This document shows, one piece after another, positions 1-42,563 of a stretch of DNA of 42,563 nt; the stretch's first letter is position 1; each line of letters begins with the position of its first letter. Source of the DNA: Promethearchaeota archaeon. GTDB lineage: Archaea; Asgardarchaeota; Lokiarchaeia; Sigyniarchaeales; SOKP01. Both the position numbers and the translations under genes were made by a program. The stretch covers positions 1-42,563 of the forward strand of contig JAHLWS010000032.1 of assembly GCA_019057795.1 (NCBI GenBank). Direction: 5' to 3'. The notes below the pieces were generated by a model. It searched no databases and was not told where the DNA came from. It saw nothing but the letters and a program-made list of their open reading frames with translations.

Positions 1-132
1 ATCCGTTCAGAGCGCACTTCAAGAGATAGTATCAGATTTATTATACACGATTTAGAAAAATGGAATTTAAAATTACAAGATTTAAAACAGAAAGCCGATG
101 AATTATTAGAATGTCTATTCATGAAAAATTAA
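1..132 (+). CDS. 3' end of an unidentified gene (partial)
   Basis: Frame 1 is open from base 1 to TAA 130-132 (…HDLEKWNLKLQDLKQKADELLECLFMKN*). Frame 2, ending at TAG 53-55, is an alternative. Confidence 0.35.
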   Translation: MRSERTSRDSIRFIIHDLEKWNLKLQDLKQKADELLECLFMKN

Positions 133-468
133 GAAAAAAAAAGCCCAAAAACAGCGTTTTTAGTCTTTCTCGGAATTTTAGGGTTTATAGCGATTTATGT
201 TCCTTTTTTTGGTTCAAACCTTCAATATCAGACAGGTACAATTTTTAAGTTTATATTCAATACCATCGGCACTCTCTTTTTGGTGTTAGGAATTACAAGC
301 CTAATCATAAACATTTTGTTGATATTTTTGAAAAAAGTAAGAATAGGCGGATTCATCACAAGCGTTCTGCTCTTATGGATTGGAGCCTTCCTTACAGGTA
401 CTTCTTTTACGATTTGGGTTTTTCTTTTTGGGGGAGGTAGACCACCAATAGGATATCATTTTTTTTAA
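111..468 (+). CDS. Small 3-TM membrane protein, apparently frameshifted in an A9 run (134-142)
   Basis: The frame of ORF 280..468 is open back to 133 (KSPKTAFLVFLGILGFIAIYVPFF…). ATG 111 joins it if one A is removed from A9. Confidence 0.55.
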
Positions 469-561
469 TTTTTAAAAAATCGTAAAGTCAAATTAAAAAC
501 TCTTATAACAGTAAGCAACCAAATAATTAGAATAGAAAGCTTTATTTTTTTCTATAATTCT

Positions 562-786
562 TTACCTAAAAATCCTAAAGTACTTAAATCCCGTAGAAAA
601 TCCACAAACTCCTAAAAGAATAAAGGAGACAACAATCACTCCAATCATTCTATATCGCATTTTTGGCTTGCCCCATATAAAGAAGATAAACCCAAATATA
701 AGCCCTAATAGAGCTAAAATAGAGCCAAGCGCGATTAAAAATTCGACTCCCTCTAAAACACTTTCAAAATAATCAAACAAAACCAT
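562..786 (-). CDS. Small 2-TM membrane protein (74 aa)
   Basis: Two hydrophobic helices; backbone-type promoter about 25 nt upstream of the ATG. Confidence 0.8.
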   Translation of the reverse strand: MVLFDYFESVLEGVEFLIALGSILALLGLIFGFIFFIWGKPKMRYRMIGVIVVSFILLGVCGFSTGFKYFRIFR

Positions 787-850
787 AATGAAATTATTTT
801 GAAAACGATATTATTTAAAAGAAAAATTTAAAAATTATAAAATTGAATTG

Positions 851-1003
851 TTAGGGAAGGTCCATTAAGTAATGTGGATAATGCGGATATGGATGTCCGC
901 CTCTTCTTACTTGCTTGTTCTTTTTTTTTCTCCGTTTTTTCTTTCTTTTTAGGGCGAAAAAGAACGTACTTATCTTTAAACAAGAAAACAAATTCTTTTT
1001 TAT
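851..1003 (-). CDS. Small, very basic protein (~50 aa), absent from the ORF track
   Basis: (ATA)KKNLFSCLKISTFFFALKRKKKRRKKKNKQVRRGGHPYPHYPHYLMDLP*. SD-like GGGGAGAGGGG lies 7 nt before the ATA (TTG at 991 is an alternative start); promoter motif at 1066-1082. Confidence 0.5.
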   Translation of the reverse strand: MKKNLFSCLKISTFFFALKRKKKRRKKKNKQVRRGGHPYPHYPHYLMDLP

Positions 1004-1214
1004 TTTTTTTCCCCTCTCCCCTACTTGAAGCTAAAATTATACATCAAACCAAAAATACTTACAAAACTTAAAAAGAAAGAAAGGTTAGAATTAAAAATCC
1101 TAACCAATCTTAAAAAAAATTTAGTTAAGGTGAGTTATAATAAGAAGACTTTTCCTTTTAAAAGACACATCTTACATTAATTTCTGATTTTTTTATGTGA
1201 GGTTCTACAAATTT

Positions 1215-3608
1215 TTAAAATTTCTTTCTGATAATATGTAAACCACAGCGGGGACAATAATTTATAATTATGCCAACTTCCAATCCACATCTGGCACAGA
1301 ACTTAACTTCGGCTCTTTCCATCTTTTCAGGTCGAGTAAAAGCTCTAGTTTTTGACTTTTCTAGAATATTAGTGTAAAATTCTTGGGTCTCATCATTGTA
1401 AAACACTGAAAATTTAGTTCGGCATTTAGAACATAGTTCCATAGCTACTGTGGTCGCGCTTGCTCGAATTTGGTGCTCTGTACCGCAATTGGGACATGAA
1501 ACGAACATGTAGGTAAATTCTCTCGACCTTAAACTCTCTGAAGTTGCTTTGCGTAGCTGAGCCATATCGTGTAAGAAGTTCTCTCGATTATCGAATGAAA
1601 TATCTGGTAATAAATGTTCAAGCAATATTAACTGATCCTCAAAGTGTCCTAAAAATCCTAGTCCCATGTACATGCTTGCTGCTTGAAAATAATAATCACA
1701 GGCATTTAATAAATCCCCTCTCTTTTCGAAACAATCAGCAATATTAGAAGTATAAATTGCCCCATTATGCAACCATTCTGAAATTGTAGTTTGTGTTTCT
1801 AAATCTGCCTGTTCTCGTAGATTTACAATTCCTGATACAACCTTTCTCTGCTTTAATATTTCTTCTGAGAACACATTTATTATATATTTAGAACTATTAG
1901 GATCAACCATCCAAAACGAAAATTGTACGCTGCAATTTGGGCAGGTTTGAATAAATGCCGCTAATTCCCCCACAAATTTGATTTGAATATTATTTTGACA
2001 ATTAGGGTTCGGGCAAGGAATCTGTCCCGTTTTGAAATCTAACTCTTTCCCTTTTATTTGCTTCTGGATTAAATTCAGCGCTTCCCTGTAGTACTTCAAC
2101 GCCTCGTCAAAATCACCCCTATATTTCACAATACCTCCAATGTTGTTCAATATAATAGCTTTATTCTCTAAATCGCCTAATTGCTCGGCAATTTTTAACG
2201 CTTTATTATAATGCTTCAACGCCCCGTCCAGATCCCATTTATTTTGCAGAATAACCCCGATGTTGCTCGAAACCGGAGCTTTTAACTTCAAATCGCCTAA
2301 TTGCTCGGCAATTTCCAACGCTTCCTTGTAGTACTTTAACGCCCCGTCCAGATCTCCCCTATCCTTCAAAATACCTCCGATATTGTTCAAATCTATTGCT
2401 TTTCCCTTTAAATCATTTAATTGCTCGGCAATTTCCAACGCTTCTCTGAAGTACTTCAACGCCCCGTTCAGATCCCATCTATCTTGCAGAATAGCCCCGA
2501 TGTTGTTCAATCTGGACGCTTTTCCTTTCAAATCGCCTAATTGCTCGGCAATTTCCAACGCTTCCTTAAAATGCTTCAATGCCCCGTCCAGATCTCCCCT
2601 ATTTTGCAGAATAACCCCGATGTTGCTCAATGTGGTAGCTTTTCCCTTCAAATCGCCTATTTGCTCGTCAATTTCCAACGCTTCCTTAAAATGATTCAAC
2701 GCCCCTTCCAGATCTCCCTTATTTTGCAGAAAAAACCCGATGGCGTTCAAATATACTGCTTTATTCTTTAAATCGCCCAATTGCTCTGCAACCTCCAACG
2801 CTTCCTTGTAATACTTCAACGCCCCGTCAAAGTCTCCCCTATCATATATAAACCTCCCGATATTGCTCAAGCTGGTTGCTTTTCCCTTCAAATCGCCCAA
2901 TTGCTCGGCAATTTTTAATGCTTCCTTAAAATGCTTCAATCCCCCGTCTAGGTCTCCTCTATCTTCCAGAATAGCCCCAATATTGTTCAAATATACTTCC
3001 TTATTCTTTAAATCGCCTAATTGCTCGGAGATTTCCAACGCTTCCCTGTAGTACTTCAACGCCCCGTCCAGATCTCCCCTATTATATAATAACAAACCGA
3101 TGCTGTTCAAACTGGTTGCTTTTCCCTTCAAATCGCCTAATTGCTCGTCAATTTCCAACGCTTCCCTGTAATACTTCAACGCCCTGTCCTGATCTCCCCT
3201 CTTTGCCAGAATAGACCCGATATTGCTCAAATATACTTCCTTATTCTTTAGATCGCCCAATTGCTCGGCAATTTCCAACGCTTCCCTGTAGTACTTCAAC
3301 GCCCCGTCCAGATCTCCCCTATCTTTTAATATCGCCCCAATGTTGTTCAAATATAATGCTTTATTCTTTAAATCGCGTATTTGCTCGGAAATTTTTAACG
3401 CTTTTTTATAATGCTTCAATGCCTCGTCTAATTCTCCGATGTTTTGTAAACAATGCCCCGCCCAACTAATTTTTATTGCAGCATACCTTTTTCTGTTGTT
3501 TTTTAGATCAATTTGAGCCGCTTTTAGGTAAATCTTAGCCGCTTCACTATATTTATGTTCTTTCTCATATCCTTGAGCTTTTTCCCATAAAATGTAAGAA
3601 TCTTCCAT
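1215..3608 (-). CDS. Tetratricopeptide-repeat protein with C-terminal Zn-ribbon modules
   Basis: About 12 near-identical 40-aa TPR units (LNNIG.IL..RGDLDGALKYY.EALEI.EQLGDLK.KA), followed by several CxxC pairs. Confidence 0.92.
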   Translation of the reverse strand: MEDSYILWEKAQGYEKEHKYSEAAKIYLKAAQIDLKNNRKRYAAIKISWAGHCLQNIGELDEALKHYKKALKISEQIRDLKNKALYLNNIGAILKDRGDLDGALKYYREALEIAEQLGDLKNKEVYLSNIGSILAKRGDQDRALKYYREALEIDEQLGDLKGKATSLNSIGLLLYNRGDLDGALKYYREALEISEQLGDLKNKEVYLNNIGAILEDRGDLDGGLKHFKEALKIAEQLGDLKGKATSLSNIGRFIYDRGDFDGALKYYKEALEVAEQLGDLKNKAVYLNAIGFFLQNKGDLEGALNHFKEALEIDEQIGDLKGKATTLSNIGVILQNRGDLDGALKHFKEALEIAEQLGDLKGKASRLNNIGAILQDRWDLNGALKYFREALEIAEQLNDLKGKAIDLNNIGGILKDRGDLDGALKYYKEALEIAEQLGDLKLKAPVSSNIGVILQNKWDLDGALKHYNKALKIAEQLGDLENKAIILNNIGGIVKYRGDFDEALKYYREALNLIQKQIKGKELDFKTGQIPCPNPNCQNNIQIKFVGELAAFIQTCPNCSVQFSFWMVDPNSSKYIINVFSEEILKQRKVVSGIVNLREQADLETQTTISEWLHNGAIYTSNIADCFEKRGDLLNACDYYFQAASMYMGLGFLGHFEDQLILLEHLLPDISFDNRENFLHDMAQLRKATSESLRSREFTYMFVSCPNCGTEHQIRASATTVAMELCSKCRTKFSVFYNDETQEFYTNILEKSKTRAFTRPEKMERAEVKFCARCGLEVGIIINYCPRCGLHIIRKKF
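2050..3460. repeat. 120-bp tandem coding repeat (~12 copies)
   Basis: A gccccgtccagatctccc-like word recurs at exact 120-nt spacing: 2101, 2221, 2341 … 3421. Confidence 0.9.
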
Positions 3609-3652
3609 TTTCTTTCCCTAATGTGAGTAAGAAATTTAATTTCTAACATAAA

Positions 3653-4438
3653 TTAAAAATTAAGGTTCTTTTCAATGTTTTTCCCGCACACAATACAAAA
3701 TTTTAAATTAGAGCTTCTTGACATTTTAGAACCGCAATAAGGACAATACACAAATATAGGATCGTTAAACTCTTGTGATTGTGTGCGGTCTTTAAGAATC
3801 TTTGTCTGTATGGCGTAATCTGGAATTGTAGGAGCAGGAGGGGTTACGGAATACACCTCATATTCTACAGTTGGTTGTTCAAAATATACAGGAATTTCAA
3901 ACATCCCTCCTTTTTTATAGAAATCCCCTGGATCTCGTTTCCCATAATCAGGTGCTTGTATTTTTGTTGTAAACATGTATTTTCCATTGAGAGGTATTGA
4001 AGTAAGATCTTTATATTTTACTTGTAGTTTATCATCACCTAAAGTAGCTATTGTAATTTGAGGAATGGCAAAATTGAAAACGCCATTGCCATGGATTGGA
4101 TCGTTTAGTGTAGCCCATTGTTGGTTTATCATAAGGTCATTCATAGCGGCCTTATCTACGTTTGGAACGTGCATTTTAAGAGTTGCCACGTCTTTATCCT
4201 TTTCAATTGAGGTATCTAAATTATTCCCTATATATGCGTATTGGAGTTCTTTATCCTTTTATTCATTTATACGCTCAAATAAATTAGTAACCCAATGATT
4301 TGCCGTTCCATTATAATCGGGACTATTCACGTCAATTTGAATTTCTTGTAATTCGTTCCTTTTTTTAATTTTTTCGACAATCTTTTTTCCAACATAAGTA
4401 GCGATAGGAGATAATAACGCAACAATAAGTTCTGCCAA
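3653..4438 (-). pseudogene. Zn-ribbon-tailed protein interrupted by one in-frame TAA (4259-4261)
   Basis: The same frame is open from TTG 4438 (MAELIVALLSPIATYVGKKIV…) to the stop, then continues into ORF 3653..4189, which ends in CPYC…CIVC. Confidence 0.6.
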
Positions 4439-4642
4439 TATTTTTCGCTCTCTTTTGTTAAATAAATTATTTTTTACTATAAACTTTCTTTTCTTTTATT
4501 TAAGAATTATTCATAGTGTAAATTTATAACATCAATTAAATCATTATCCTATAAATTAAATTATCACTGAATTTTGTATCCATCCTTGATTTTTTCTTTA
4601 AATATGAAAAGAGTAAATTGAATTTAAAAATTAGTTAAGGCG

Positions 4643-4966
4643 TTAAAAATTAAAAGAATAAAAGAAATAGGCGCTTGCCCTAGTTGTGAGTGCTCTCTAA
4701 TCGTTTTTAAGACGAACAATTACAAACGGTTCGTTAAGTGCGAGGTATGTGGACTCTCGTACGCGCTACCTAAAAGAGGTAAAATAAGCAATTCGGCTCT
4801 GGAATGCCCAAAAAGCAAGTTCCCGCTACTTATAATCGAAAAACCGGACCAAAAATGTTATTTCTGGTCGGACCAACCGTGTTTTACCTGCATCGATTAC
4901 GACAGATGTCCCGTCGTTAAGGAATTAATCTCGGAGTTCAAAGAATTGGAGGTGTACGGCTATTAA
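4643..4966 (+). CDS. Stand-alone Zn-ribbon protein resembling the C-terminal C4 fingers of type IA topoisomerase; absent from the ORF track; start codon uncertain
   Basis: KIKRIKEIGACPSCECSLIVFKTNNYKRFVKCEVCGLSYALPKRGKI…CPKS…CFTC…YGY*. No ATG/GTG/TTG between the upstream stop (4625-4627) and the Cys motifs. Confidence 0.75.
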   Translation, partial: LKIKRIKEIGACPSCECSLIVFKTNNYKRFVKCEVCGLSYALPKRGKISNSALECPKSKFPLLIIEKPDQKCYFWSDQPCFTCIDYDRCPVVKELISEFKELEVYGY

Positions 4967-6008
4967 ATCGCGCAAGAAAGCGATCATCGTTGCTATATCG
5001 TTAATCTTGGGGTTAATTGTTGGAATATTGGTTACTAATTCTCGAATAAACGGCAATATGAACTTAAAAGGCGAAACCATTTCAAATTCAGGGAACCAAC
5101 CGAAAGCGAGCTCCGAGGAATTACTGTTGGACAAAGTATTTACGTTCATCGCTCCGGACGATTCGAAACGGTTCGACGACTTATACTTATACGAGAGTAT
5201 AAACTACTACGTGATAGTAGAAATTGTAACGCCCCATAATTGCGAGATTAATGTAACCGTTATTGATCCCGACTCAGATGTTTATCAAATATTCGAGACC
5301 GAAGTCAACGTCTCGCAAGACGATCAGTGGTTCGAAATACCTTTTGGGACAGCTATTTCGGGGAATTACACTTTTATATTCTCGGTTATCTCCGAATTAA
5401 ATTTAAACTTATACGTGAAAATATTTTTCGATATGGAAGACAAGTGCTTGTACGATGTTATGTCGCCAGAATTCATCGCCAATCTGAAGCTGTACCAAGT
5501 CAATAAGTTTTACAATAATACGGAAGTAGAACACAATGTTATGTTAAAAACTGATGTGTCTTACAAGTTCTTCATCGAAAGAGTATCGGCTATTGGCGGC
5601 GAACAGAATAGTCGAGAAGTCGGAGCGTATTACTATCTTACCGATCCTGATAGCGTTGAATTTACGATATACGCTAACCAGACCATGAAAAGCGTTGGAG
5701 AGGTTTTGCATTTTAATTTCGGGACTGCTGTTGGCGGAGTTTATACGATTAAGATTAAAATTAGGTGCAAGGTTGATGTGGTAAATGTAGCTTACGCTAT
5801 AGCAAAAGACTATTCGATAAATACCGTTAAAAACGGAACTGAGCCAGACCCCGAACCAGACCCTGAACCGATCAACGGAACTATTCAAGGTTATTTTTAC
5901 GTGCCGATCGAATGGACTCTCGGGTTTATCGCCAGCGCAAGACTCGTAGTTGGAGCTTTAATCGTTATAGGAAGCGTTCGCAGGAAAAAGAGCTCTGTAT
6001 CCTTATGA
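4962..6008 (+). CDS. Cell-surface protein (signal peptide, two beta-rich domains, EPDP linker, C-terminal TM)
   Basis: ORF 5007..6008 extends in frame to ATT 4962, 7 nt after GGAGGTG, giving MKSRKKAIIVAISLILGLIVG. Confidence 0.85.
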   Translation: MKSRKKAIIVAISLILGLIVGILVTNSRINGNMNLKGETISNSGNQPKASSEELLLDKVFTFIAPDDSKRFDDLYLYESINYYVIVEIVTPHNCEINVTVIDPDSDVYQIFETEVNVSQDDQWFEIPFGTAISGNYTFIFSVISELNLNLYVKIFFDMEDKCLYDVMSPEFIANLKLYQVNKFYNNTEVEHNVMLKTDVSYKFFIERVSAIGGEQNSREVGAYYYLTDPDSVEFTIYANQTMKSVGEVLHFNFGTAVGGVYTIKIKIRCKVDVVNVAYAIAKDYSINTVKNGTEPDPEPDPEPINGTIQGYFYVPIEWTLGFIASARLVVGALIVIGSVRRKKSSVSL

Positions 6009-6362
6009 GAATAAAGATTTTTTAATTACAGATAAAAACTATTATTTCTTGATTTCTTTTTTTTTATTCTCTCGTGGTTGGAAATTAAATTATCCAGACT
6101 TGTTTGAACTTATTGATAAATACACTTATACGGTTAAAAAAGAGGAGAAATAAAAGCTAAACTCCTTAATTCTTTTTTAATTACTTAGGATTAATTTTTT
6201 TTAGTTATATGAAAATATTGAAAAGAGTGGATAAATTTCCTTTAAGTCATGTGAAAAAAGGACAAAACTGTAAGATTTATATTCTTAAATTACCATTTTA
6301 AATCTGAGGTAAGACGTATTTAAGGGAAATATTATAAATTTATTAAAAAATCAGCTATAGCG

Positions 6363-6956
6363 ATGAATATAATCTCAAAATTCTTAAAAAATTGGAAAAA
6401 GAAAAAATTAATAAAAAGAAAGAAGGTTATCTTTAGACCGCCCTTTAGTTATGATCATACATTTAAAATTATACTATTGGGTGAACCTGGAGTAGAAAAA
6501 ACTGCTTTAGCACAGCGGTTTTGCTTTGACCTTTTTAATCCCTCAGAAGAGCTAACCATTGGAGTGGATTTTTATGTTAAAACCATAGAATTACAAGGAA
6601 AGAAAATTAAATTACAAATTTGGAATGTAGGGGGTGAAGAAAGATTCAAGTTCCTCATACCGACTTATTGTAATGGTGCAAATGCAGCTATGATCATATT
6701 TGATATTACGAATTCTAAATCTTTAAACCAAATATCAGAACTGACTCAAATTGTAAGAGAAAAAGCAACTAATATTCCAATTATGTTGATTGGCAGTAAA
6801 TTAGATTTAAAAGAATTTCGTGAATTAAATAGAGAAGAGGGAATTGAAATCGCTAATAAATATAACCTATTTAGTTATAGTGAAATCTCGACCAAAACGG
6901 GTCAGAATATAGAAAAATCATTTGAAACTCTAACAGAATTTCTAATAAACCAATGA
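6363..6956 (+). CDS. Rab/Ras-like small GTPase with degenerate G boxes
   Basis: FKIILLGEPGVEKT, TIGVDF, KLQIWNVGGEERF, GSKLD, EISTKTG. Confidence 0.92.
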   Translation: MNIISKFLKNWKKKKLIKRKKVIFRPPFSYDHTFKIILLGEPGVEKTALAQRFCFDLFNPSEELTIGVDFYVKTIELQGKKIKLQIWNVGGEERFKFLIPTYCNGANAAMIIFDITNSKSLNQISELTQIVREKATNIPIMLIGSKLDLKEFRELNREEGIEIANKYNLFSYSEISTKTGQNIEKSFETLTEFLINQ

Positions 6957-7047
6957 ATATATTATTGGAATCGACCTGAAGGAAAAATAAAGAATTTATT
7001 AACAAGAAAAAAAATTCATAGAATAAAAAAATAATAATTATTAATTT

Positions 7048-8314
7048 TTAAGCGCTCAACAGGGCTTTCGCGACGGTTTGCCATTCAACAACTTTCTTAG
7101 ACGATACTCCGCTAATTTTAGAAGCAACAATCTCGGGGTCTGAATTTATTAAGTCTTCGACCGAATTTATTCCGCTTTTCACTAAGTTTCTCGCGGTACC
7201 ATCTCCGATTCCTTTAACATCTATCAGCGAGAGATCTCCATTGATATTACCGGAACCTTCGCTCTCTTCGGCGTTACTTTCTTCTTCGTACAATGTTTCG
7301 ACTTCGAAATCTAAGCCTTGAGCTTCGGGAACTTCTCCCTTTTCTGTGTCGGCAATTCCTACACTCGTTATGTAAAACTCTGCTTCTTCAGGTGGCAAGT
7401 CAGGCGCATCCACTATTATTGCTCTGCGTTTCAGCGAACTGTTCGACGAGAATCCCTTTGTTTTAAACATAACTCGGAAGTGGCAGCCATGGGCTACGAT
7501 TTAGAAGTGATTGATGAAATATCTTGTCACTATTTCCGCCTATAGCGTCGTTTCCTGAGAACATTCCCATCATTTTAGTTGAAACTTGATTGGTTAAAAG
7601 AATGGCGCAATTGTAAGTCTCCGAGATTCGAGAAAGGGCGTGTATCATGTTATTTAAAAATCCTTGCCGGCGAGCTAACATGCCAATACCCACATATTCG
7701 GCCCGTAATAGCGCCATCAAACTGTCTACTACAATTAGACGCACATTTCGAGTTTTGCATAAAGTTTCTGCTTTTTGAATCATTTGCGATTGGTGGTCCG
7801 ATGAATAAATTCTGGCGTGATAAATCTGGGATAAAACCTTTTTAGGATCGAGGCCAAACCTTCTAGCGATGCGTTTGATTTTTTCTTTAGCAAAAGTGTT
7901 TTCGGTGTCGATGTAAGCTACTGCCGAACCGAGTCCTCCCTTACTCTTAGGAAGTTGAATGGTCACTGCTATCGTGTGAGCTAAATTGGTTTTACCGGAC
8001 TTAAAGGGGCCGTATACTTCGGTGAGTTTGCCGGTTTGGAATCCGCCGCCTAAAATTCGGTTCAGCTCGGAAGAGCCAGTGGTAATGTACTCGGTGTTCT
8101 CGTCGATCTCCTCGGCAGTTATGAACTCGGTCATACCTAACGCGGTTCGCGCGTTCCAAATCAGTTTTTTGGCGGTTTTATCTCCTAGACCATCGATCTC
8201 CGATATGATGTTATGTGGGGACATTGCTAAAGCTTCCGCCGTGCTAATACCGCTCTCTTGCAAGAGCTTTATCTGCCGAGCGTTGATCCCTTTTACTTGG
8301 TCTAAATCTGACGT
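7048..8314 (-). CDS. radA: RadA/Rad51-family recombinase paralogue; two exons (8314-7532, 7500-7048), ~411 aa, with an extra C-terminal HhH domain
   Basis: N-terminal HhH, TTGSSELNRILGGG, Walker A GPFKSGKT, YIDTENTF, Walker B LIVVDS, TNQV. Joining the exons gives IGGNIVAHGCHFRV…VDAPDLPPEEAEFYITSVGI. Proposed start is ACG 8314, 8 nt after GGAGTTGAT. Confidence 0.92.
7501..7531 (-). other. Candidate 31-nt bulge-helix-bulge mRNA intron in radA
   Basis: mRNA GGC-GGAA-AU^A-GUGA-(16 nt)-UCAC-UUCU-AA^A-UCGUAGC. Cutting after the second nucleotide of each 3-nt bulge removes exactly the insertion that breaks the frame. Confidence 0.85.
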
Positions 8315-8489
8315 TTTTTTGTATCAACTCCATATTGTAATTTGAATTAAACCAGTATACAATCGATTCTATATAAAGAAAAAAAATTTTTCCACCATAT
8401 TATGTTTATAGACATCTTTTTATATCACCTTAGAGTCTTAATATATAAATAATTATAAACAAAATTTTAAAAAACGGATGTCATGAATA

Positions 8490-8984
8490 ATGTCAAGTAA
8501 AAAAGCTGGCGTGATTAGTATCATTGCTTTAATCTTAGGAGCATCAGGATTAGGATACGCACTCTTCTTAGGATTTTCACCACAATCAATTATATACACA
8601 AAATCGGGGGTGCAAAAATCGTGGTTTATTTCTGAAAGTGATGAAAAAACTACTAGTTTGTCGCAAAATGTAAAGATGGAAAACATGAGTTTAACTGTTC
8701 AGGTAAGTGCTGGCGAATCATTATATGGAATTTTTATAGGTTCTATTCGCATTCATTCCTCTACTGTCTATGGATTAATTGCATTCTATATTGATGATAT
8801 TAAAGAAAAAGAGTTGTTATTCAATAACATTAATTTTGACCGTATGAGCATGCAAATTCTTGTTGGAAATTTAACTCAAGGAACTCATATTATAGAAATC
8901 AGGTGGTCCGTAATAACTATAAATCCAAGTCCAAGAGTTTACTGTTACGCTCCTTCTCTCCTTATCCAAACCCTAATAGAATGA
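8490..8984 (+). CDS. N-terminally anchored beta-rich hypothetical protein
   Basis: N-terminal TM/signal (GVISIIALILGASGLGYALFLGF); CpG-poor cargo composition. Confidence 0.8.
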   Translation: MSSKKAGVISIIALILGASGLGYALFLGFSPQSIIYTKSGVQKSWFISESDEKTTSLSQNVKMENMSLTVQVSAGESLYGIFIGSIRIHSSTVYGLIAFYIDDIKEKELLFNNINFDRMSMQILVGNLTQGTHIIEIRWSVITINPSPRVYCYAPSLLIQTLIE

Positions 8985-9160
8985 ATAATATAGCATTTTT
9001 TTTTATTTTATTTTTAGATTTCAACAATAATAGTTCAATTTAGAACAAAGCAATTGAATTAACTAAGGAAAAAATTACGTGTGTTCATAAAAAATGGGAT
9101 TAAAAATTCTAACTCTTTAAACGAAATTTAAATTGGAAAATAAAAATAGTGTTAGGCTCT

Positions 9161-9283
9161 TTATAATTTCCCATGTTGTTTAATATCTTTACAAACTTCT
9201 ACTAAATGTTCAAATAGAACTTCTCTGGTCCATTTAGATAATTCTATGTCTATTTTTTTGAGTTTTTCTGCTAACTTTCTCAT
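9161..9283 (-). CDS. 40-aa small ORF, possibly ribbon-helix-helix-like
   Basis: MRKLAEKLKKIDIELSKWTREVLFEHLVEVCKDIKQHGKL*; TATA-like TTTTTTATAT about 35 nt upstream. Confidence 0.35.
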   Translation of the reverse strand: MRKLAEKLKKIDIELSKWTREVLFEHLVEVCKDIKQHGKL

Positions 9284-9471
9284 ACGAAAATCGATCTTCT
9301 AACGATATATACTCGTAATATAAAAAATAATCTTTAAAGAATTAATTTAAAAATAGTTTGTTTGTATCAAAGTCATGGAATAACGGATAATAATAATATT
9401 TATAAGAAATAACAAAAACGAAGAGCTAAGTTTAAAATTCTTTCTATGTTAATTTCCTAAATACTAAGCAT

Positions 9472-9849
9472 TCACAGTTCTTGCTCAGAAAAAGCTGATA
9501 ATTCCTTTAAAAACTCTTTTGGGGTAATGCCGTGAGTTAACACTTTATGCCACATTCTAATGTTTTGCGAAGCAAAATTAACCTTTCCTTTATCTAAATT
9601 TTTGGCAAATTCAAGGATAGTATCCTCGATGGAGAATTTGGACCTATCACGTGCCCCAAAGAATTCCCCAAACGCAAAAAACATGTTTATAATCATCTCG
9701 ATGTCCTCGTCTGAGAAGCGTTGCCTACACAGGTTACAAATAATGCCGAATTTTAAGCTGGATTGATAAACCTTATGGCGATCTTTTATGTCGGCTCGAC
9801 AGATCGAGCATTTTATTTCGTTTGTGATCGTGATATTTGGCGTATTCAT
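9472..9849 (-). CDS. Zn-finger protein (CSIC…CNLC)
   Basis: Two CxxC pairs; backbone promoter at 9873-9887. Confidence 0.8.
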   Translation of the reverse strand: MNTPNITITNEIKCSICRADIKDRHKVYQSSLKFGIICNLCRQRFSDEDIEMIINMFFAFGEFFGARDRSKFSIEDTILEFAKNLDKGKVNFASQNIRMWHKVLTHGITPKEFLKELSAFSEQEL

Positions 9850-9942
9850 CGTAAATTATATTCTTCACCAATGTATTTAAAGGAAAAGGAAAATTGGCGC
9901 GTAAAAATTTTGTCTTTATATAATCGGAAACGCTAACCCTTA

Positions 9943-10653
9943 TTACAAATTTACGATTCCAGATTCTCCAATTTCGTAGACAAACTTCGTAGAGGTACCT
10001 TTCGAACTAACCTCCATCTGCTTTAAACCCGAACCCATGGCTTTCGATAGGTTGATGTTTATCGAGTCAATTCTATCGTATAACTTGCTAAAAAAAGGTT
10101 TTGTCTTGCCTGAGGTTGGATCGAAAGATACTTCGTGGATCAAGATTAGAATTATTTTCTCTCTTAGGCAACGCATTATTAAGGGAAACAACTGAACGCT
10201 GAAAAACTCGTCCTTGATAGCACCCCGCTTTTTAAAATCCGAATTAGAAGCGATGAAAAAGCGCAAATAATGGGAAATATTATCGATAACGATGATTTTA
10301 ATATTAATTGGAAAAATAGCCGCCTTTATTTTTCTAAAGTAAGCCGATTGGCCTTGGTAGTTAGAAAAAGGTTTTAATCCAGGGGCAACAAAAATGTTTT
10401 TCAGAATGTAATCGACTTTATCAGGATAACTTTTAAAAAGCGATCTTAACCTTTTTTTAGGAAATTGTTCGGAAGCTTGTATCCAAACGCACTGGTTTCG
10501 GTAAGGTTTTTCGAGCGTCATAAGGGTGCTAACAAATTGAAGAGCCAAGGTGGTTTTACCCGTACCTGACTTTCCTGCGATCGATATAAGCCCGTTTTTC
10601 TTAGCTAAATCGAAAACGTGAGAAATAATCGCCGATCTTTCGAGCTCGATCAT
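9943..10653 (-). CDS. radB: RadB-like RecA-family ATPase
   Basis: GKSGTGKT, WIQASEQF..KRL, Walker B IIVIDNIS; no N-terminal HhH domain; SD GGTGAT upstream. Confidence 0.75.
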   Translation of the reverse strand: MIELERSAIISHVFDLAKKNGLISIAGKSGTGKTTLALQFVSTLMTLEKPYRNQCVWIQASEQFPKKRLRSLFKSYPDKVDYILKNIFVAPGLKPFSNYQGQSAYFRKIKAAIFPINIKIIVIDNISHYLRFFIASNSDFKKRGAIKDEFFSVQLFPLIMRCLREKIILILIHEVSFDPTSGKTKPFFSKLYDRIDSININLSKAMGSGLKQMEVSSKGTSTKFVYEIGESGIVNL

Positions 10654-10674
10654 GATTTAATCACCATCTAAAAT

Positions 10675-11019
10675 TTAATCGCTATCCAGTAAGTCTAAAA
10701 TTTCTCTCTGAATTTTATCTATCTCTCCTCGACGCTTCTGGCTCTCCTCGGATATTTCCCTCGAAGCGCTCGAGCCTTGAGGACTGCTCGAGAGTAGTTG
10801 TTGGAGCATAATTAGTGCCATTAAGTCGTCGAGGCTTCTATTTTGCGAAATTTGGTTTCCGCTCATAAAAACCCCTAAGAGACCATTTCCGCTCTTTCTC
10901 GCTTTGTAGAACAAATAGAAAAACAATCCTACACCGATAATAATCAAGGTGTATACAGGTTCTTTTTGGTAAAACATCAACATTGCGATTACGACCGCCA
11001 CTAAACAAAAACCTTTCAT
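10675..11019 (-). CDS. Small 2-TM protein with C-terminal coiled coil
   Basis: Hydrophobic N-terminal half; abuts the protease gene upstream and lies 21 nt before radB. Confidence 0.8.
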   Translation of the reverse strand: MKGFCLVAVVIAMLMFYQKEPVYTLIIIGVGLFFYLFYKARKSGNGLLGVFMSGNQISQNRSLDDLMALIMLQQLLSSSPQGSSASREISEESQKRRGEIDKIQREILDLLDSD

Positions 11020-11781
11020 TTACCATTGCGCCTCTTTTTCTTTTAATTTTCTTGGAGCGAACATTTTAAACCTTCTCCTTCGAGTCAATAACTTTATGCT
11101 TGGAAATTTAGACCTTCTTAAAGCATTGAAACAACTGCCGATAATCCAAAAGGTAATTTTCAAAATGAAATAGACCAATATTACGAAAAGGAAGTATTCA
11201 ATGTAGTATAGGACTTCGAACGGTAAGTAGATAAAATAGAGGTCTACGAAAAGCCATACTATGAGCCCTGACGCGACGACTAAAACTATTTGGAAAACAG
11301 AATATTTAGGGTCTCTTTTAAAAGTCTTACCAATTAGTTTCATGTCTTGCCCCGAAGGTTCAGAACCGATAAAAAGCGATACGCAGAAAACGATGGCAAC
11401 TATATTTACCCAAGCCTCAGTTTCTACATTGAAAATCACATCTAAGCAAAAAAGAAAAAGGAAAGTCGACACAAACAATGGGGCTACGCTGCCAACAAAG
11501 GTTTGTAGAAAGGAATTTCGCTCGAACTCTGGTAAGCCGACCGAACCGTGAGGGGCGACCCTCATTTTGTCTTCGCTACGGTACTTAACCTTTATTCTGC
11601 CGGTTTTGACTCCAAACAAATTATTGAAAGCATAATGAGCCACCTCGTGGACGAGAACTCCAAGGAAGGCTAAAACGTGCAGAAACGCTTTGAGACCCGG
11701 AGTGTGAGTGCGTCTATACCAATATTTAACTGCGATGGAAACTAATAGCATAAAGAACAGCCAAAAGAATAGATCCAACAT
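11020..11781 (-). CDS. Membrane-embedded HExxH metalloprotease (M50-like)
   Basis: GVLVHEVAH, downstream PSGQD, multiple TM segments. ATG 11781 is preferred over TTG 11796 from promoter spacing. Confidence 0.8.
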   Translation of the reverse strand: MLDLFFWLFFMLLVSIAVKYWYRRTHTPGLKAFLHVLAFLGVLVHEVAHYAFNNLFGVKTGRIKVKYRSEDKMRVAPHGSVGLPEFERNSFLQTFVGSVAPLFVSTFLFLFCLDVIFNVETEAWVNIVAIVFCVSLFIGSEPSGQDMKLIGKTFKRDPKYSVFQIVLVVASGLIVWLFVDLYFIYLPFEVLYYIEYFLFVILVYFILKITFWIIGSCFNALRRSKFPSIKLLTRRRRFKMFAPRKLKEKEAQW

Positions 11782-11873
11782 AAAATCAGAGTACAACGAG
11801 TACTTATAAAGAAAAAATTAGATTGATAGGAATTGTAAATAACTATCAAACAAAAAACTTCAATAAATCAAGA

Positions 11874-12125
11874 CTAATCGCTTTCTTTGAAGGCGCGAAT
11901 AAACGCTAACTTTTCTTTGACCGTTAAAATGTTCGAGGGATCGTCGATAGTTAACAAGTCTTCCTCGTCAAACCGTTCTCCGCATTCCGTGCATTCGAGT
12001 TCGGCTCCAGAGTCCCACGCGAACCTAATCATTTTCTTGGACTTACATCGCGGGCAACCAAATTTTTCGAATCGAAAGTCTCTGTGATTTTCCATATGTC
12101 CTAACTTGTTTTTACGATTCGGCAT
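11874..12125 (-). CDS. Small Zn-ribbon protein
   Basis: CPRC…CTEC. Confidence 0.75.
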   Translation of the reverse strand: MPNRKNKLGHMENHRDFRFEKFGCPRCKSKKMIRFAWDSGAELECTECGERFDEEDLLTIDDPSNILTVKEKLAFIRAFKESD

Positions 12126-12791
12126 TACCTAATATTATAATATTCAATTATTTATTGTTTTTGGCTTCTATATAAAATATTCAATATGATAATATAAAGA
12201 AAAATAAAGTAAAGATTAAAGCTTTGTAGAAATTCTTCGGTTTTTTATCCTGTAATCATTCAAAAAAATGGGGTTTAAATAGGACAATTCTCACAAATTT
12301 ATGACAAATATAATAATTAACATGTAATTTCAACGGGAGACTTAAGAAAAGTCGAAGATTTAAAACCCAATTCTAATAAAATTCAATTTATGCATAGATT
12401 TTATAGGGGCTTTTATCTTATTGAGAATATTGTCATAATTCTATTTTGACATATATCCACGATTAGTTTAAATCAATTTTTCTATTGGGATTGTTTTTAT
12501 ATTCCCAGTTTAATCTGTAACTACGACGGTTGTGAAAAAATAATTTTACTAGTTGGGATTAATATTGCAAAATTGTGTTTTTCACAAAAAAATGTAAATT
12601 TTATCTTCTAAATATGAAACCCTCCACTATAGATTGATGAATTATAGAAGAAGAATTATTAGTTTCCGCATCAGATTTCACTATTTACGCTTTTATGCGT
12701 TTTCTTTTTGAACTTCTACCCTATTTTTTACCTAATTCCAAATCTTAAAATAGCATACTGGTGATCTTCATTTCTTAGTTTGAAAATAATT

Positions 12792-12806
12792 GCAGAATTT
12801 AAATAT
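12792..12806 (+). promoter_or_regulatory. Conventional purine-rich BRE/TATA promoter of tfb
   Basis: GCAGAATTTAAATA about 40 nt before the ATG; SD-like GTGAT at 12832. Confidence 0.55.
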
Positions 12807-12845
12807 TAAAAAATTCTAAAAAAAAAAGTTAGTGATTAAAAAAAA

Positions 12846-14126
12846 ATGGCAACCCACGAATTAGTAAAAATCGATTCGCTAAAAATTAACTCCGTTCAAA
12901 ACCCTTTGGAGCGTTGCGATGTTTGCGGTTCTTGCGACATTGTCGAAACTCGCGAGGGGTACACCTGCCGGGACTGTGGTATCGTTTTGGAAGTTCAGAA
13001 ATTAGAGTACCATAGACCGTACGACGCCGAGATCGTTCAGTACGCCGTCTTGGGTAAAACTCAGATGGGATACAAAAGCGAAAGGCGCGCAGCAAAAGAC
13101 TCGGTTAGGGTCGAAGGTTTAAACAGGCTAGATTCTCACCGTACGACAGAAGAAAACGTTGTAATTTCGGCAAAGATCGCGATAAAAAGCATTTTAACGA
13201 ACCTTGACTTTCCTCTGAACGACTCTGTTAGCATTTTAGAAACCTTTAAAAGAATTCGAGCTCAGCTAGGAAAAGGTACGAAGTACAGGAGCGCCGAAAT
13301 GTTGGTCCCTTGCGTGATTTATTTTTATTACAAGCACAATAATACACCCATAAGCGAAAAGGAATTGTTGGAGGTCTCGAAAATCTCTAAAAAAGATTTC
13401 AACGAGTTCAAGATTCCTATGGTGAAATTATGGCCGCAATATAAAGAAAGAGATCGCAAGGAATACATAGTCCAAAGGATTTTAGAGATTACAGAGCACT
13501 TCGATTTGGGAATGCCGTTTTATTATCAGTCTTACAAGATTTTGTCTCGGTTTTACGAAAGCGTTAAAAACACGAAGGACGACGTTATCGTGGGTCTCGT
13601 AACCTCCATTACCTTACTCTGTTCTCAATCCGAGGGAGTGAGCGTTTCAGCTCTTTGCGAGAGGTTAGGGATCAAAATGTCGACGATCCACAGGCAAGTC
13701 GAGAGGAGAGTTATAGAACGATTTAGAGTTCCAGGTTTTAGGAGCTTATTAAAATCCGCCGGCTTGTTAAAGAAAGTAATGATTAAATTAGGCGTGCTCG
13801 ACCCTGCTTTCGTCTATGTAGACGGAGATTCAGTCGATTACGAAGATTCGCTCGTTGATGGCGTTGACATCGTCCAAGTAGTCTTAGGAAATGCGACCCC
13901 GGTTTTTAACAACTTAAACGAGAGCAAAGTTTTTTACTTATTCTTAAAAGATCTTAACGGGTATCTGGTTGCGTCTATTACTCAACCAATTAATAATAAA
14001 AATAACAGAATAGTTCGCGCTAATGCTAACGAAATAAACTTAAACGGAAAAGTAGAAAACAAAGAAATCGTCAAGCTGGAACTATGGAAGTACTACAATC
14101 CGAAAGGCCCTCCATTGACGTGTTAG
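12846..14126 (+). CDS. tfb: Divergent transcription factor B (TFB/TFIIB) paralogue with C-terminal extension
   Basis: N-terminal Zn ribbon CDVC…CRDCGIVL, two cyclin-like repeats (RSAEMLVPCVIY…PISEKELLEVSKISKKDF) and HTH VSVSALCERLGIKMSTIHRQV. Confidence 0.8.
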   Translation: MATHELVKIDSLKINSVQNPLERCDVCGSCDIVETREGYTCRDCGIVLEVQKLEYHRPYDAEIVQYAVLGKTQMGYKSERRAAKDSVRVEGLNRLDSHRTTEENVVISAKIAIKSILTNLDFPLNDSVSILETFKRIRAQLGKGTKYRSAEMLVPCVIYFYYKHNNTPISEKELLEVSKISKKDFNEFKIPMVKLWPQYKERDRKEYIVQRILEITEHFDLGMPFYYQSYKILSRFYESVKNTKDDVIVGLVTSITLLCSQSEGVSVSALCERLGIKMSTIHRQVERRVIERFRVPGFRSLLKSAGLLKKVMIKLGVLDPAFVYVDGDSVDYEDSLVDGVDIVQVVLGNATPVFNNLNESKVFYLFLKDLNGYLVASITQPINNKNNRIVRANANEINLNGKVENKEIVKLELWKYYNPKGPPLTC

Positions 14127-14149
14127 CGCCGGCTTAACGCTCTAATTTT

Positions 14150-14200
14150 AATTCCCTTTTTCTTTTTCTCTTTTTTTTTTCTTTTTCTTCTTTTTTACTG
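14150..14200 (+). terminator. Oligo-T terminator after tfb
   Basis: About 45-nt pyrimidine/T tract shortly after the stop codon. Confidence 0.55.
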
Positions 14201-14409
14201 CCTGCTAATTCTTTTTTGACATTTTTTGATGGATTACATTATATCTGAAATTCCTAGAAACTCATTTTCTACCGACCTACACTATAGATAATCGTGAAAT
14301 CGCAGATTCAATAAGATTCATTAAGGCCGATAATTTGAATTATTCAGGAATTGGGGCAATTATTTTAATTGATCTTCATTTTAACTTTTTTAATGTATTA
14401 GACATTAAT

Positions 14410-14829
14410 TTAGGTTTTTAATAAATTTGTTTTTTCAATTAATTCCTCTGTAGAGAGGACGATTATTTTATTTTGCCCTTCTTTTAGCTTTTTATCATTT
14501 GACCAGACATTAGATTTAAGTGCGAATGCAAGAGCTAGATATACGGTATCTTTGGGATCAGGAGAAATTTTTTCAGCTTTATCTATAAAAGGGGTTATTT
14601 CCTTTTTTGGAACAATAGTAATCTGCTCTTTTAATAATTCTAAAAATTCGTTGAATTCTTCATTAGAACGATGAGTTTTTTTCAGAATAAGTTCTTCATA
14701 TTTAGTAAATTCCGAAAATAAGAATTCGGGGGCAAAAAGTTGCAGTTTATCACTAATCAAGATCTCTGCAGTTGAGCCCTCTTTAATTAAAGCAGCAAAA
14801 AAGATATTAGCATCAACAACTAATCTCAT
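14410..14829 (-). CDS. vapC: PIN-domain toxin
   Basis: VVDANIF…E…DPKD..YLALA…WSNDKKL. Confidence 0.9.
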   Translation of the reverse strand: MRLVVDANIFFAALIKEGSTAEILISDKLQLFAPEFLFSEFTKYEELILKKTHRSNEEFNEFLELLKEQITIVPKKEITPFIDKAEKISPDPKDTVYLALAFALKSNVWSNDKKLKEGQNKIIVLSTEELIEKTNLLKT

Positions 14830-14832
14830 CTT

Positions 14833-15057
14833 TTACTCACTCTTATAACGATCTAGTAAGAGCTCGCTTATCTCTCTTCCAAGATTTAAAGCATCTTCTG
14901 GAGATATTTCACTATCGATTCGAAAACCTTTTAAAAAATTTAATTGTGCGATCTTTTTCTTAATAGAATCTCTTGCTACTTCAGACCAATTAATTTCTGG
15001 AAAATTTTCCATCATTTCTTTTAATTCACTAGAAATTGATAAAGTTAAATTTGTCAT
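14833..15057 (-). CDS. vapB: RHH-type antitoxin
   Basis: MTNLTLSISSELKEMM..PEINWSEVAR; lies 3 nt upstream of vapC. Confidence 0.85.
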   Translation of the reverse strand: MTNLTLSISSELKEMMENFPEINWSEVARDSIKKKIAQLNFLKGFRIDSEISPEDALNLGREISELLLDRYKSE

Positions 15058-15176
15058 TGTAATCTTAATTCGTTTGTTTGATTATTATGTGATCATATGT
15101 GAATACACATATTAATAACTTTATATCAATATTAAAAATTTTAGGAAATATATTATTTTCACCACAATAGTTCTGA

Positions 15177-15318
15177 ACTTTTTTTTTTATAAACTTACGA
15201 TTAATCTTCTCTTAAAGCTTTTTTAAAAACATATTCACGTGAAATATTATGCGATCAAAAAAAAAGAAAACTATAGTTATAATTGGAGTTTTATCAATCG
15301 TATTTTTAGCTTGTTTTT
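15177..15318 (+). repeat. Promoter/5'-end repeat, copy A (others at 17983-18056 and 20864-21007)
   Basis: Shared TTTTATAWACTTACG.TTAAT….CTTAAAGCTTTT…TTCAC.TGAAATA. Confidence 0.85.
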
Positions 15319-15455
15319 TAAGAGTTGCAAACGAGCCCACTACCGTTCCCATTAGCGTAACTGGCGTTAATCTCGAAAGTTTCCTGAGATGCTGTTATTA
15401 CTCCCAATTAAATAAATTCCGTTATTATTGTATTGATATTAAAAATATCAATTAA
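15249..15455 (+). pseudogene. Truncated duplicate of the 5' end of gene 20938..23865
   Basis: MRSKKKKTIVIIGVLSIVFLACFL versus MRSKKKKTIVIIGIVSIVFLAYFL; the upstream DNA is also duplicated. Confidence 0.8.
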
Positions 15456-15478
15456 AAAGAAAAAAAAAGTGGTAAAGT

Positions 15479-17869
15479 TTATTTTTTCTTTCGTTTTTCC
15501 AAGATAATAAATGAAAGTATCGTTATGAATGTAAATAGTAGGTAGTAATTTCCAAACGAAATTATAGGTTGGTCTTCGGAAATCTCTATGATAACCTCTA
15601 CATCTATGAAGCCAATATTACCAGCAGTATCATTTGCGTAGAACCTAATTGTAAGGCTGCCTTCACTTAAAGCTTCCCATGCTGTTTGATTAAACGTACC
15701 GGTTAAACCTGTGATGGTGTAATCCGTTCCTCCTCCATCGAGAGTGTACCAAATGGTATCCAAATTGAGTTCGTCAATAGAAATATTGTAATTTGGGGCA
15801 ACTAAACCAAATACGCTATCAGGTAAAGGAAAGATTATTGTAATAACAGGAGCAATGTCATCACCATCCGCCCACATTGGAAAATTATCCCGACTTCCCG
15901 CTGTGCCTGGGATTATATATGGTGTATCGCCTATTCCGTCATCGTTTGCATCAACGCCCGCGTAATCATCCCAGTAATTACCAATAATTCCATTGTCCCA
16001 TTTGTTATTAATTCCATTATCTTCAGCATTAATTTCATTATTAATAAAATGATTTAAAAAGATTTTACTGTTATCACTATACCATAAATATAATCCATGA
16101 TCATTGTTGTTGCTGGCGGTATTTCCCGAAATCGTGTTGTTATTACTACAAGGTAAATATATTCCATTATAATTATTGTTGCTGGCGGTATTTCCCGAAA
16201 GCGTGTTGTTATCACTATAAACTAAATATAATCCATGATTATTGTTGTTAGCGGTATTTCCCGAAAGCGTGTTGTTATCACTATAACCTAAATACATTCC
16301 ATACCAACTGTTGTTACTGGCGTTATTTCCCGAAAGCGTATTGTTATCACTATAGTATAAACGTATTCCATCATTATTATTGTTGCTGGCGGTATTTCCC
16401 GAAAGAGTGTTGTTATCACTATAACCTAAATACATTCCATAATACTTGTTGTTGCTAGCGGTATTTCCCGAAAGCGTGTTGTTATTACTATAACCTAAAT
16501 ATATTCCCGTAGTACCATTTGATAAATTTTCCCCTGAAATTATCGAATTACTACAATTAATCAAAATGATTTGCCCCGCACCCGTAAAATTACTCGATCC
16601 TAAACCTATTTCATTCACATAATAATAGACCTGTTTGTTGTTTACACGGTTTGTATTGTCAATACTATGAGATGCCATTTCCACTAATGAACCATAAAGA
16701 GAAATTCCGCAAAAATTCATTAAATTCCCCGAAAGCGTGTTGTTAGCACTATTCCATAAACGTATTCCATAATAATTGTTATTGCTAGCGGTATTTCCCG
16801 AAATCGTGTTGTTATTACTATTCTCTATACATATTCCACCACCATTGTTATTTGCAGTATTTCCCGAAAGCGTGTTGTTATTACTATACCATATAGCTAT
16901 TCCACTATACTTGTTGTTGCTGGCGTTATTTCCCAAAATCGTGTTGTTAGCACTATACTCTAAATATATTCCAATATTATTGTTGTTGCTGGCGTTAATT
17001 CCCGAAAGCGTGTTGTTGACACAATAGTATAAAGATATTCCAGAACCGTCTGAAATATTTAACCCTGAAATTATCGAGTTATTACAATTAATCAAAATAA
17101 TTTGCCCCGCACCCGTGAAATTACTCGATCCTAAACCTGTTTCATTCACATAATAATAAACCGGTTTGTTGTTTACACGGTTTGTATTGTCAATACTGTG
17201 CGATGCCATTTCCACTAATGAACCATAAAGATAAATTCCGCAAAAGTTCATTAAATTCCCCGAAATCGTGTTGTTAATACTCTCGCTTAAAAATATTCCA
17301 TAATAATTGTTATAACTAACGTTATTTTCCGAAATCGTGTTGTTATTACTATATCTTAAATATATTCCATTACCATTGTTATCGCAACAATTATTATTTA
17401 TTATTTTACCGTTATCGACGTTATCTAATTTAATACCTGCATACCAATCTACACCCCAATCTATCATTCCAGAATTATATAATGAACAATTTCGAATAAC
17501 AAAGTAGGTATCAGAGTTTCTAATCTCTATGCAATTGCCTGAACCTTGTCCGTCAATGGTAATATTCTCGATAACATAAGGATCTGCCCAACTTCCCGAA
17601 CCGCTACACCAATCCTCACCAGAAGCCTTAGATGCCCAATCTGCATTTCCATCAATATATATTGGAGATCCCGTAAGATTCCAATATCCCGCCCTTTTTA
17701 GTTTAGGTTCATTGTCAACTTCCAAATTTTCATAATTATATCCTCCAAAATAGCTAAAATTAGCATTGATAAGAATGGGGAAAGCGAAAAGGATTCCTAA
17801 AGAGATTAAAATCATTATTTTTGATTTTGCACTTGATTTCATTTTAGTTATTCTTTTCCGCATTTTCAT
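15479..17869 (-). CDS. Secreted, membrane-anchored NosD-like parallel beta-helix protein
   Basis: 22-aa repeats (GIYL.YS.NNTLSGNTASNN), GNYWDDY.G.D.NDDGIGDTPY, an internal duplication with ~531-bp offset, C-terminal TM. Confidence 0.92.
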   Translation of the reverse strand: MKMRKRITKMKSSAKSKIMILISLGILFAFPILINANFSYFGGYNYENLEVDNEPKLKRAGYWNLTGSPIYIDGNADWASKASGEDWCSGSGSWADPYVIENITIDGQGSGNCIEIRNSDTYFVIRNCSLYNSGMIDWGVDWYAGIKLDNVDNGKIINNNCCDNNGNGIYLRYSNNNTISENNVSYNNYYGIFLSESINNTISGNLMNFCGIYLYGSLVEMASHSIDNTNRVNNKPVYYYVNETGLGSSNFTGAGQIILINCNNSIISGLNISDGSGISLYYCVNNTLSGINASNNNNIGIYLEYSANNTILGNNASNNKYSGIAIWYSNNNTLSGNTANNNGGGICIENSNNNTISGNTASNNNYYGIRLWNSANNTLSGNLMNFCGISLYGSLVEMASHSIDNTNRVNNKQVYYYVNEIGLGSSNFTGAGQIILINCSNSIISGENLSNGTTGIYLGYSNNNTLSGNTASNNKYYGMYLGYSDNNTLSGNTASNNNNDGIRLYYSDNNTLSGNNASNNSWYGMYLGYSDNNTLSGNTANNNNHGLYLVYSDNNTLSGNTASNNNYNGIYLPCSNNNTISGNTASNNNDHGLYLWYSDNSKIFLNHFINNEINAEDNGINNKWDNGIIGNYWDDYAGVDANDDGIGDTPYIIPGTAGSRDNFPMWADGDDIAPVITIIFPLPDSVFGLVAPNYNISIDELNLDTIWYTLDGGGTDYTITGLTGTFNQTAWEALSEGSLTIRFYANDTAGNIGFIDVEVIIEISEDQPIISFGNYYLLFTFITILSFIILEKRKKK

Positions 17870-17969
17870 TTACCTTCTTTTTTTTTGATAATGATCAGAT
17901 CACAATTTGTTGATTATGGAATATAAAGATTATTATGAAATTAACCAGTAAATTTTGACTTTTACTGGT
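17785..17969 (-). repeat. Duplicated promoter plus signal-peptide region of the NosD-like genes (second copy 19756-19939)
   Basis: Near-identical DNA; both encode MKMR.K…MKSSAKSKI.ILISLGILF. Confidence 0.9.
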
Positions 17970-18142
17970 AAATCTTCGGAAGCTTCTTTTTTTCTTTTAT
18001 AAACTTACGCTTAATTTGGTCTTAAAGCTTTTTTAAAAACATATTCACATGAAATAATTTGGTAATGAACAAAAGAACTATAGCTGCGATATAAATATTT
18101 AAAAATATAAATATGAAACCAAAAAAATTGAAAAAAAATTAA

Positions 18143-19840
18143 TTATTCTATTCTTTTCCTTTTACGGATAATTAATAGTAGGGTTGCTACACCTATTACT
18201 CCTCCTCCGCCAATAACCAAAGCTATAATAATTAATTCGAAAGGAATTGCTCCTCCAGAGATTGCTTTAATAGTTACCGTAACTTTATTCGAGATAGAAT
18301 TACCGAAGTCGTCTGTGAAGTTAACCGTGTAGATATAAACTCCAGGAGAAAAGCCATTGGGGATGCTGTAGTTAATTGCGTTTCCGATGGTCCATTCGGT
18401 CGGACCTGCAACTATTCCCGTCCCTTGCAGTTCGATTGTATAATTATCAGGATTTAAATCAGTTGCCGTCCACGACAGGCTCTGCTCCGTATATCCCACT
18501 TCTACAGTGAAATTATTAGGGCTAACGGTTATAACCGGATTGGTCGTATCTTCAACTACTGTAAAATCGACGCTATCGGTGATGAAATTGCCATAATCGT
18601 CTGTGAAGGTAACCGTATAAATGTACGATCCTACGCTAAATCCATCGGGAATATTATATACGACCGGCGTATTATTAGACCAAGGTGTTGATGCTACTAC
18701 TATAGCAATTCCTATTAGTTCGATCCAATAAGTGTCTGGATTTGCATCAGTTGCCGTCCACGATAGGCTCTGCCCGGTATATCCATATTCTACAGTGAAG
18801 TCGCTCGGAGCGTTTGATTTTATCGGATCTTCCATATCACCTTGGACTGGAACTGGAAGTGGGCATTCCATTAAAGGAAAGTTGTCTTGGTTTGTTACTG
18901 CGCTATTATACATACTTCTTGTTATATTATATGGAGTATCACCAATACCATTTTCATCGCTGTCCACACCAGTATAATCAGACCAATAATTTCCTATTGA
19001 TCCATTATCCCAATGACTCCAACCTCCTTCATCAAAAGCAGTGAGTGAATTATTATTTAAGCAATTTAGATATATTGTATTTCTACGACAACCTTCATAA
19101 ATCCATATCCCATTATAGTTAAAATTAAGGAAATTTCTCGAAACATTATTATCGCTACTAAACCATAACATTATTCCTCGACGATTAAAATTTAATGAAT
19201 TTTCTAAAATCGTGTTATTATCGCTGCCAACTGAGGCTAATGACGCATCAGCAGAGTTTTTATTAAAAATATTCCCTTTAATAAGATTGTTATGGCTCAT
19301 TTGAAGCGCAATTCCAATGCCTTGGCTGCAGGCGTCGTTTCTTAGGATGGTATTATTATTACTAATAATTAGATTTATCCCAATATATCCATTATCATTT
19401 GCTTGATTATCAATCACGTATCCGTTAGAAGCGTTCCATAAATTGATCCCCGCAGCATAAGAGGAATGAATTGCATTATAGAGTCTACAATTTTGTATCT
19501 TAAAATAGACTATGGAATTTTCAATCCATATGCAACTTCCCGAACCTCCGCCATCTATTACCAAATCTTCTATGACATATGGATCAGAATAAGTGCCATC
19601 CCCTGTGCATATCCCAGCTGCTTTAGCATCGGTCCAATTATTGTCGATATGAATTCTTCCAGATATTTTTGAGGGTGTCAGATTTACATCATTTAAATTA
19701 TTAATGCTATTTAACGCATTAAAATTGAGACTATTGTTTATTATTGGTGATAAAACGAAAAGGATTCCTAAAGAGATTAAAATTATTATTTTTGATTTTG
19801 CACTTGATTTCATTTGAATTACTTTTCTTCGCATTTTCAT
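18143..19840 (-). CDS. NosD-like beta-helix protein with two Ig-like repeats and C-terminal TM
   Basis: GNYWSDYTGVDSDENGIGDTPY; two ~98-aa repeats (FTVE.GYT.QSLSWTATD.NPD.Y.IEL.G). Confidence 0.9.
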   Translation of the reverse strand: MKMRRKVIQMKSSAKSKIIILISLGILFVLSPIINNSLNFNALNSINNLNDVNLTPSKISGRIHIDNNWTDAKAAGICTGDGTYSDPYVIEDLVIDGGGSGSCIWIENSIVYFKIQNCRLYNAIHSSYAAGINLWNASNGYVIDNQANDNGYIGINLIISNNNTILRNDACSQGIGIALQMSHNNLIKGNIFNKNSADASLASVGSDNNTILENSLNFNRRGIMLWFSSDNNVSRNFLNFNYNGIWIYEGCRRNTIYLNCLNNNSLTAFDEGGWSHWDNGSIGNYWSDYTGVDSDENGIGDTPYNITRSMYNSAVTNQDNFPLMECPLPVPVQGDMEDPIKSNAPSDFTVEYGYTGQSLSWTATDANPDTYWIELIGIAIVVASTPWSNNTPVVYNIPDGFSVGSYIYTVTFTDDYGNFITDSVDFTVVEDTTNPVITVSPNNFTVEVGYTEQSLSWTATDLNPDNYTIELQGTGIVAGPTEWTIGNAINYSIPNGFSPGVYIYTVNFTDDFGNSISNKVTVTIKAISGGAIPFELIIIALVIGGGGVIGVATLLLIIRKRKRIE

Positions 19841-20014
19841 TTGCCTTCTTTTTTATTGATAATGATCAGATCACAATTTGTTGATTATGGAATATAAAGA
19901 TTATTATGAAATTAACCAGTAAATTTTTACTTTTACCGGTATTTACATACTTATATATTGGAAAATATCCATATATGCCCCCTCCAAAAAAAAGTACTAA
20001 TAATAATAATAAGA

Positions 20015-20440
20015 TCAACTTAAATTTGAGGGTATTAAACCTTTAAAGTGTTTATCAAAGGTAGCTAAAAAATTGCAGTTTAAACGTTTGCAATGAGTTA
20101 AAATAGAGCTATCAGTAAAAGATAATCTTTTTTCCTTATATTTTTGAAAGAGCTCCCAAGAATTCTTAAAATCGTCATCCGTAAAACTAATAAGCTTTAT
20201 CTTTCTACTCTTCAAAATGTAATTTCCCAGATTTATAGCAAAATCAGGACGTTTTATTCTTACCAATGCTAAGGTCACCAATTCATTAAACACTAAGGTA
20301 GAGGTAAATATCTCCCCGAATTCATTTTTTAGAAACCTCCTCATCCAAGATTGGGCAATTTGGAAATTTTTATCATCCTTGTTCTTAACTGCTAATAAAA
20401 ATCCTGTATCTAAAAAAACAGCCATTTTATTCTTCCCCAT
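20015..20440 (-). CDS. vapC: PIN-domain toxin
   Basis: VFLDTGF…E…LSFTDSSI…LATFDKHF. Confidence 0.9.
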   Translation of the reverse strand: MGKNKMAVFLDTGFLLAVKNKDDKNFQIAQSWMRRFLKNEFGEIFTSTLVFNELVTLALVRIKRPDFAINLGNYILKSRKIKLISFTDDDFKNSWELFQKYKEKRLSFTDSSILTHCKRLNCNFLATFDKHFKGLIPSNLS

Positions 20441-20702
20441 TCAATTTATATAAAACTTCGTCGACTTTTTCCGATAGACCTTCAATACCTAACTCAAAAA
20501 CATCTTCCAATCCTTTCCATGCGTGATCATTGGTTATTGAGCCTGGAACCTCATTTTCTTCGAGACCTTCAGCTATCATTGCATCCTCAATCAGCTTTGC
20601 TACAAGCCCCTTCTTGCTTACTTTATTTCCTCGTAATGTTAAATGAGAAATCAATTTATCCAACAATTCTAAATGTTTTTTATCAATCCGTACGGTACTT
20701 AT
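20427..20702 (-). CDS. vapB: Putative antitoxin
   Basis: Overlaps the vapC start; (M)STVRIDKKHLELLDKL. The called GTG 20711 is part of SD GGTGAT, so ATA 20702 is the likelier start. Confidence 0.7.
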   Translation of the reverse strand: MSTVRIDKKHLELLDKLISHLTLRGNKVSKKGLVAKLIEDAMIAEGLEENEVPGSITNDHAWKGLEDVFELGIEGLSEKVDEVLYKLNGEE

Positions 20703-20937
20703 GAAAATCACCTTTTTTGTATACTAGTATACATTTTTATACTAATATAATTATATTTCTACTTACTTATATTTATTATCTCTTCGAGACCTTTTGAGCC
20801 AAGAGTGGATTTATTATTGTAAAATAAGAGAGATTCACCAATTTATTCGGAAATCTTCAAAAACTTCTTTTTTTTTTTATATACTTACGATTAATTTGAT
20901 CTTAAAGCTTTTATTAAACGCTTTCACGTGAAATATT

Positions 20938-23865
20938 ATGCGATCTAAAAAAAAGAAAACTATAGTTATAATTGGAATTGTATCAATCGTATTTTTAGCT
21001 TATTTTTTGACTATTGGCAACAAGGCTCTAGTTGCTCCTGAAATCGGAACAGACATCAATTTCGATACTTTAAACGCTTCTGATGCGACCAATCTGGACG
21101 TCATTAGCGAGATTTTCGACTCTAAAAACGCTGATTTTAGTTCTAACGGCTATTACCCTCAGATTTACTCCGATTCGCTACAAGCAACTTACTACGCGCT
21201 CTTTATTTTGGATTCTATCGGCAAGTTAGACGAAATAAACCAAAGTCAAGTAATAACCTATATAATGTCGTTTTACAACTCAATTTCTCACCAGTTCGTA
21301 GATTCAAGCGCAAAAAGATACTTGTCTTCTATAATACCGGGTTTGTATATACCGCTAACTACTTTATTAGAGGTAAATTGCTACGCGGTGTTATCTTTAG
21401 ACATTTTAAACGCTTTAGATTTAATCGATACCGCTGAAACTATTGATTTTATTTGGGAGTGCTACCATCCTACTCTACACGGATTTATAGGTCAGCCATA
21501 CTACGCTTCGCTAGACGAAGGTTTTAAAATACCCACAGCAGACAATACATATTACGCGGTGATAACGCTCGATCTCCTTATTTCTGACTGGAACAGTTAT
21601 TCTCAAGAAAGGGGCGACATCGTGAGCTATGTAGACGGATTACAATCGCTTGGCTCTCACGCGGGCTTTTACAACGATTACGAACCGTTGTTTGATTCTT
21701 TGTTAGAGATAGAGCCGAATCAATTCGCCTCTTTTTACGCCATAAAAACCTTAGAAACTTTTGGGAGCAGCTACATCGATGTTATTGACATCGCCAAATT
21801 CCACCAAGACTTGACCGACCTTTATCACCCCGAAGACTTTTATTTCGATATATCTTCGGTTGCATGGCACGCCAATTACTCTAATATAGTTGCAACTGCC
21901 ATAAATTTAGAATTGTCGGACTTAACAGGTTTTACAGGATTTGATAGAGCCAAAGTAATCGATTTTATTATCGAAAATCGGAATGTTTTAGGCGGTTGGG
22001 ACGCTTCGACTACGATTAAGTACCACGAGTTAATCGACACTTTTCAAATCGTAAGGCCTCTCGCAAACACGGGAGCTATCTCGGAATTGACTCTAAGCGC
22101 GGAAAACGAAATTGCCTCTTATATTCAACTTTTCTCTCAATTTAACGGGTACTCGTTGCTCTCGGAAGATTACACTTCGGTAGAACTAATCCACGCGATT
22201 ATTTCTTCATACGATTATTTCGACCGAATTGCGGACCTTGACATACAAGAATTATACAACCTATTAGAAGGAAGCGCGCTATATATGGGCGGGGAATACG
22301 AGTTTTATGCTTGTACTAAAATGGACCCAGATGTCGCGAGGTTTCGCTCCGAACCGCTTGATTATTATACTTTAGGATTTCATAAATACATCGACGAAAT
22401 AAACGCGGTGAACTCGCACAAAGAGACTTATAGGACGCTTAATTCGCTTCAGAAAATATTCAAATTGAACGATTTTGCCTCCTCTCACGACCTTAATTCC
22501 GTGTTGCAGGATGTAATCGATTCGCAATTTTTGGAATCAGGGTACCAAGAAAATTTTGGAGCTTTTTTGTCCGACAACACAAATCAACCTTCGGAATGGA
22601 AGAATCAATTGATTTACTTGCAGTATTCTTTTTACGCGATAAATAATATGGAGTTTATTGCCGATTATTTAGGGTTAGGACCTATTACCCTCTTAGGCTT
22701 CGATAAATTGGCTTTAGCGACTTACATCATTAGAAATATCGTAGAATCTCCGACAGAACTTTATTTTGACGTAAAATACTCTAACTCGGCCGAGATCGCT
22801 TTAGAAAACACTTACTACGCGATTTACGTCTTGAAGGCAATAGGCGAGAACTATTTAGATAGTGCGAAAATAAAGAACTTTGTGCTTAGCCACCTCAATT
22901 ACTCAAACATCAAAAATCTTTATTACTGCTACAAAATATCCGAAATCTTAAACTTGCAGATAATTTTCGATGTGGAACAATCGCACTCTCTAATACAAAC
23001 TATTTACTCTAGTTCTCACCACGAGTTTTTTGAGTCTACGGAAAAGAACGCGCTGGAGCAGGAAGCTTTCACCTGGATCTGCGAGATGGCTAAAAGTGAT
23101 AGCATAAGAGTTAATGCCCTATACTCTAATTCCATTCAATTAGGTGGAGACAACTTAATTTCTGTTGATTTGTGCAACATAATCTTGTCTGATTTTGGAC
23201 AATACACGACGGTTAAGTTGGAAAGCGAACAACTCGGCACTATTTTATTCGATAAAATGACAAATCATACTTATCAGAAAGAAGTACACGTACCTATCGA
23301 CCCACAGAATTACCCTCGAATCGAAGGAGAATTGTGCGTGTACGATGGTAGCCTTATAGCCAAGCAATTTCCTATCTCGTTTGAAACAACCTTTGCTTCG
23401 ATTTATAATGTTTCCACTTCAAAAACGGAATCGCGAATCGAAATAACGGTTGTAGCTTCCTTGCGGTTCGTTTCCGGAGAAGAACCAATATACAACGGAG
23501 TTATGCGCGCCATAGTGCATAAGGACGGTATTTACCTTGACAATATACTTTTTGCTTCGAAAGTCGATCTGAAAAGCACCACATTTACTTTCGTTTATCG
23601 ACCTGCTAAATTCGGGAATTATAGCTTCGATATATTTATAAAGGACCCATTCCATCCGAACTCGCAATTTGTATTCGAAACTAGTTATGTTTATGAAACT
23701 GATGAAGACCCACTTCAGCCGATTCAAGCGTTCGAAAACGACATAATATTAGCTTTTCCTTTAGCGATGGTTATTTTTACTTTAGGATCAGGGGGAGTAG
23801 TTGGCTCTTTAAAAACACCTAGGAAGAAAATTAAAGACAAGCTCAATAAAATTAAAGCTAAATAA
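20938..23865 (+). CDS. Large extracellular prenyltransferase/squalene-oxidase-repeat (alpha/alpha barrel) protein with C-terminal beta domains and TM anchor
   Basis: Repeated (A/N)TYYA…L..L motifs, signal peptide, C-terminal TM and basic tail. Confidence 0.8.
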   Translation: MRSKKKKTIVIIGIVSIVFLAYFLTIGNKALVAPEIGTDINFDTLNASDATNLDVISEIFDSKNADFSSNGYYPQIYSDSLQATYYALFILDSIGKLDEINQSQVITYIMSFYNSISHQFVDSSAKRYLSSIIPGLYIPLTTLLEVNCYAVLSLDILNALDLIDTAETIDFIWECYHPTLHGFIGQPYYASLDEGFKIPTADNTYYAVITLDLLISDWNSYSQERGDIVSYVDGLQSLGSHAGFYNDYEPLFDSLLEIEPNQFASFYAIKTLETFGSSYIDVIDIAKFHQDLTDLYHPEDFYFDISSVAWHANYSNIVATAINLELSDLTGFTGFDRAKVIDFIIENRNVLGGWDASTTIKYHELIDTFQIVRPLANTGAISELTLSAENEIASYIQLFSQFNGYSLLSEDYTSVELIHAIISSYDYFDRIADLDIQELYNLLEGSALYMGGEYEFYACTKMDPDVARFRSEPLDYYTLGFHKYIDEINAVNSHKETYRTLNSLQKIFKLNDFASSHDLNSVLQDVIDSQFLESGYQENFGAFLSDNTNQPSEWKNQLIYLQYSFYAINNMEFIADYLGLGPITLLGFDKLALATYIIRNIVESPTELYFDVKYSNSAEIALENTYYAIYVLKAIGENYLDSAKIKNFVLSHLNYSNIKNLYYCYKISEILNLQIIFDVEQSHSLIQTIYSSSHHEFFESTEKNALEQEAFTWICEMAKSDSIRVNALYSNSIQLGGDNLISVDLCNIILSDFGQYTTVKLESEQLGTILFDKMTNHTYQKEVHVPIDPQNYPRIEGELCVYDGSLIAKQFPISFETTFASIYNVSTSKTESRIEITVVASLRFVSGEEPIYNGVMRAIVHKDGIYLDNILFASKVDLKSTTFTFVYRPAKFGNYSFDIFIKDPFHPNSQFVFETSYVYETDEDPLQPIQAFENDIILAFPLAMVIFTLGSGGVVGSLKTPRKKIKDKLNKIKAK

Positions 23866-23970
23866 AATGCTTTTTTCTCTTTTTTTATTTCATTATTTAT
23901 TATTGTTTATATCAATTTTTTAATTGGCTTAAATTTTTCCTTTTTAATCTCACGACAAATTTAGGTAGCA

Positions 23971-24549
23971 ATGACTCAGAGCGCAAAAATTAAACAGTTA
24001 AATCAGATCCTATCAGCGTTGGAGAAGTTCCAAGTCCGAAAAAATAGCTTGTTTAATCTCGATAAGTTAGCCGAGTACCTCAAACTATCTGCGAGCGAAT
24101 TAGAAGATGTTTTAAAGCTTATTTTTCGATTTCAACATCTATTTAGTTCGGCGTTTGAAGGATTTGTTCTCTGTAAAAAGTGGAAAAACAACAATAAATC
24201 TTACTTAATTTTAAAGCCAAAATCGGAAGTTAAAGATATTAGCGTTCTTGAGCCTAAAGAAATCGAAATAGCCCGAGACCAAGTAAAATTACTAAGCGAC
24301 ATCGCCTATTATTTTCAGCGCGTAAAAATAGGAAAAGGTTTCAATCTGAAAAGAAACGGCACCGAGTTATCGAGAAAAGTTAAAGAGCTTAAGAAATCTC
24401 ACCCGTACTTCTTCGAAAGCAAGGGAAATGGTCTGGTTTACCCATCAAAACTAGCAGTAGACGCGGGTAACTTAATCTTATCTTACGATAGGAGCAAAAG
24501 ATCGTTTTCTCAGCTTAAGATAGGTGATTATACGATAAAAATTATTTAA
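23971..24549 (+). CDS. Putative winged-helix DNA-binding protein
   Basis: FNLDKLAEYLKLSASELEDVL is HTH-like; first gene of the hef operon. Confidence 0.65.
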   Translation: MTQSAKIKQLNQILSALEKFQVRKNSLFNLDKLAEYLKLSASELEDVLKLIFRFQHLFSSAFEGFVLCKKWKNNNKSYLILKPKSEVKDISVLEPKEIEIARDQVKLLSDIAYYFQRVKIGKGFNLKRNGTELSRKVKELKKSHPYFFESKGNGLVYPSKLAVDAGNLILSYDRSKRSFSQLKIGDYTIKII

Positions 24550-24565
24550 TTTAAGTGTAAAAGAA

Positions 24566-26770
24566 ATGATCGAGATTGAAGGAAATAACAGCAAAAATCC
24601 GAAAAAATCGTATTTGAAGGAAAAACAAATCGAGCACAGGGAGTACCAGTTAAAGATTGCGAAGGCTTGCGCTTCTAAAAATTCTCTTGTGGTGCTCCCA
24701 ACCGGACTCGGAAAAACAATCATCGGTGTCTATGTTGCCGCAAAAACTCTGGAACAATTTCCTCCTAAAAGCAAGATAATCGTATTAGCCCCTACGCGAC
24801 CGTTAATTAACCAACACTACGATTCTTTTAGAAACTTAATGACAATCCCCGAAGAACAGTTCGTTGTTTTAACGGGAAAAATTCCTCCTGAAAAAAGAGT
24901 GGATTTTTTTCGAGAAAATCAAATCGTTTTTTACACGCCCCAGACTTTGAGAAACGACCTCGCTAATAGGAAATACACTTTAGAAAGCGTTTGCTTAATA
25001 ATCTTCGACGAAGCTCACCACGCTTCTGGCGATTACGCTTATACTTTAATAGCGGACGAATACATGGATCAAAACCCGGATGGGACTATTCTGGGGCTTA
25101 CTGCTAGCCCTGGAGCGACTAAAGAAAAAATCAAAGTTCTATGTAAAAACTTACACATTCCTCTGGAAAACATACACACACGCACGAGAAAAGACGTCGA
25201 CGTAAAGACTTATTTAAAGCCGATGAATGTTTATAAAATCGGCGTGAACTTGACCGAATTAATGGAAGAAGCTTACCTCGCCGTTCAAAGTCTTTTAGAA
25301 GAGAGGTTGAAGTATCTTTCGCAATTGGGCTTCTTAAGCGTCAAGGCTGACAGGTTATATACTAAGGTGATCCGTAAGGACTTGTTAAAGCTCAACGCCG
25401 AATTGGTAAGGTTAGTTCAAGGAGATGGCGATAAAACTGGAGTTTATAGTGCCCTTTCGGTTAATGCTCAAGGATTAATTCTTTTTCACATGATCGAACT
25501 AATCGAACAACAAGGCTTGGATGTCTTATTGATCTACCTAACGAAGGTCAAGCAAGACGCTCGAAAAAAGAATAGCTCGAAAGCGGTAAAAATACTAGCC
25601 TCTGATTATAGAATTAACCAAATCTTTATTGAGCTAAAAAAGAACGAAGATTACAATCCTGAAAAATTAGTTCATCCAAAATTTTACTTGCTAGAAAAGT
25701 TGTTGGTCCAAGAGTTTGAAAATAACCCGCCTTCAAGGGTTTTAGTGTTCGTAAAGCTTCGGGACTCGGTCAAGAATATAACGAACAAACTAAAATCGAG
25801 ACCAGATGGGTTAATTAAACCCGCTCGATTCGTGGGACAATCAACCAAATCTAAAGACGACAAAGGTCTCTCTCAGAAAAAGCAACTCGAAATACTAGAA
25901 CAATTCAAACAAGGCCATTACAACGTTTTAGTCAGCACTAATGTAGGAGAGGAAGGCCTCGATATAGCAGAGTGCGATTTGGTAATATTTTACGATGTGG
26001 TGGCGTCAGAAATTAGGTTTATCCAGAGAAAAGGAAGGACCGCGCGACATCGAGAAGGAAAAGTAATTATCCTTTATTGCAAGGACACGCACGACGAGAT
26101 TTACATGCACATCGCTCTGAACAAGCTAAAAAAGATGAACTTTAACCTTAAAAGCGGGAAGCAATTAAAAACCTCTTACACTAGTCCGCAAATACCTGTA
26201 GAAACTATACCCGATGTGAGATTAATAACAGAAGTACCAAAACTACCAAATCTACCAGAAGTATCATTCGAAGAAGTGAAAAAGATTAATAGCAATCAGA
26301 AACAAGCCAATTTGCAATCGTACTTTCAAAAAGCTCCAAGTATAAATAAAGAAAAGACTTTAAATGCTGAAATTAAAATAAGTCGCTCCTTTTCCGTTAA
26401 ATTTGGGATACGGAAGAAGCTCCAACGCGACCAAATCCCTTTTGCGATCGTTAAGTCGATAATTCACCTAACTTTATTTAATCGAGTTATTATCCAAGTT
26501 ATTGACCCTCACCAATTCGAGGGGGATTTGCTCCTAAAAAAAATTACTTTATTAAGCAAGAAATACCACCTAATAGTTTCGATTTTCGATTTCGTAGATT
26601 TTAGCGAAGAATTTCGCGAAGAAGAAAGGTTACTCAAGCAGAAAATAAAAACTTGGGGCAAACAAAACGATTTACAGGCGATCTCGATCGATAACCCCGA
26701 AGAATTGTATTTTATCTTAAAAAACATATATCTACACGCTAAAAAAGAAAAAAAGGTTGAAAGTGAATAA
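24566..26770 (+). CDS. hef: Hef/FANCM-like SF2 helicase with degenerate C-terminal ERCC4-like domain
   Basis: REYQ, LPTGLGKT, LAPTRPL, DEAHH, GLTASP, RFVGQ, GEEGLDI, QRKGRTAR. Confidence 0.9.
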   Translation: MIEIEGNNSKNPKKSYLKEKQIEHREYQLKIAKACASKNSLVVLPTGLGKTIIGVYVAAKTLEQFPPKSKIIVLAPTRPLINQHYDSFRNLMTIPEEQFVVLTGKIPPEKRVDFFRENQIVFYTPQTLRNDLANRKYTLESVCLIIFDEAHHASGDYAYTLIADEYMDQNPDGTILGLTASPGATKEKIKVLCKNLHIPLENIHTRTRKDVDVKTYLKPMNVYKIGVNLTELMEEAYLAVQSLLEERLKYLSQLGFLSVKADRLYTKVIRKDLLKLNAELVRLVQGDGDKTGVYSALSVNAQGLILFHMIELIEQQGLDVLLIYLTKVKQDARKKNSSKAVKILASDYRINQIFIELKKNEDYNPEKLVHPKFYLLEKLLVQEFENNPPSRVLVFVKLRDSVKNITNKLKSRPDGLIKPARFVGQSTKSKDDKGLSQKKQLEILEQFKQGHYNVLVSTNVGEEGLDIAECDLVIFYDVVASEIRFIQRKGRTARHREGKVIILYCKDTHDEIYMHIALNKLKKMNFNLKSGKQLKTSYTSPQIPVETIPDVRLITEVPKLPNLPEVSFEEVKKINSNQKQANLQSYFQKAPSINKEKTLNAEIKISRSFSVKFGIRKKLQRDQIPFAIVKSIIHLTLFNRVIIQVIDPHQFEGDLLLKKITLLSKKYHLIVSIFDFVDFSEEFREEERLLKQKIKTWGKQNDLQAISIDNPEELYFILKNIYLHAKKEKKVESE

Positions 26771-27347
26771 AATGGAAGAAACAGCTTTTAAGAGAGACGA
26801 AACGCCATATTTAATTTTTACTTGTAAAAAGTGCCGGCAATATTCCTATGTTAAAACCACACAAAAAATTAAGAAGTGTTTGCGTTGCGGTCGTACCCAC
26901 CAAGTAAAAGACATATTAGGTTTAGGGGAGATCGTTTATGGAATGACCGCCTCTGTAGACACCGTAAAACAGAATCAAACCGAACTAGCGACTCCAGAGT
27001 TCAGGTCGGAAGGCGATTTCGTTGTTGCTACTAACAGATTTCCAAATCGAACCCCTGTTAAAAAAAGTAAGAGCAAAGTTCTATTAGATAAAGATGACGA
27101 CAAGAACATAGATAATGATTTTAAGGAACAGTTTATCGAAGTTTTGCTCGAACTCTCGAGATTGTACGGTAAATTCCCTAAATATATGCTCGAAATCATG
27201 GCAGACAATTACGGAATTCCGACTGTTGAATTAAAATTGCTTATCAAAAGTTTTAAAAAACAAGGCATTATAACCGTGCTAAAAAACGAGGACTTTTACT
27301 ATCAACTGGAGAAAAAATTTCTCTCATATCTTCAGACTAAGGAATGA
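26763..27347 (+). CDS. Zn-ribbon (DUF1922-like) protein with probable C-terminal winged helix
   Basis: YLIFTCKKC…KKCLRCGR; overlaps the hef stop; start uncertain (26757, 26763 or 26772). Confidence 0.75.
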   Translation: MNKMEETAFKRDETPYLIFTCKKCRQYSYVKTTQKIKKCLRCGRTHQVKDILGLGEIVYGMTASVDTVKQNQTELATPEFRSEGDFVVATNRFPNRTPVKKSKSKVLLDKDDDKNIDNDFKEQFIEVLLELSRLYGKFPKYMLEIMADNYGIPTVELKLLIKSFKKQGIITVLKNEDFYYQLEKKFLSYLQTKE

Positions 27348-27413
27348 TAATTACTCAAGAGAAAAATTCACAATATATCCTAATTAATAAGTAACAAATA
27401 AAAAAATAAAGAA

Positions 27414-28622
27414 TTATAATTTCTCAATACATTCAAAAACAGCTTCTGATAACACGTGTTCACGTGGATCGTCATGAAGGTAAAATCCAGATTTATTCAT
27501 CGCGTAGGCAAATCCCGTTTCAGTATCTGGGTCCGCATACGCAAAGGACCCGCCAGCCCCAGGTGTTCCAAAAGCGTTTTCACTAGTTCCAAATTTAAAT
27601 TCGAGAGAAGGTTTTATAAACCCTAAAGAAAATCGCGTTTCTATTTGTAAAACTTCGTCATGCCTGCCTAATTCCGGATCTTCTGCAGGTTTCATGATTG
27701 CCTCTAAAGTTTCTTGTTTTATGCCTAACTCTTGACCTCCCGCAGCAAAAATACTATATAACCGCGCCATATCTCTTACAAGACCAATGCCGTTTGAAGC
27801 GGGTAATTCAATCCGTCTCATTTCACGCGTGTTGTACTTTTCTACGGAACCTAATATCTTAGGATTAGAGAAGGCTTTGTTAGTAATAGTTCCCTTTTTG
27901 AGAAAGGCTTTGACAAATGGTTTGGGAATTTTTTTCATGTTAAAGAGCATGCGGAATTTGTACATTGGAGCATGTATATTAGCAATTCGCGAGTTAGGAA
28001 TGTTGTCTGGCAAACCGATATAAAATTCAATTCCTAAAGGTTTCGCTATTTCATCTCGGAAAAATTGCCCAATTGTACGATGTTGAGGATCTGTCTTTCT
28101 AATAAGTTCGCTCTCGTACCATCCAAGCGTTATTCCATGGTACCCATGCTTTTTACTTGGCTCCCATAACGGAGTTTGCGCGGCAATAATTTCTGCCATT
28201 CTCTCTGTATTACCTAACGTAGTTAAATCCATAGGTTCATCTATAGCACATAAACCAGCTTGATGGGAAAGCAACTGACGAACGGTGATATTCTCTTTTC
28301 CATTCTGAGAAAATTCTGGCCAATACTTCGATACCTTTTCATCGTAATCAAAATAGCCTTTTGTATGTGCTAACGCCACAGCCAAACCAGAAATGCCTTT
28401 TGTCGTAGAAAAGACCAATACCATCGTATCTTCTTTCCATGGATCCTTTGATTTCTTGTCTCTATAGCCACCCCAAAGATCCACTACTTTCTTTCCTTTA
28501 TGGTATGCCGCACACGCAGCGCCAACTTCTTCTCCTTTTTTAAAGTTTTCTATGAATTTCTCCTTTACTTTTTCAAATCCTGGCTCTACTGAACCATGAA
28601 TCATTGATTCATCTATCTTCAT
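27414..28622 (-). CDS. Serine hydrolase, beta-lactamase/EstB family
   Basis: FSTTK (SxxK), LLSHQAGL, GYH, FGTPGAGGSFAYADP. Confidence 0.92.
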   Translation of the reverse strand: MKIDESMIHGSVEPGFEKVKEKFIENFKKGEEVGAACAAYHKGKKVVDLWGGYRDKKSKDPWKEDTMVLVFSTTKGISGLAVALAHTKGYFDYDEKVSKYWPEFSQNGKENITVRQLLSHQAGLCAIDEPMDLTTLGNTERMAEIIAAQTPLWEPSKKHGYHGITLGWYESELIRKTDPQHRTIGQFFRDEIAKPLGIEFYIGLPDNIPNSRIANIHAPMYKFRMLFNMKKIPKPFVKAFLKKGTITNKAFSNPKILGSVEKYNTREMRRIELPASNGIGLVRDMARLYSIFAAGGQELGIKQETLEAIMKPAEDPELGRHDEVLQIETRFSLGFIKPSLEFKFGTSENAFGTPGAGGSFAYADPDTETGFAYAMNKSGFYLHDDPREHVLSEAVFECIEKL

Positions 28623-28938
28623 TACTCTCTACCAAAAATTTCTATTTATTAAAAATTAAAGCTAAGAACTAATTATGAAAACTAAATATAAATTTTACTA
28701 TAAACTGGAAATAAAGCTTCTCTCAGAAGAATGAATATTTAGAACTTATTAGGTATAAAGTTTTGAGTTCCACTTTGAGTTTCCAAGAACATTGAGGAAT
28801 AAGATTTTGAAAATTAAATAAATCTATAAATATAGGTAATGACAATTATTAACTAGTTTCTATTTATGAAAACTAACTAATAATGGAGAGTGGGTATTCA
28901 AAGTATAAATAACAGGAAATAAAAGAAATTTATTTTTT

Positions 28939-29175
28939 TTAACTCTTTCGCATTGCGTCGGCAAATTCTTGCCTCATTACGCTTTTATAAAGTGGATCGC
29001 GATTTTCAAAAGGAATGTTTTCGCAACCAGAATACACATCGGGAGCACTTAATTCTTTCGCGATCTCAGAAAAAGGAACTATTATTTTCGATAGGATAAT
29101 TTTGATGTTGTCGTAGCCTTGGGCTTCTGCAATCACCAGCTTTTGCTTATTTTTTTTATCTGCTTTTAAACTCAT
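28939..29175 (-). CDS. Hypothetical protein (78 aa)
   Basis: ATG-started ORF with backbone-type promoter at 29219-29233. Confidence 0.65.
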   Translation of the reverse strand: MSLKADKKNKQKLVIAEAQGYDNIKIILSKIIVPFSEIAKELSAPDVYSGCENIPFENRDPLYKSVMRQEFADAMRKS

Positions 29176-29233
29176 TTTATTCGTTGATTTAAGGTTATAC
29201 TACCAAATAACCGCGATCTTATTTAAAAAAAAA

Positions 29234-29524
29234 TTATCTATCAACAGATTTATCTTTGTTAACTTCTTTCAAGTAAAGTTTTATAAAGTACCGTTGGCGC
29301 TTTAAGTAATCTTTTACTTGATTCGAATTCATGTCCGGATAGCTTTTAATCATTCTTTGGATGAATTGTAGAACTTCAAGATTCTGCTCCTTTGTTTTTT
29401 CGAACTCTACGATTTTATAAATGTCTTGGTCGTCGTTCGATTCTTTAAAGACTAAAAAATCCTTCATTTTAACTTTTTTTTTAAAGTTGAGGTCAAACGG
29501 ATCGTTTTCGGTCTTAGAGTCCAT
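29234..29524 (-). CDS. Hypothetical protein (96 aa)
   Basis: ATG-started ORF with backbone-type promoter at 29548-29563. Confidence 0.7.
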   Translation of the reverse strand: MDSKTENDPFDLNFKKKVKMKDFLVFKESNDDQDIYKIVEFEKTKEQNLEVLQFIQRMIKSYPDMNSNQVKDYLKRQRYFIKLYLKEVNKDKSVDR

Positions 29525-29592
29525 TATAAAATGATCTTAAATTTAAAATTTAAAAAGGAAAAATTTTGATAAGATACAAAATTAGAGAAAGC

Positions 29593-30498
29593 TTATGATT
29601 GTGATTTAAATCTGGAATCAATCATATCTAAATAATGTACTATCTCTGCCTCGGAAAATTGAGGTTCTACAGGTGAACCCCATTCCTTTCGCCCATGATG
29701 ACTTAAAATTATATGTAAGATTCTGTTTTTTAAGTCATTTGGGAAATCACTTATTTCATTAATAAATCTTGAGACTAATTGAAAACCTAGACTGTGATGT
29801 CCAATTAATGAATTACTTGTCTTCATAGGAATTCCATTATATATCTCATATTCATATATTTTACCGATATCATGTAAAATAATTCCTGCATAAATTAAAT
29901 CAACATTAAGTTCGGTGTTTCTATTATAAAAATCCTCAAAATTCCTAAATACATTTATCATCCCTATTGTATGCTCTAAATTACCACATCTATAAGAATG
30001 ATGATGTTTTATCGCAGATGGACATTCAAAAAACTTACTTTTTATTTCTTCATCATTAAAAATATTTTCTATAAGATTTTTTAGATATTTATTATGAATT
30101 TTTGAAATAGTATCAAATAATTGTTTGATTAATAGATCTTCATCAATAAAAGGTAAATCGACAAATTCTTTAAGTTCATAATCATCAGGATCTATTACTT
30201 TCATACTAACAATTGTAACACTTTTATGCTTCTTTTTAAATTCCCCGGTTATTTCTACAACATTTCCAATTTTTAAAATCTCCTGATATTTTTCAAGATC
30301 ATCATTGTTATCAATCCATTTTTTTATATTTGGAATATTTCCAGTTATATCTCTCATTGAAATAATAAGATAGGGGTTTCCATACCTAGTTGTGCTAGTA
30401 GTTTGGCTAAATATTTGCATTTTTGATAAAAAATGAAAATCATCACGAGATTCTGAACCTTTATTAATAATTTCATTGGCTTTTAGAAACTTACTCAT
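29593..30498 (-). CDS. yhaM: YhaM/Cbf1-like OB-fold plus HD 3'-5' exonuclease
   Basis: N-terminal OB fold (PYL…RDITG), PSAIKHHH, LEHT, LHDIGKIYEY, SHHG..EWGSPV.P, DMIDS. Confidence 0.88.
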   Translation of the reverse strand: MSKFLKANEIINKGSESRDDFHFLSKMQIFSQTTSTTRYGNPYLIISMRDITGNIPNIKKWIDNNDDLEKYQEILKIGNVVEITGEFKKKHKSVTIVSMKVIDPDDYELKEFVDLPFIDEDLLIKQLFDTISKIHNKYLKNLIENIFNDEEIKSKFFECPSAIKHHHSYRCGNLEHTIGMINVFRNFEDFYNRNTELNVDLIYAGIILHDIGKIYEYEIYNGIPMKTSNSLIGHHSLGFQLVSRFINEISDFPNDLKNRILHIILSHHGRKEWGSPVEPQFSEAEIVHYLDMIDSRFKSQS

Positions 30499-30660
30499 TT
30501 TATTCCACTTTACAAATCTGGATTCTTAGTGTTAATTATTTAATTATATTAATGATTTTATCATATTTATTATTATGATATTATAGAAAAAATAATGTAA
30601 AATTGATTCCTTTTATTAAATTGAAATAGAATCTTGATCTTTTTTATTTAAATCGAATCT

Positions 30661-30906
30661 TTATATGAAATAAAATCTTATCTTATCAATGTTAAATGGG
30701 ATAGCTATGAAATGCTTACAACTTAGGCATACATATATTTTTTCTTCGTTAGTTTCGTCCCAAAATTTAATTTCTTCGCTGTTACATATATAGCAATTTT
30801 TAGGAAAAGGGTCTAATTTTTTTTCTTTTATTTCCAACATTTTATTTTCAGAATTTCTTATAATTCTCTTCTCTCTAATTATTTTTGACTTAATCTTTAA
30901 AAACAC
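30661..30906 (-). CDS. Small Zn-ribbon protein
   Basis: CYIC…CLSC; start uncertain. Confidence 0.65.
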   Translation of the reverse strand: MFLKIKSKIIREKRIIRNSENKMLEIKEKKLDPFPKNCYICNSEEIKFWDETNEEKIYVCLSCKHFIAIPFNIDKIRFYFI

Positions 30907-30995
30907 CTCAAAATTCGATTTTAAAAAACATTATTATAATAGTATTTAAATAAAAAATTCTAATCCCATACAAAATCCAGTGATTTGAAGATACT

Positions 30996-33518
30996 TCACT
31001 TTTTTCCTATAATTTTTTTACACAGGTTAATACCTAACCCGGTTTTCCGATTTAAAACATAGGGGTTTTCTTTCCTGACTTGCGCTACCGTGTGATATCC
31101 CGCGTTATACAACATCCGCGCTCGAACTCTCGCCACGTTGTCTAACCTTATCACCAAGTCGAACAATTCCTCTCTAATTCCGTAATGCATCCTAATTTTG
31201 AGCGTTTCCGCCATCTCAACGATGTTTATTAGTCTATCTTGTAAGTCGAAGTCGGACTCGCTTAAATGCATGGCGATAATTCCTATGAAAGTAATAATTC
31301 TTTCGAGGTTGTCCCGGGTAGAGTAAAGGTCGCCCGCCATAATCTTGTGTCTTTCTAAAATCTCGTCTAACGGTTCTTCGTCGCACCACTCTAATACCGG
31401 TTGGAGCAACTTGTAGTTCCTTGTTCTCCCTTCAGCTTTCAAAACTTCGTAAGCAGCTCTAACCACGTCTTTGAAAGTCTCTATTTCGACTTGCTCCAGC
31501 TTGTACCTTATCAAAACTCCAGAGACGGGGTATAAGTAAAGCCGAATTATAAGCTTACCAAACTGCGAGCATTTGATGGTACCATCCTCGCGCTTTAAGA
31601 TCAACCCTTTTTCGAACAAGTAATTTAGAATGTACTGGTTTTTTACAGATTTAGGTACTATGTCGTTCACATATTTTTGAAAGTTTTTATCGGGAATCCC
31701 TATTAGATGAAGTAAAAACGCGGTGATGTGGTCGCAAAACTCGAAAGAAAACTGGTCGTTTGCGTAGTTGTCAGAAATTCCGTTTTCGAAACCGCAAGAA
31801 CACCTAATACCAAGTTCCACGTCGAACTCGCAAAGAAAAACGCCAAAATCGGTTTTGACATATCCTGAAATAGTTGAGCTATTAAGCTTTGTAATTTTTA
31901 TTTGGTGGTGATTATTAGTCAATTTTTTAACTTTTTGAGGGTCCGAATGAAGCTTTAAAATGTTTGTCGGAGTTATTTCTTTAATCATGAGAATTTGGTC
32001 TATGGGAATGTCTTGCGTTTTCATCTTATTTTTTACGCCGTACCAGTAATAAGTTTTTTGAAAGAATTTTTTTAGTTTTTCAAGTGTTATGTGTTTCTCC
32101 TCGTACACGCGTAGTAGAACTTGCTCTTTTAAGGTGTTTACTCTGTTTAACCCAGAAACCAAATCGTTGTATTTCGGTATGTAAGTTTTAGATGGAAAAG
32201 AATTTTGAAAGTAGTGATCTTCTACCCAATCTCGCTCGTTAACATCCTTTACAAGCACGATCCCATAGCCTACTTCGTCTAAACCGGGTCTACCGGCTCG
32301 ACCGAGCATCTGAAAAACCTCGTTAGCGGAAAAAGATTTAAAGTAAGAAAATCCGTCTCCGTTCTCGTAAAACCCTTTAAAATTCTTAATGTTATGTCCT
32401 GAAGTAACGTATTTTTTGAAGTCTTTTACTATTACAACTCGGGCAGGGACGTTTATACCCGCGCTTAATGTGGTGGTACAGCAGATAACTTTTAACGCGT
32501 GTCTCCGATAGGCGTTTTCAACGAGTCTTCTCTCTTTGGGAAGCAACCCTGCGTGATGGAACGCAATCCCGCATTTTACAACCTTTTTTAGCTCGTTGTG
32601 CCTTCCCTTAATTTTATTGAGTCTATCTCCAAATTTTTTGCACGCTTTCAGCTCGTTTTCGTTGATAAGTGCCTTCACTAAGGTCTTTAAGTTTTGAGCC
32701 GTCTGTTGAGTTGACTTCCTTCTATTTAGAAAAATCAACACCTGACCACCATCATTTAGAGTGGCCTTAATTATTTTTTTAAGGGTAGAATCTTTGTTTT
32801 GACTCACTTCAATTCTATAGTGGAGCGGTACCGGTCGCTCGTCCGAGATAATAAGATTAGATTGGTTTCCTAAAGAAGTGAGCCAATCGTTAAAAAACTC
32901 AGGGTTCGCGATGGTTGCCGAAAGTCCGATAATTTGCGGGTTGTGCAAGAACTCGTTCAATCTTACTATAAGCGACTCTAAGCGCGGACCCCGATCTGAC
33001 TCTCCGATTATGTGTATCTCGTCTATAATTATAGTAGAAATGTCGAAAATCCATTCTTTGTCGTAAAAATTTCTTAGAATCGAATCCATCTTTTCATATG
33101 TGGTTACAACTATGTCTGCTTGTTCTAACTTGTCGTCATCCACATCATAATCGCCGATCGATAACTCGGTCCTAACCCCAAACCGCTCGTAGCTTTTTTT
33201 AAAATGAATGTATTTCTCGGTGGCTAAAGCTTTAAATGGTACGAGATAGATCGATTTACCAAACTTTTGAAACACGTTGTTAACGGCGCACACTTCTCCT
33301 ATTAAAGTCTTACCGCTTCCAGAGGGAGCACAAACTAAAAACGACTTCTGGAAAAACAGCCCTTTCTGGATCGCTTCTTTCTGGATTTCCCGTAGCTTAA
33401 ATATTTTTAGCTCGAACAAAACTCGAAGGATCCTTTCGTCTTGTATATACCTAAAGATCTCCTCGTCTTTAAGGTCTTCCTTATCCTTTGGAGCACTTGT
33501 AAAGTTTGTTAAAGAAAT
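30996..33518 (-). CDS. hel308: Hel308/Ski2-like SF2 helicase with inserted SWIM Zn finger
   Basis: APSGSGKT, DEIH, SAT, FHHAGL, QMLGRAGRP, R.RAR.LY.AG. The ORF extends 33 codons upstream of TTG 33419 to ATT 33518, behind GGTGAT. Confidence 0.9.
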   Translation of the reverse strand: MSLTNFTSAPKDKEDLKDEEIFRYIQDERILRVLFELKIFKLREIQKEAIQKGLFFQKSFLVCAPSGSGKTLIGEVCAVNNVFQKFGKSIYLVPFKALATEKYIHFKKSYERFGVRTELSIGDYDVDDDKLEQADIVVTTYEKMDSILRNFYDKEWIFDISTIIIDEIHIIGESDRGPRLESLIVRLNEFLHNPQIIGLSATIANPEFFNDWLTSLGNQSNLIISDERPVPLHYRIEVSQNKDSTLKKIIKATLNDGGQVLIFLNRRKSTQQTAQNLKTLVKALINENELKACKKFGDRLNKIKGRHNELKKVVKCGIAFHHAGLLPKERRLVENAYRRHALKVICCTTTLSAGINVPARVVIVKDFKKYVTSGHNIKNFKGFYENGDGFSYFKSFSANEVFQMLGRAGRPGLDEVGYGIVLVKDVNERDWVEDHYFQNSFPSKTYIPKYNDLVSGLNRVNTLKEQVLLRVYEEKHITLEKLKKFFQKTYYWYGVKNKMKTQDIPIDQILMIKEITPTNILKLHSDPQKVKKLTNNHHQIKITKLNSSTISGYVKTDFGVFLCEFDVELGIRCSCGFENGISDNYANDQFSFEFCDHITAFLLHLIGIPDKNFQKYVNDIVPKSVKNQYILNYLFEKGLILKREDGTIKCSQFGKLIIRLYLYPVSGVLIRYKLEQVEIETFKDVVRAAYEVLKAEGRTRNYKLLQPVLEWCDEEPLDEILERHKIMAGDLYSTRDNLERIITFIGIIAMHLSESDFDLQDRLINIVEMAETLKIRMHYGIREELFDLVIRLDNVARVRARMLYNAGYHTVAQVRKENPYVLNRKTGLGINLCKKIIGKK

Positions 33519-33653
33519 TATTTATCACCAATCTAAAAAAATTCTAAAGATTATTATTATTATACTAATTAGTACGGGTTAGACCATTTTTTCATGAACT
33601 ATTGGAAAGTGTGACTTAAAATATATAAATAAAAAAATATTATTCTTGCTCGC

Positions 33654-33785
33654 TAACAAAAAAAGAGACTTTCTTGCCTAATTACGAGCCCTACTCGTTA
33701 GAAAAAGCAAGGGGAGACATGTTTATCACAAAACCAACTCTTCTTGGGGCTTTAATTTGGCAAGAACTTTGTTAAAATAGTATAT
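33654..33785 (-). ncRNA. Candidate structured small RNA
   Basis: Closing stem TTCTTGCC (33671-33678)/GGCAAGAA (33759-33766), inner ACGAG/CTCGT hairpin, own promoter motif at 33807-33822 and a U-tract end. Confidence 0.45.
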
Positions 33786-33893
33786 CTATTAACTAATCCG
33801 AGCGCCTTATTTAAATAAAAAATTGTTTTTTTGAAAAATTTCAAAAATTGCTCTATTTAAAATGGAACTAGAAGAATTTTATTCTACTTCTAA

Positions 33894-33909
33894 TTTTTTC
33901 TTTAAATAA
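33894..33909 (+). promoter_or_regulatory. Backbone promoter motif TTTTTTCTTTAAATAA (representative copy)
   Basis: Related copies at 811-826(-), 1066-1082(-), 4590-4605(+), 8369-8386(-), 9873-9887(-), 11802-11817(-), 12191-12204(-), 17987-18004(+), 20868-20884(+), 23934-23949(+), 29548-29563(-), 36067-36082(+). Confidence 0.7.
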
Positions 33910-33938
33910 CTGGGATTATTTTTTTCAATTAGATCTCT

Positions 33939-36011
33939 ATGACAAATGTATATCATAAATCGCCGGAAATAATGGTTGATGTTCTCGAAGAACGAGCGAA
34001 TAAATTGCCCCAAACAACCGATGACCTCACTAAAATTAAAGGCATTGGCTCTGGTACCGCCGAAAAGCTAAACACTAGAAAAATTTACACCTATCGACAG
34101 CTTGCCGAACTAACGCCCGAGAAACTATCTGAAGCTCCTGGAATAGGTATAGCTACGGCTAGAAAATTTATAGAGGAAGCGAAAAATCTTCTTGGTGAAT
34201 TTCAAGAACAAAATTCTGTCAATAAACAGAATCAGGTAATAGAAAAAACTACTGAAATATTAAAGAAAGAAAAGGAAACCGAAGTTGATAATATTGAAAC
34301 CTTCGAAGTTGCTGAAGTAATTGTTGAGGAGGAACTCCCACAGGAAAAGTTCAAAAGAGAAGAAAAACCCATCGAAACCGTTCAAAAAAAGTGGTTTAGC
34401 GATAAATTTAATCGTTCTCGACTTACAGCTTCTTATCCCCCCATCTTAAAAAGATCGTCAGAAGAAAACAAAGTTGAAGAGAATTTCGAGTCTAAGGAAG
34501 TTACTTTACAGAAGAATAATACGCCCTACAAACAATTACTTGCGAGGTCAGAAGTCAAAGTTGAGAACGCAATTAGTGAAATTGAAGAAATTGGAATCGA
34601 ACCTATAAGCGAATCCGAATCCGAAGTGGAAGAAGCAGAAGATGAATACCAAGAAGAAGTTCCGGTAAGGTTTGAAAACAATCTAATCTTAGAACCTTTT
34701 GAGAGCGAAGTACCCTTACCAAAAGAAGAGGTTCCTCGCGAAGAATACGTTGTTGCTCCAACTTATACCGAGTTTCCTGAAGTTACTAAAATTCCAGAGA
34801 TTCCAGTAGATACAATTATTCCAGAAATTTCAGAAACTCCAACGAGTTCAAGGACACTAAATCGCCAAGAAGATCTTACAAGTGAGATCGCCGAATCGTT
34901 AAAAAACTCAGGATATTACCCAATTCCAAGCGCAATGAAAGCTCTAAAACCGTTTTTCCAAGGTGTCGATTACTTAGGCTGCAAGCTCGTAAGCGTTAAC
35001 GACAACTCGAAGCTTATTTTTCTCGTACCAATCAAATTTTGCGACTTAGAAGGAAGGATATTAATACACGAAGAGAAAATTGACTACAAGACTTACTCGA
35101 AGGCTCAAGAATCCGAGTCAGTACATACAGCGCGCCAACACGCAATCGACCTTTTAAAAGCTAAAAACGCTGTGTTTGAAGACGTCGTTAACGGCGATAA
35201 CTTTCTAAGCTTCATTCAAAAATACTTGCAGGTAAGATTTACGGCGGAAAAAAGCGCAAGAAACAAGAAACTATATTTTGTCTCAGGACAAACTCAATAC
35301 AAAATTTTAATCGAACCCATCTTGCTAACCAAAATACCCGCGAAATGTATGGAAAAATCGATTCTGTTCCCATACCAGAGAAAAACAAACTTACACGTTA
35401 TCGATAGGTCTAACATCGCCACTCTACTACGATTTTTGGAGAAAAAGTATCAATTAATCGAATCTCACTTTAAAAGGACTAATTCGATCGAGATATACCA
35501 AAACGCAGACACTAAGTTTCGTTCGAGTCTGAGGGTAGTTTCGCTTCCGTTCATCGGGTACGCCGTAGTACTGCTTGTTATCTATTTTTCGCGACTGTAT
35601 TTTCTTTTGAGACTTTTCAATAGCATCGGACTCGCTGTCATGGGGATTTACTTTTTCACGATATCGTACTTATACTTTAAGTTTTATAAAACTAAAAAAG
35701 AGCTGACGACCGAATTTGAAACGCCATATTATTTACAGAACGCACAGTTTAACGAAACCGATTTGTTATGCATAAAGGAAGAGTTCATAGGCGAACAGAT
35801 GGCTCAATTTGGCTACGAGTGTTTCGGAAAAGACAACAATTTTAAGGTATTAGAGCAGGTCGAAAAGGATACAATTAAGAAAAGCGTAGTAGCAAAGCAA
35901 CGGGAGCAAGTCACACCACAATTGTACGAATTGGACTCTGAATCAGATTCTAGCTCAACGACAGAGAAAGTTAAGAACGAGGTAAAATACAGTTCGTTTT
36001 TTGACGATTAA
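33939..36011 (+). CDS. Membrane-anchored helix-hairpin-helix DNA-binding protein
   Basis: DDLTKIKGIGSGTAEKL…PGIGIATARKFI, long acidic linker, globular domain, two TM helices. Confidence 0.8.
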   Translation: MTNVYHKSPEIMVDVLEERANKLPQTTDDLTKIKGIGSGTAEKLNTRKIYTYRQLAELTPEKLSEAPGIGIATARKFIEEAKNLLGEFQEQNSVNKQNQVIEKTTEILKKEKETEVDNIETFEVAEVIVEEELPQEKFKREEKPIETVQKKWFSDKFNRSRLTASYPPILKRSSEENKVEENFESKEVTLQKNNTPYKQLLARSEVKVENAISEIEEIGIEPISESESEVEEAEDEYQEEVPVRFENNLILEPFESEVPLPKEEVPREEYVVAPTYTEFPEVTKIPEIPVDTIIPEISETPTSSRTLNRQEDLTSEIAESLKNSGYYPIPSAMKALKPFFQGVDYLGCKLVSVNDNSKLIFLVPIKFCDLEGRILIHEEKIDYKTYSKAQESESVHTARQHAIDLLKAKNAVFEDVVNGDNFLSFIQKYLQVRFTAEKSARNKKLYFVSGQTQYKILIEPILLTKIPAKCMEKSILFPYQRKTNLHVIDRSNIATLLRFLEKKYQLIESHFKRTNSIEIYQNADTKFRSSLRVVSLPFIGYAVVLLVIYFSRLYFLLRLFNSIGLAVMGIYFFTISYLYFKFYKTKKELTTEFETPYYLQNAQFNETDLLCIKEEFIGEQMAQFGYECFGKDNNFKVLEQVEKDTIKKSVVAKQREQVTPQLYELDSESDSSSTTEKVKNEVKYSSFFDD

Positions 36012-36103
36012 TTGACATCAATTTTTATGCAAAATTATAAAATTTTCTTTTCCATTAAATGTTTAATTTTTTCTTTTTATACTCTTGTAGAGTTTAGATT
36101 GGT

Positions 36104-36859
36104 ATGACGGTAAATTTAAAATCAGGATACAAAATTATTTTTATTATTGGTTTGTTGCTCGGGTTTGCCTCGGTCTTTTTGGATTGGTACTACTTTCAAG
36201 GAGTAAACGATTCTGGCGAGGTCGTGGTGAATTGGATTTATAACGCGCTGTTCGATTGGAGTACCGAGCTTTCTCAAGGCGCTATTATTAACGAGTTTTA
36301 CGAGCCTAAAAATGCCTCTCTACCTGTTGCCATTATAATCGCTTTCTTAATAGTTATTTTTTTGTCCGCGTATTTAGTATTATTTCTTGACGTGGAACGC
36401 AAAGATAATTTACCTAGATTAAAACAATTCGGGTTCGTCAACTTATCCTTGGTGACCTTAATTGGGTTCTTCGTTTTAATCTACCCGTTGTATTTTTTGC
36501 TCCCTAACGGTTTGTACTACCCTTTCTTAGCCTATAACGATTACGAGTTAGAAGTTACTTTTTACTATTCGATCGGTCCTGGATATTTTCTCCAATTAAT
36601 CTCGTTTGTTTGTACCTTTCCTTACGCGATGTTCAATCATTCAATAATTAACACTTTCGAAAAAGAGCAATCCAGTGCGGAAAATGCGATAAAACGGCAT
36701 GTTGAAAGCGTTCGAGAAGACTTAGACTTGGACAAGTTGATATCCCAAGAAGAATTTAAGCTTGAATCTGCGAAAGAGTCCCTAAAAGAGTCTCCAGCGT
36801 CTAAAAGCGAAACACAAAAGATTTTCGACGATTTTCTAACAGTTCGGGGGCGAAGGTAA
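36104..36859 (+). CDS. 4-TM membrane protein
   Basis: Four hydrophobic segments and a charged tail; first gene of a tightly spaced four-gene operon. Confidence 0.85.
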   Translation: MTVNLKSGYKIIFIIGLLLGFASVFLDWYYFQGVNDSGEVVVNWIYNALFDWSTELSQGAIINEFYEPKNASLPVAIIIAFLIVIFLSAYLVLFLDVERKDNLPRLKQFGFVNLSLVTLIGFFVLIYPLYFLLPNGLYYPFLAYNDYELEVTFYYSIGPGYFLQLISFVCTFPYAMFNHSIINTFEKEQSSAENAIKRHVESVREDLDLDKLISQEEFKLESAKESLKESPASKSETQKIFDDFLTVRGRR

Positions 36860-36863
36860 GAAA

Positions 36864-37718
36864 GTGAAGGAACAGTTGTTAGATCTAAAGCTCAAGCGGT
36901 TGATCCAGCTCTGTAAAGAAACTAATAACCATAAAAAGATAGCGGTAGTAAGTTTTGTGCTTACGAGCAACGCAGTCGACGAGATCGGAATCAAGTTAGG
37001 AATGCGTTCGAGAGAAAAAAACGCGGGAGAAAAAATATTCGAATACATGGAGCTCGTAAATAAGGTTTTTGGAGTAAATTTCAGCGTTAACGTGTTTAGG
37101 CCGGAATTAATCGACGTATTAAAGAGAGTAGAACTTTTGTTCTTAAAAAAGGAAGGAGAACTTCGCTTTGAATATACTAAGGAAACTTTCGAGGTTTATT
37201 ATGAGCTTCGTAAGTTGGACGTTCCCAACTTACACGACAGCATCAATTCGGAAGTTATCGATAAAAATCGCACGATTTCTATGTTCTCTTTCTTATCGGG
37301 TGGTCGAATTGGAAAAGGTAAGGAAGAGGGCATGTTTAACACAATTTTACTTCAAAAATTTAAAGAAGAAGAAAAAGCGCTTCAATACCAACTAAATAAA
37401 CAATTCGACAAGAACACATTTGAGAAAATTCTACAACTCAAAACCATTAGGAAAGGTATCGAGCAAAAAAAGGGCGGAAAAATCGTTATTTCGGGCTCGC
37501 TAAAAGATAATATTTCTTACAAGCAATCGAAGGAACAGGTTGGGCAATTTTTAGTTATCGGGATTATAATTTTGTTTGCCATGGTTGGTAGCATATCTTT
37601 AATTGAGGCCTTAATGTACGGATTCTTGTCGGTGGCTATTAGCTACAACTTGCTCGTCTGTTTTGGGGTCATTATTGTGCTTTATTTCGTAAATAAAACT
37701 TATTTTGGTAATAGGTGA
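36864..37718 (+). CDS. Protein with C-terminal TM hairpin
   Basis: Soluble N-terminal domain and two C-terminal TM helices. Confidence 0.82.
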   Translation: MKEQLLDLKLKRLIQLCKETNNHKKIAVVSFVLTSNAVDEIGIKLGMRSREKNAGEKIFEYMELVNKVFGVNFSVNVFRPELIDVLKRVELLFLKKEGELRFEYTKETFEVYYELRKLDVPNLHDSINSEVIDKNRTISMFSFLSGGRIGKGKEEGMFNTILLQKFKEEEKALQYQLNKQFDKNTFEKILQLKTIRKGIEQKKGGKIVISGSLKDNISYKQSKEQVGQFLVIGIIILFAMVGSISLIEALMYGFLSVAISYNLLVCFGVIIVLYFVNKTYFGNR

Positions 37719-37727
37719 TAATAAAAA

Positions 37728-40700
37728 ATGGTAAAAACATACAGAGATTTTTTAAACGATTCAAACAGTAATAATAAGTTTAGACCAAATACCAACGATA
37801 GCGAAAAAGAAGAAAATAGCAGGTATTTGGATGTGTGGAAGGTAAATCCTTCTTACAAGGATGTTAACACGAGGGAGATTGTTCTCAAAGCAACTTCTTT
37901 AGTCGTAATTGGGCTGTTATTTTTTACTTCTGTGCTATACACGACTTATAACCTCGTGCTTTCCATTGGAATTGCAGTGATCGTATCAATTAGTTTTGTT
38001 ATGGCGTTCCATAAAAAATTTTTTAGCTTGCGCCACTTATTTGATTTTCGCTCTTTTAAGCCGCTTGGAGACTTCATTTTTTGGCAGACAAAATACGACA
38101 AATTCGTGTTATTTTTTACGAATTACAAAGAGCTCAACACTACAGGGGTTAGGACTTTTAGGATAAAAGTTCTTCCTGAAAACGTACACGCTAACTTAAA
38201 CCGATTCTATAAAGGATTGCATGCGCTCAAAGTGCCGTTTTCGTATCAAATAATTCAAAAACCGCTTCAAACAAGTAATAACGGCAATGGTTCTGAATCT
38301 TCGACTTTTGAGACGAGTATTTACTTCAGCACTTTTTACAACATTAAAGGAAAAATTACTGAATCGAAATTGGTAAAAATGATCGAGGCACTCCGAGAAT
38401 ACGCGGTCTCCTTAAAATCGGCGTTTGCTTCCAACTTCCACCACTTTAAGGTCGTTCAGCTTTCTGGAGAAGAGTTAGTAAACGCCTATAGAATCGCGGT
38501 TTTGAAGCAGGACGTAGAAATCGAAGAAGATTCGAAAAAAATTAATTGCAAAACGGTAGAACCTAAAATAAAACCTATTATATTGAAAGCAAGCTACATT
38601 TTAGCGATTGTTATATCTCTAGATCGGTTGCTTTTAGTATTTAACTTACCTATAATAATACAATTTTTAGCGACGCTTACGATTCTTATAGCAATATTAG
38701 TAATTTGGTGGCGTGAAGTGTTTTTCTTTCTAATCAAAAACAAGTTATTTAAATCGAACGACATCCAAGTTGTCGATCCTTTTTCTGACATTAAGTTTTT
38801 CAAGGTATCAGAAGCGCCCGAGACTATTTTTTACCAAGTCGAAGGAAAAATAATCGGGGGAATAAAGATTAATAACATGTATTTCACTCATCCGCCGCCC
38901 CATTGCTCTGCGAGTAAGTTTTACGAAGCTCTCATCCACGAAAGAATGCCTTTTACAACCACGATTCAACAAACTCCTTTAACCTTCCATCAGTTCGATA
39001 AAGAAGGTTTTAAATTCTTAAAAGACATAGAGCAGCAAAAATTGCTAACAAGAACGGAATCGGTTATAGACGGAAATAAATGGCTAAGCTCTCGATCAGG
39101 CATCTGGAGTGCAATTATAACTTATTCCACTTCGGTAATCTTAAAAGCTCCTGCTCTTGACTACGAGATTATTAACGAGATAGAGCAAAAGTTAAAAAAT
39201 CAAAGTTTGGTGTTGCGAAAAAGCTTCAAGCAATTTTTTGTTACTTACGAGTTAAAACAACTTAGAAAAAACGAGTTAGAATCGGGGCTCCTGTTTGAAA
39301 CGCTCAAAAACAAGTTTTTTAGGAGGAACGGTACCCACTTGAATTATTTGATGTTTCAAGGAAAAACTCTTATGTTTATCACCGAAATTTCCGACCAATT
39401 CAAAAAAGGAGTCGAGACGAGGTTAGCCGCAGAATTTAACACACCCTTACAATTAACTAATTTTATTACTATTGGCCATACCATAAACACTGAGTTCTTA
39501 GAAAACGAAGTTCCGATGGGGTTTACTCTCGAGCAATTACGAAATTTATTAGTAGTCAACGGGACAAATTCGAGCAGAGAAGCGTTGTGTCAAAAAATCG
39601 TTGCGGAACTCGTGAAAGTGGGATATTCATCTGTAATTTTCGATTTCACCGGTAATTGGTCTAAATTAATAAGCGTTTTTGAGGGCACGATATATGAAGA
39701 TAAGTTTTTATACCTCAAAGTGGGCAAAACATTTCTAGTTAATCCTCTTTTTTCAGAACTTCCCTACGATAAAGACAACATGGGCTATTTGGATTACATG
39801 TTTGACGCTTTTGCGTTGTGCTTTAAAAAAGACGAGAGGACGATCGATGCCTTCAAAAATACTATCGCGCGTAATCCCAATATAGATGTTTCTACTTTAA
39901 CTTTAGACCTAACTACTATGAGAGAGTGGGAAAAGTCACCTATTACGGACTCGTTACTATCGTTTTTCAGCGAGTTCACCCCCCAAGACATAAGCTTCAT
40001 GCAACGCCAACAATCGGATAAGCAAGAGATTATTCCCTCTTACGAGCTTATAACGCACGACAAAACGGTAATTATCGATTTTTCGGAAGTTAAAAACTAC
40101 GATAAGCAGTGTTACTTTACGTTCGTCATTCTTTCTAAGTTTATCCATTATCTAAAGACTGAAAAGGCTTATTACCCTAAATTCTTAATTGTACCGCATT
40201 TAGATGTAATTTTTGACGGGTTTTTTATAGATAAAAAAGTTAATTACGGTATAATCGATAAGTTTCTCGAACCTTTCGTACAAAAAGGATTTGGGACGGT
40301 CTGTTCGGCTTCTCAAATAAGGTATATCCACCCTAACGCGTTCAATTACTACGAGAATTTAGTTACTTTTAAAGCGACCGATAAAAGAGATAGCGCCATG
40401 CTTAGCTCTCTAATGAATTTAGAGTCTCTTCATGGGATAGGGTACTATAGTCGCAGTAGAAACGAAGGCTATCAATTGAGGTACATCGCGAGCATGAAAA
40501 AAAACGAGGCCGTGGTTAAACGAGAAGATATTTACCAACCTTTTCCTGTCGAATTCGACTTGAAAGAAGTAGAAAACGCAAAACCTCTGTCATGGGGAGA
40601 AATATTAGCCTACATGGGAAAGCAAGGGTACGACTTGGAAAACGCCGAGAAACGAATAATCCAAAGGGCAGAAAAGACTTTATTCCAGAAAGATTTTGGA

Positions 40701-41501
40701 GATTATAGCGTGTTAATCGAAGGTATAATAAAGTTTCTGAACAACTTGAAAAAGCTGGACCAAATAGGCAACCTATACGAGCAAAAAGTTAAAAAAGAGT
40801 TAACAGAATGGCTACACCCATACATTTTAAAAATAACGAAAGATAAAAAAAGAGAAAAAGAGATCAAAGACAAAACTTTCGAAATTTTGGTGAAACATCG
40901 ATACTTAGTTGAGAGCCATCCCCGAAGAGCAAGCGGTTCGGAATCACTACAAACTTCTTTCGCGGTCGGACCGCACTACGATGAAGCCTTAAAAGACTAT
41001 TACGAAACTCAGAGAGAGGCGTCAATTCTCTACGAGCCGTTAGACATGGAATCCGATAACTCCGACAATTCTGAGAGTTCTTTACAAGCCGAAAAAATTA
41101 ACGCTAAAAACTTAAAGAATGCATTTGCTAAGCATTTCGCTCCAATTTTCTATTACGAATATTTTAAAATGTATCAATCTATTAAAAACGAAAATTTCGA
41201 AAAATCGCTTAAAATCAGCAAAAACTTACTTAGAAAGTTCCTTCACGCCACATATAACTCTTATTATAGCGTTAATTACGCGATTCTGAGCGCAGACATC
41301 AACAGATTTATCATGGCAATAATGCATGTAGAGGATTTTCCGTTTTCTAATAAGGAATTAAGGGAATTTCTTATTATTTGCGAAAAATTATCTTTAGATA
41401 AGGAAGGTGTAGAAAAACGCAGCAAAGCTACTTTCGAGAAGTATTCTAAAATTTTCGATAAGTTTAAACTATACATCGAAGGAGATCTGGGGGCGATTTA
41501 A
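37728..41501 (+). CDS. Large membrane-bound VirB4/HerA-like protein with degenerate Walker motifs
   Basis: Two TM hairpins; LLVVNGTNSSRE (Walker A position), VIFDFTGNW, TVIIDFSEV, FLIVPHLD (Walker B position), KGFGTVCSASQ…NLVTFK. Confidence 0.75.
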   Translation: MVKTYRDFLNDSNSNNKFRPNTNDSEKEENSRYLDVWKVNPSYKDVNTREIVLKATSLVVIGLLFFTSVLYTTYNLVLSIGIAVIVSISFVMAFHKKFFSLRHLFDFRSFKPLGDFIFWQTKYDKFVLFFTNYKELNTTGVRTFRIKVLPENVHANLNRFYKGLHALKVPFSYQIIQKPLQTSNNGNGSESSTFETSIYFSTFYNIKGKITESKLVKMIEALREYAVSLKSAFASNFHHFKVVQLSGEELVNAYRIAVLKQDVEIEEDSKKINCKTVEPKIKPIILKASYILAIVISLDRLLLVFNLPIIIQFLATLTILIAILVIWWREVFFFLIKNKLFKSNDIQVVDPFSDIKFFKVSEAPETIFYQVEGKIIGGIKINNMYFTHPPPHCSASKFYEALIHERMPFTTTIQQTPLTFHQFDKEGFKFLKDIEQQKLLTRTESVIDGNKWLSSRSGIWSAIITYSTSVILKAPALDYEIINEIEQKLKNQSLVLRKSFKQFFVTYELKQLRKNELESGLLFETLKNKFFRRNGTHLNYLMFQGKTLMFITEISDQFKKGVETRLAAEFNTPLQLTNFITIGHTINTEFLENEVPMGFTLEQLRNLLVVNGTNSSREALCQKIVAELVKVGYSSVIFDFTGNWSKLISVFEGTIYEDKFLYLKVGKTFLVNPLFSELPYDKDNMGYLDYMFDAFALCFKKDERTIDAFKNTIARNPNIDVSTLTLDLTTMREWEKSPITDSLLSFFSEFTPQDISFMQRQQSDKQEIIPSYELITHDKTVIIDFSEVKNYDKQCYFTFVILSKFIHYLKTEKAYYPKFLIVPHLDVIFDGFFIDKKVNYGIIDKFLEPFVQKGFGTVCSASQIRYIHPNAFNYYENLVTFKATDKRDSAMLSSLMNLESLHGIGYYSRSRNEGYQLRYIASMKKNEAVVKREDIYQPFPVEFDLKEVENAKPLSWGEILAYMGKQGYDLENAEKRIIQRAEKTLFQKDFGDYSVLIEGIIKFLNNLKKLDQIGNLYEQKVKKELTEWLHPYILKITKDKKREKEIKDKTFEILVKHRYLVESHPRRASGSESLQTSFAVGPHYDEALKDYYETQREASILYEPLDMESDNSDNSESSLQAEKINAKNLKNAFAKHFAPIFYYEYFKMYQSIKNENFEKSLKISKNLLRKFLHATYNSYYSVNYAILSADINRFIMAIMHVEDFPFSNKELREFLIICEKLSLDKEGVEKRSKATFEKYSKIFDKFKLYIEGDLGAI

Positions 41502-42415
41502 TGGTAAAAGCGCAAGAAACTGGAACTTTCGACGGAGTGATAGAAAAAATAGTGTTTGACGAGGGAGAATTAGATGAGCTTAAAATCGCCATCAGAAACT
41601 TTGGTAAAGGAGCAATTACAACTAAACAACTAAAACAAATGCTACTCCGCTTTCGAGGTCGTATAGTTAAAGACATATCGAATTTTCTAAGTCTTTGCGT
41701 CGATCGAGCTCGAGAAAGCGGTCAAGCTCTGGTTGATAGGAATTTTACCAACTCAAATCAGTCTGATTTAGCAAACGACCAATTGTGGCAAGATATTGCG
41801 GAAAGAAACGAGTTATTAGAGGTTATAGCAAAAAGGATTAGCGCTCTTGCGTCAAATGCTAAGAAAGAAACCCCTACTGTGGACGAAAGTTTGAGTTTGG
41901 AAGATATAATAAAGAGCGAAGTAGAACGAGTTTTTTTGGCTATTAAAGTCAACGAATGGCTCGACATGTGCGGATACGACGATTATAAGTTCTACATTAA
42001 ACTATACAACAAGTTACAAGCGCTCTACCGCCAGAAGTTTGGAGACGATGGTGAAAAACCCAAAAATGCCAAAAATGCCAAAGTAGAACAAGAGATTATG
42101 GCGGAAAGAATAGCGAAATTAAACTTTCCAGAGGAGGCAACCACAGAATTAATTCAATTTATAGTTATCCGAAATAACGCTACACACGACGATAGGGATT
42201 TAACTTCGTCTGATATGGAAATAGCGCATAACGCTTTCGTTCGATTACTTATTTATCTTATCGTGAGTAGTTTGAACGCTCAACTTTTAGCTGAAAACAG
42301 AAAAGATTTTTACAATTATTTAAATCAATATTTTTCGAGTAAATTAGAAAATAATTCTAAATTTCTAGAAAAAATTAAGAAGAATTTAAACTCGCTTTTT
42401 AACAACTTTAGGTAA
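41501..42415 (+). CDS. HEPN-domain protein (RxxxxH)
   Basis: IRNNATHDD (42170-42187) in a helical context; start overlaps the upstream stop (TAATG). Confidence 0.65.
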   Translation: MVKAQETGTFDGVIEKIVFDEGELDELKIAIRNFGKGAITTKQLKQMLLRFRGRIVKDISNFLSLCVDRARESGQALVDRNFTNSNQSDLANDQLWQDIAERNELLEVIAKRISALASNAKKETPTVDESLSLEDIIKSEVERVFLAIKVNEWLDMCGYDDYKFYIKLYNKLQALYRQKFGDDGEKPKNAKNAKVEQEIMAERIAKLNFPEEATTELIQFIVIRNNATHDDRDLTSSDMEIAHNAFVRLLIYLIVSSLNAQLLAENRKDFYNYLNQYFSSKLENNSKFLEKIKKNLNSLFNNFR

Positions 42416-42451
42416 GTTTTTAAAAAAAAAATATGAGGCTGCAAGTTCATC

Positions 42452-42562
42452 TCACCAACCGACAATAATGGCCTCCACTTTCGAGACATCAATAGGTTGA
42501 TAGTATTTTGAAATATCCACAGTTAACCCTTCATAATGGCGACTCCTCGTACGCCACTTCGC
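42452..42562 (-). CDS. 3' end of an unidentified convergent gene (partial)
   Basis: Open to the window edge: AKWRTRSRHYEGLTVDISKYYQPIDVSKVEAIIVGW*, followed by a T-tract. Confidence 0.35.
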   Translation of the reverse strand, partial: AKWRTRSRHYEGLTVDISKYYQPIDVSKVEAIIVGW

Positions 42563-42563
42563 C

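Follow-up and report, generated by a model that had tools for sequence, protein, structure and literature searches.

Does this locus encode a means of moving DNA between cells? The window, the whole stretch of DNA that we analysed, is 42,563 nt long (Promethearchaeota archaeon GCA_019057795.1, JAHLWS010000032.1:1-42563), and the cluster discussed here extends from approximately position 4590 to 42415. In this Loki-type Asgard archaeon and its relatives about 20 genes are kept together and have one unusual promoter signal in common. The first half of the conserved core encodes a Zn-ribbon protein, an anchored surface protein, a RadA paralog that we call RadA3, a Rad57/XRCC3-like ATPase, small TM proteins, and a HExxH membrane protein. 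The second half encodes a TFB-like factor, a surface toroid protein, a Hef-like helicase, a Hel308-type helicase, and the proteins of a five-gene membrane operon (Table 1). Its products may act on DNA at the cell membrane or exchange it there.

Table 1. Positions of genes and sequence elements, counted from the first nucleotide of the window.
Feature	Position	Strand	Remarks
Promoter element TTTTTTCTTTAAATA	4593-4602	+	Ahead of Zn-ribbon/g03 unit
Small double Zn-ribbon protein	4646-4966	+	~105 aa; ATT start; ATG or TTG in relatives
g03, extracellular protein	5007-6008	+	Single C-terminal TM anchor; conserved neighbour
radA3, third RadA paralog	7048-8314	-	ACG start 8314-8312; exon 1 7532-8314, exon 2 7048-7500
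Bulge-helix-bulge-type (tRNA-type) intron	7501-7531	-	31 nt; splits GGN / IVAH of radA3
Promoter element, radA3	8372-8381	-	
g08, small CxxC...CxxC protein	9472-9849	-	Own promoter element
Promoter element, g08	9877-9886		
g09, RecA-fold ATPase	9943-10653	-	Intact Walker A (GKSGTGKT); Rad51-paralog-like
g10, two-TM hairpin protein	10675-11019	-	Cytoplasmic tail
g11, polytopic membrane protein	11020-11796	-	Invariant HExxH and PSGQD; weakly site-2-protease-like
Promoter element, g11	11805-11814		
g12, Zn-ribbon protein	11874-12125	-	83 aa
Promoter element, g12	12193-12202		
g13, divergent TFB/TFIIB-like factor	12846-14126	+	Zn ribbon and first cyclin repeat; 100-aa C-terminal extension
Insertion: PIN, two NosD/beta-helix surface proteins, PIN and small ORF	14410-20711	.	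Window-specific, outside conserved cluster
g19, extracellular alpha/alpha-toroid protein	20938-23865	+	975 aa; N-terminal signal anchor, C-terminal TM anchor
Operon: g20, Hef-type helicase, DUF1922 protein	23971-27347	+	g20, 192 aa
Hef-type helicase without nuclease	24566-26770	+	NF010337
DUF1922 Zn-ribbon protein	26757-27347	+	
Insertion: beta-lactamase-family protein, YhaM-like HD/OB protein	27414-30906	-	Mostly window-specific; absent from cluster in relatives
g24	29234-29524		Sole conserved part of the preceding block
Hel308-type Ski2-like helicase	30996-33518	-	ATT start 33518-33516, 5 nt past GGTGAT
CxC...CxH insertion in Hel308-type helicase	31728-31802		
Promoter element, g28	33897-33906		
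g28, HhH and two-TM protein	33939-36011	+	
Internal promoter element, g29	36070-36079		
g29 and g30	36104-37718	+	g29, three to four TM helices; g30, cytoplasmic domain and two C-terminal TM helices
g31, HerA/VirB4-fold protein	37728-41501	+	1257 aa; N-terminal TM hairpins
NGTNSSRE in place of Walker A, g31	39558-39581		
IVPHLD in place of Walker B, g31	40188-40205		
g32, coiled-coil protein	41501-42415	+	Translationally coupled
RNxxxH (HEPN-like) domain, C-terminus of g32	42170-42187		Limited to some orthologs

In five genera of one Lokiarchaeial family, with g1, g10, g12, and g13 among the collinear ones, the core genes follow the same order. In genus g14 the gene order is shuffled and the cluster genes are still grouped, and in other families RadA3 still adjoins Hel308-like and Hef-like helicases. 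In five near-complete genomes the 1257-aa protein g31 was not found; in three of these RadA3 and Hel308 were not found either, and in the remaining two a contig end cuts the cluster. Hel308 and the membrane operon have been duplicated together on contig C68. The membrane operon is multi-copy and fast-diverging; its genes change at roughly double the rate of the helicase genes. Two surface proteins had been counted as parts of the system in a preliminary description of this DNA, but both are NosD proteins that belong, like the PIN genes, to an insertion at 14.4-20.7 kb. The clusters of relatives do not have it, and there the TFB-like and toroid genes adjoin directly.

The element TTTTTTC(T/C)TT(T/A)(A/T)A lies ahead of every transcription unit but the TFB-like gene and is kept across genera. 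When scored as TTTC[CT]TT[TA][TA]A it was present in 55 of the 2488 promoter regions of the genome (2.2%). Among orthologous promoters, with a background of 0.036 per 170 nt, we found it ahead of g08 (7/8), g20 (10/14), g11 (6/10), radA3 (5/11), the toroid gene (4/7), and the Zn-ribbon gene (6/7). It is confined to the first genes of units, internal genes scoring 0, and g13 had it in none of nine orthologous promoters. Ahead of the Zn-ribbon/g03 unit the element is 65-86 nt upstream in six of seven orthologous loci, and the seventh has a one-base variant. The single promoter class claimed earlier thus holds.

RadA3 has the N-terminal HhH domain and the RecA core with Walker A and B that define RadA/Rad51 proteins, as well as an additional C-terminal HhH domain. 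Exon 1 alone scored 274 bits against the RadA model NF003301 (cut-off 259), in agreement with the earlier assignment. Separate full RadA copies are encoded on contigs C36 and C69. The intron in radA3 is exactly absent from eight orthologs and present in four gene copies; intron-less orthologs have an uninterrupted frame of 412-419 aa. Its predicted structure has a 4-bp helix, two flanking 3-nt bulges, and symmetric cuts, with a weak outer helix. Across the two 4-bp helices 32 of 32 cells pair, including one compensatory and one G-U change, and in the spliced frame exon 2 has 138 synonymous versus 28 non-synonymous codon differences. From these comparisons we conclude that the 31-nt tRNA-type intron is real. 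A bulge-helix-bulge intron occurs in crenarchaeal cbf5 pre-mRNA. Like it, the radA3 insert is short, lies within a protein gene, has a 4-bp central helix between two 3-nt bulges, and is exactly missing from intron-less orthologs; unlike it, the host is a radA paralog of an Asgard archaeon and the structure is of the relaxed HBh' type, with its weak outer helix. The predicted near-cognate starts, ACG in radA3 and ATT in the Zn-ribbon and Hel308 genes, are also real judging from the sequence. Control by splicing and initiation had been proposed; the intron and the starts stand, but such control as a feature of the cluster is not supported.

The profile of g09 is closest to Rad57 (2.5e-11) and XRCC3 (8.7e-8). 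An assignment of this ATPase to RadB was rejected, since it scored 31.6 bits on RadB models (TIGR02237 / NF006861) with a cut-off of 172. The Hef-type protein scored 563 bits against NF010337 (cut-off 610), covering only model positions 6-532 of 781, and a profile search with its C-terminus matched no ERCC4 chain. Thus, the helicase part of the proposed Hef was confirmed and the nuclease was not, which leaves an SF2 helicase without detectable ERCC4 nuclease; a full Hef with nuclease is encoded on C31 (858 bits). The proposed Hel308 was recovered as a Hel308-type helicase. Its best whole-protein match to the family model was 407 bits versus a cut-off of 887 (327 bits in the genome search), with weak matches to domain 4 and the HhH-like domain 5, and the genome search found no better Hel308.

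The double Zn-ribbon protein is 69-75% identical to its counterparts in genera g1 and g10. It had been called topoisomerase-like, but it matched no topoisomerase family and had only weak matches to S27e/Lar Zn ribbons. For the TFB-like factor g13, a profile search aligned cyclin repeat 1 of TFIIB chains (3.6e-5) and, weakly, the Zn ribbon, and there was no match to PF00382 (cyclin repeat). Next to it in the cluster, g11 has invariant residues H50, E51, H54, and P147-S148-x-x-D151. The proposed intramembrane protease is a polytopic HExxH membrane protein. Its only match, to the metalloprotease aq_1964, is weak (E 0.08). Paralogs of g11 adjoin TFB-like paralogs on C53 and C84.

The membrane-tethered HhH protein of the preliminary description is g28, which contains a HhH domain of the RadA N-terminal type, an acidic disordered linker, an alpha/beta domain without known fold, and two TM helices. 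Its HhH domain is predicted to lie on the cytoplasmic side. The small TM proteins were also found. The VirB4/HerA-like protein is g31, whose family comprises just 237 cluster representatives in a set of 1.84 billion proteins, and its profile matched neither solved chains nor Pfam families. Using the AF2 model (pLDDT 76.5), we found that residues 345-1100 match HerA, VirB4, and TrwB by Foldseek at 1e-11 to 1e-7 (HerA 4d2i, 1e-11; TrwK 8rtd, 1e-10; VirB4 4ag5, TM 0.65). The fold was therefore as proposed. None of the 20 aligned orthologs has the lysine of Walker A or the acidic pair of Walker B, and a Walker A pattern is missing in all 17 of the most distant relatives inspected. Thus, g31 is predicted to be catalytically dead in every relative examined, which rules it out as the motor. 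Among the membrane proteins we could recognise neither a channel like VirB6/CedA, which has 6-7 TM helices against the three to four of g29, nor a two-helix pilin like VirB2/CedA1; g10 is a two-TM hairpin protein. Searches with g30 (profile against PDB, and Atlas) were empty.

The separate full copies of RadA and Hef elsewhere in the genome, the linkage conserved across genera, the promoter element, and the fold of g31 support a dedicated module. We tentatively favour the reading that one Lokiarchaeial family inherits this dispensable cluster vertically and regulates its genes together. The cluster would combine a recombination module (RadA3, the Rad57/XRCC3-like ATPase, a Hef-type helicase without nuclease, and the only Hel308-type helicase of the genome) with a membrane module (the DNA-binding HhH anchor, a pair of small TM proteins, and the TM-anchored dead HerA/VirB4-fold protein), and its likeliest role would be DNA exchange or uptake between cells followed by recombination. 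By analogy, we hypothesize that DNA is transferred. The TFB-like factor would activate TTTTTTCTTTATA-type promoters, and the HExxH membrane protein beside it may control this factor. The dead HerA/VirB4-like protein would be a membrane scaffold, perhaps a ring, where the HhH anchor would keep DNA. The divergently transcribed Hel308-type translocase would act as the motor, and the DNA would be recombined by RadA3 and its mediator. Such a system would be an analogue of Ced with homologous recombination added, not a member of the Ced family. A more specific version is doubtful: that Lokiarchaeia have a dedicated, inducible programme of cell-to-cell DNA exchange and recombination in which a membrane signal, acting through a site-2-type protease, frees or activates a private TFB with its own BRE/TATA-variant regulon. 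A dead VirB4/HerA ring with a Hel308 motor would move DNA at the membrane, and a specialised RadA paralog with a Rad57/XRCC3-like mediator would recombine it. If true, the lineage closest to eukaryotes would possess an archaeal analogue of mating that resembles a forerunner.

The linkage, the promoter, and the fold also apply to a membrane-tethered module for repair or chromosome handling with no intercellular transfer. In it, broken or replicating chromosomal DNA would be anchored at the membrane by the HhH protein together with the dead HerA-like scaffold, and accessory RadA3, the mediator, and the helicases would then repair it. Hel308 and Hef are known as fork-repair helicases, the HhH domain and the soluble domains are predicted to face the cytoplasm, and no pilus or channel component was recognised. 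We nonetheless consider this account rather unlikely, given that the entire set is dispensable in three near-complete genomes and that purely internal repair leaves unexplained an extracellular anchored g03 and a toroid protein in a conserved, co-regulated set. The locus could also be a neighbourhood of modules that do not cooperate (recombination paralogs, the TFB-like gene with the HExxH gene, and the membrane operon) and merely have a strong promoter variant in common. Unrelated genes, for a CODH subunit, NAD synthase, and a histidine kinase, carry the same element; RadA3, Hel308, and Hef-like helicases occur without the membrane operon in other families; and RadA3 was not found in four g1 genomes that have the 1257-aa protein, three of which are at most 87% complete. 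This explanation is unlikely because the genes remain clustered after the rearrangement in g14, three markers from different modules were lost together, and Hel308 was duplicated with the membrane operon.

The rapid evolution of the membrane genes and the HEPN-like domain in some copies would also fit a conflict system, in which the cluster, or the membrane operon with Hel308, would defend against mobile elements using helicase sensors and a membrane or HEPN effector. HerA-family proteins pair with effectors in known defence complexes, which were among the fold matches; the membrane operon is present in multiple copies, and PIN modules are inserted nearby. But the syntenic position is fixed across genera with no island-like turnover, and a strand-exchange recombinase with a mediator would be atypical for defence, making this distinctly improbable. 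The suggestion that a large integrated element, conjugative or otherwise mobile, has this locus as its backbone draws on the VirB4/HerA-like fold with small TM proteins and on the local insertion of PIN toxin genes. It is already contradicted and hardly credible: the RadA3 tree is congruent with taxonomy across four families, indicating vertical descent, gene order and cluster neighbours are the same in two genera, the ATPase is dead, and our search at the cluster for an integrase, relaxase, tRNA, or att-like boundary found none.

How does the cluster compare with known systems? TFB3 has been linked to induction of ced and ups. One report describes this alternative factor as taking part in the response of Sulfolobus to UV (PMC6101591). 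Ced consists of a VirB4/HerA-like ATPase and small TM partners, and Ted loci also hold Rad50 and HerA-like genes (PMC9905601). Like Ced and Ted, the cluster is a chromosomal, non-plasmid locus in which a VirB4/HerA-fold protein bound to the membrane is accompanied by small two-TM and multi-TM partners, and like Ted it includes recombination and repair genes. It differs in lineage (Lokiarchaeia rather than Thermoproteota) and in having no sequence similarity, no recognisable VirB6-like channel or VirB2-like pilin, and a P-loop that is dead family-wide; Walker A GK[ST] and Walker B DE, expected of an active AAA+ motor such as CedB/TedB, are absent from the same 20 orthologs. It also adds the HhH anchor, the RadA paralog, and the Hel308 and Hef-like helicases.

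Within the FtsK-HerA superfamily, g31 resembles HerA, VirB4 (TrwK), and TrwB in its predicted core fold and in motif order (P-loop strand/helix, hhhFD..G strand, Walker B strand). Unlike them, it has hhhNGTxxxRE where GxxGxGK[ST] is expected and hhhhP(H/N)hD where hhhhDE is expected, and its N-terminus bears TM hairpin modules. Bacterial competence (the HhH anchor ComEA, the SF2 helicase motor ComFA, and DprA/RecA) has no homology with the cluster past the generic folds HhH and SF2. The cluster's own HhH domain is predicted to be cytoplasmic, and a ComEC-like channel is absent. The likeness is a functional analogy only, in which one regulon would include a membrane-anchored HhH protein that binds DNA, an SF2 helicase that may be the motor, and a dedicated mediator of recombination.

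The window is all of contig C32 (42.6 kb), from the assembly of a Loki-type Asgard archaeon (4.95 Mb in 87 contigs, completeness 100, contamination 7.5). The gene map is based on scanning every long frame, and one short frame without a canonical start, against Pfam and NCBIfam. The window holds a conserved, co-lost cluster marked by a common promoter type. The cluster unites recombination paralogs with a membrane complex that contains a dead HerA/VirB4-fold protein. Using RadA3, the third RadA paralog, and a 1257-aa protein of the membrane operon as anchors, we fetched the flanks and mapped every window protein by tblastn. Linkage was conserved, with identical gene order at six loci of the genus: Zn-ribbon gene, g03 (surface protein), RadA3, g08 (CxxC protein), a Rad51-paralog-like ATPase, a 2-TM protein, an HExxH membrane protein, a TFB-like factor, a toroid protein, g20, a Hef-like helicase, a DUF1922 protein, g24 (a small conserved gene) and Hel308, followed by the divergent operon of the HhH anchor (g28), g29, g30, the 1257-aa protein and g32. 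This order is unchanged in three other genera of the family (g10, g12 and g13), where protein identities are as low as 25-40%. A Ras gene, the PIN/NosD/PIN segment and the beta-lactamase/YhaM segment are local insertions that are not in the relatives' cluster, and the PIN genes look like toxin-antitoxin modules, a mark of local insertion. A large TPR protein near the left contig end lies outside the finding; its relatives on contig C61 include a SIR2-TPR fusion, itself with the promoter element described below.

A second block from g24 to g32, Hel308 included, is found on contig C68 with 57-94% identity to the window (Hel308 94%, 1257-aa protein 76%, g32 57%). It arose by paralogous duplication or else stems from a second strain in the same bin, the latter being conceivable because assembly contamination is 7.5%. 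In this block an inserted NosD-like gene separates the anchor gene from Hel308. A short frame upstream of Hel308 that ends in KKW(S/T)NPY and a stop is kept in several genera; in the window copy, the last eight codons alone (MKKWSNPY) are still open.

Coordinates of features in the window and of related loci on other contigs of the same assembly
Feature	Contig	Position	Strand	Remark
Large TPR protein	window	1215-3608	-	
radA3	window	7048-8314	-	
radA3 insert	window	7501-7531	-	31 nt
Rad57/XRCC3-like ATPase (g09)	window	9943-10653	-	
TFB-like/HExxH pair	window	11020-14126		adjacent genes
TFB-like/HExxH pair	C53	120633-122253		adjacent genes
TFB-like/HExxH pair	C84	2401-4059		adjacent genes
TFB-like C-terminus	window	14100-14126	+	KGPPxxC
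PIN/NosD/PIN insertion	window	14.4-20.7 kb		
PIN-domain genes	window	14410-14829, 20015-20711	-	flank inserted NosD genes; one with small upstream partner
Beta-lactamase/YhaM insertion	window	27.4-30.9 kb		
Hel308-type helicase	window	30996-33518	-	
CxC...CxH pattern	window	31728-31802	-	within Hel308
Short frame upstream of Hel308	window	33567-33593	-	
g28 linker motif	window	34380-34460	+	
Second g24-to-g32 block	C68	26438-42755		

The window genes are mostly not the housekeeping copies. In a genome search, two full-length RadA proteins were found elsewhere (316 bits on C36, 310 bits on C69; the window gene scored 201 bits). A complete Hef with its nuclease is encoded on C31 (858 bits) and the window gene matches the helicase half only, its C-terminal 180 residues having no match. 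Of the genome's canonical TFB genes, at least ten in number, none lies inside the window; the window's TFB-like factor matched TFIIB through a profile only (3.6e-5). One assignment of the preliminary description did not hold: the protein called RadB scored 31 bits on the RadB model and by profile is nearest to Rad57 and XRCC3. Hel308 is the exception among these genes, the window gene and its C68 copy being the genome's only Hel308-type helicases. The C-terminal half of this helicase carries an invariant CxC...CxH (C540, C542, C562, H564) that resembles a SWIM-type zinc finger in its residue pattern. We know of no such finger in canonical Hel308.

Alignment of 11 RadA3 orthologs ruled out an A-run frameshift at the N-terminus. 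The start column contains a near-cognate set (ATG, ACG, ATT, ATA) behind GGAGTTGAT, with ATG in 4/11 orthologs and ACG, ATT or ATA in the other seven. Hel308 and the Zn-ribbon gene show the same pattern, and the window has ATT in both. Because recombination genes start with ACG or ATT, they come out shortened or in pieces in gene-finder output. We do not take these starts, or the radA3 intron described next, as controls peculiar to the cluster, as the preliminary description had proposed.

The radA3 frame is interrupted after AIGGN and picks up again in a different one at IVAH; excising 31 nt restores continuity. This insert is exactly absent from eight orthologs and present in four gene copies from three genomes. 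In the DNA contigs of four runs, the insert was seen in the source assembly and in some of the mixed relatives, others of which lacked it; nothing else turned up. The insert fits a relaxed bulge-helix-bulge with a central helix GGAA/UUCU, bulges AUA and AAA, and an inner helix GUGA/UCAC. Once the motif had been located by hand, we counted pairing in 32/32 cells, with one compensatory and one G-U change, versus 37-53% in slid controls; the shuffle control (101/500) is weak with four sequences. Folded by MFE with no constraint, the intron region did not outdo shuffled sequences (z -0.43). In the downstream exon, the four intron-bearing copies have 138 synonymous and 28 non-synonymous codon differences in the spliced frame versus about 10 and 150 in other frames. 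Thus, the exon is still translated in the spliced frame. Whatever the cluster does, radA3 is a recombinase gene dependent on a predicted tRNA-type intron.

The proposal of a shared promoter class was borne out. Each unit in the window has, ahead of its leading gene, an element of the TTTTTTCTTTATA type, TTTTTTC(T/C)TT(T/A)(A/T)A. Its core, TTTC[CT]TT[TA][TA]A, occurs in 55 of 2488 promoter regions (2.2%), a crude set from the source genome, in which the commonest promoter words are plain TTTAAATA types. At a chance rate of 0.036 per 170 nt, orthologous promoters carried the element for g08 (7/8), g20 (10/14), the HExxH gene g11 (6/10), radA3 (5/11), the toroid gene (4/7), g29 (6/16) and the Zn-ribbon gene (6/7), and it was retained although flanking intergenic sequence had diverged. 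At these loci it was never upstream of internal operon genes and was upstream of the TFB-like gene in 0/9. This distinctive type argues for co-regulation of the cluster. The element also occurs outside the cluster, before the C68 operon copy, HExxH protein paralogs, RadA-1, a FEN1/XPG nuclease, an OB-fold protein, a C5 methylase and clearly unrelated genes. We dropped the idea of a wider thematic regulon as these genes are functionally mixed.

The TFB-like factor may read this element, and the HExxH membrane protein may in turn control the factor because the adjacent pair recurs on C53 and C84. The pairing is reminiscent, by analogy, of protease-controlled transcription factors. The C53 and C84 pairs hardly differ around the promoter and could be a single locus that was assembled twice. 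At the C-terminus of the TFB-like protein, KGPPxxC is conserved in the genus and KGPP alone is kept in other genera.

A simple hydropathy scan of the 1257-aa protein gave two to three TM segments at the N-terminus. The AF2 model of residues 345-1100 (pLDDT 76.5 from a 19-sequence alignment) matched HerA, TrwK/VirB4, TrwB and DndH (Foldseek 1e-11 to 1e-7), consistent with the VirB4/HerA-like protein predicted for this operon. All 20 aligned orthologs have hhhNGTxxxRE in the strand-loop-helix at the Walker A site and P(H/N)hD at the end of the Walker B strand. Searched exhaustively with a profile, a set of 1.84 billion representatives yielded only 237 relatives. GxxxxGK[ST] was missing from all 17 most distant relatives inspected, and some distant relatives match a winged helix weakly at their C-terminus. 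Named matches to the 1257-aa protein are all hypothetical proteins of Promethearchaeota. The product of the first gene, g28, starts with a RadA-N-terminal-type HhH domain and continues through a long acidic linker and a well-predicted domain to two TM helices. Its C-terminal domain (pLDDT 83) had no meaningful fold match (Foldseek E >=0.16; VIA matched the TM helical hairpin only). The disordered linker motif WFxxK(F/Y)N(Y/R)SRLxASYPP is kept across genera and is probably a docking site for a partner. Docking of g28 to RadA through an FxxA-type polymerisation motif (TFEVAEV) was rejected, as that motif is limited to the genus. In g32, conservation is confined to the first 120 residues, and some copies have a C-terminal RNxxxH domain. 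Against solved structures, nothing usable came from profiles built on g30, g20 or the Hef-like C-terminus, and Atlas look-ups of g30 and g28 gave no match.

The 1257-aa family is present in 48/61 sampled genomes of the family, with weak matches only beyond it. Five near-complete genomes are without it; three of these, from three genera, also have no RadA3 ortholog or Hel308 match, and in the other two the cluster meets a contig end. Four genomes of genus g1, three of them <=87% complete, had the 1257-aa protein and no RadA3 ortholog. In the RadA tree, RadA3 is a separate clade that branches in line with family and genus. The co-absence and this tree indicate that the cluster is old, vertically inherited and dispensable. 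The backbone of a large integrated element, suggested in the preliminary description, is therefore very improbable, and scans of the 42.6-kb window turned up no tRNA, integrase, transposase or relaxase.

We tentatively rank DNA exchange and recombination first as a possible role of the cluster, by analogy, ahead of membrane-tethered repair, unrelated modules, defence and a mobile element. Membrane-anchored members of the HerA/VirB4 fold move DNA or substrates across or at membranes. The cluster products may act jointly on DNA at the membrane because the fold family moves DNA, the HhH anchor and the putative translocase are co-inherited and co-duplicated, and Ted loci contain repair genes. Purely internal repair tethered to the membrane is a somewhat unlikely alternative. 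That unrelated modules just share a neighbourhood is a little less likely still: two other families keep RadA3 at most a few kb from helicases of the Hel308-like and Hef-like kinds and have no membrane operon there, but in genus g14 the genes stay together although their order is shuffled. A defence system is improbable.

DNA exchange and recombination in an Asgard archaeon would bear on ideas of how sex arose and where the Rad51/Dmc1 and Rad51-paralog machinery came from. The cluster is a concrete, testable candidate: its gene set and promoter element are defined, it includes a candidate regulator, and its membrane protein family is seen only in Promethearchaeota, the named members all being annotated as hypothetical. 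Whatever its function, a whole HerA/VirB4-fold branch appears, from the motifs of 20 orthologs and 17 distant relatives, to have given up ATP hydrolysis. On these ATPase motifs the cluster falls outside Ced/T4SS, and the likeness claimed is one of analogy. Ted loci carry repair genes (PMC9905601), as does the Lokiarchaeial cluster.

What the first reader, a model, noticed from the sequence alone, without database searches (positions are those of the whole stretch)
7490..7548. Bulge-helix-bulge mRNA intron inside radA: recombinase possibly gated by tRNA-type splicing
Seen: radA is broken right after the conserved GGN at the end of the L2 ssDNA-binding loop by 31 nt (minus strand AGTGACAAGATATTTCATCAATCACTTCTAA, 7531-7501). 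The RNA folds as a central 4-bp helix GGAA/UUCU, 3-nt bulges AUA and AAA, an intron helix GUGA/UCAC, and an imperfect exon-exon helix (GCUAU/GUAGC). Established: the archaeal splicing endonuclease EndA cuts after the second nucleotide of each bulge and RtcB ligates. Applying that rule gives GGC GGA AAU|AUC GUA GCC CAU = GGNIVAH, the expected RadA motif, in frame. Protein homology and RNA structure therefore give the same junctions independently. The unspliced mRNA ends at TAA 7463 and lacks the last strands of the ATPase core. Archaeal mRNA introns are best known from crenarchaeal cbf5; I do not know of one in radA or in Asgard mRNAs, but cannot check. Inference: splicing may act as an on-switch, analogous to HAC1/XBP1 non-spliceosomal splicing.
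Basis: partly seen in the sequence, partly recalled or inferred. Interest (0 to 1): 0.95.

Follow-up and report, generated by a model that had tools for sequence, protein, structure and literature searches.

The report
tRNA-type intron splits Asgard radA gene
A recombinase (RadA-family) gene of a Loki-type Asgard archaeon is broken by a 31-base insert shaped like a tRNA intron. Dozens of relatives keep that shape at the same spot through compensating mutations, so the mRNA is almost certainly cut and rejoined by the tRNA-splicing enzymes, which papers report inside a coding sequence for only one archaeal gene (cbf5).

Summary
A RadA-family gene on the minus strand is interrupted by 31 nt (7531..7501) right after GGN, and exon 2 (7500..7048) continues in another frame.

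Evidence that the insert is a bulge-helix-bulge (BHB) intron:
- The same 31-nt (rarely 30-nt) insert sits at the identical site in 9 species genomes, this one included, and 60 metagenome contigs, all Promethearchaeota (Lokiarchaeia).
- In 57 distinct sequences the 4-bp central helix pairs in 100%, with compensatory changes. The bulges are 3 nt, and the intron hairpin covaries.
- Intron-less orthologues read exactly the junction that the BHB cutting rule predicts.
- Exon 2 of intron-bearing alleles stays open in 40 of 40 loci and is under strong purifying selection (dN/dS about 0.03), so this is not a pseudogene.
- The genome encodes EndA alpha and beta subunits and RtcB.

- The exon-exon helix is not conserved, so the motif is the HBh' class.
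- The gene is a third RadA paralogue; two ordinary copies are intact.
- Nothing supports an on-switch. The intron was gained or lost at least 8 times.

This scan has already noted similar mRNA introns on other DNA, several of them in this genome. I confirmed one here, in elf1.

The parts
7532..8314 (-). Exon 1 of the RadA paralogue: N-terminal HhH domain and RecA/Rad51 core up to the GGN that ends the L2 region. The probable start codon is ACG at 8314..8312.
   Evidence: NF003301 RadA, 273.6 bits against a cut-off of 259. Start position: relatives have ATG, ATT, ACG, ATA or TTG at the same spot behind the same Shine-Dalgarno sequence.
8322..8331 (-). Shine-Dalgarno-like GGAGTTGATA, 7 nt upstream of the ACG start.
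   Evidence: conserved as (A/T)GGAGTTGAT in most orthologues.
7501..7531 (-). The 31-nt BHB (HBh' class) intron.
7534..7537 (-). Central helix H, 5' strand (exon nucleotides GGAA, from codons GGA AAT).
   Evidence: columns 28-31: paired in 57 of 57 sequences; A-U changed to G-C compensatorily in 7.
7531..7533 (-). 5' bulge A-U|A. The predicted cut lies between 7532 and 7531.
   Evidence: columns 32-34 are A 57/57, U/C, A 56/57. The junction equals that of the intron-less alleles.
7507..7530 (-). Intron hairpin h'. The outer pairs are GUGA/UCAC in this window (up to 6 bp in relatives). It also has a 1-nt bulge, an inner 3-bp stem GAU/AUC and a 5-nt loop AUUUC.
   Evidence: helices 3 and 4: compensatory changes at 6 of 9 pairs. 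RNAalifold recovers the hairpin.
7503..7506 (-). Central helix H, 3' strand (intron nucleotides UUCU).
   Evidence: columns 59-62.
7500..7502 (-). 3' bulge A-A|A. The predicted cut lies between 7501 and 7500.
   Evidence: columns 63-65 are A in 57 of 57 sequences.
7048..7500 (-). Exon 2: the last strands of the ATPase core (IVAHGCHFRVMFKTKG...GIAD), an acidic linker, a second C-terminal HhH domain, and stop TAA at 7050..7048.
   Evidence: HHH_5, 1e-10, residues 91-140; open in 40 of 40 intron-bearing loci; dN/dS 0.027.
7463..7465 (-). Stop codon TAA reached by the unspliced reading frame.
   Evidence: ORF 7463..8263.

Best explanation
The 31 nt at 7531..7501 are an archaeal bulge-helix-bulge intron of the relaxed HBh' class inside the coding sequence of a RadA-family paralogue of a Lokiarchaeial (Promethearchaeota) archaeon. 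In the pre-mRNA, the exon nucleotides GGAA pair with the intron nucleotides UUCU. Each strand of that helix is followed by a 3-nt bulge (AU|A and AA|A), and the intron body forms a hairpin. The host's heterotetrameric (alpha-beta)2 splicing endonuclease EndA cuts after the second nucleotide of each bulge. RtcB then joins the exons to give ...GGA AAT|ATC GTA..., which reads AIGGN|IVAHG. This restores the frame for the last 150 codons: the end of the ATPase core and a second HhH domain. Splicing is most likely constitutive and obligatory for making the full protein. The intron is most likely an old, neutral passenger that has been lost precisely many times, not a dedicated switch. What is shown: the structure, its conservation and covariation, the junction, selection on exon 2, and the presence of the enzymes. 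What is inferred: actual cleavage and ligation, and that splicing is constitutive.
For: (1) The same site and size recur. All 11 interrupted orthologues found by protein search carry exactly 31 nt after GGN. A pattern scan found 60 metagenome contigs, 57 with 31 nt and 3 with 30 nt, and 10 contigs in the species-genome collection, all Promethearchaeota assemblies. (2) Structure: in 57 distinct sequences the central helix is paired in 100% of cells, with A-U to G-C compensation in 7. The hairpin has compensatory changes at 6 of 9 pairs. Overall, 100 cells changed on both sides against 38.5 in shuffles, 0 of 500 shuffles reach the covariation score, and slid registers give 30-57% pairing against 91.9%. 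The 30-nt variants have quite different sequences but the same geometry. RNAalifold recovers the hairpin and 3 of the 4 central pairs without being given the structure. (3) Intron-less orthologues read GGN|I(V/I)AH, exactly the junction the cutting rule gives. The alternative bulge register would give a stop codon. (4) The gene is not dead. Exon 2 is open for 139-157 codons in 40 of 40 intron-bearing loci. Its dN/dS is 0.027, against 0.034 in intron-less alleles. (5) Exon nucleotides appear to be constrained by pairing. The third position of the second Gly codon is only A or G in intron-bearing alleles (0 of 57 are T or C), whereas 4 of 22 intron-less alleles have T. (6) Machinery: EndA alpha with the Tyr-His-Lys triad, best matched by crenarchaeal alpha subunits 3p1z_B and 2cv8; a second EndA paralogue that lacks the His, so beta-like; and RtcB. 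PMC5829648 reports that Asgard archaea have (alpha-beta)2 EndA with the L1 loop that allows relaxed motifs. (7) Precedent in the same genome: elf1 at C70:101393-101424 carries a canonical hBHBh' 32-nt intron whose removal restores the CPNC zinc knuckle.
Against: On the single sequence, the minimum-free-energy fold does not form the central helix and is no more stable than shuffles (z = -0.79). The outer exon-exon helix that closes the 3' bulge in canonical motifs is weak. In this window the pair next to the bulge is C.U. Across sequences, pair 27-66 forms in 72% and pair 26-67 in 44%. The 3' cut site therefore sits in a relaxed context, which only broad-specificity EndA enzymes cut. Most of the 57 sequences came from a pattern scan that fixed the exon codons, so exon conservation among them is partly by construction; the intron columns were free.
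Confidence: 0.88

Rival explanations
1. Splicing is real but regulated. The intron acts as an on-switch that gates production of the full RadA paralogue, for example under DNA damage, by analogy with HAC1/XBP1 unconventional splicing.
For: The unspliced mRNA would give a protein that lacks the end of the ATPase core. The gene also has a weak, non-AUG start codon (ACG), which suggests low and possibly controlled expression. The relaxed 3' site could make cleavage rate-limiting.
Against: Many close relatives lack the intron, for example an allele 88.5% identical in DNA with the same neighbouring gene. Presence changed at least 8-10 times on the gene tree. Two canonical RadA genes are uninterrupted. 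At least one unrelated gene (elf1) carries the same kind of intron. No sensor or dedicated nuclease is apparent next to the gene.
Confidence: 0.1
2. The insert is handled at translation rather than by splicing. Either a +1 frameshift reads through it, adding about 10 residues, or the ribosome bypasses it as in T4 gene 60.
For: 31 nt is 10 codons plus 1, and in this window the exon-1 frame has no stop inside the insert. The hairpin could stimulate recoding.
Against: The exon-2 frame has UAA immediately before the junction, so a shift would have to occur at the very last codon. The 30-nt variants carry in-frame stops; in one of them the second codon of the insert is TAA. The insert's 'peptide' is not conserved. 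A landing AAU would be out of frame with exon 2. The conserved 4-bp helix with two 3-nt bulges is what EndA needs, not what recoding needs.
Confidence: 0.03
3. The gene is expressed as two separate polypeptides. The first is a 286-aa N-terminal part. The second is a C-terminal part started at the internal ATG (MFKTKG...). They work alone or assemble, and the RNA is never joined.
For: An ATG lies 10 codons into exon 2 (ORF 7048..7470).
Against: The 10 codons between the junction and that ATG (IVAHGCHFRV) are kept at the protein level in all 11 interrupted orthologues found without the pattern. No Shine-Dalgarno sequence precedes the ATG. The split would cut a beta-strand of the RecA core. This reading also leaves the conserved BHB geometry unexplained.
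Confidence: 0.04
4. The insert is an assembly artefact, or the gene is a decaying pseudogene.
For: One metagenome copy (L055) has two in-frame stops in exon 1 and a more diverged exon 2. The annotated start ATG is missing.
Against: The insert is present in more than 70 independent contigs from many projects. Exon 2 is open in 40 of 40 loci and its dN/dS is 0.027. The non-AUG start is conserved across relatives with intact genes.
Confidence: 0.02

Closest known systems
BHB intron in the cbf5 (pseudouridine synthase) pre-mRNA of Crenarchaeota (Watanabe 2002; Yoshinari 2006; Yokobori 2009, PMC2738675; reviewed in PMC10485636)
   Same: A short intron inside a protein-coding sequence. It has a relaxed BHB motif in a non-tRNA context, in a host with a hetero-oligomeric EndA. 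Its distribution is patchy, with gain and loss among relatives.
   Different: The gene is different (a RadA paralogue) and so is the phylum (Asgard, Lokiarchaeia). Here there are 57 distinct sequences with compensatory changes. There is no experimental splicing evidence, whereas cbf5 splicing was shown.
Archaeal tRNA introns at non-canonical positions with HBh' motifs, cut by (alpha-beta)2 EndA with the L1/Crenarchaea-specific loop (PMC3241643, PMC5829648; Asgard tRNA introns: bioRxiv 10.64898/2026.10.13.758758)
   Same: [quoted passage not shown] The size range is the same, and so, presumably, are the enzymes.
   Different: The host RNA is an mRNA. The exon strand of the helix is made of Gly-Asn codons, so pairing is maintained mostly by changes in the intron and by choice of the synonymous third base.
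HVO_1309 mRNA of Haloferax volcanii, cut by EndA (PMC10485636)
   Same: An archaeal mRNA processed by the tRNA-splicing endonuclease.
   Different: The host is a euryarchaeon with an alpha2 (homodimeric) enzyme. Here the intron breaks the reading frame.
HAC1/XBP1 unconventional splicing in eukaryotes (Ire1 plus tRNA ligase/RtcB)
   Same: Non-spliceosomal removal of a short intron that changes the reading frame of the C-terminal part of a protein. Ligation is by RtcB in metazoa.
   Different: The eukaryotic nuclease is the stress sensor Ire1, acting on twin stem-loops, not EndA on a BHB. Regulation is the essence there, and nothing shows regulation here.

Membership tests
Archaeal BHB intron (EndA/RtcB-spliced) | [quoted passage not shown] | tested here: met
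   In the window it is GGAA/UUCU (G.U, G-C, A-U, A-U). In 57 distinct sequences 100% of cells pair, and 7 carry a compensatory A-U to G-C change.
Archaeal BHB intron (EndA/RtcB-spliced) | Two 3-nt bulges, one 3' of each strand of the central helix, holding the cut sites | tested here: met
   AU|A and AA|A. The columns are nearly invariant. Pairing collapses if the register is slid by 1-3 nt.
Archaeal BHB intron (EndA/RtcB-spliced) | At least one flanking helix (exon-exon h or intron h') of 2 or more contiguous pairs | tested here: met
   h' has 4 contiguous pairs in the window and up to 6+3 in relatives, with compensatory changes at 6 of 9 pairs. The outer helix h is not conserved, so the class is HBh'.
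Archaeal BHB intron (EndA/RtcB-spliced) | Cutting after the second bulge nucleotide and joining gives a functional product | tested here: met
   The junction GGN|IVAH is identical to that of the intron-less orthologues. The Rad51 profile continues across it. Exon 2 is under purifying selection.
Archaeal BHB intron (EndA/RtcB-spliced) | The host encodes a splicing endonuclease able to cut relaxed motifs, and the ligase RtcB | tested here: met
   EndA alpha (C69:74212-74436 region) and a beta-like paralogue (C74:72339-72587 region). RtcB at C70:112485-113792. The L1 loop itself was not examined residue by residue.
Archaeal BHB intron (EndA/RtcB-spliced) | Spliced RNA and excised (often circular) intron exist in the cell | not testable with these tools
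RadA/Rad51 recombinase family | Scores above the curated cut-off of the RadA equivalog model; N-terminal HhH plus RecA core | tested here: met
   NF003301 scores 273.6 bits on exon 1 alone (cut-off 259) and 325.9 on the intact orthologue P0006. TIGR02236 stays below its cut-off. Pfam matches Rad51 and HHH_5. It is a divergent paralogue, about 42% identical to the two canonical copies.
Mobile intron with homing endonuclease, or a repeated intron family | An endonuclease ORF in or beside the intron, or further copies of the intron elsewhere in the genome | tested here: not met
   31 nt cannot hold an ORF. The neighbours are a Ras-family GTPase and proteins with no Pfam family. A covariance model of the intron finds only itself in the 4.95-Mb genome at E <= 10, although only 150 of 10485 first-look candidates were scored.
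Programmed frameshift or translational bypass | A slippery or matched take-off/landing site, and an insert free of stops in the frame used | tested here: not met
   UAA lies just before the junction in the exon-2 frame. The 30-nt variants have in-frame stops. There are no matched codons in frame.
HAC1/XBP1-type regulated unconventional splicing | Splicing triggered by a stress-sensing nuclease | not tested
   No expression data. No Ire1-like gene was looked for. The resemblance is functional only.

The most novel reading that the evidence does not exclude
The radA intron is one visible member of an old, genome-wide population of EndA/RtcB-spliced introns in Lokiarchaeial protein-coding genes. 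Its relaxed 3' site, together with the non-AUG start, makes splicing a rate-limiting, condition-dependent gate on a Rad51-like (GGNIVAH) recombinase paralogue. That would be mRNA splicing used for gene control in the closest prokaryotic relatives of eukaryotes.
Probability: 0.1. Interest if true: 0.9.

Novelty: new member of a known kind. Interest (0 to 1): 0.66.

Why it matters
In the papers I could search, splicing of an archaeal coding sequence by the tRNA endonuclease is documented for cbf5 in Crenarchaeota only. One further mRNA target is known in Haloferax, and a 2023 review (PMC10485636) says more probably remain to be found. This case adds a DNA-repair gene in Asgard archaea, the lineage nearest to eukaryotes. 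Its comparative record is unusually good: about 60 distinct alleles with compensatory changes, and intron-bearing and intron-less alleles interleaved on the tree. That makes intron gain and precise loss in a prokaryote directly measurable. It also gives gene callers a concrete rule, because these genes are currently annotated as truncated 266-285-aa proteins. Together with elf1 in the same genome, and with the other candidates noted by this scan, it suggests that mRNA splicing by tRNA enzymes may be routine in Lokiarchaeia.

Tried and rejected

(2) Single-sequence folding: the MFE structure has the intron hairpin but not the central helix, and z = -0.79. It is uninformative on its own.

(3) Genome-wide search for further split genes by BHB geometry plus ORF joining. 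Adjacent same-strand genes swamp the signal. Junction-shift controls gave 6401 hits against about 6520.

(4) A second design used decoy bulge sizes. The true 3/3 geometry was the highest cell or close to it at several thresholds: 26 against about 15, 51 against about 37, and 277 against about 230. At other thresholds it was unremarkable. The excess is small, and the filters miss both radA (no outer helix) and elf1 (short exon 1). Inconclusive, so it is not used as evidence.

(5) The covariance model of the intron, searched in the genome, finds only itself. There is thus no sign of a repeated or mobile family by sequence, though only 150 candidates were scored.

(6) I looked for intron-less contigs identical in their exons to intron-bearing ones, which could be cDNA. 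The closest pairs are 97-98% identical in protein and about 90% in DNA, and the intron-less contigs carry neighbouring genes on both strands. They are therefore genomic alleles.

(7) A second mini-intron at the 5' end (ATG at 8333 plus 19 nt) was considered and rejected. No BHB fits, and relatives without that ATG have ATT or ATA at the conserved start position.

(8) uL11: the N-terminal domain is clearly broken into pieces in different frames, but my strict BHB finder did not give junctions that restore the frame. Left open.

Full report
WHAT IS THERE. The window is contig C32 of a 4.95-Mb, 31% G+C assembly in 87 contigs. The closest proteins in public data are labelled Lokiarchaeota or Promethearchaeota. 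On the minus strand lies a RadA-family gene. Exon 1 (8314..7532) encodes an N-terminal helix-hairpin-helix (HhH) domain and the RecA/Rad51 core up to ...NDAIGGN. It scores 273.6 bits against the RadA equivalog NF003301, whose cut-off is 259. Exon 2 (7500..7048) lies in another frame and reads IVAHGCHFRVMFKTKGF...GIAD. It continues with an acidic linker and a second HhH domain. The Rad51 profile stops at position 190 on exon 1 and resumes at 198 on exon 2. Unspliced, the frame ends at TAA 7465..7463.

IS IT MORE THAN CHANCE? Not on this sequence alone. The minimum-free-energy fold forms the intron hairpin but not the central helix, and it is no more stable than shuffles (z = -0.79). The comparative evidence decides the matter.
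- A protein search found many orthologues at 81-95% identity. Most are 394-419 aa and read ...AIGGNI(V/I)AHGCHFRVMFKTKGF.
- About a dozen clusters are only 266-285 aa, and every one diverges right after AIGGN.
- In 154 genomes of the same order, 94 have the orthologue. Nine of these, this genome included, are interrupted, spread over four genera.
- In all 11 interrupted loci, the gap between the end of exon 1 and the start of exon 2 is exactly 31 nt. In the 24 uninterrupted loci it is 0.
- A degenerate pattern fixed the exon codons and left 16-46 free bases between them. It found 60 metagenome contigs, 57 with 31 nt and 3 with 30 nt.
- In the collection of 185,579 species genomes the same pattern found only 10 contigs, all Promethearchaeota assemblies.
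The insert is therefore real DNA. It is not an assembly artefact, and it is confined to this lineage.

STRUCTURE. I aligned 57 distinct 85-nt junctions without gaps (A1) and counted the pairs of the BHB model.
- The central helix (exon GGNA with intron UYYY; window 7537..7534 with 7506..7503) is paired in 100% of cells. When the Gly codon is GGG, the partner is C in 7 sequences (a compensatory change) and U in 1.
- The intron hairpin has 6 outer pairs, a 1-nt bulge, 3 inner pairs and a 5-nt loop. Six of its nine pairs show compensatory changes, for example G-C/A-U, U-A/C-G and G-C/U-A/C-G.
- Overall, 91.9% of cells pair, against 30-57% in slid registers. 100 cells changed on both sides, against 38.5 in shuffles. 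None of 500 shuffles reaches the covariation score.
- The bulges are A-(U/C)-A and A-A-A, nearly invariant.
- The three 30-nt introns have unrelated hairpin sequences. One has a perfect 9-bp stem, AUUAAGCAU/AUGCUUGAU. All keep the 4-bp helix and the 3-nt bulges.
[quoted passage not shown] It pairs the invariant U with the third bulge A instead of the fourth helix A. That register would splice to GGA AAA UCG UAG, a stop codon. Only the BHB register gives an open frame.
Its one free pair is unpaired in 35 of 57 sequences, and it pairs no more often in intron-bearing alleles (14/33) than in intron-less ones (11/22). The pairs directly next to the 3' bulge form in only 72% and 44% of sequences.
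The motif is therefore the HBh' class: the 5' site is well formed and the 3' site is relaxed.

THE GENE IS ALIVE.
- In all 40 intron-bearing loci with enough downstream DNA, exon 2 stays open for 139-157 codons. The range in intron-less alleles is 143-156.
- Pairwise dN/dS in the first 52 codons of exon 2 is 0.027 in intron-bearing alleles and 0.034 in intron-less ones. Exon 1 gives 0.038 in both.
- Exon 2 is therefore translated in a frame that can be reached only if the insert is removed.
- The 30-nt variants do not shift the frame but contain in-frame stops. This excludes simple read-through.
- The third position of the second Gly codon is A or G in all 57 intron-bearing sequences, but T in 4 of 22 intron-less ones. 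This is as expected if that base must pair with the intron.

MACHINERY.
- The genome has two EndA genes of about 200 aa, each with the N-terminal and catalytic domains.
- The C69 copy is most like the catalytic alpha subunits of Aeropyrum and Sulfolobus (3p1z_B, 2cv8) and keeps Tyr, His and Lys.
- The C74 copy has Asp in place of the His, so it looks like a structural beta subunit. The residue roles are as given for A. pernix in PMC3241643.
- RtcB is present.
- PMC5829648 reports that Asgard archaea have (alpha-beta)2 EndA with the L1 insert, the type that cuts relaxed HBh' motifs.

HISTORY. On a maximum-likelihood tree of 68 spliced coding sequences, intron presence needs 10 changes, and at least 8 are forced by well-supported branches. 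Intron-bearing and intron-less alleles occur as supported sister pairs. Sampling is biased, because the metagenome rows are all intron-bearing. Even so, the species-genome rows alone show both states inside one genus. An intron-less allele from a metagenome is 88.5% identical in DNA to the window's gene, as close as the nearest intron-bearing relatives. It sits next to the same Ras-family GTPase gene, which is 95.7% identical. Intron-bearing alleles lie on the deepest branches, and every intron sits at the same phase. One old gain followed by repeated precise losses is therefore the simplest history, but the tree is unrooted and cannot prove it. A covariance model of the intron finds no other copy in the genome, and no endonuclease gene lies nearby. 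There is thus no sign of a mobile family.

CONTEXT THAT CHANGES THE INTERPRETATION. The genome has two other uninterrupted RadA genes with ordinary L2 loops (C36 and C69, about 42% identical). The interrupted gene is therefore a lineage-specific third paralogue with HhH domains at both ends, not the cell's only recombinase. Earlier notes of this scan list many candidate BHB introns in protein genes of this same genome and of other Lokiarchaeia. I tested one. Pfam Elf1 matches only profile positions 26-76. Upstream of that match, a canonical hBHBh' motif has a 5-bp outer helix, central helix CCAA/UUGG, 3-nt bulges and a 5-bp intron helix. It brackets 32 nt at C70:101393-101424. Removing them joins ...KIFTCPN to CGEKAIKV..., which restores the CPNC zinc knuckle. 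A 30-nt candidate in a NAD-synthetase-like gene (C69:3676..3647...GYFTKYGD|SGVDFEPIG...) also looks real. My attempts at a genome-wide count were inconclusive. The radA intron is thus best seen as one of several such introns, not as a bespoke switch.

WHAT IS KNOWN. Full-text searches found no report of an intron in radA or in any Asgard mRNA. The 2023 review PMC10485636 lists cbf5 and HVO_1309 as the archaeal mRNAs cut by the endonuclease and expects more to be found. A 2026 preprint on Asgard tRNA introns (10.64898/2026.10.13.758758) uses the same motif definition as I do and does not treat mRNAs. This is therefore a new member of a known kind. The scan itself has found the kind before on other DNA.

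VERDICT. The BHB-intron reading has strong comparative support (confidence 0.88). The splicing itself is inferred, not observed. The on-switch idea is unsupported (about 0.1).

Noticed in passing
window 8312-8314 (minus strand); loci: This RadA paralogue has no ATG start. The codon at the conserved start position, 7 nt behind the Shine-Dalgarno-like GGAGTTGATA, is ACG here. In relatives it is ATT, ACG, ATA or TTG, and more distant ones have ATG. An in-frame TGA lies 3 codons upstream, and the N-terminal HhH residues that follow are conserved. Translation therefore probably starts at a near-cognate codon. Gene callers instead start at an internal TTG (MQESGIS...).
   Followed up: partly
G000 C70:101393-101424 (plus strand): A canonical hBHBh' 32-nt intron in the elf1 gene. 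Removing it joins ...KIFTCPN to CGEKAIKV... and restores the CPNC zinc knuckle. Pfam Elf1 otherwise matches only profile positions 26-76.
   Followed up: yes
G000 C69:3647-3676 (minus strand): A 30-nt BHB-like insert ending in an in-frame TAG, inside a NAD-synthetase-like motif (...GYFTKYGD|SGVDFEPIGALYK...). Probably another mRNA intron.
   Followed up: no
G000 C73:108650-109000 (minus strand): The ribosomal protein uL11 N-terminal domain is broken into three pieces in two frames (MSKTNKIIVKALVTGGSASGGPP / GPAVGPTGIN / IKDVVDAVNEKT...). Pfam L11_N matches only positions 26-58 and falls below its cut-off. My strict BHB finder did not give frame-restoring junctions.
   Followed up: partly
window 7048-7320 (minus strand): After the RecA core this paralogue carries an acidic linker and a second, C-terminal HhH domain (HHH_5, 1e-10). 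The HhH-core-HhH architecture is shared by the whole orthologue group (394-419 aa).
   Followed up: partly
L055 (metagenome contig SDBS01083082.1): One intron-bearing copy has two in-frame TAA stops in exon 1 (MI*KAEQLC*TRN) and a more diverged exon 2 (76% identity). It is probably a decaying copy.
   Followed up: partly
G120 (contigs C12, C20, C49); G104 (C16, C63): Some related assemblies hold several copies of this paralogue. G120 has two copies with the intron and one without. These assemblies have 6-9% contamination, so this may be a strain mixture rather than paralogy.
   Followed up: no
window 6363-6956 (plus strand) versus 7048-8314: The neighbouring Ras/Arf-family small GTPase gene is 95.7% identical in DNA to that of a close relative (L104), while the radA paralogue next to it is only 88.5% identical. 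The divergence along the locus is uneven.
   Followed up: no
G000 C36:12115-13368 region (minus strand): One of the two canonical RadA paralogues has a roughly 100-aa N-terminal extension with a C-x2-C...H-x-x-x-H-like segment and a long acidic stretch before its HhH domain.
   Followed up: no
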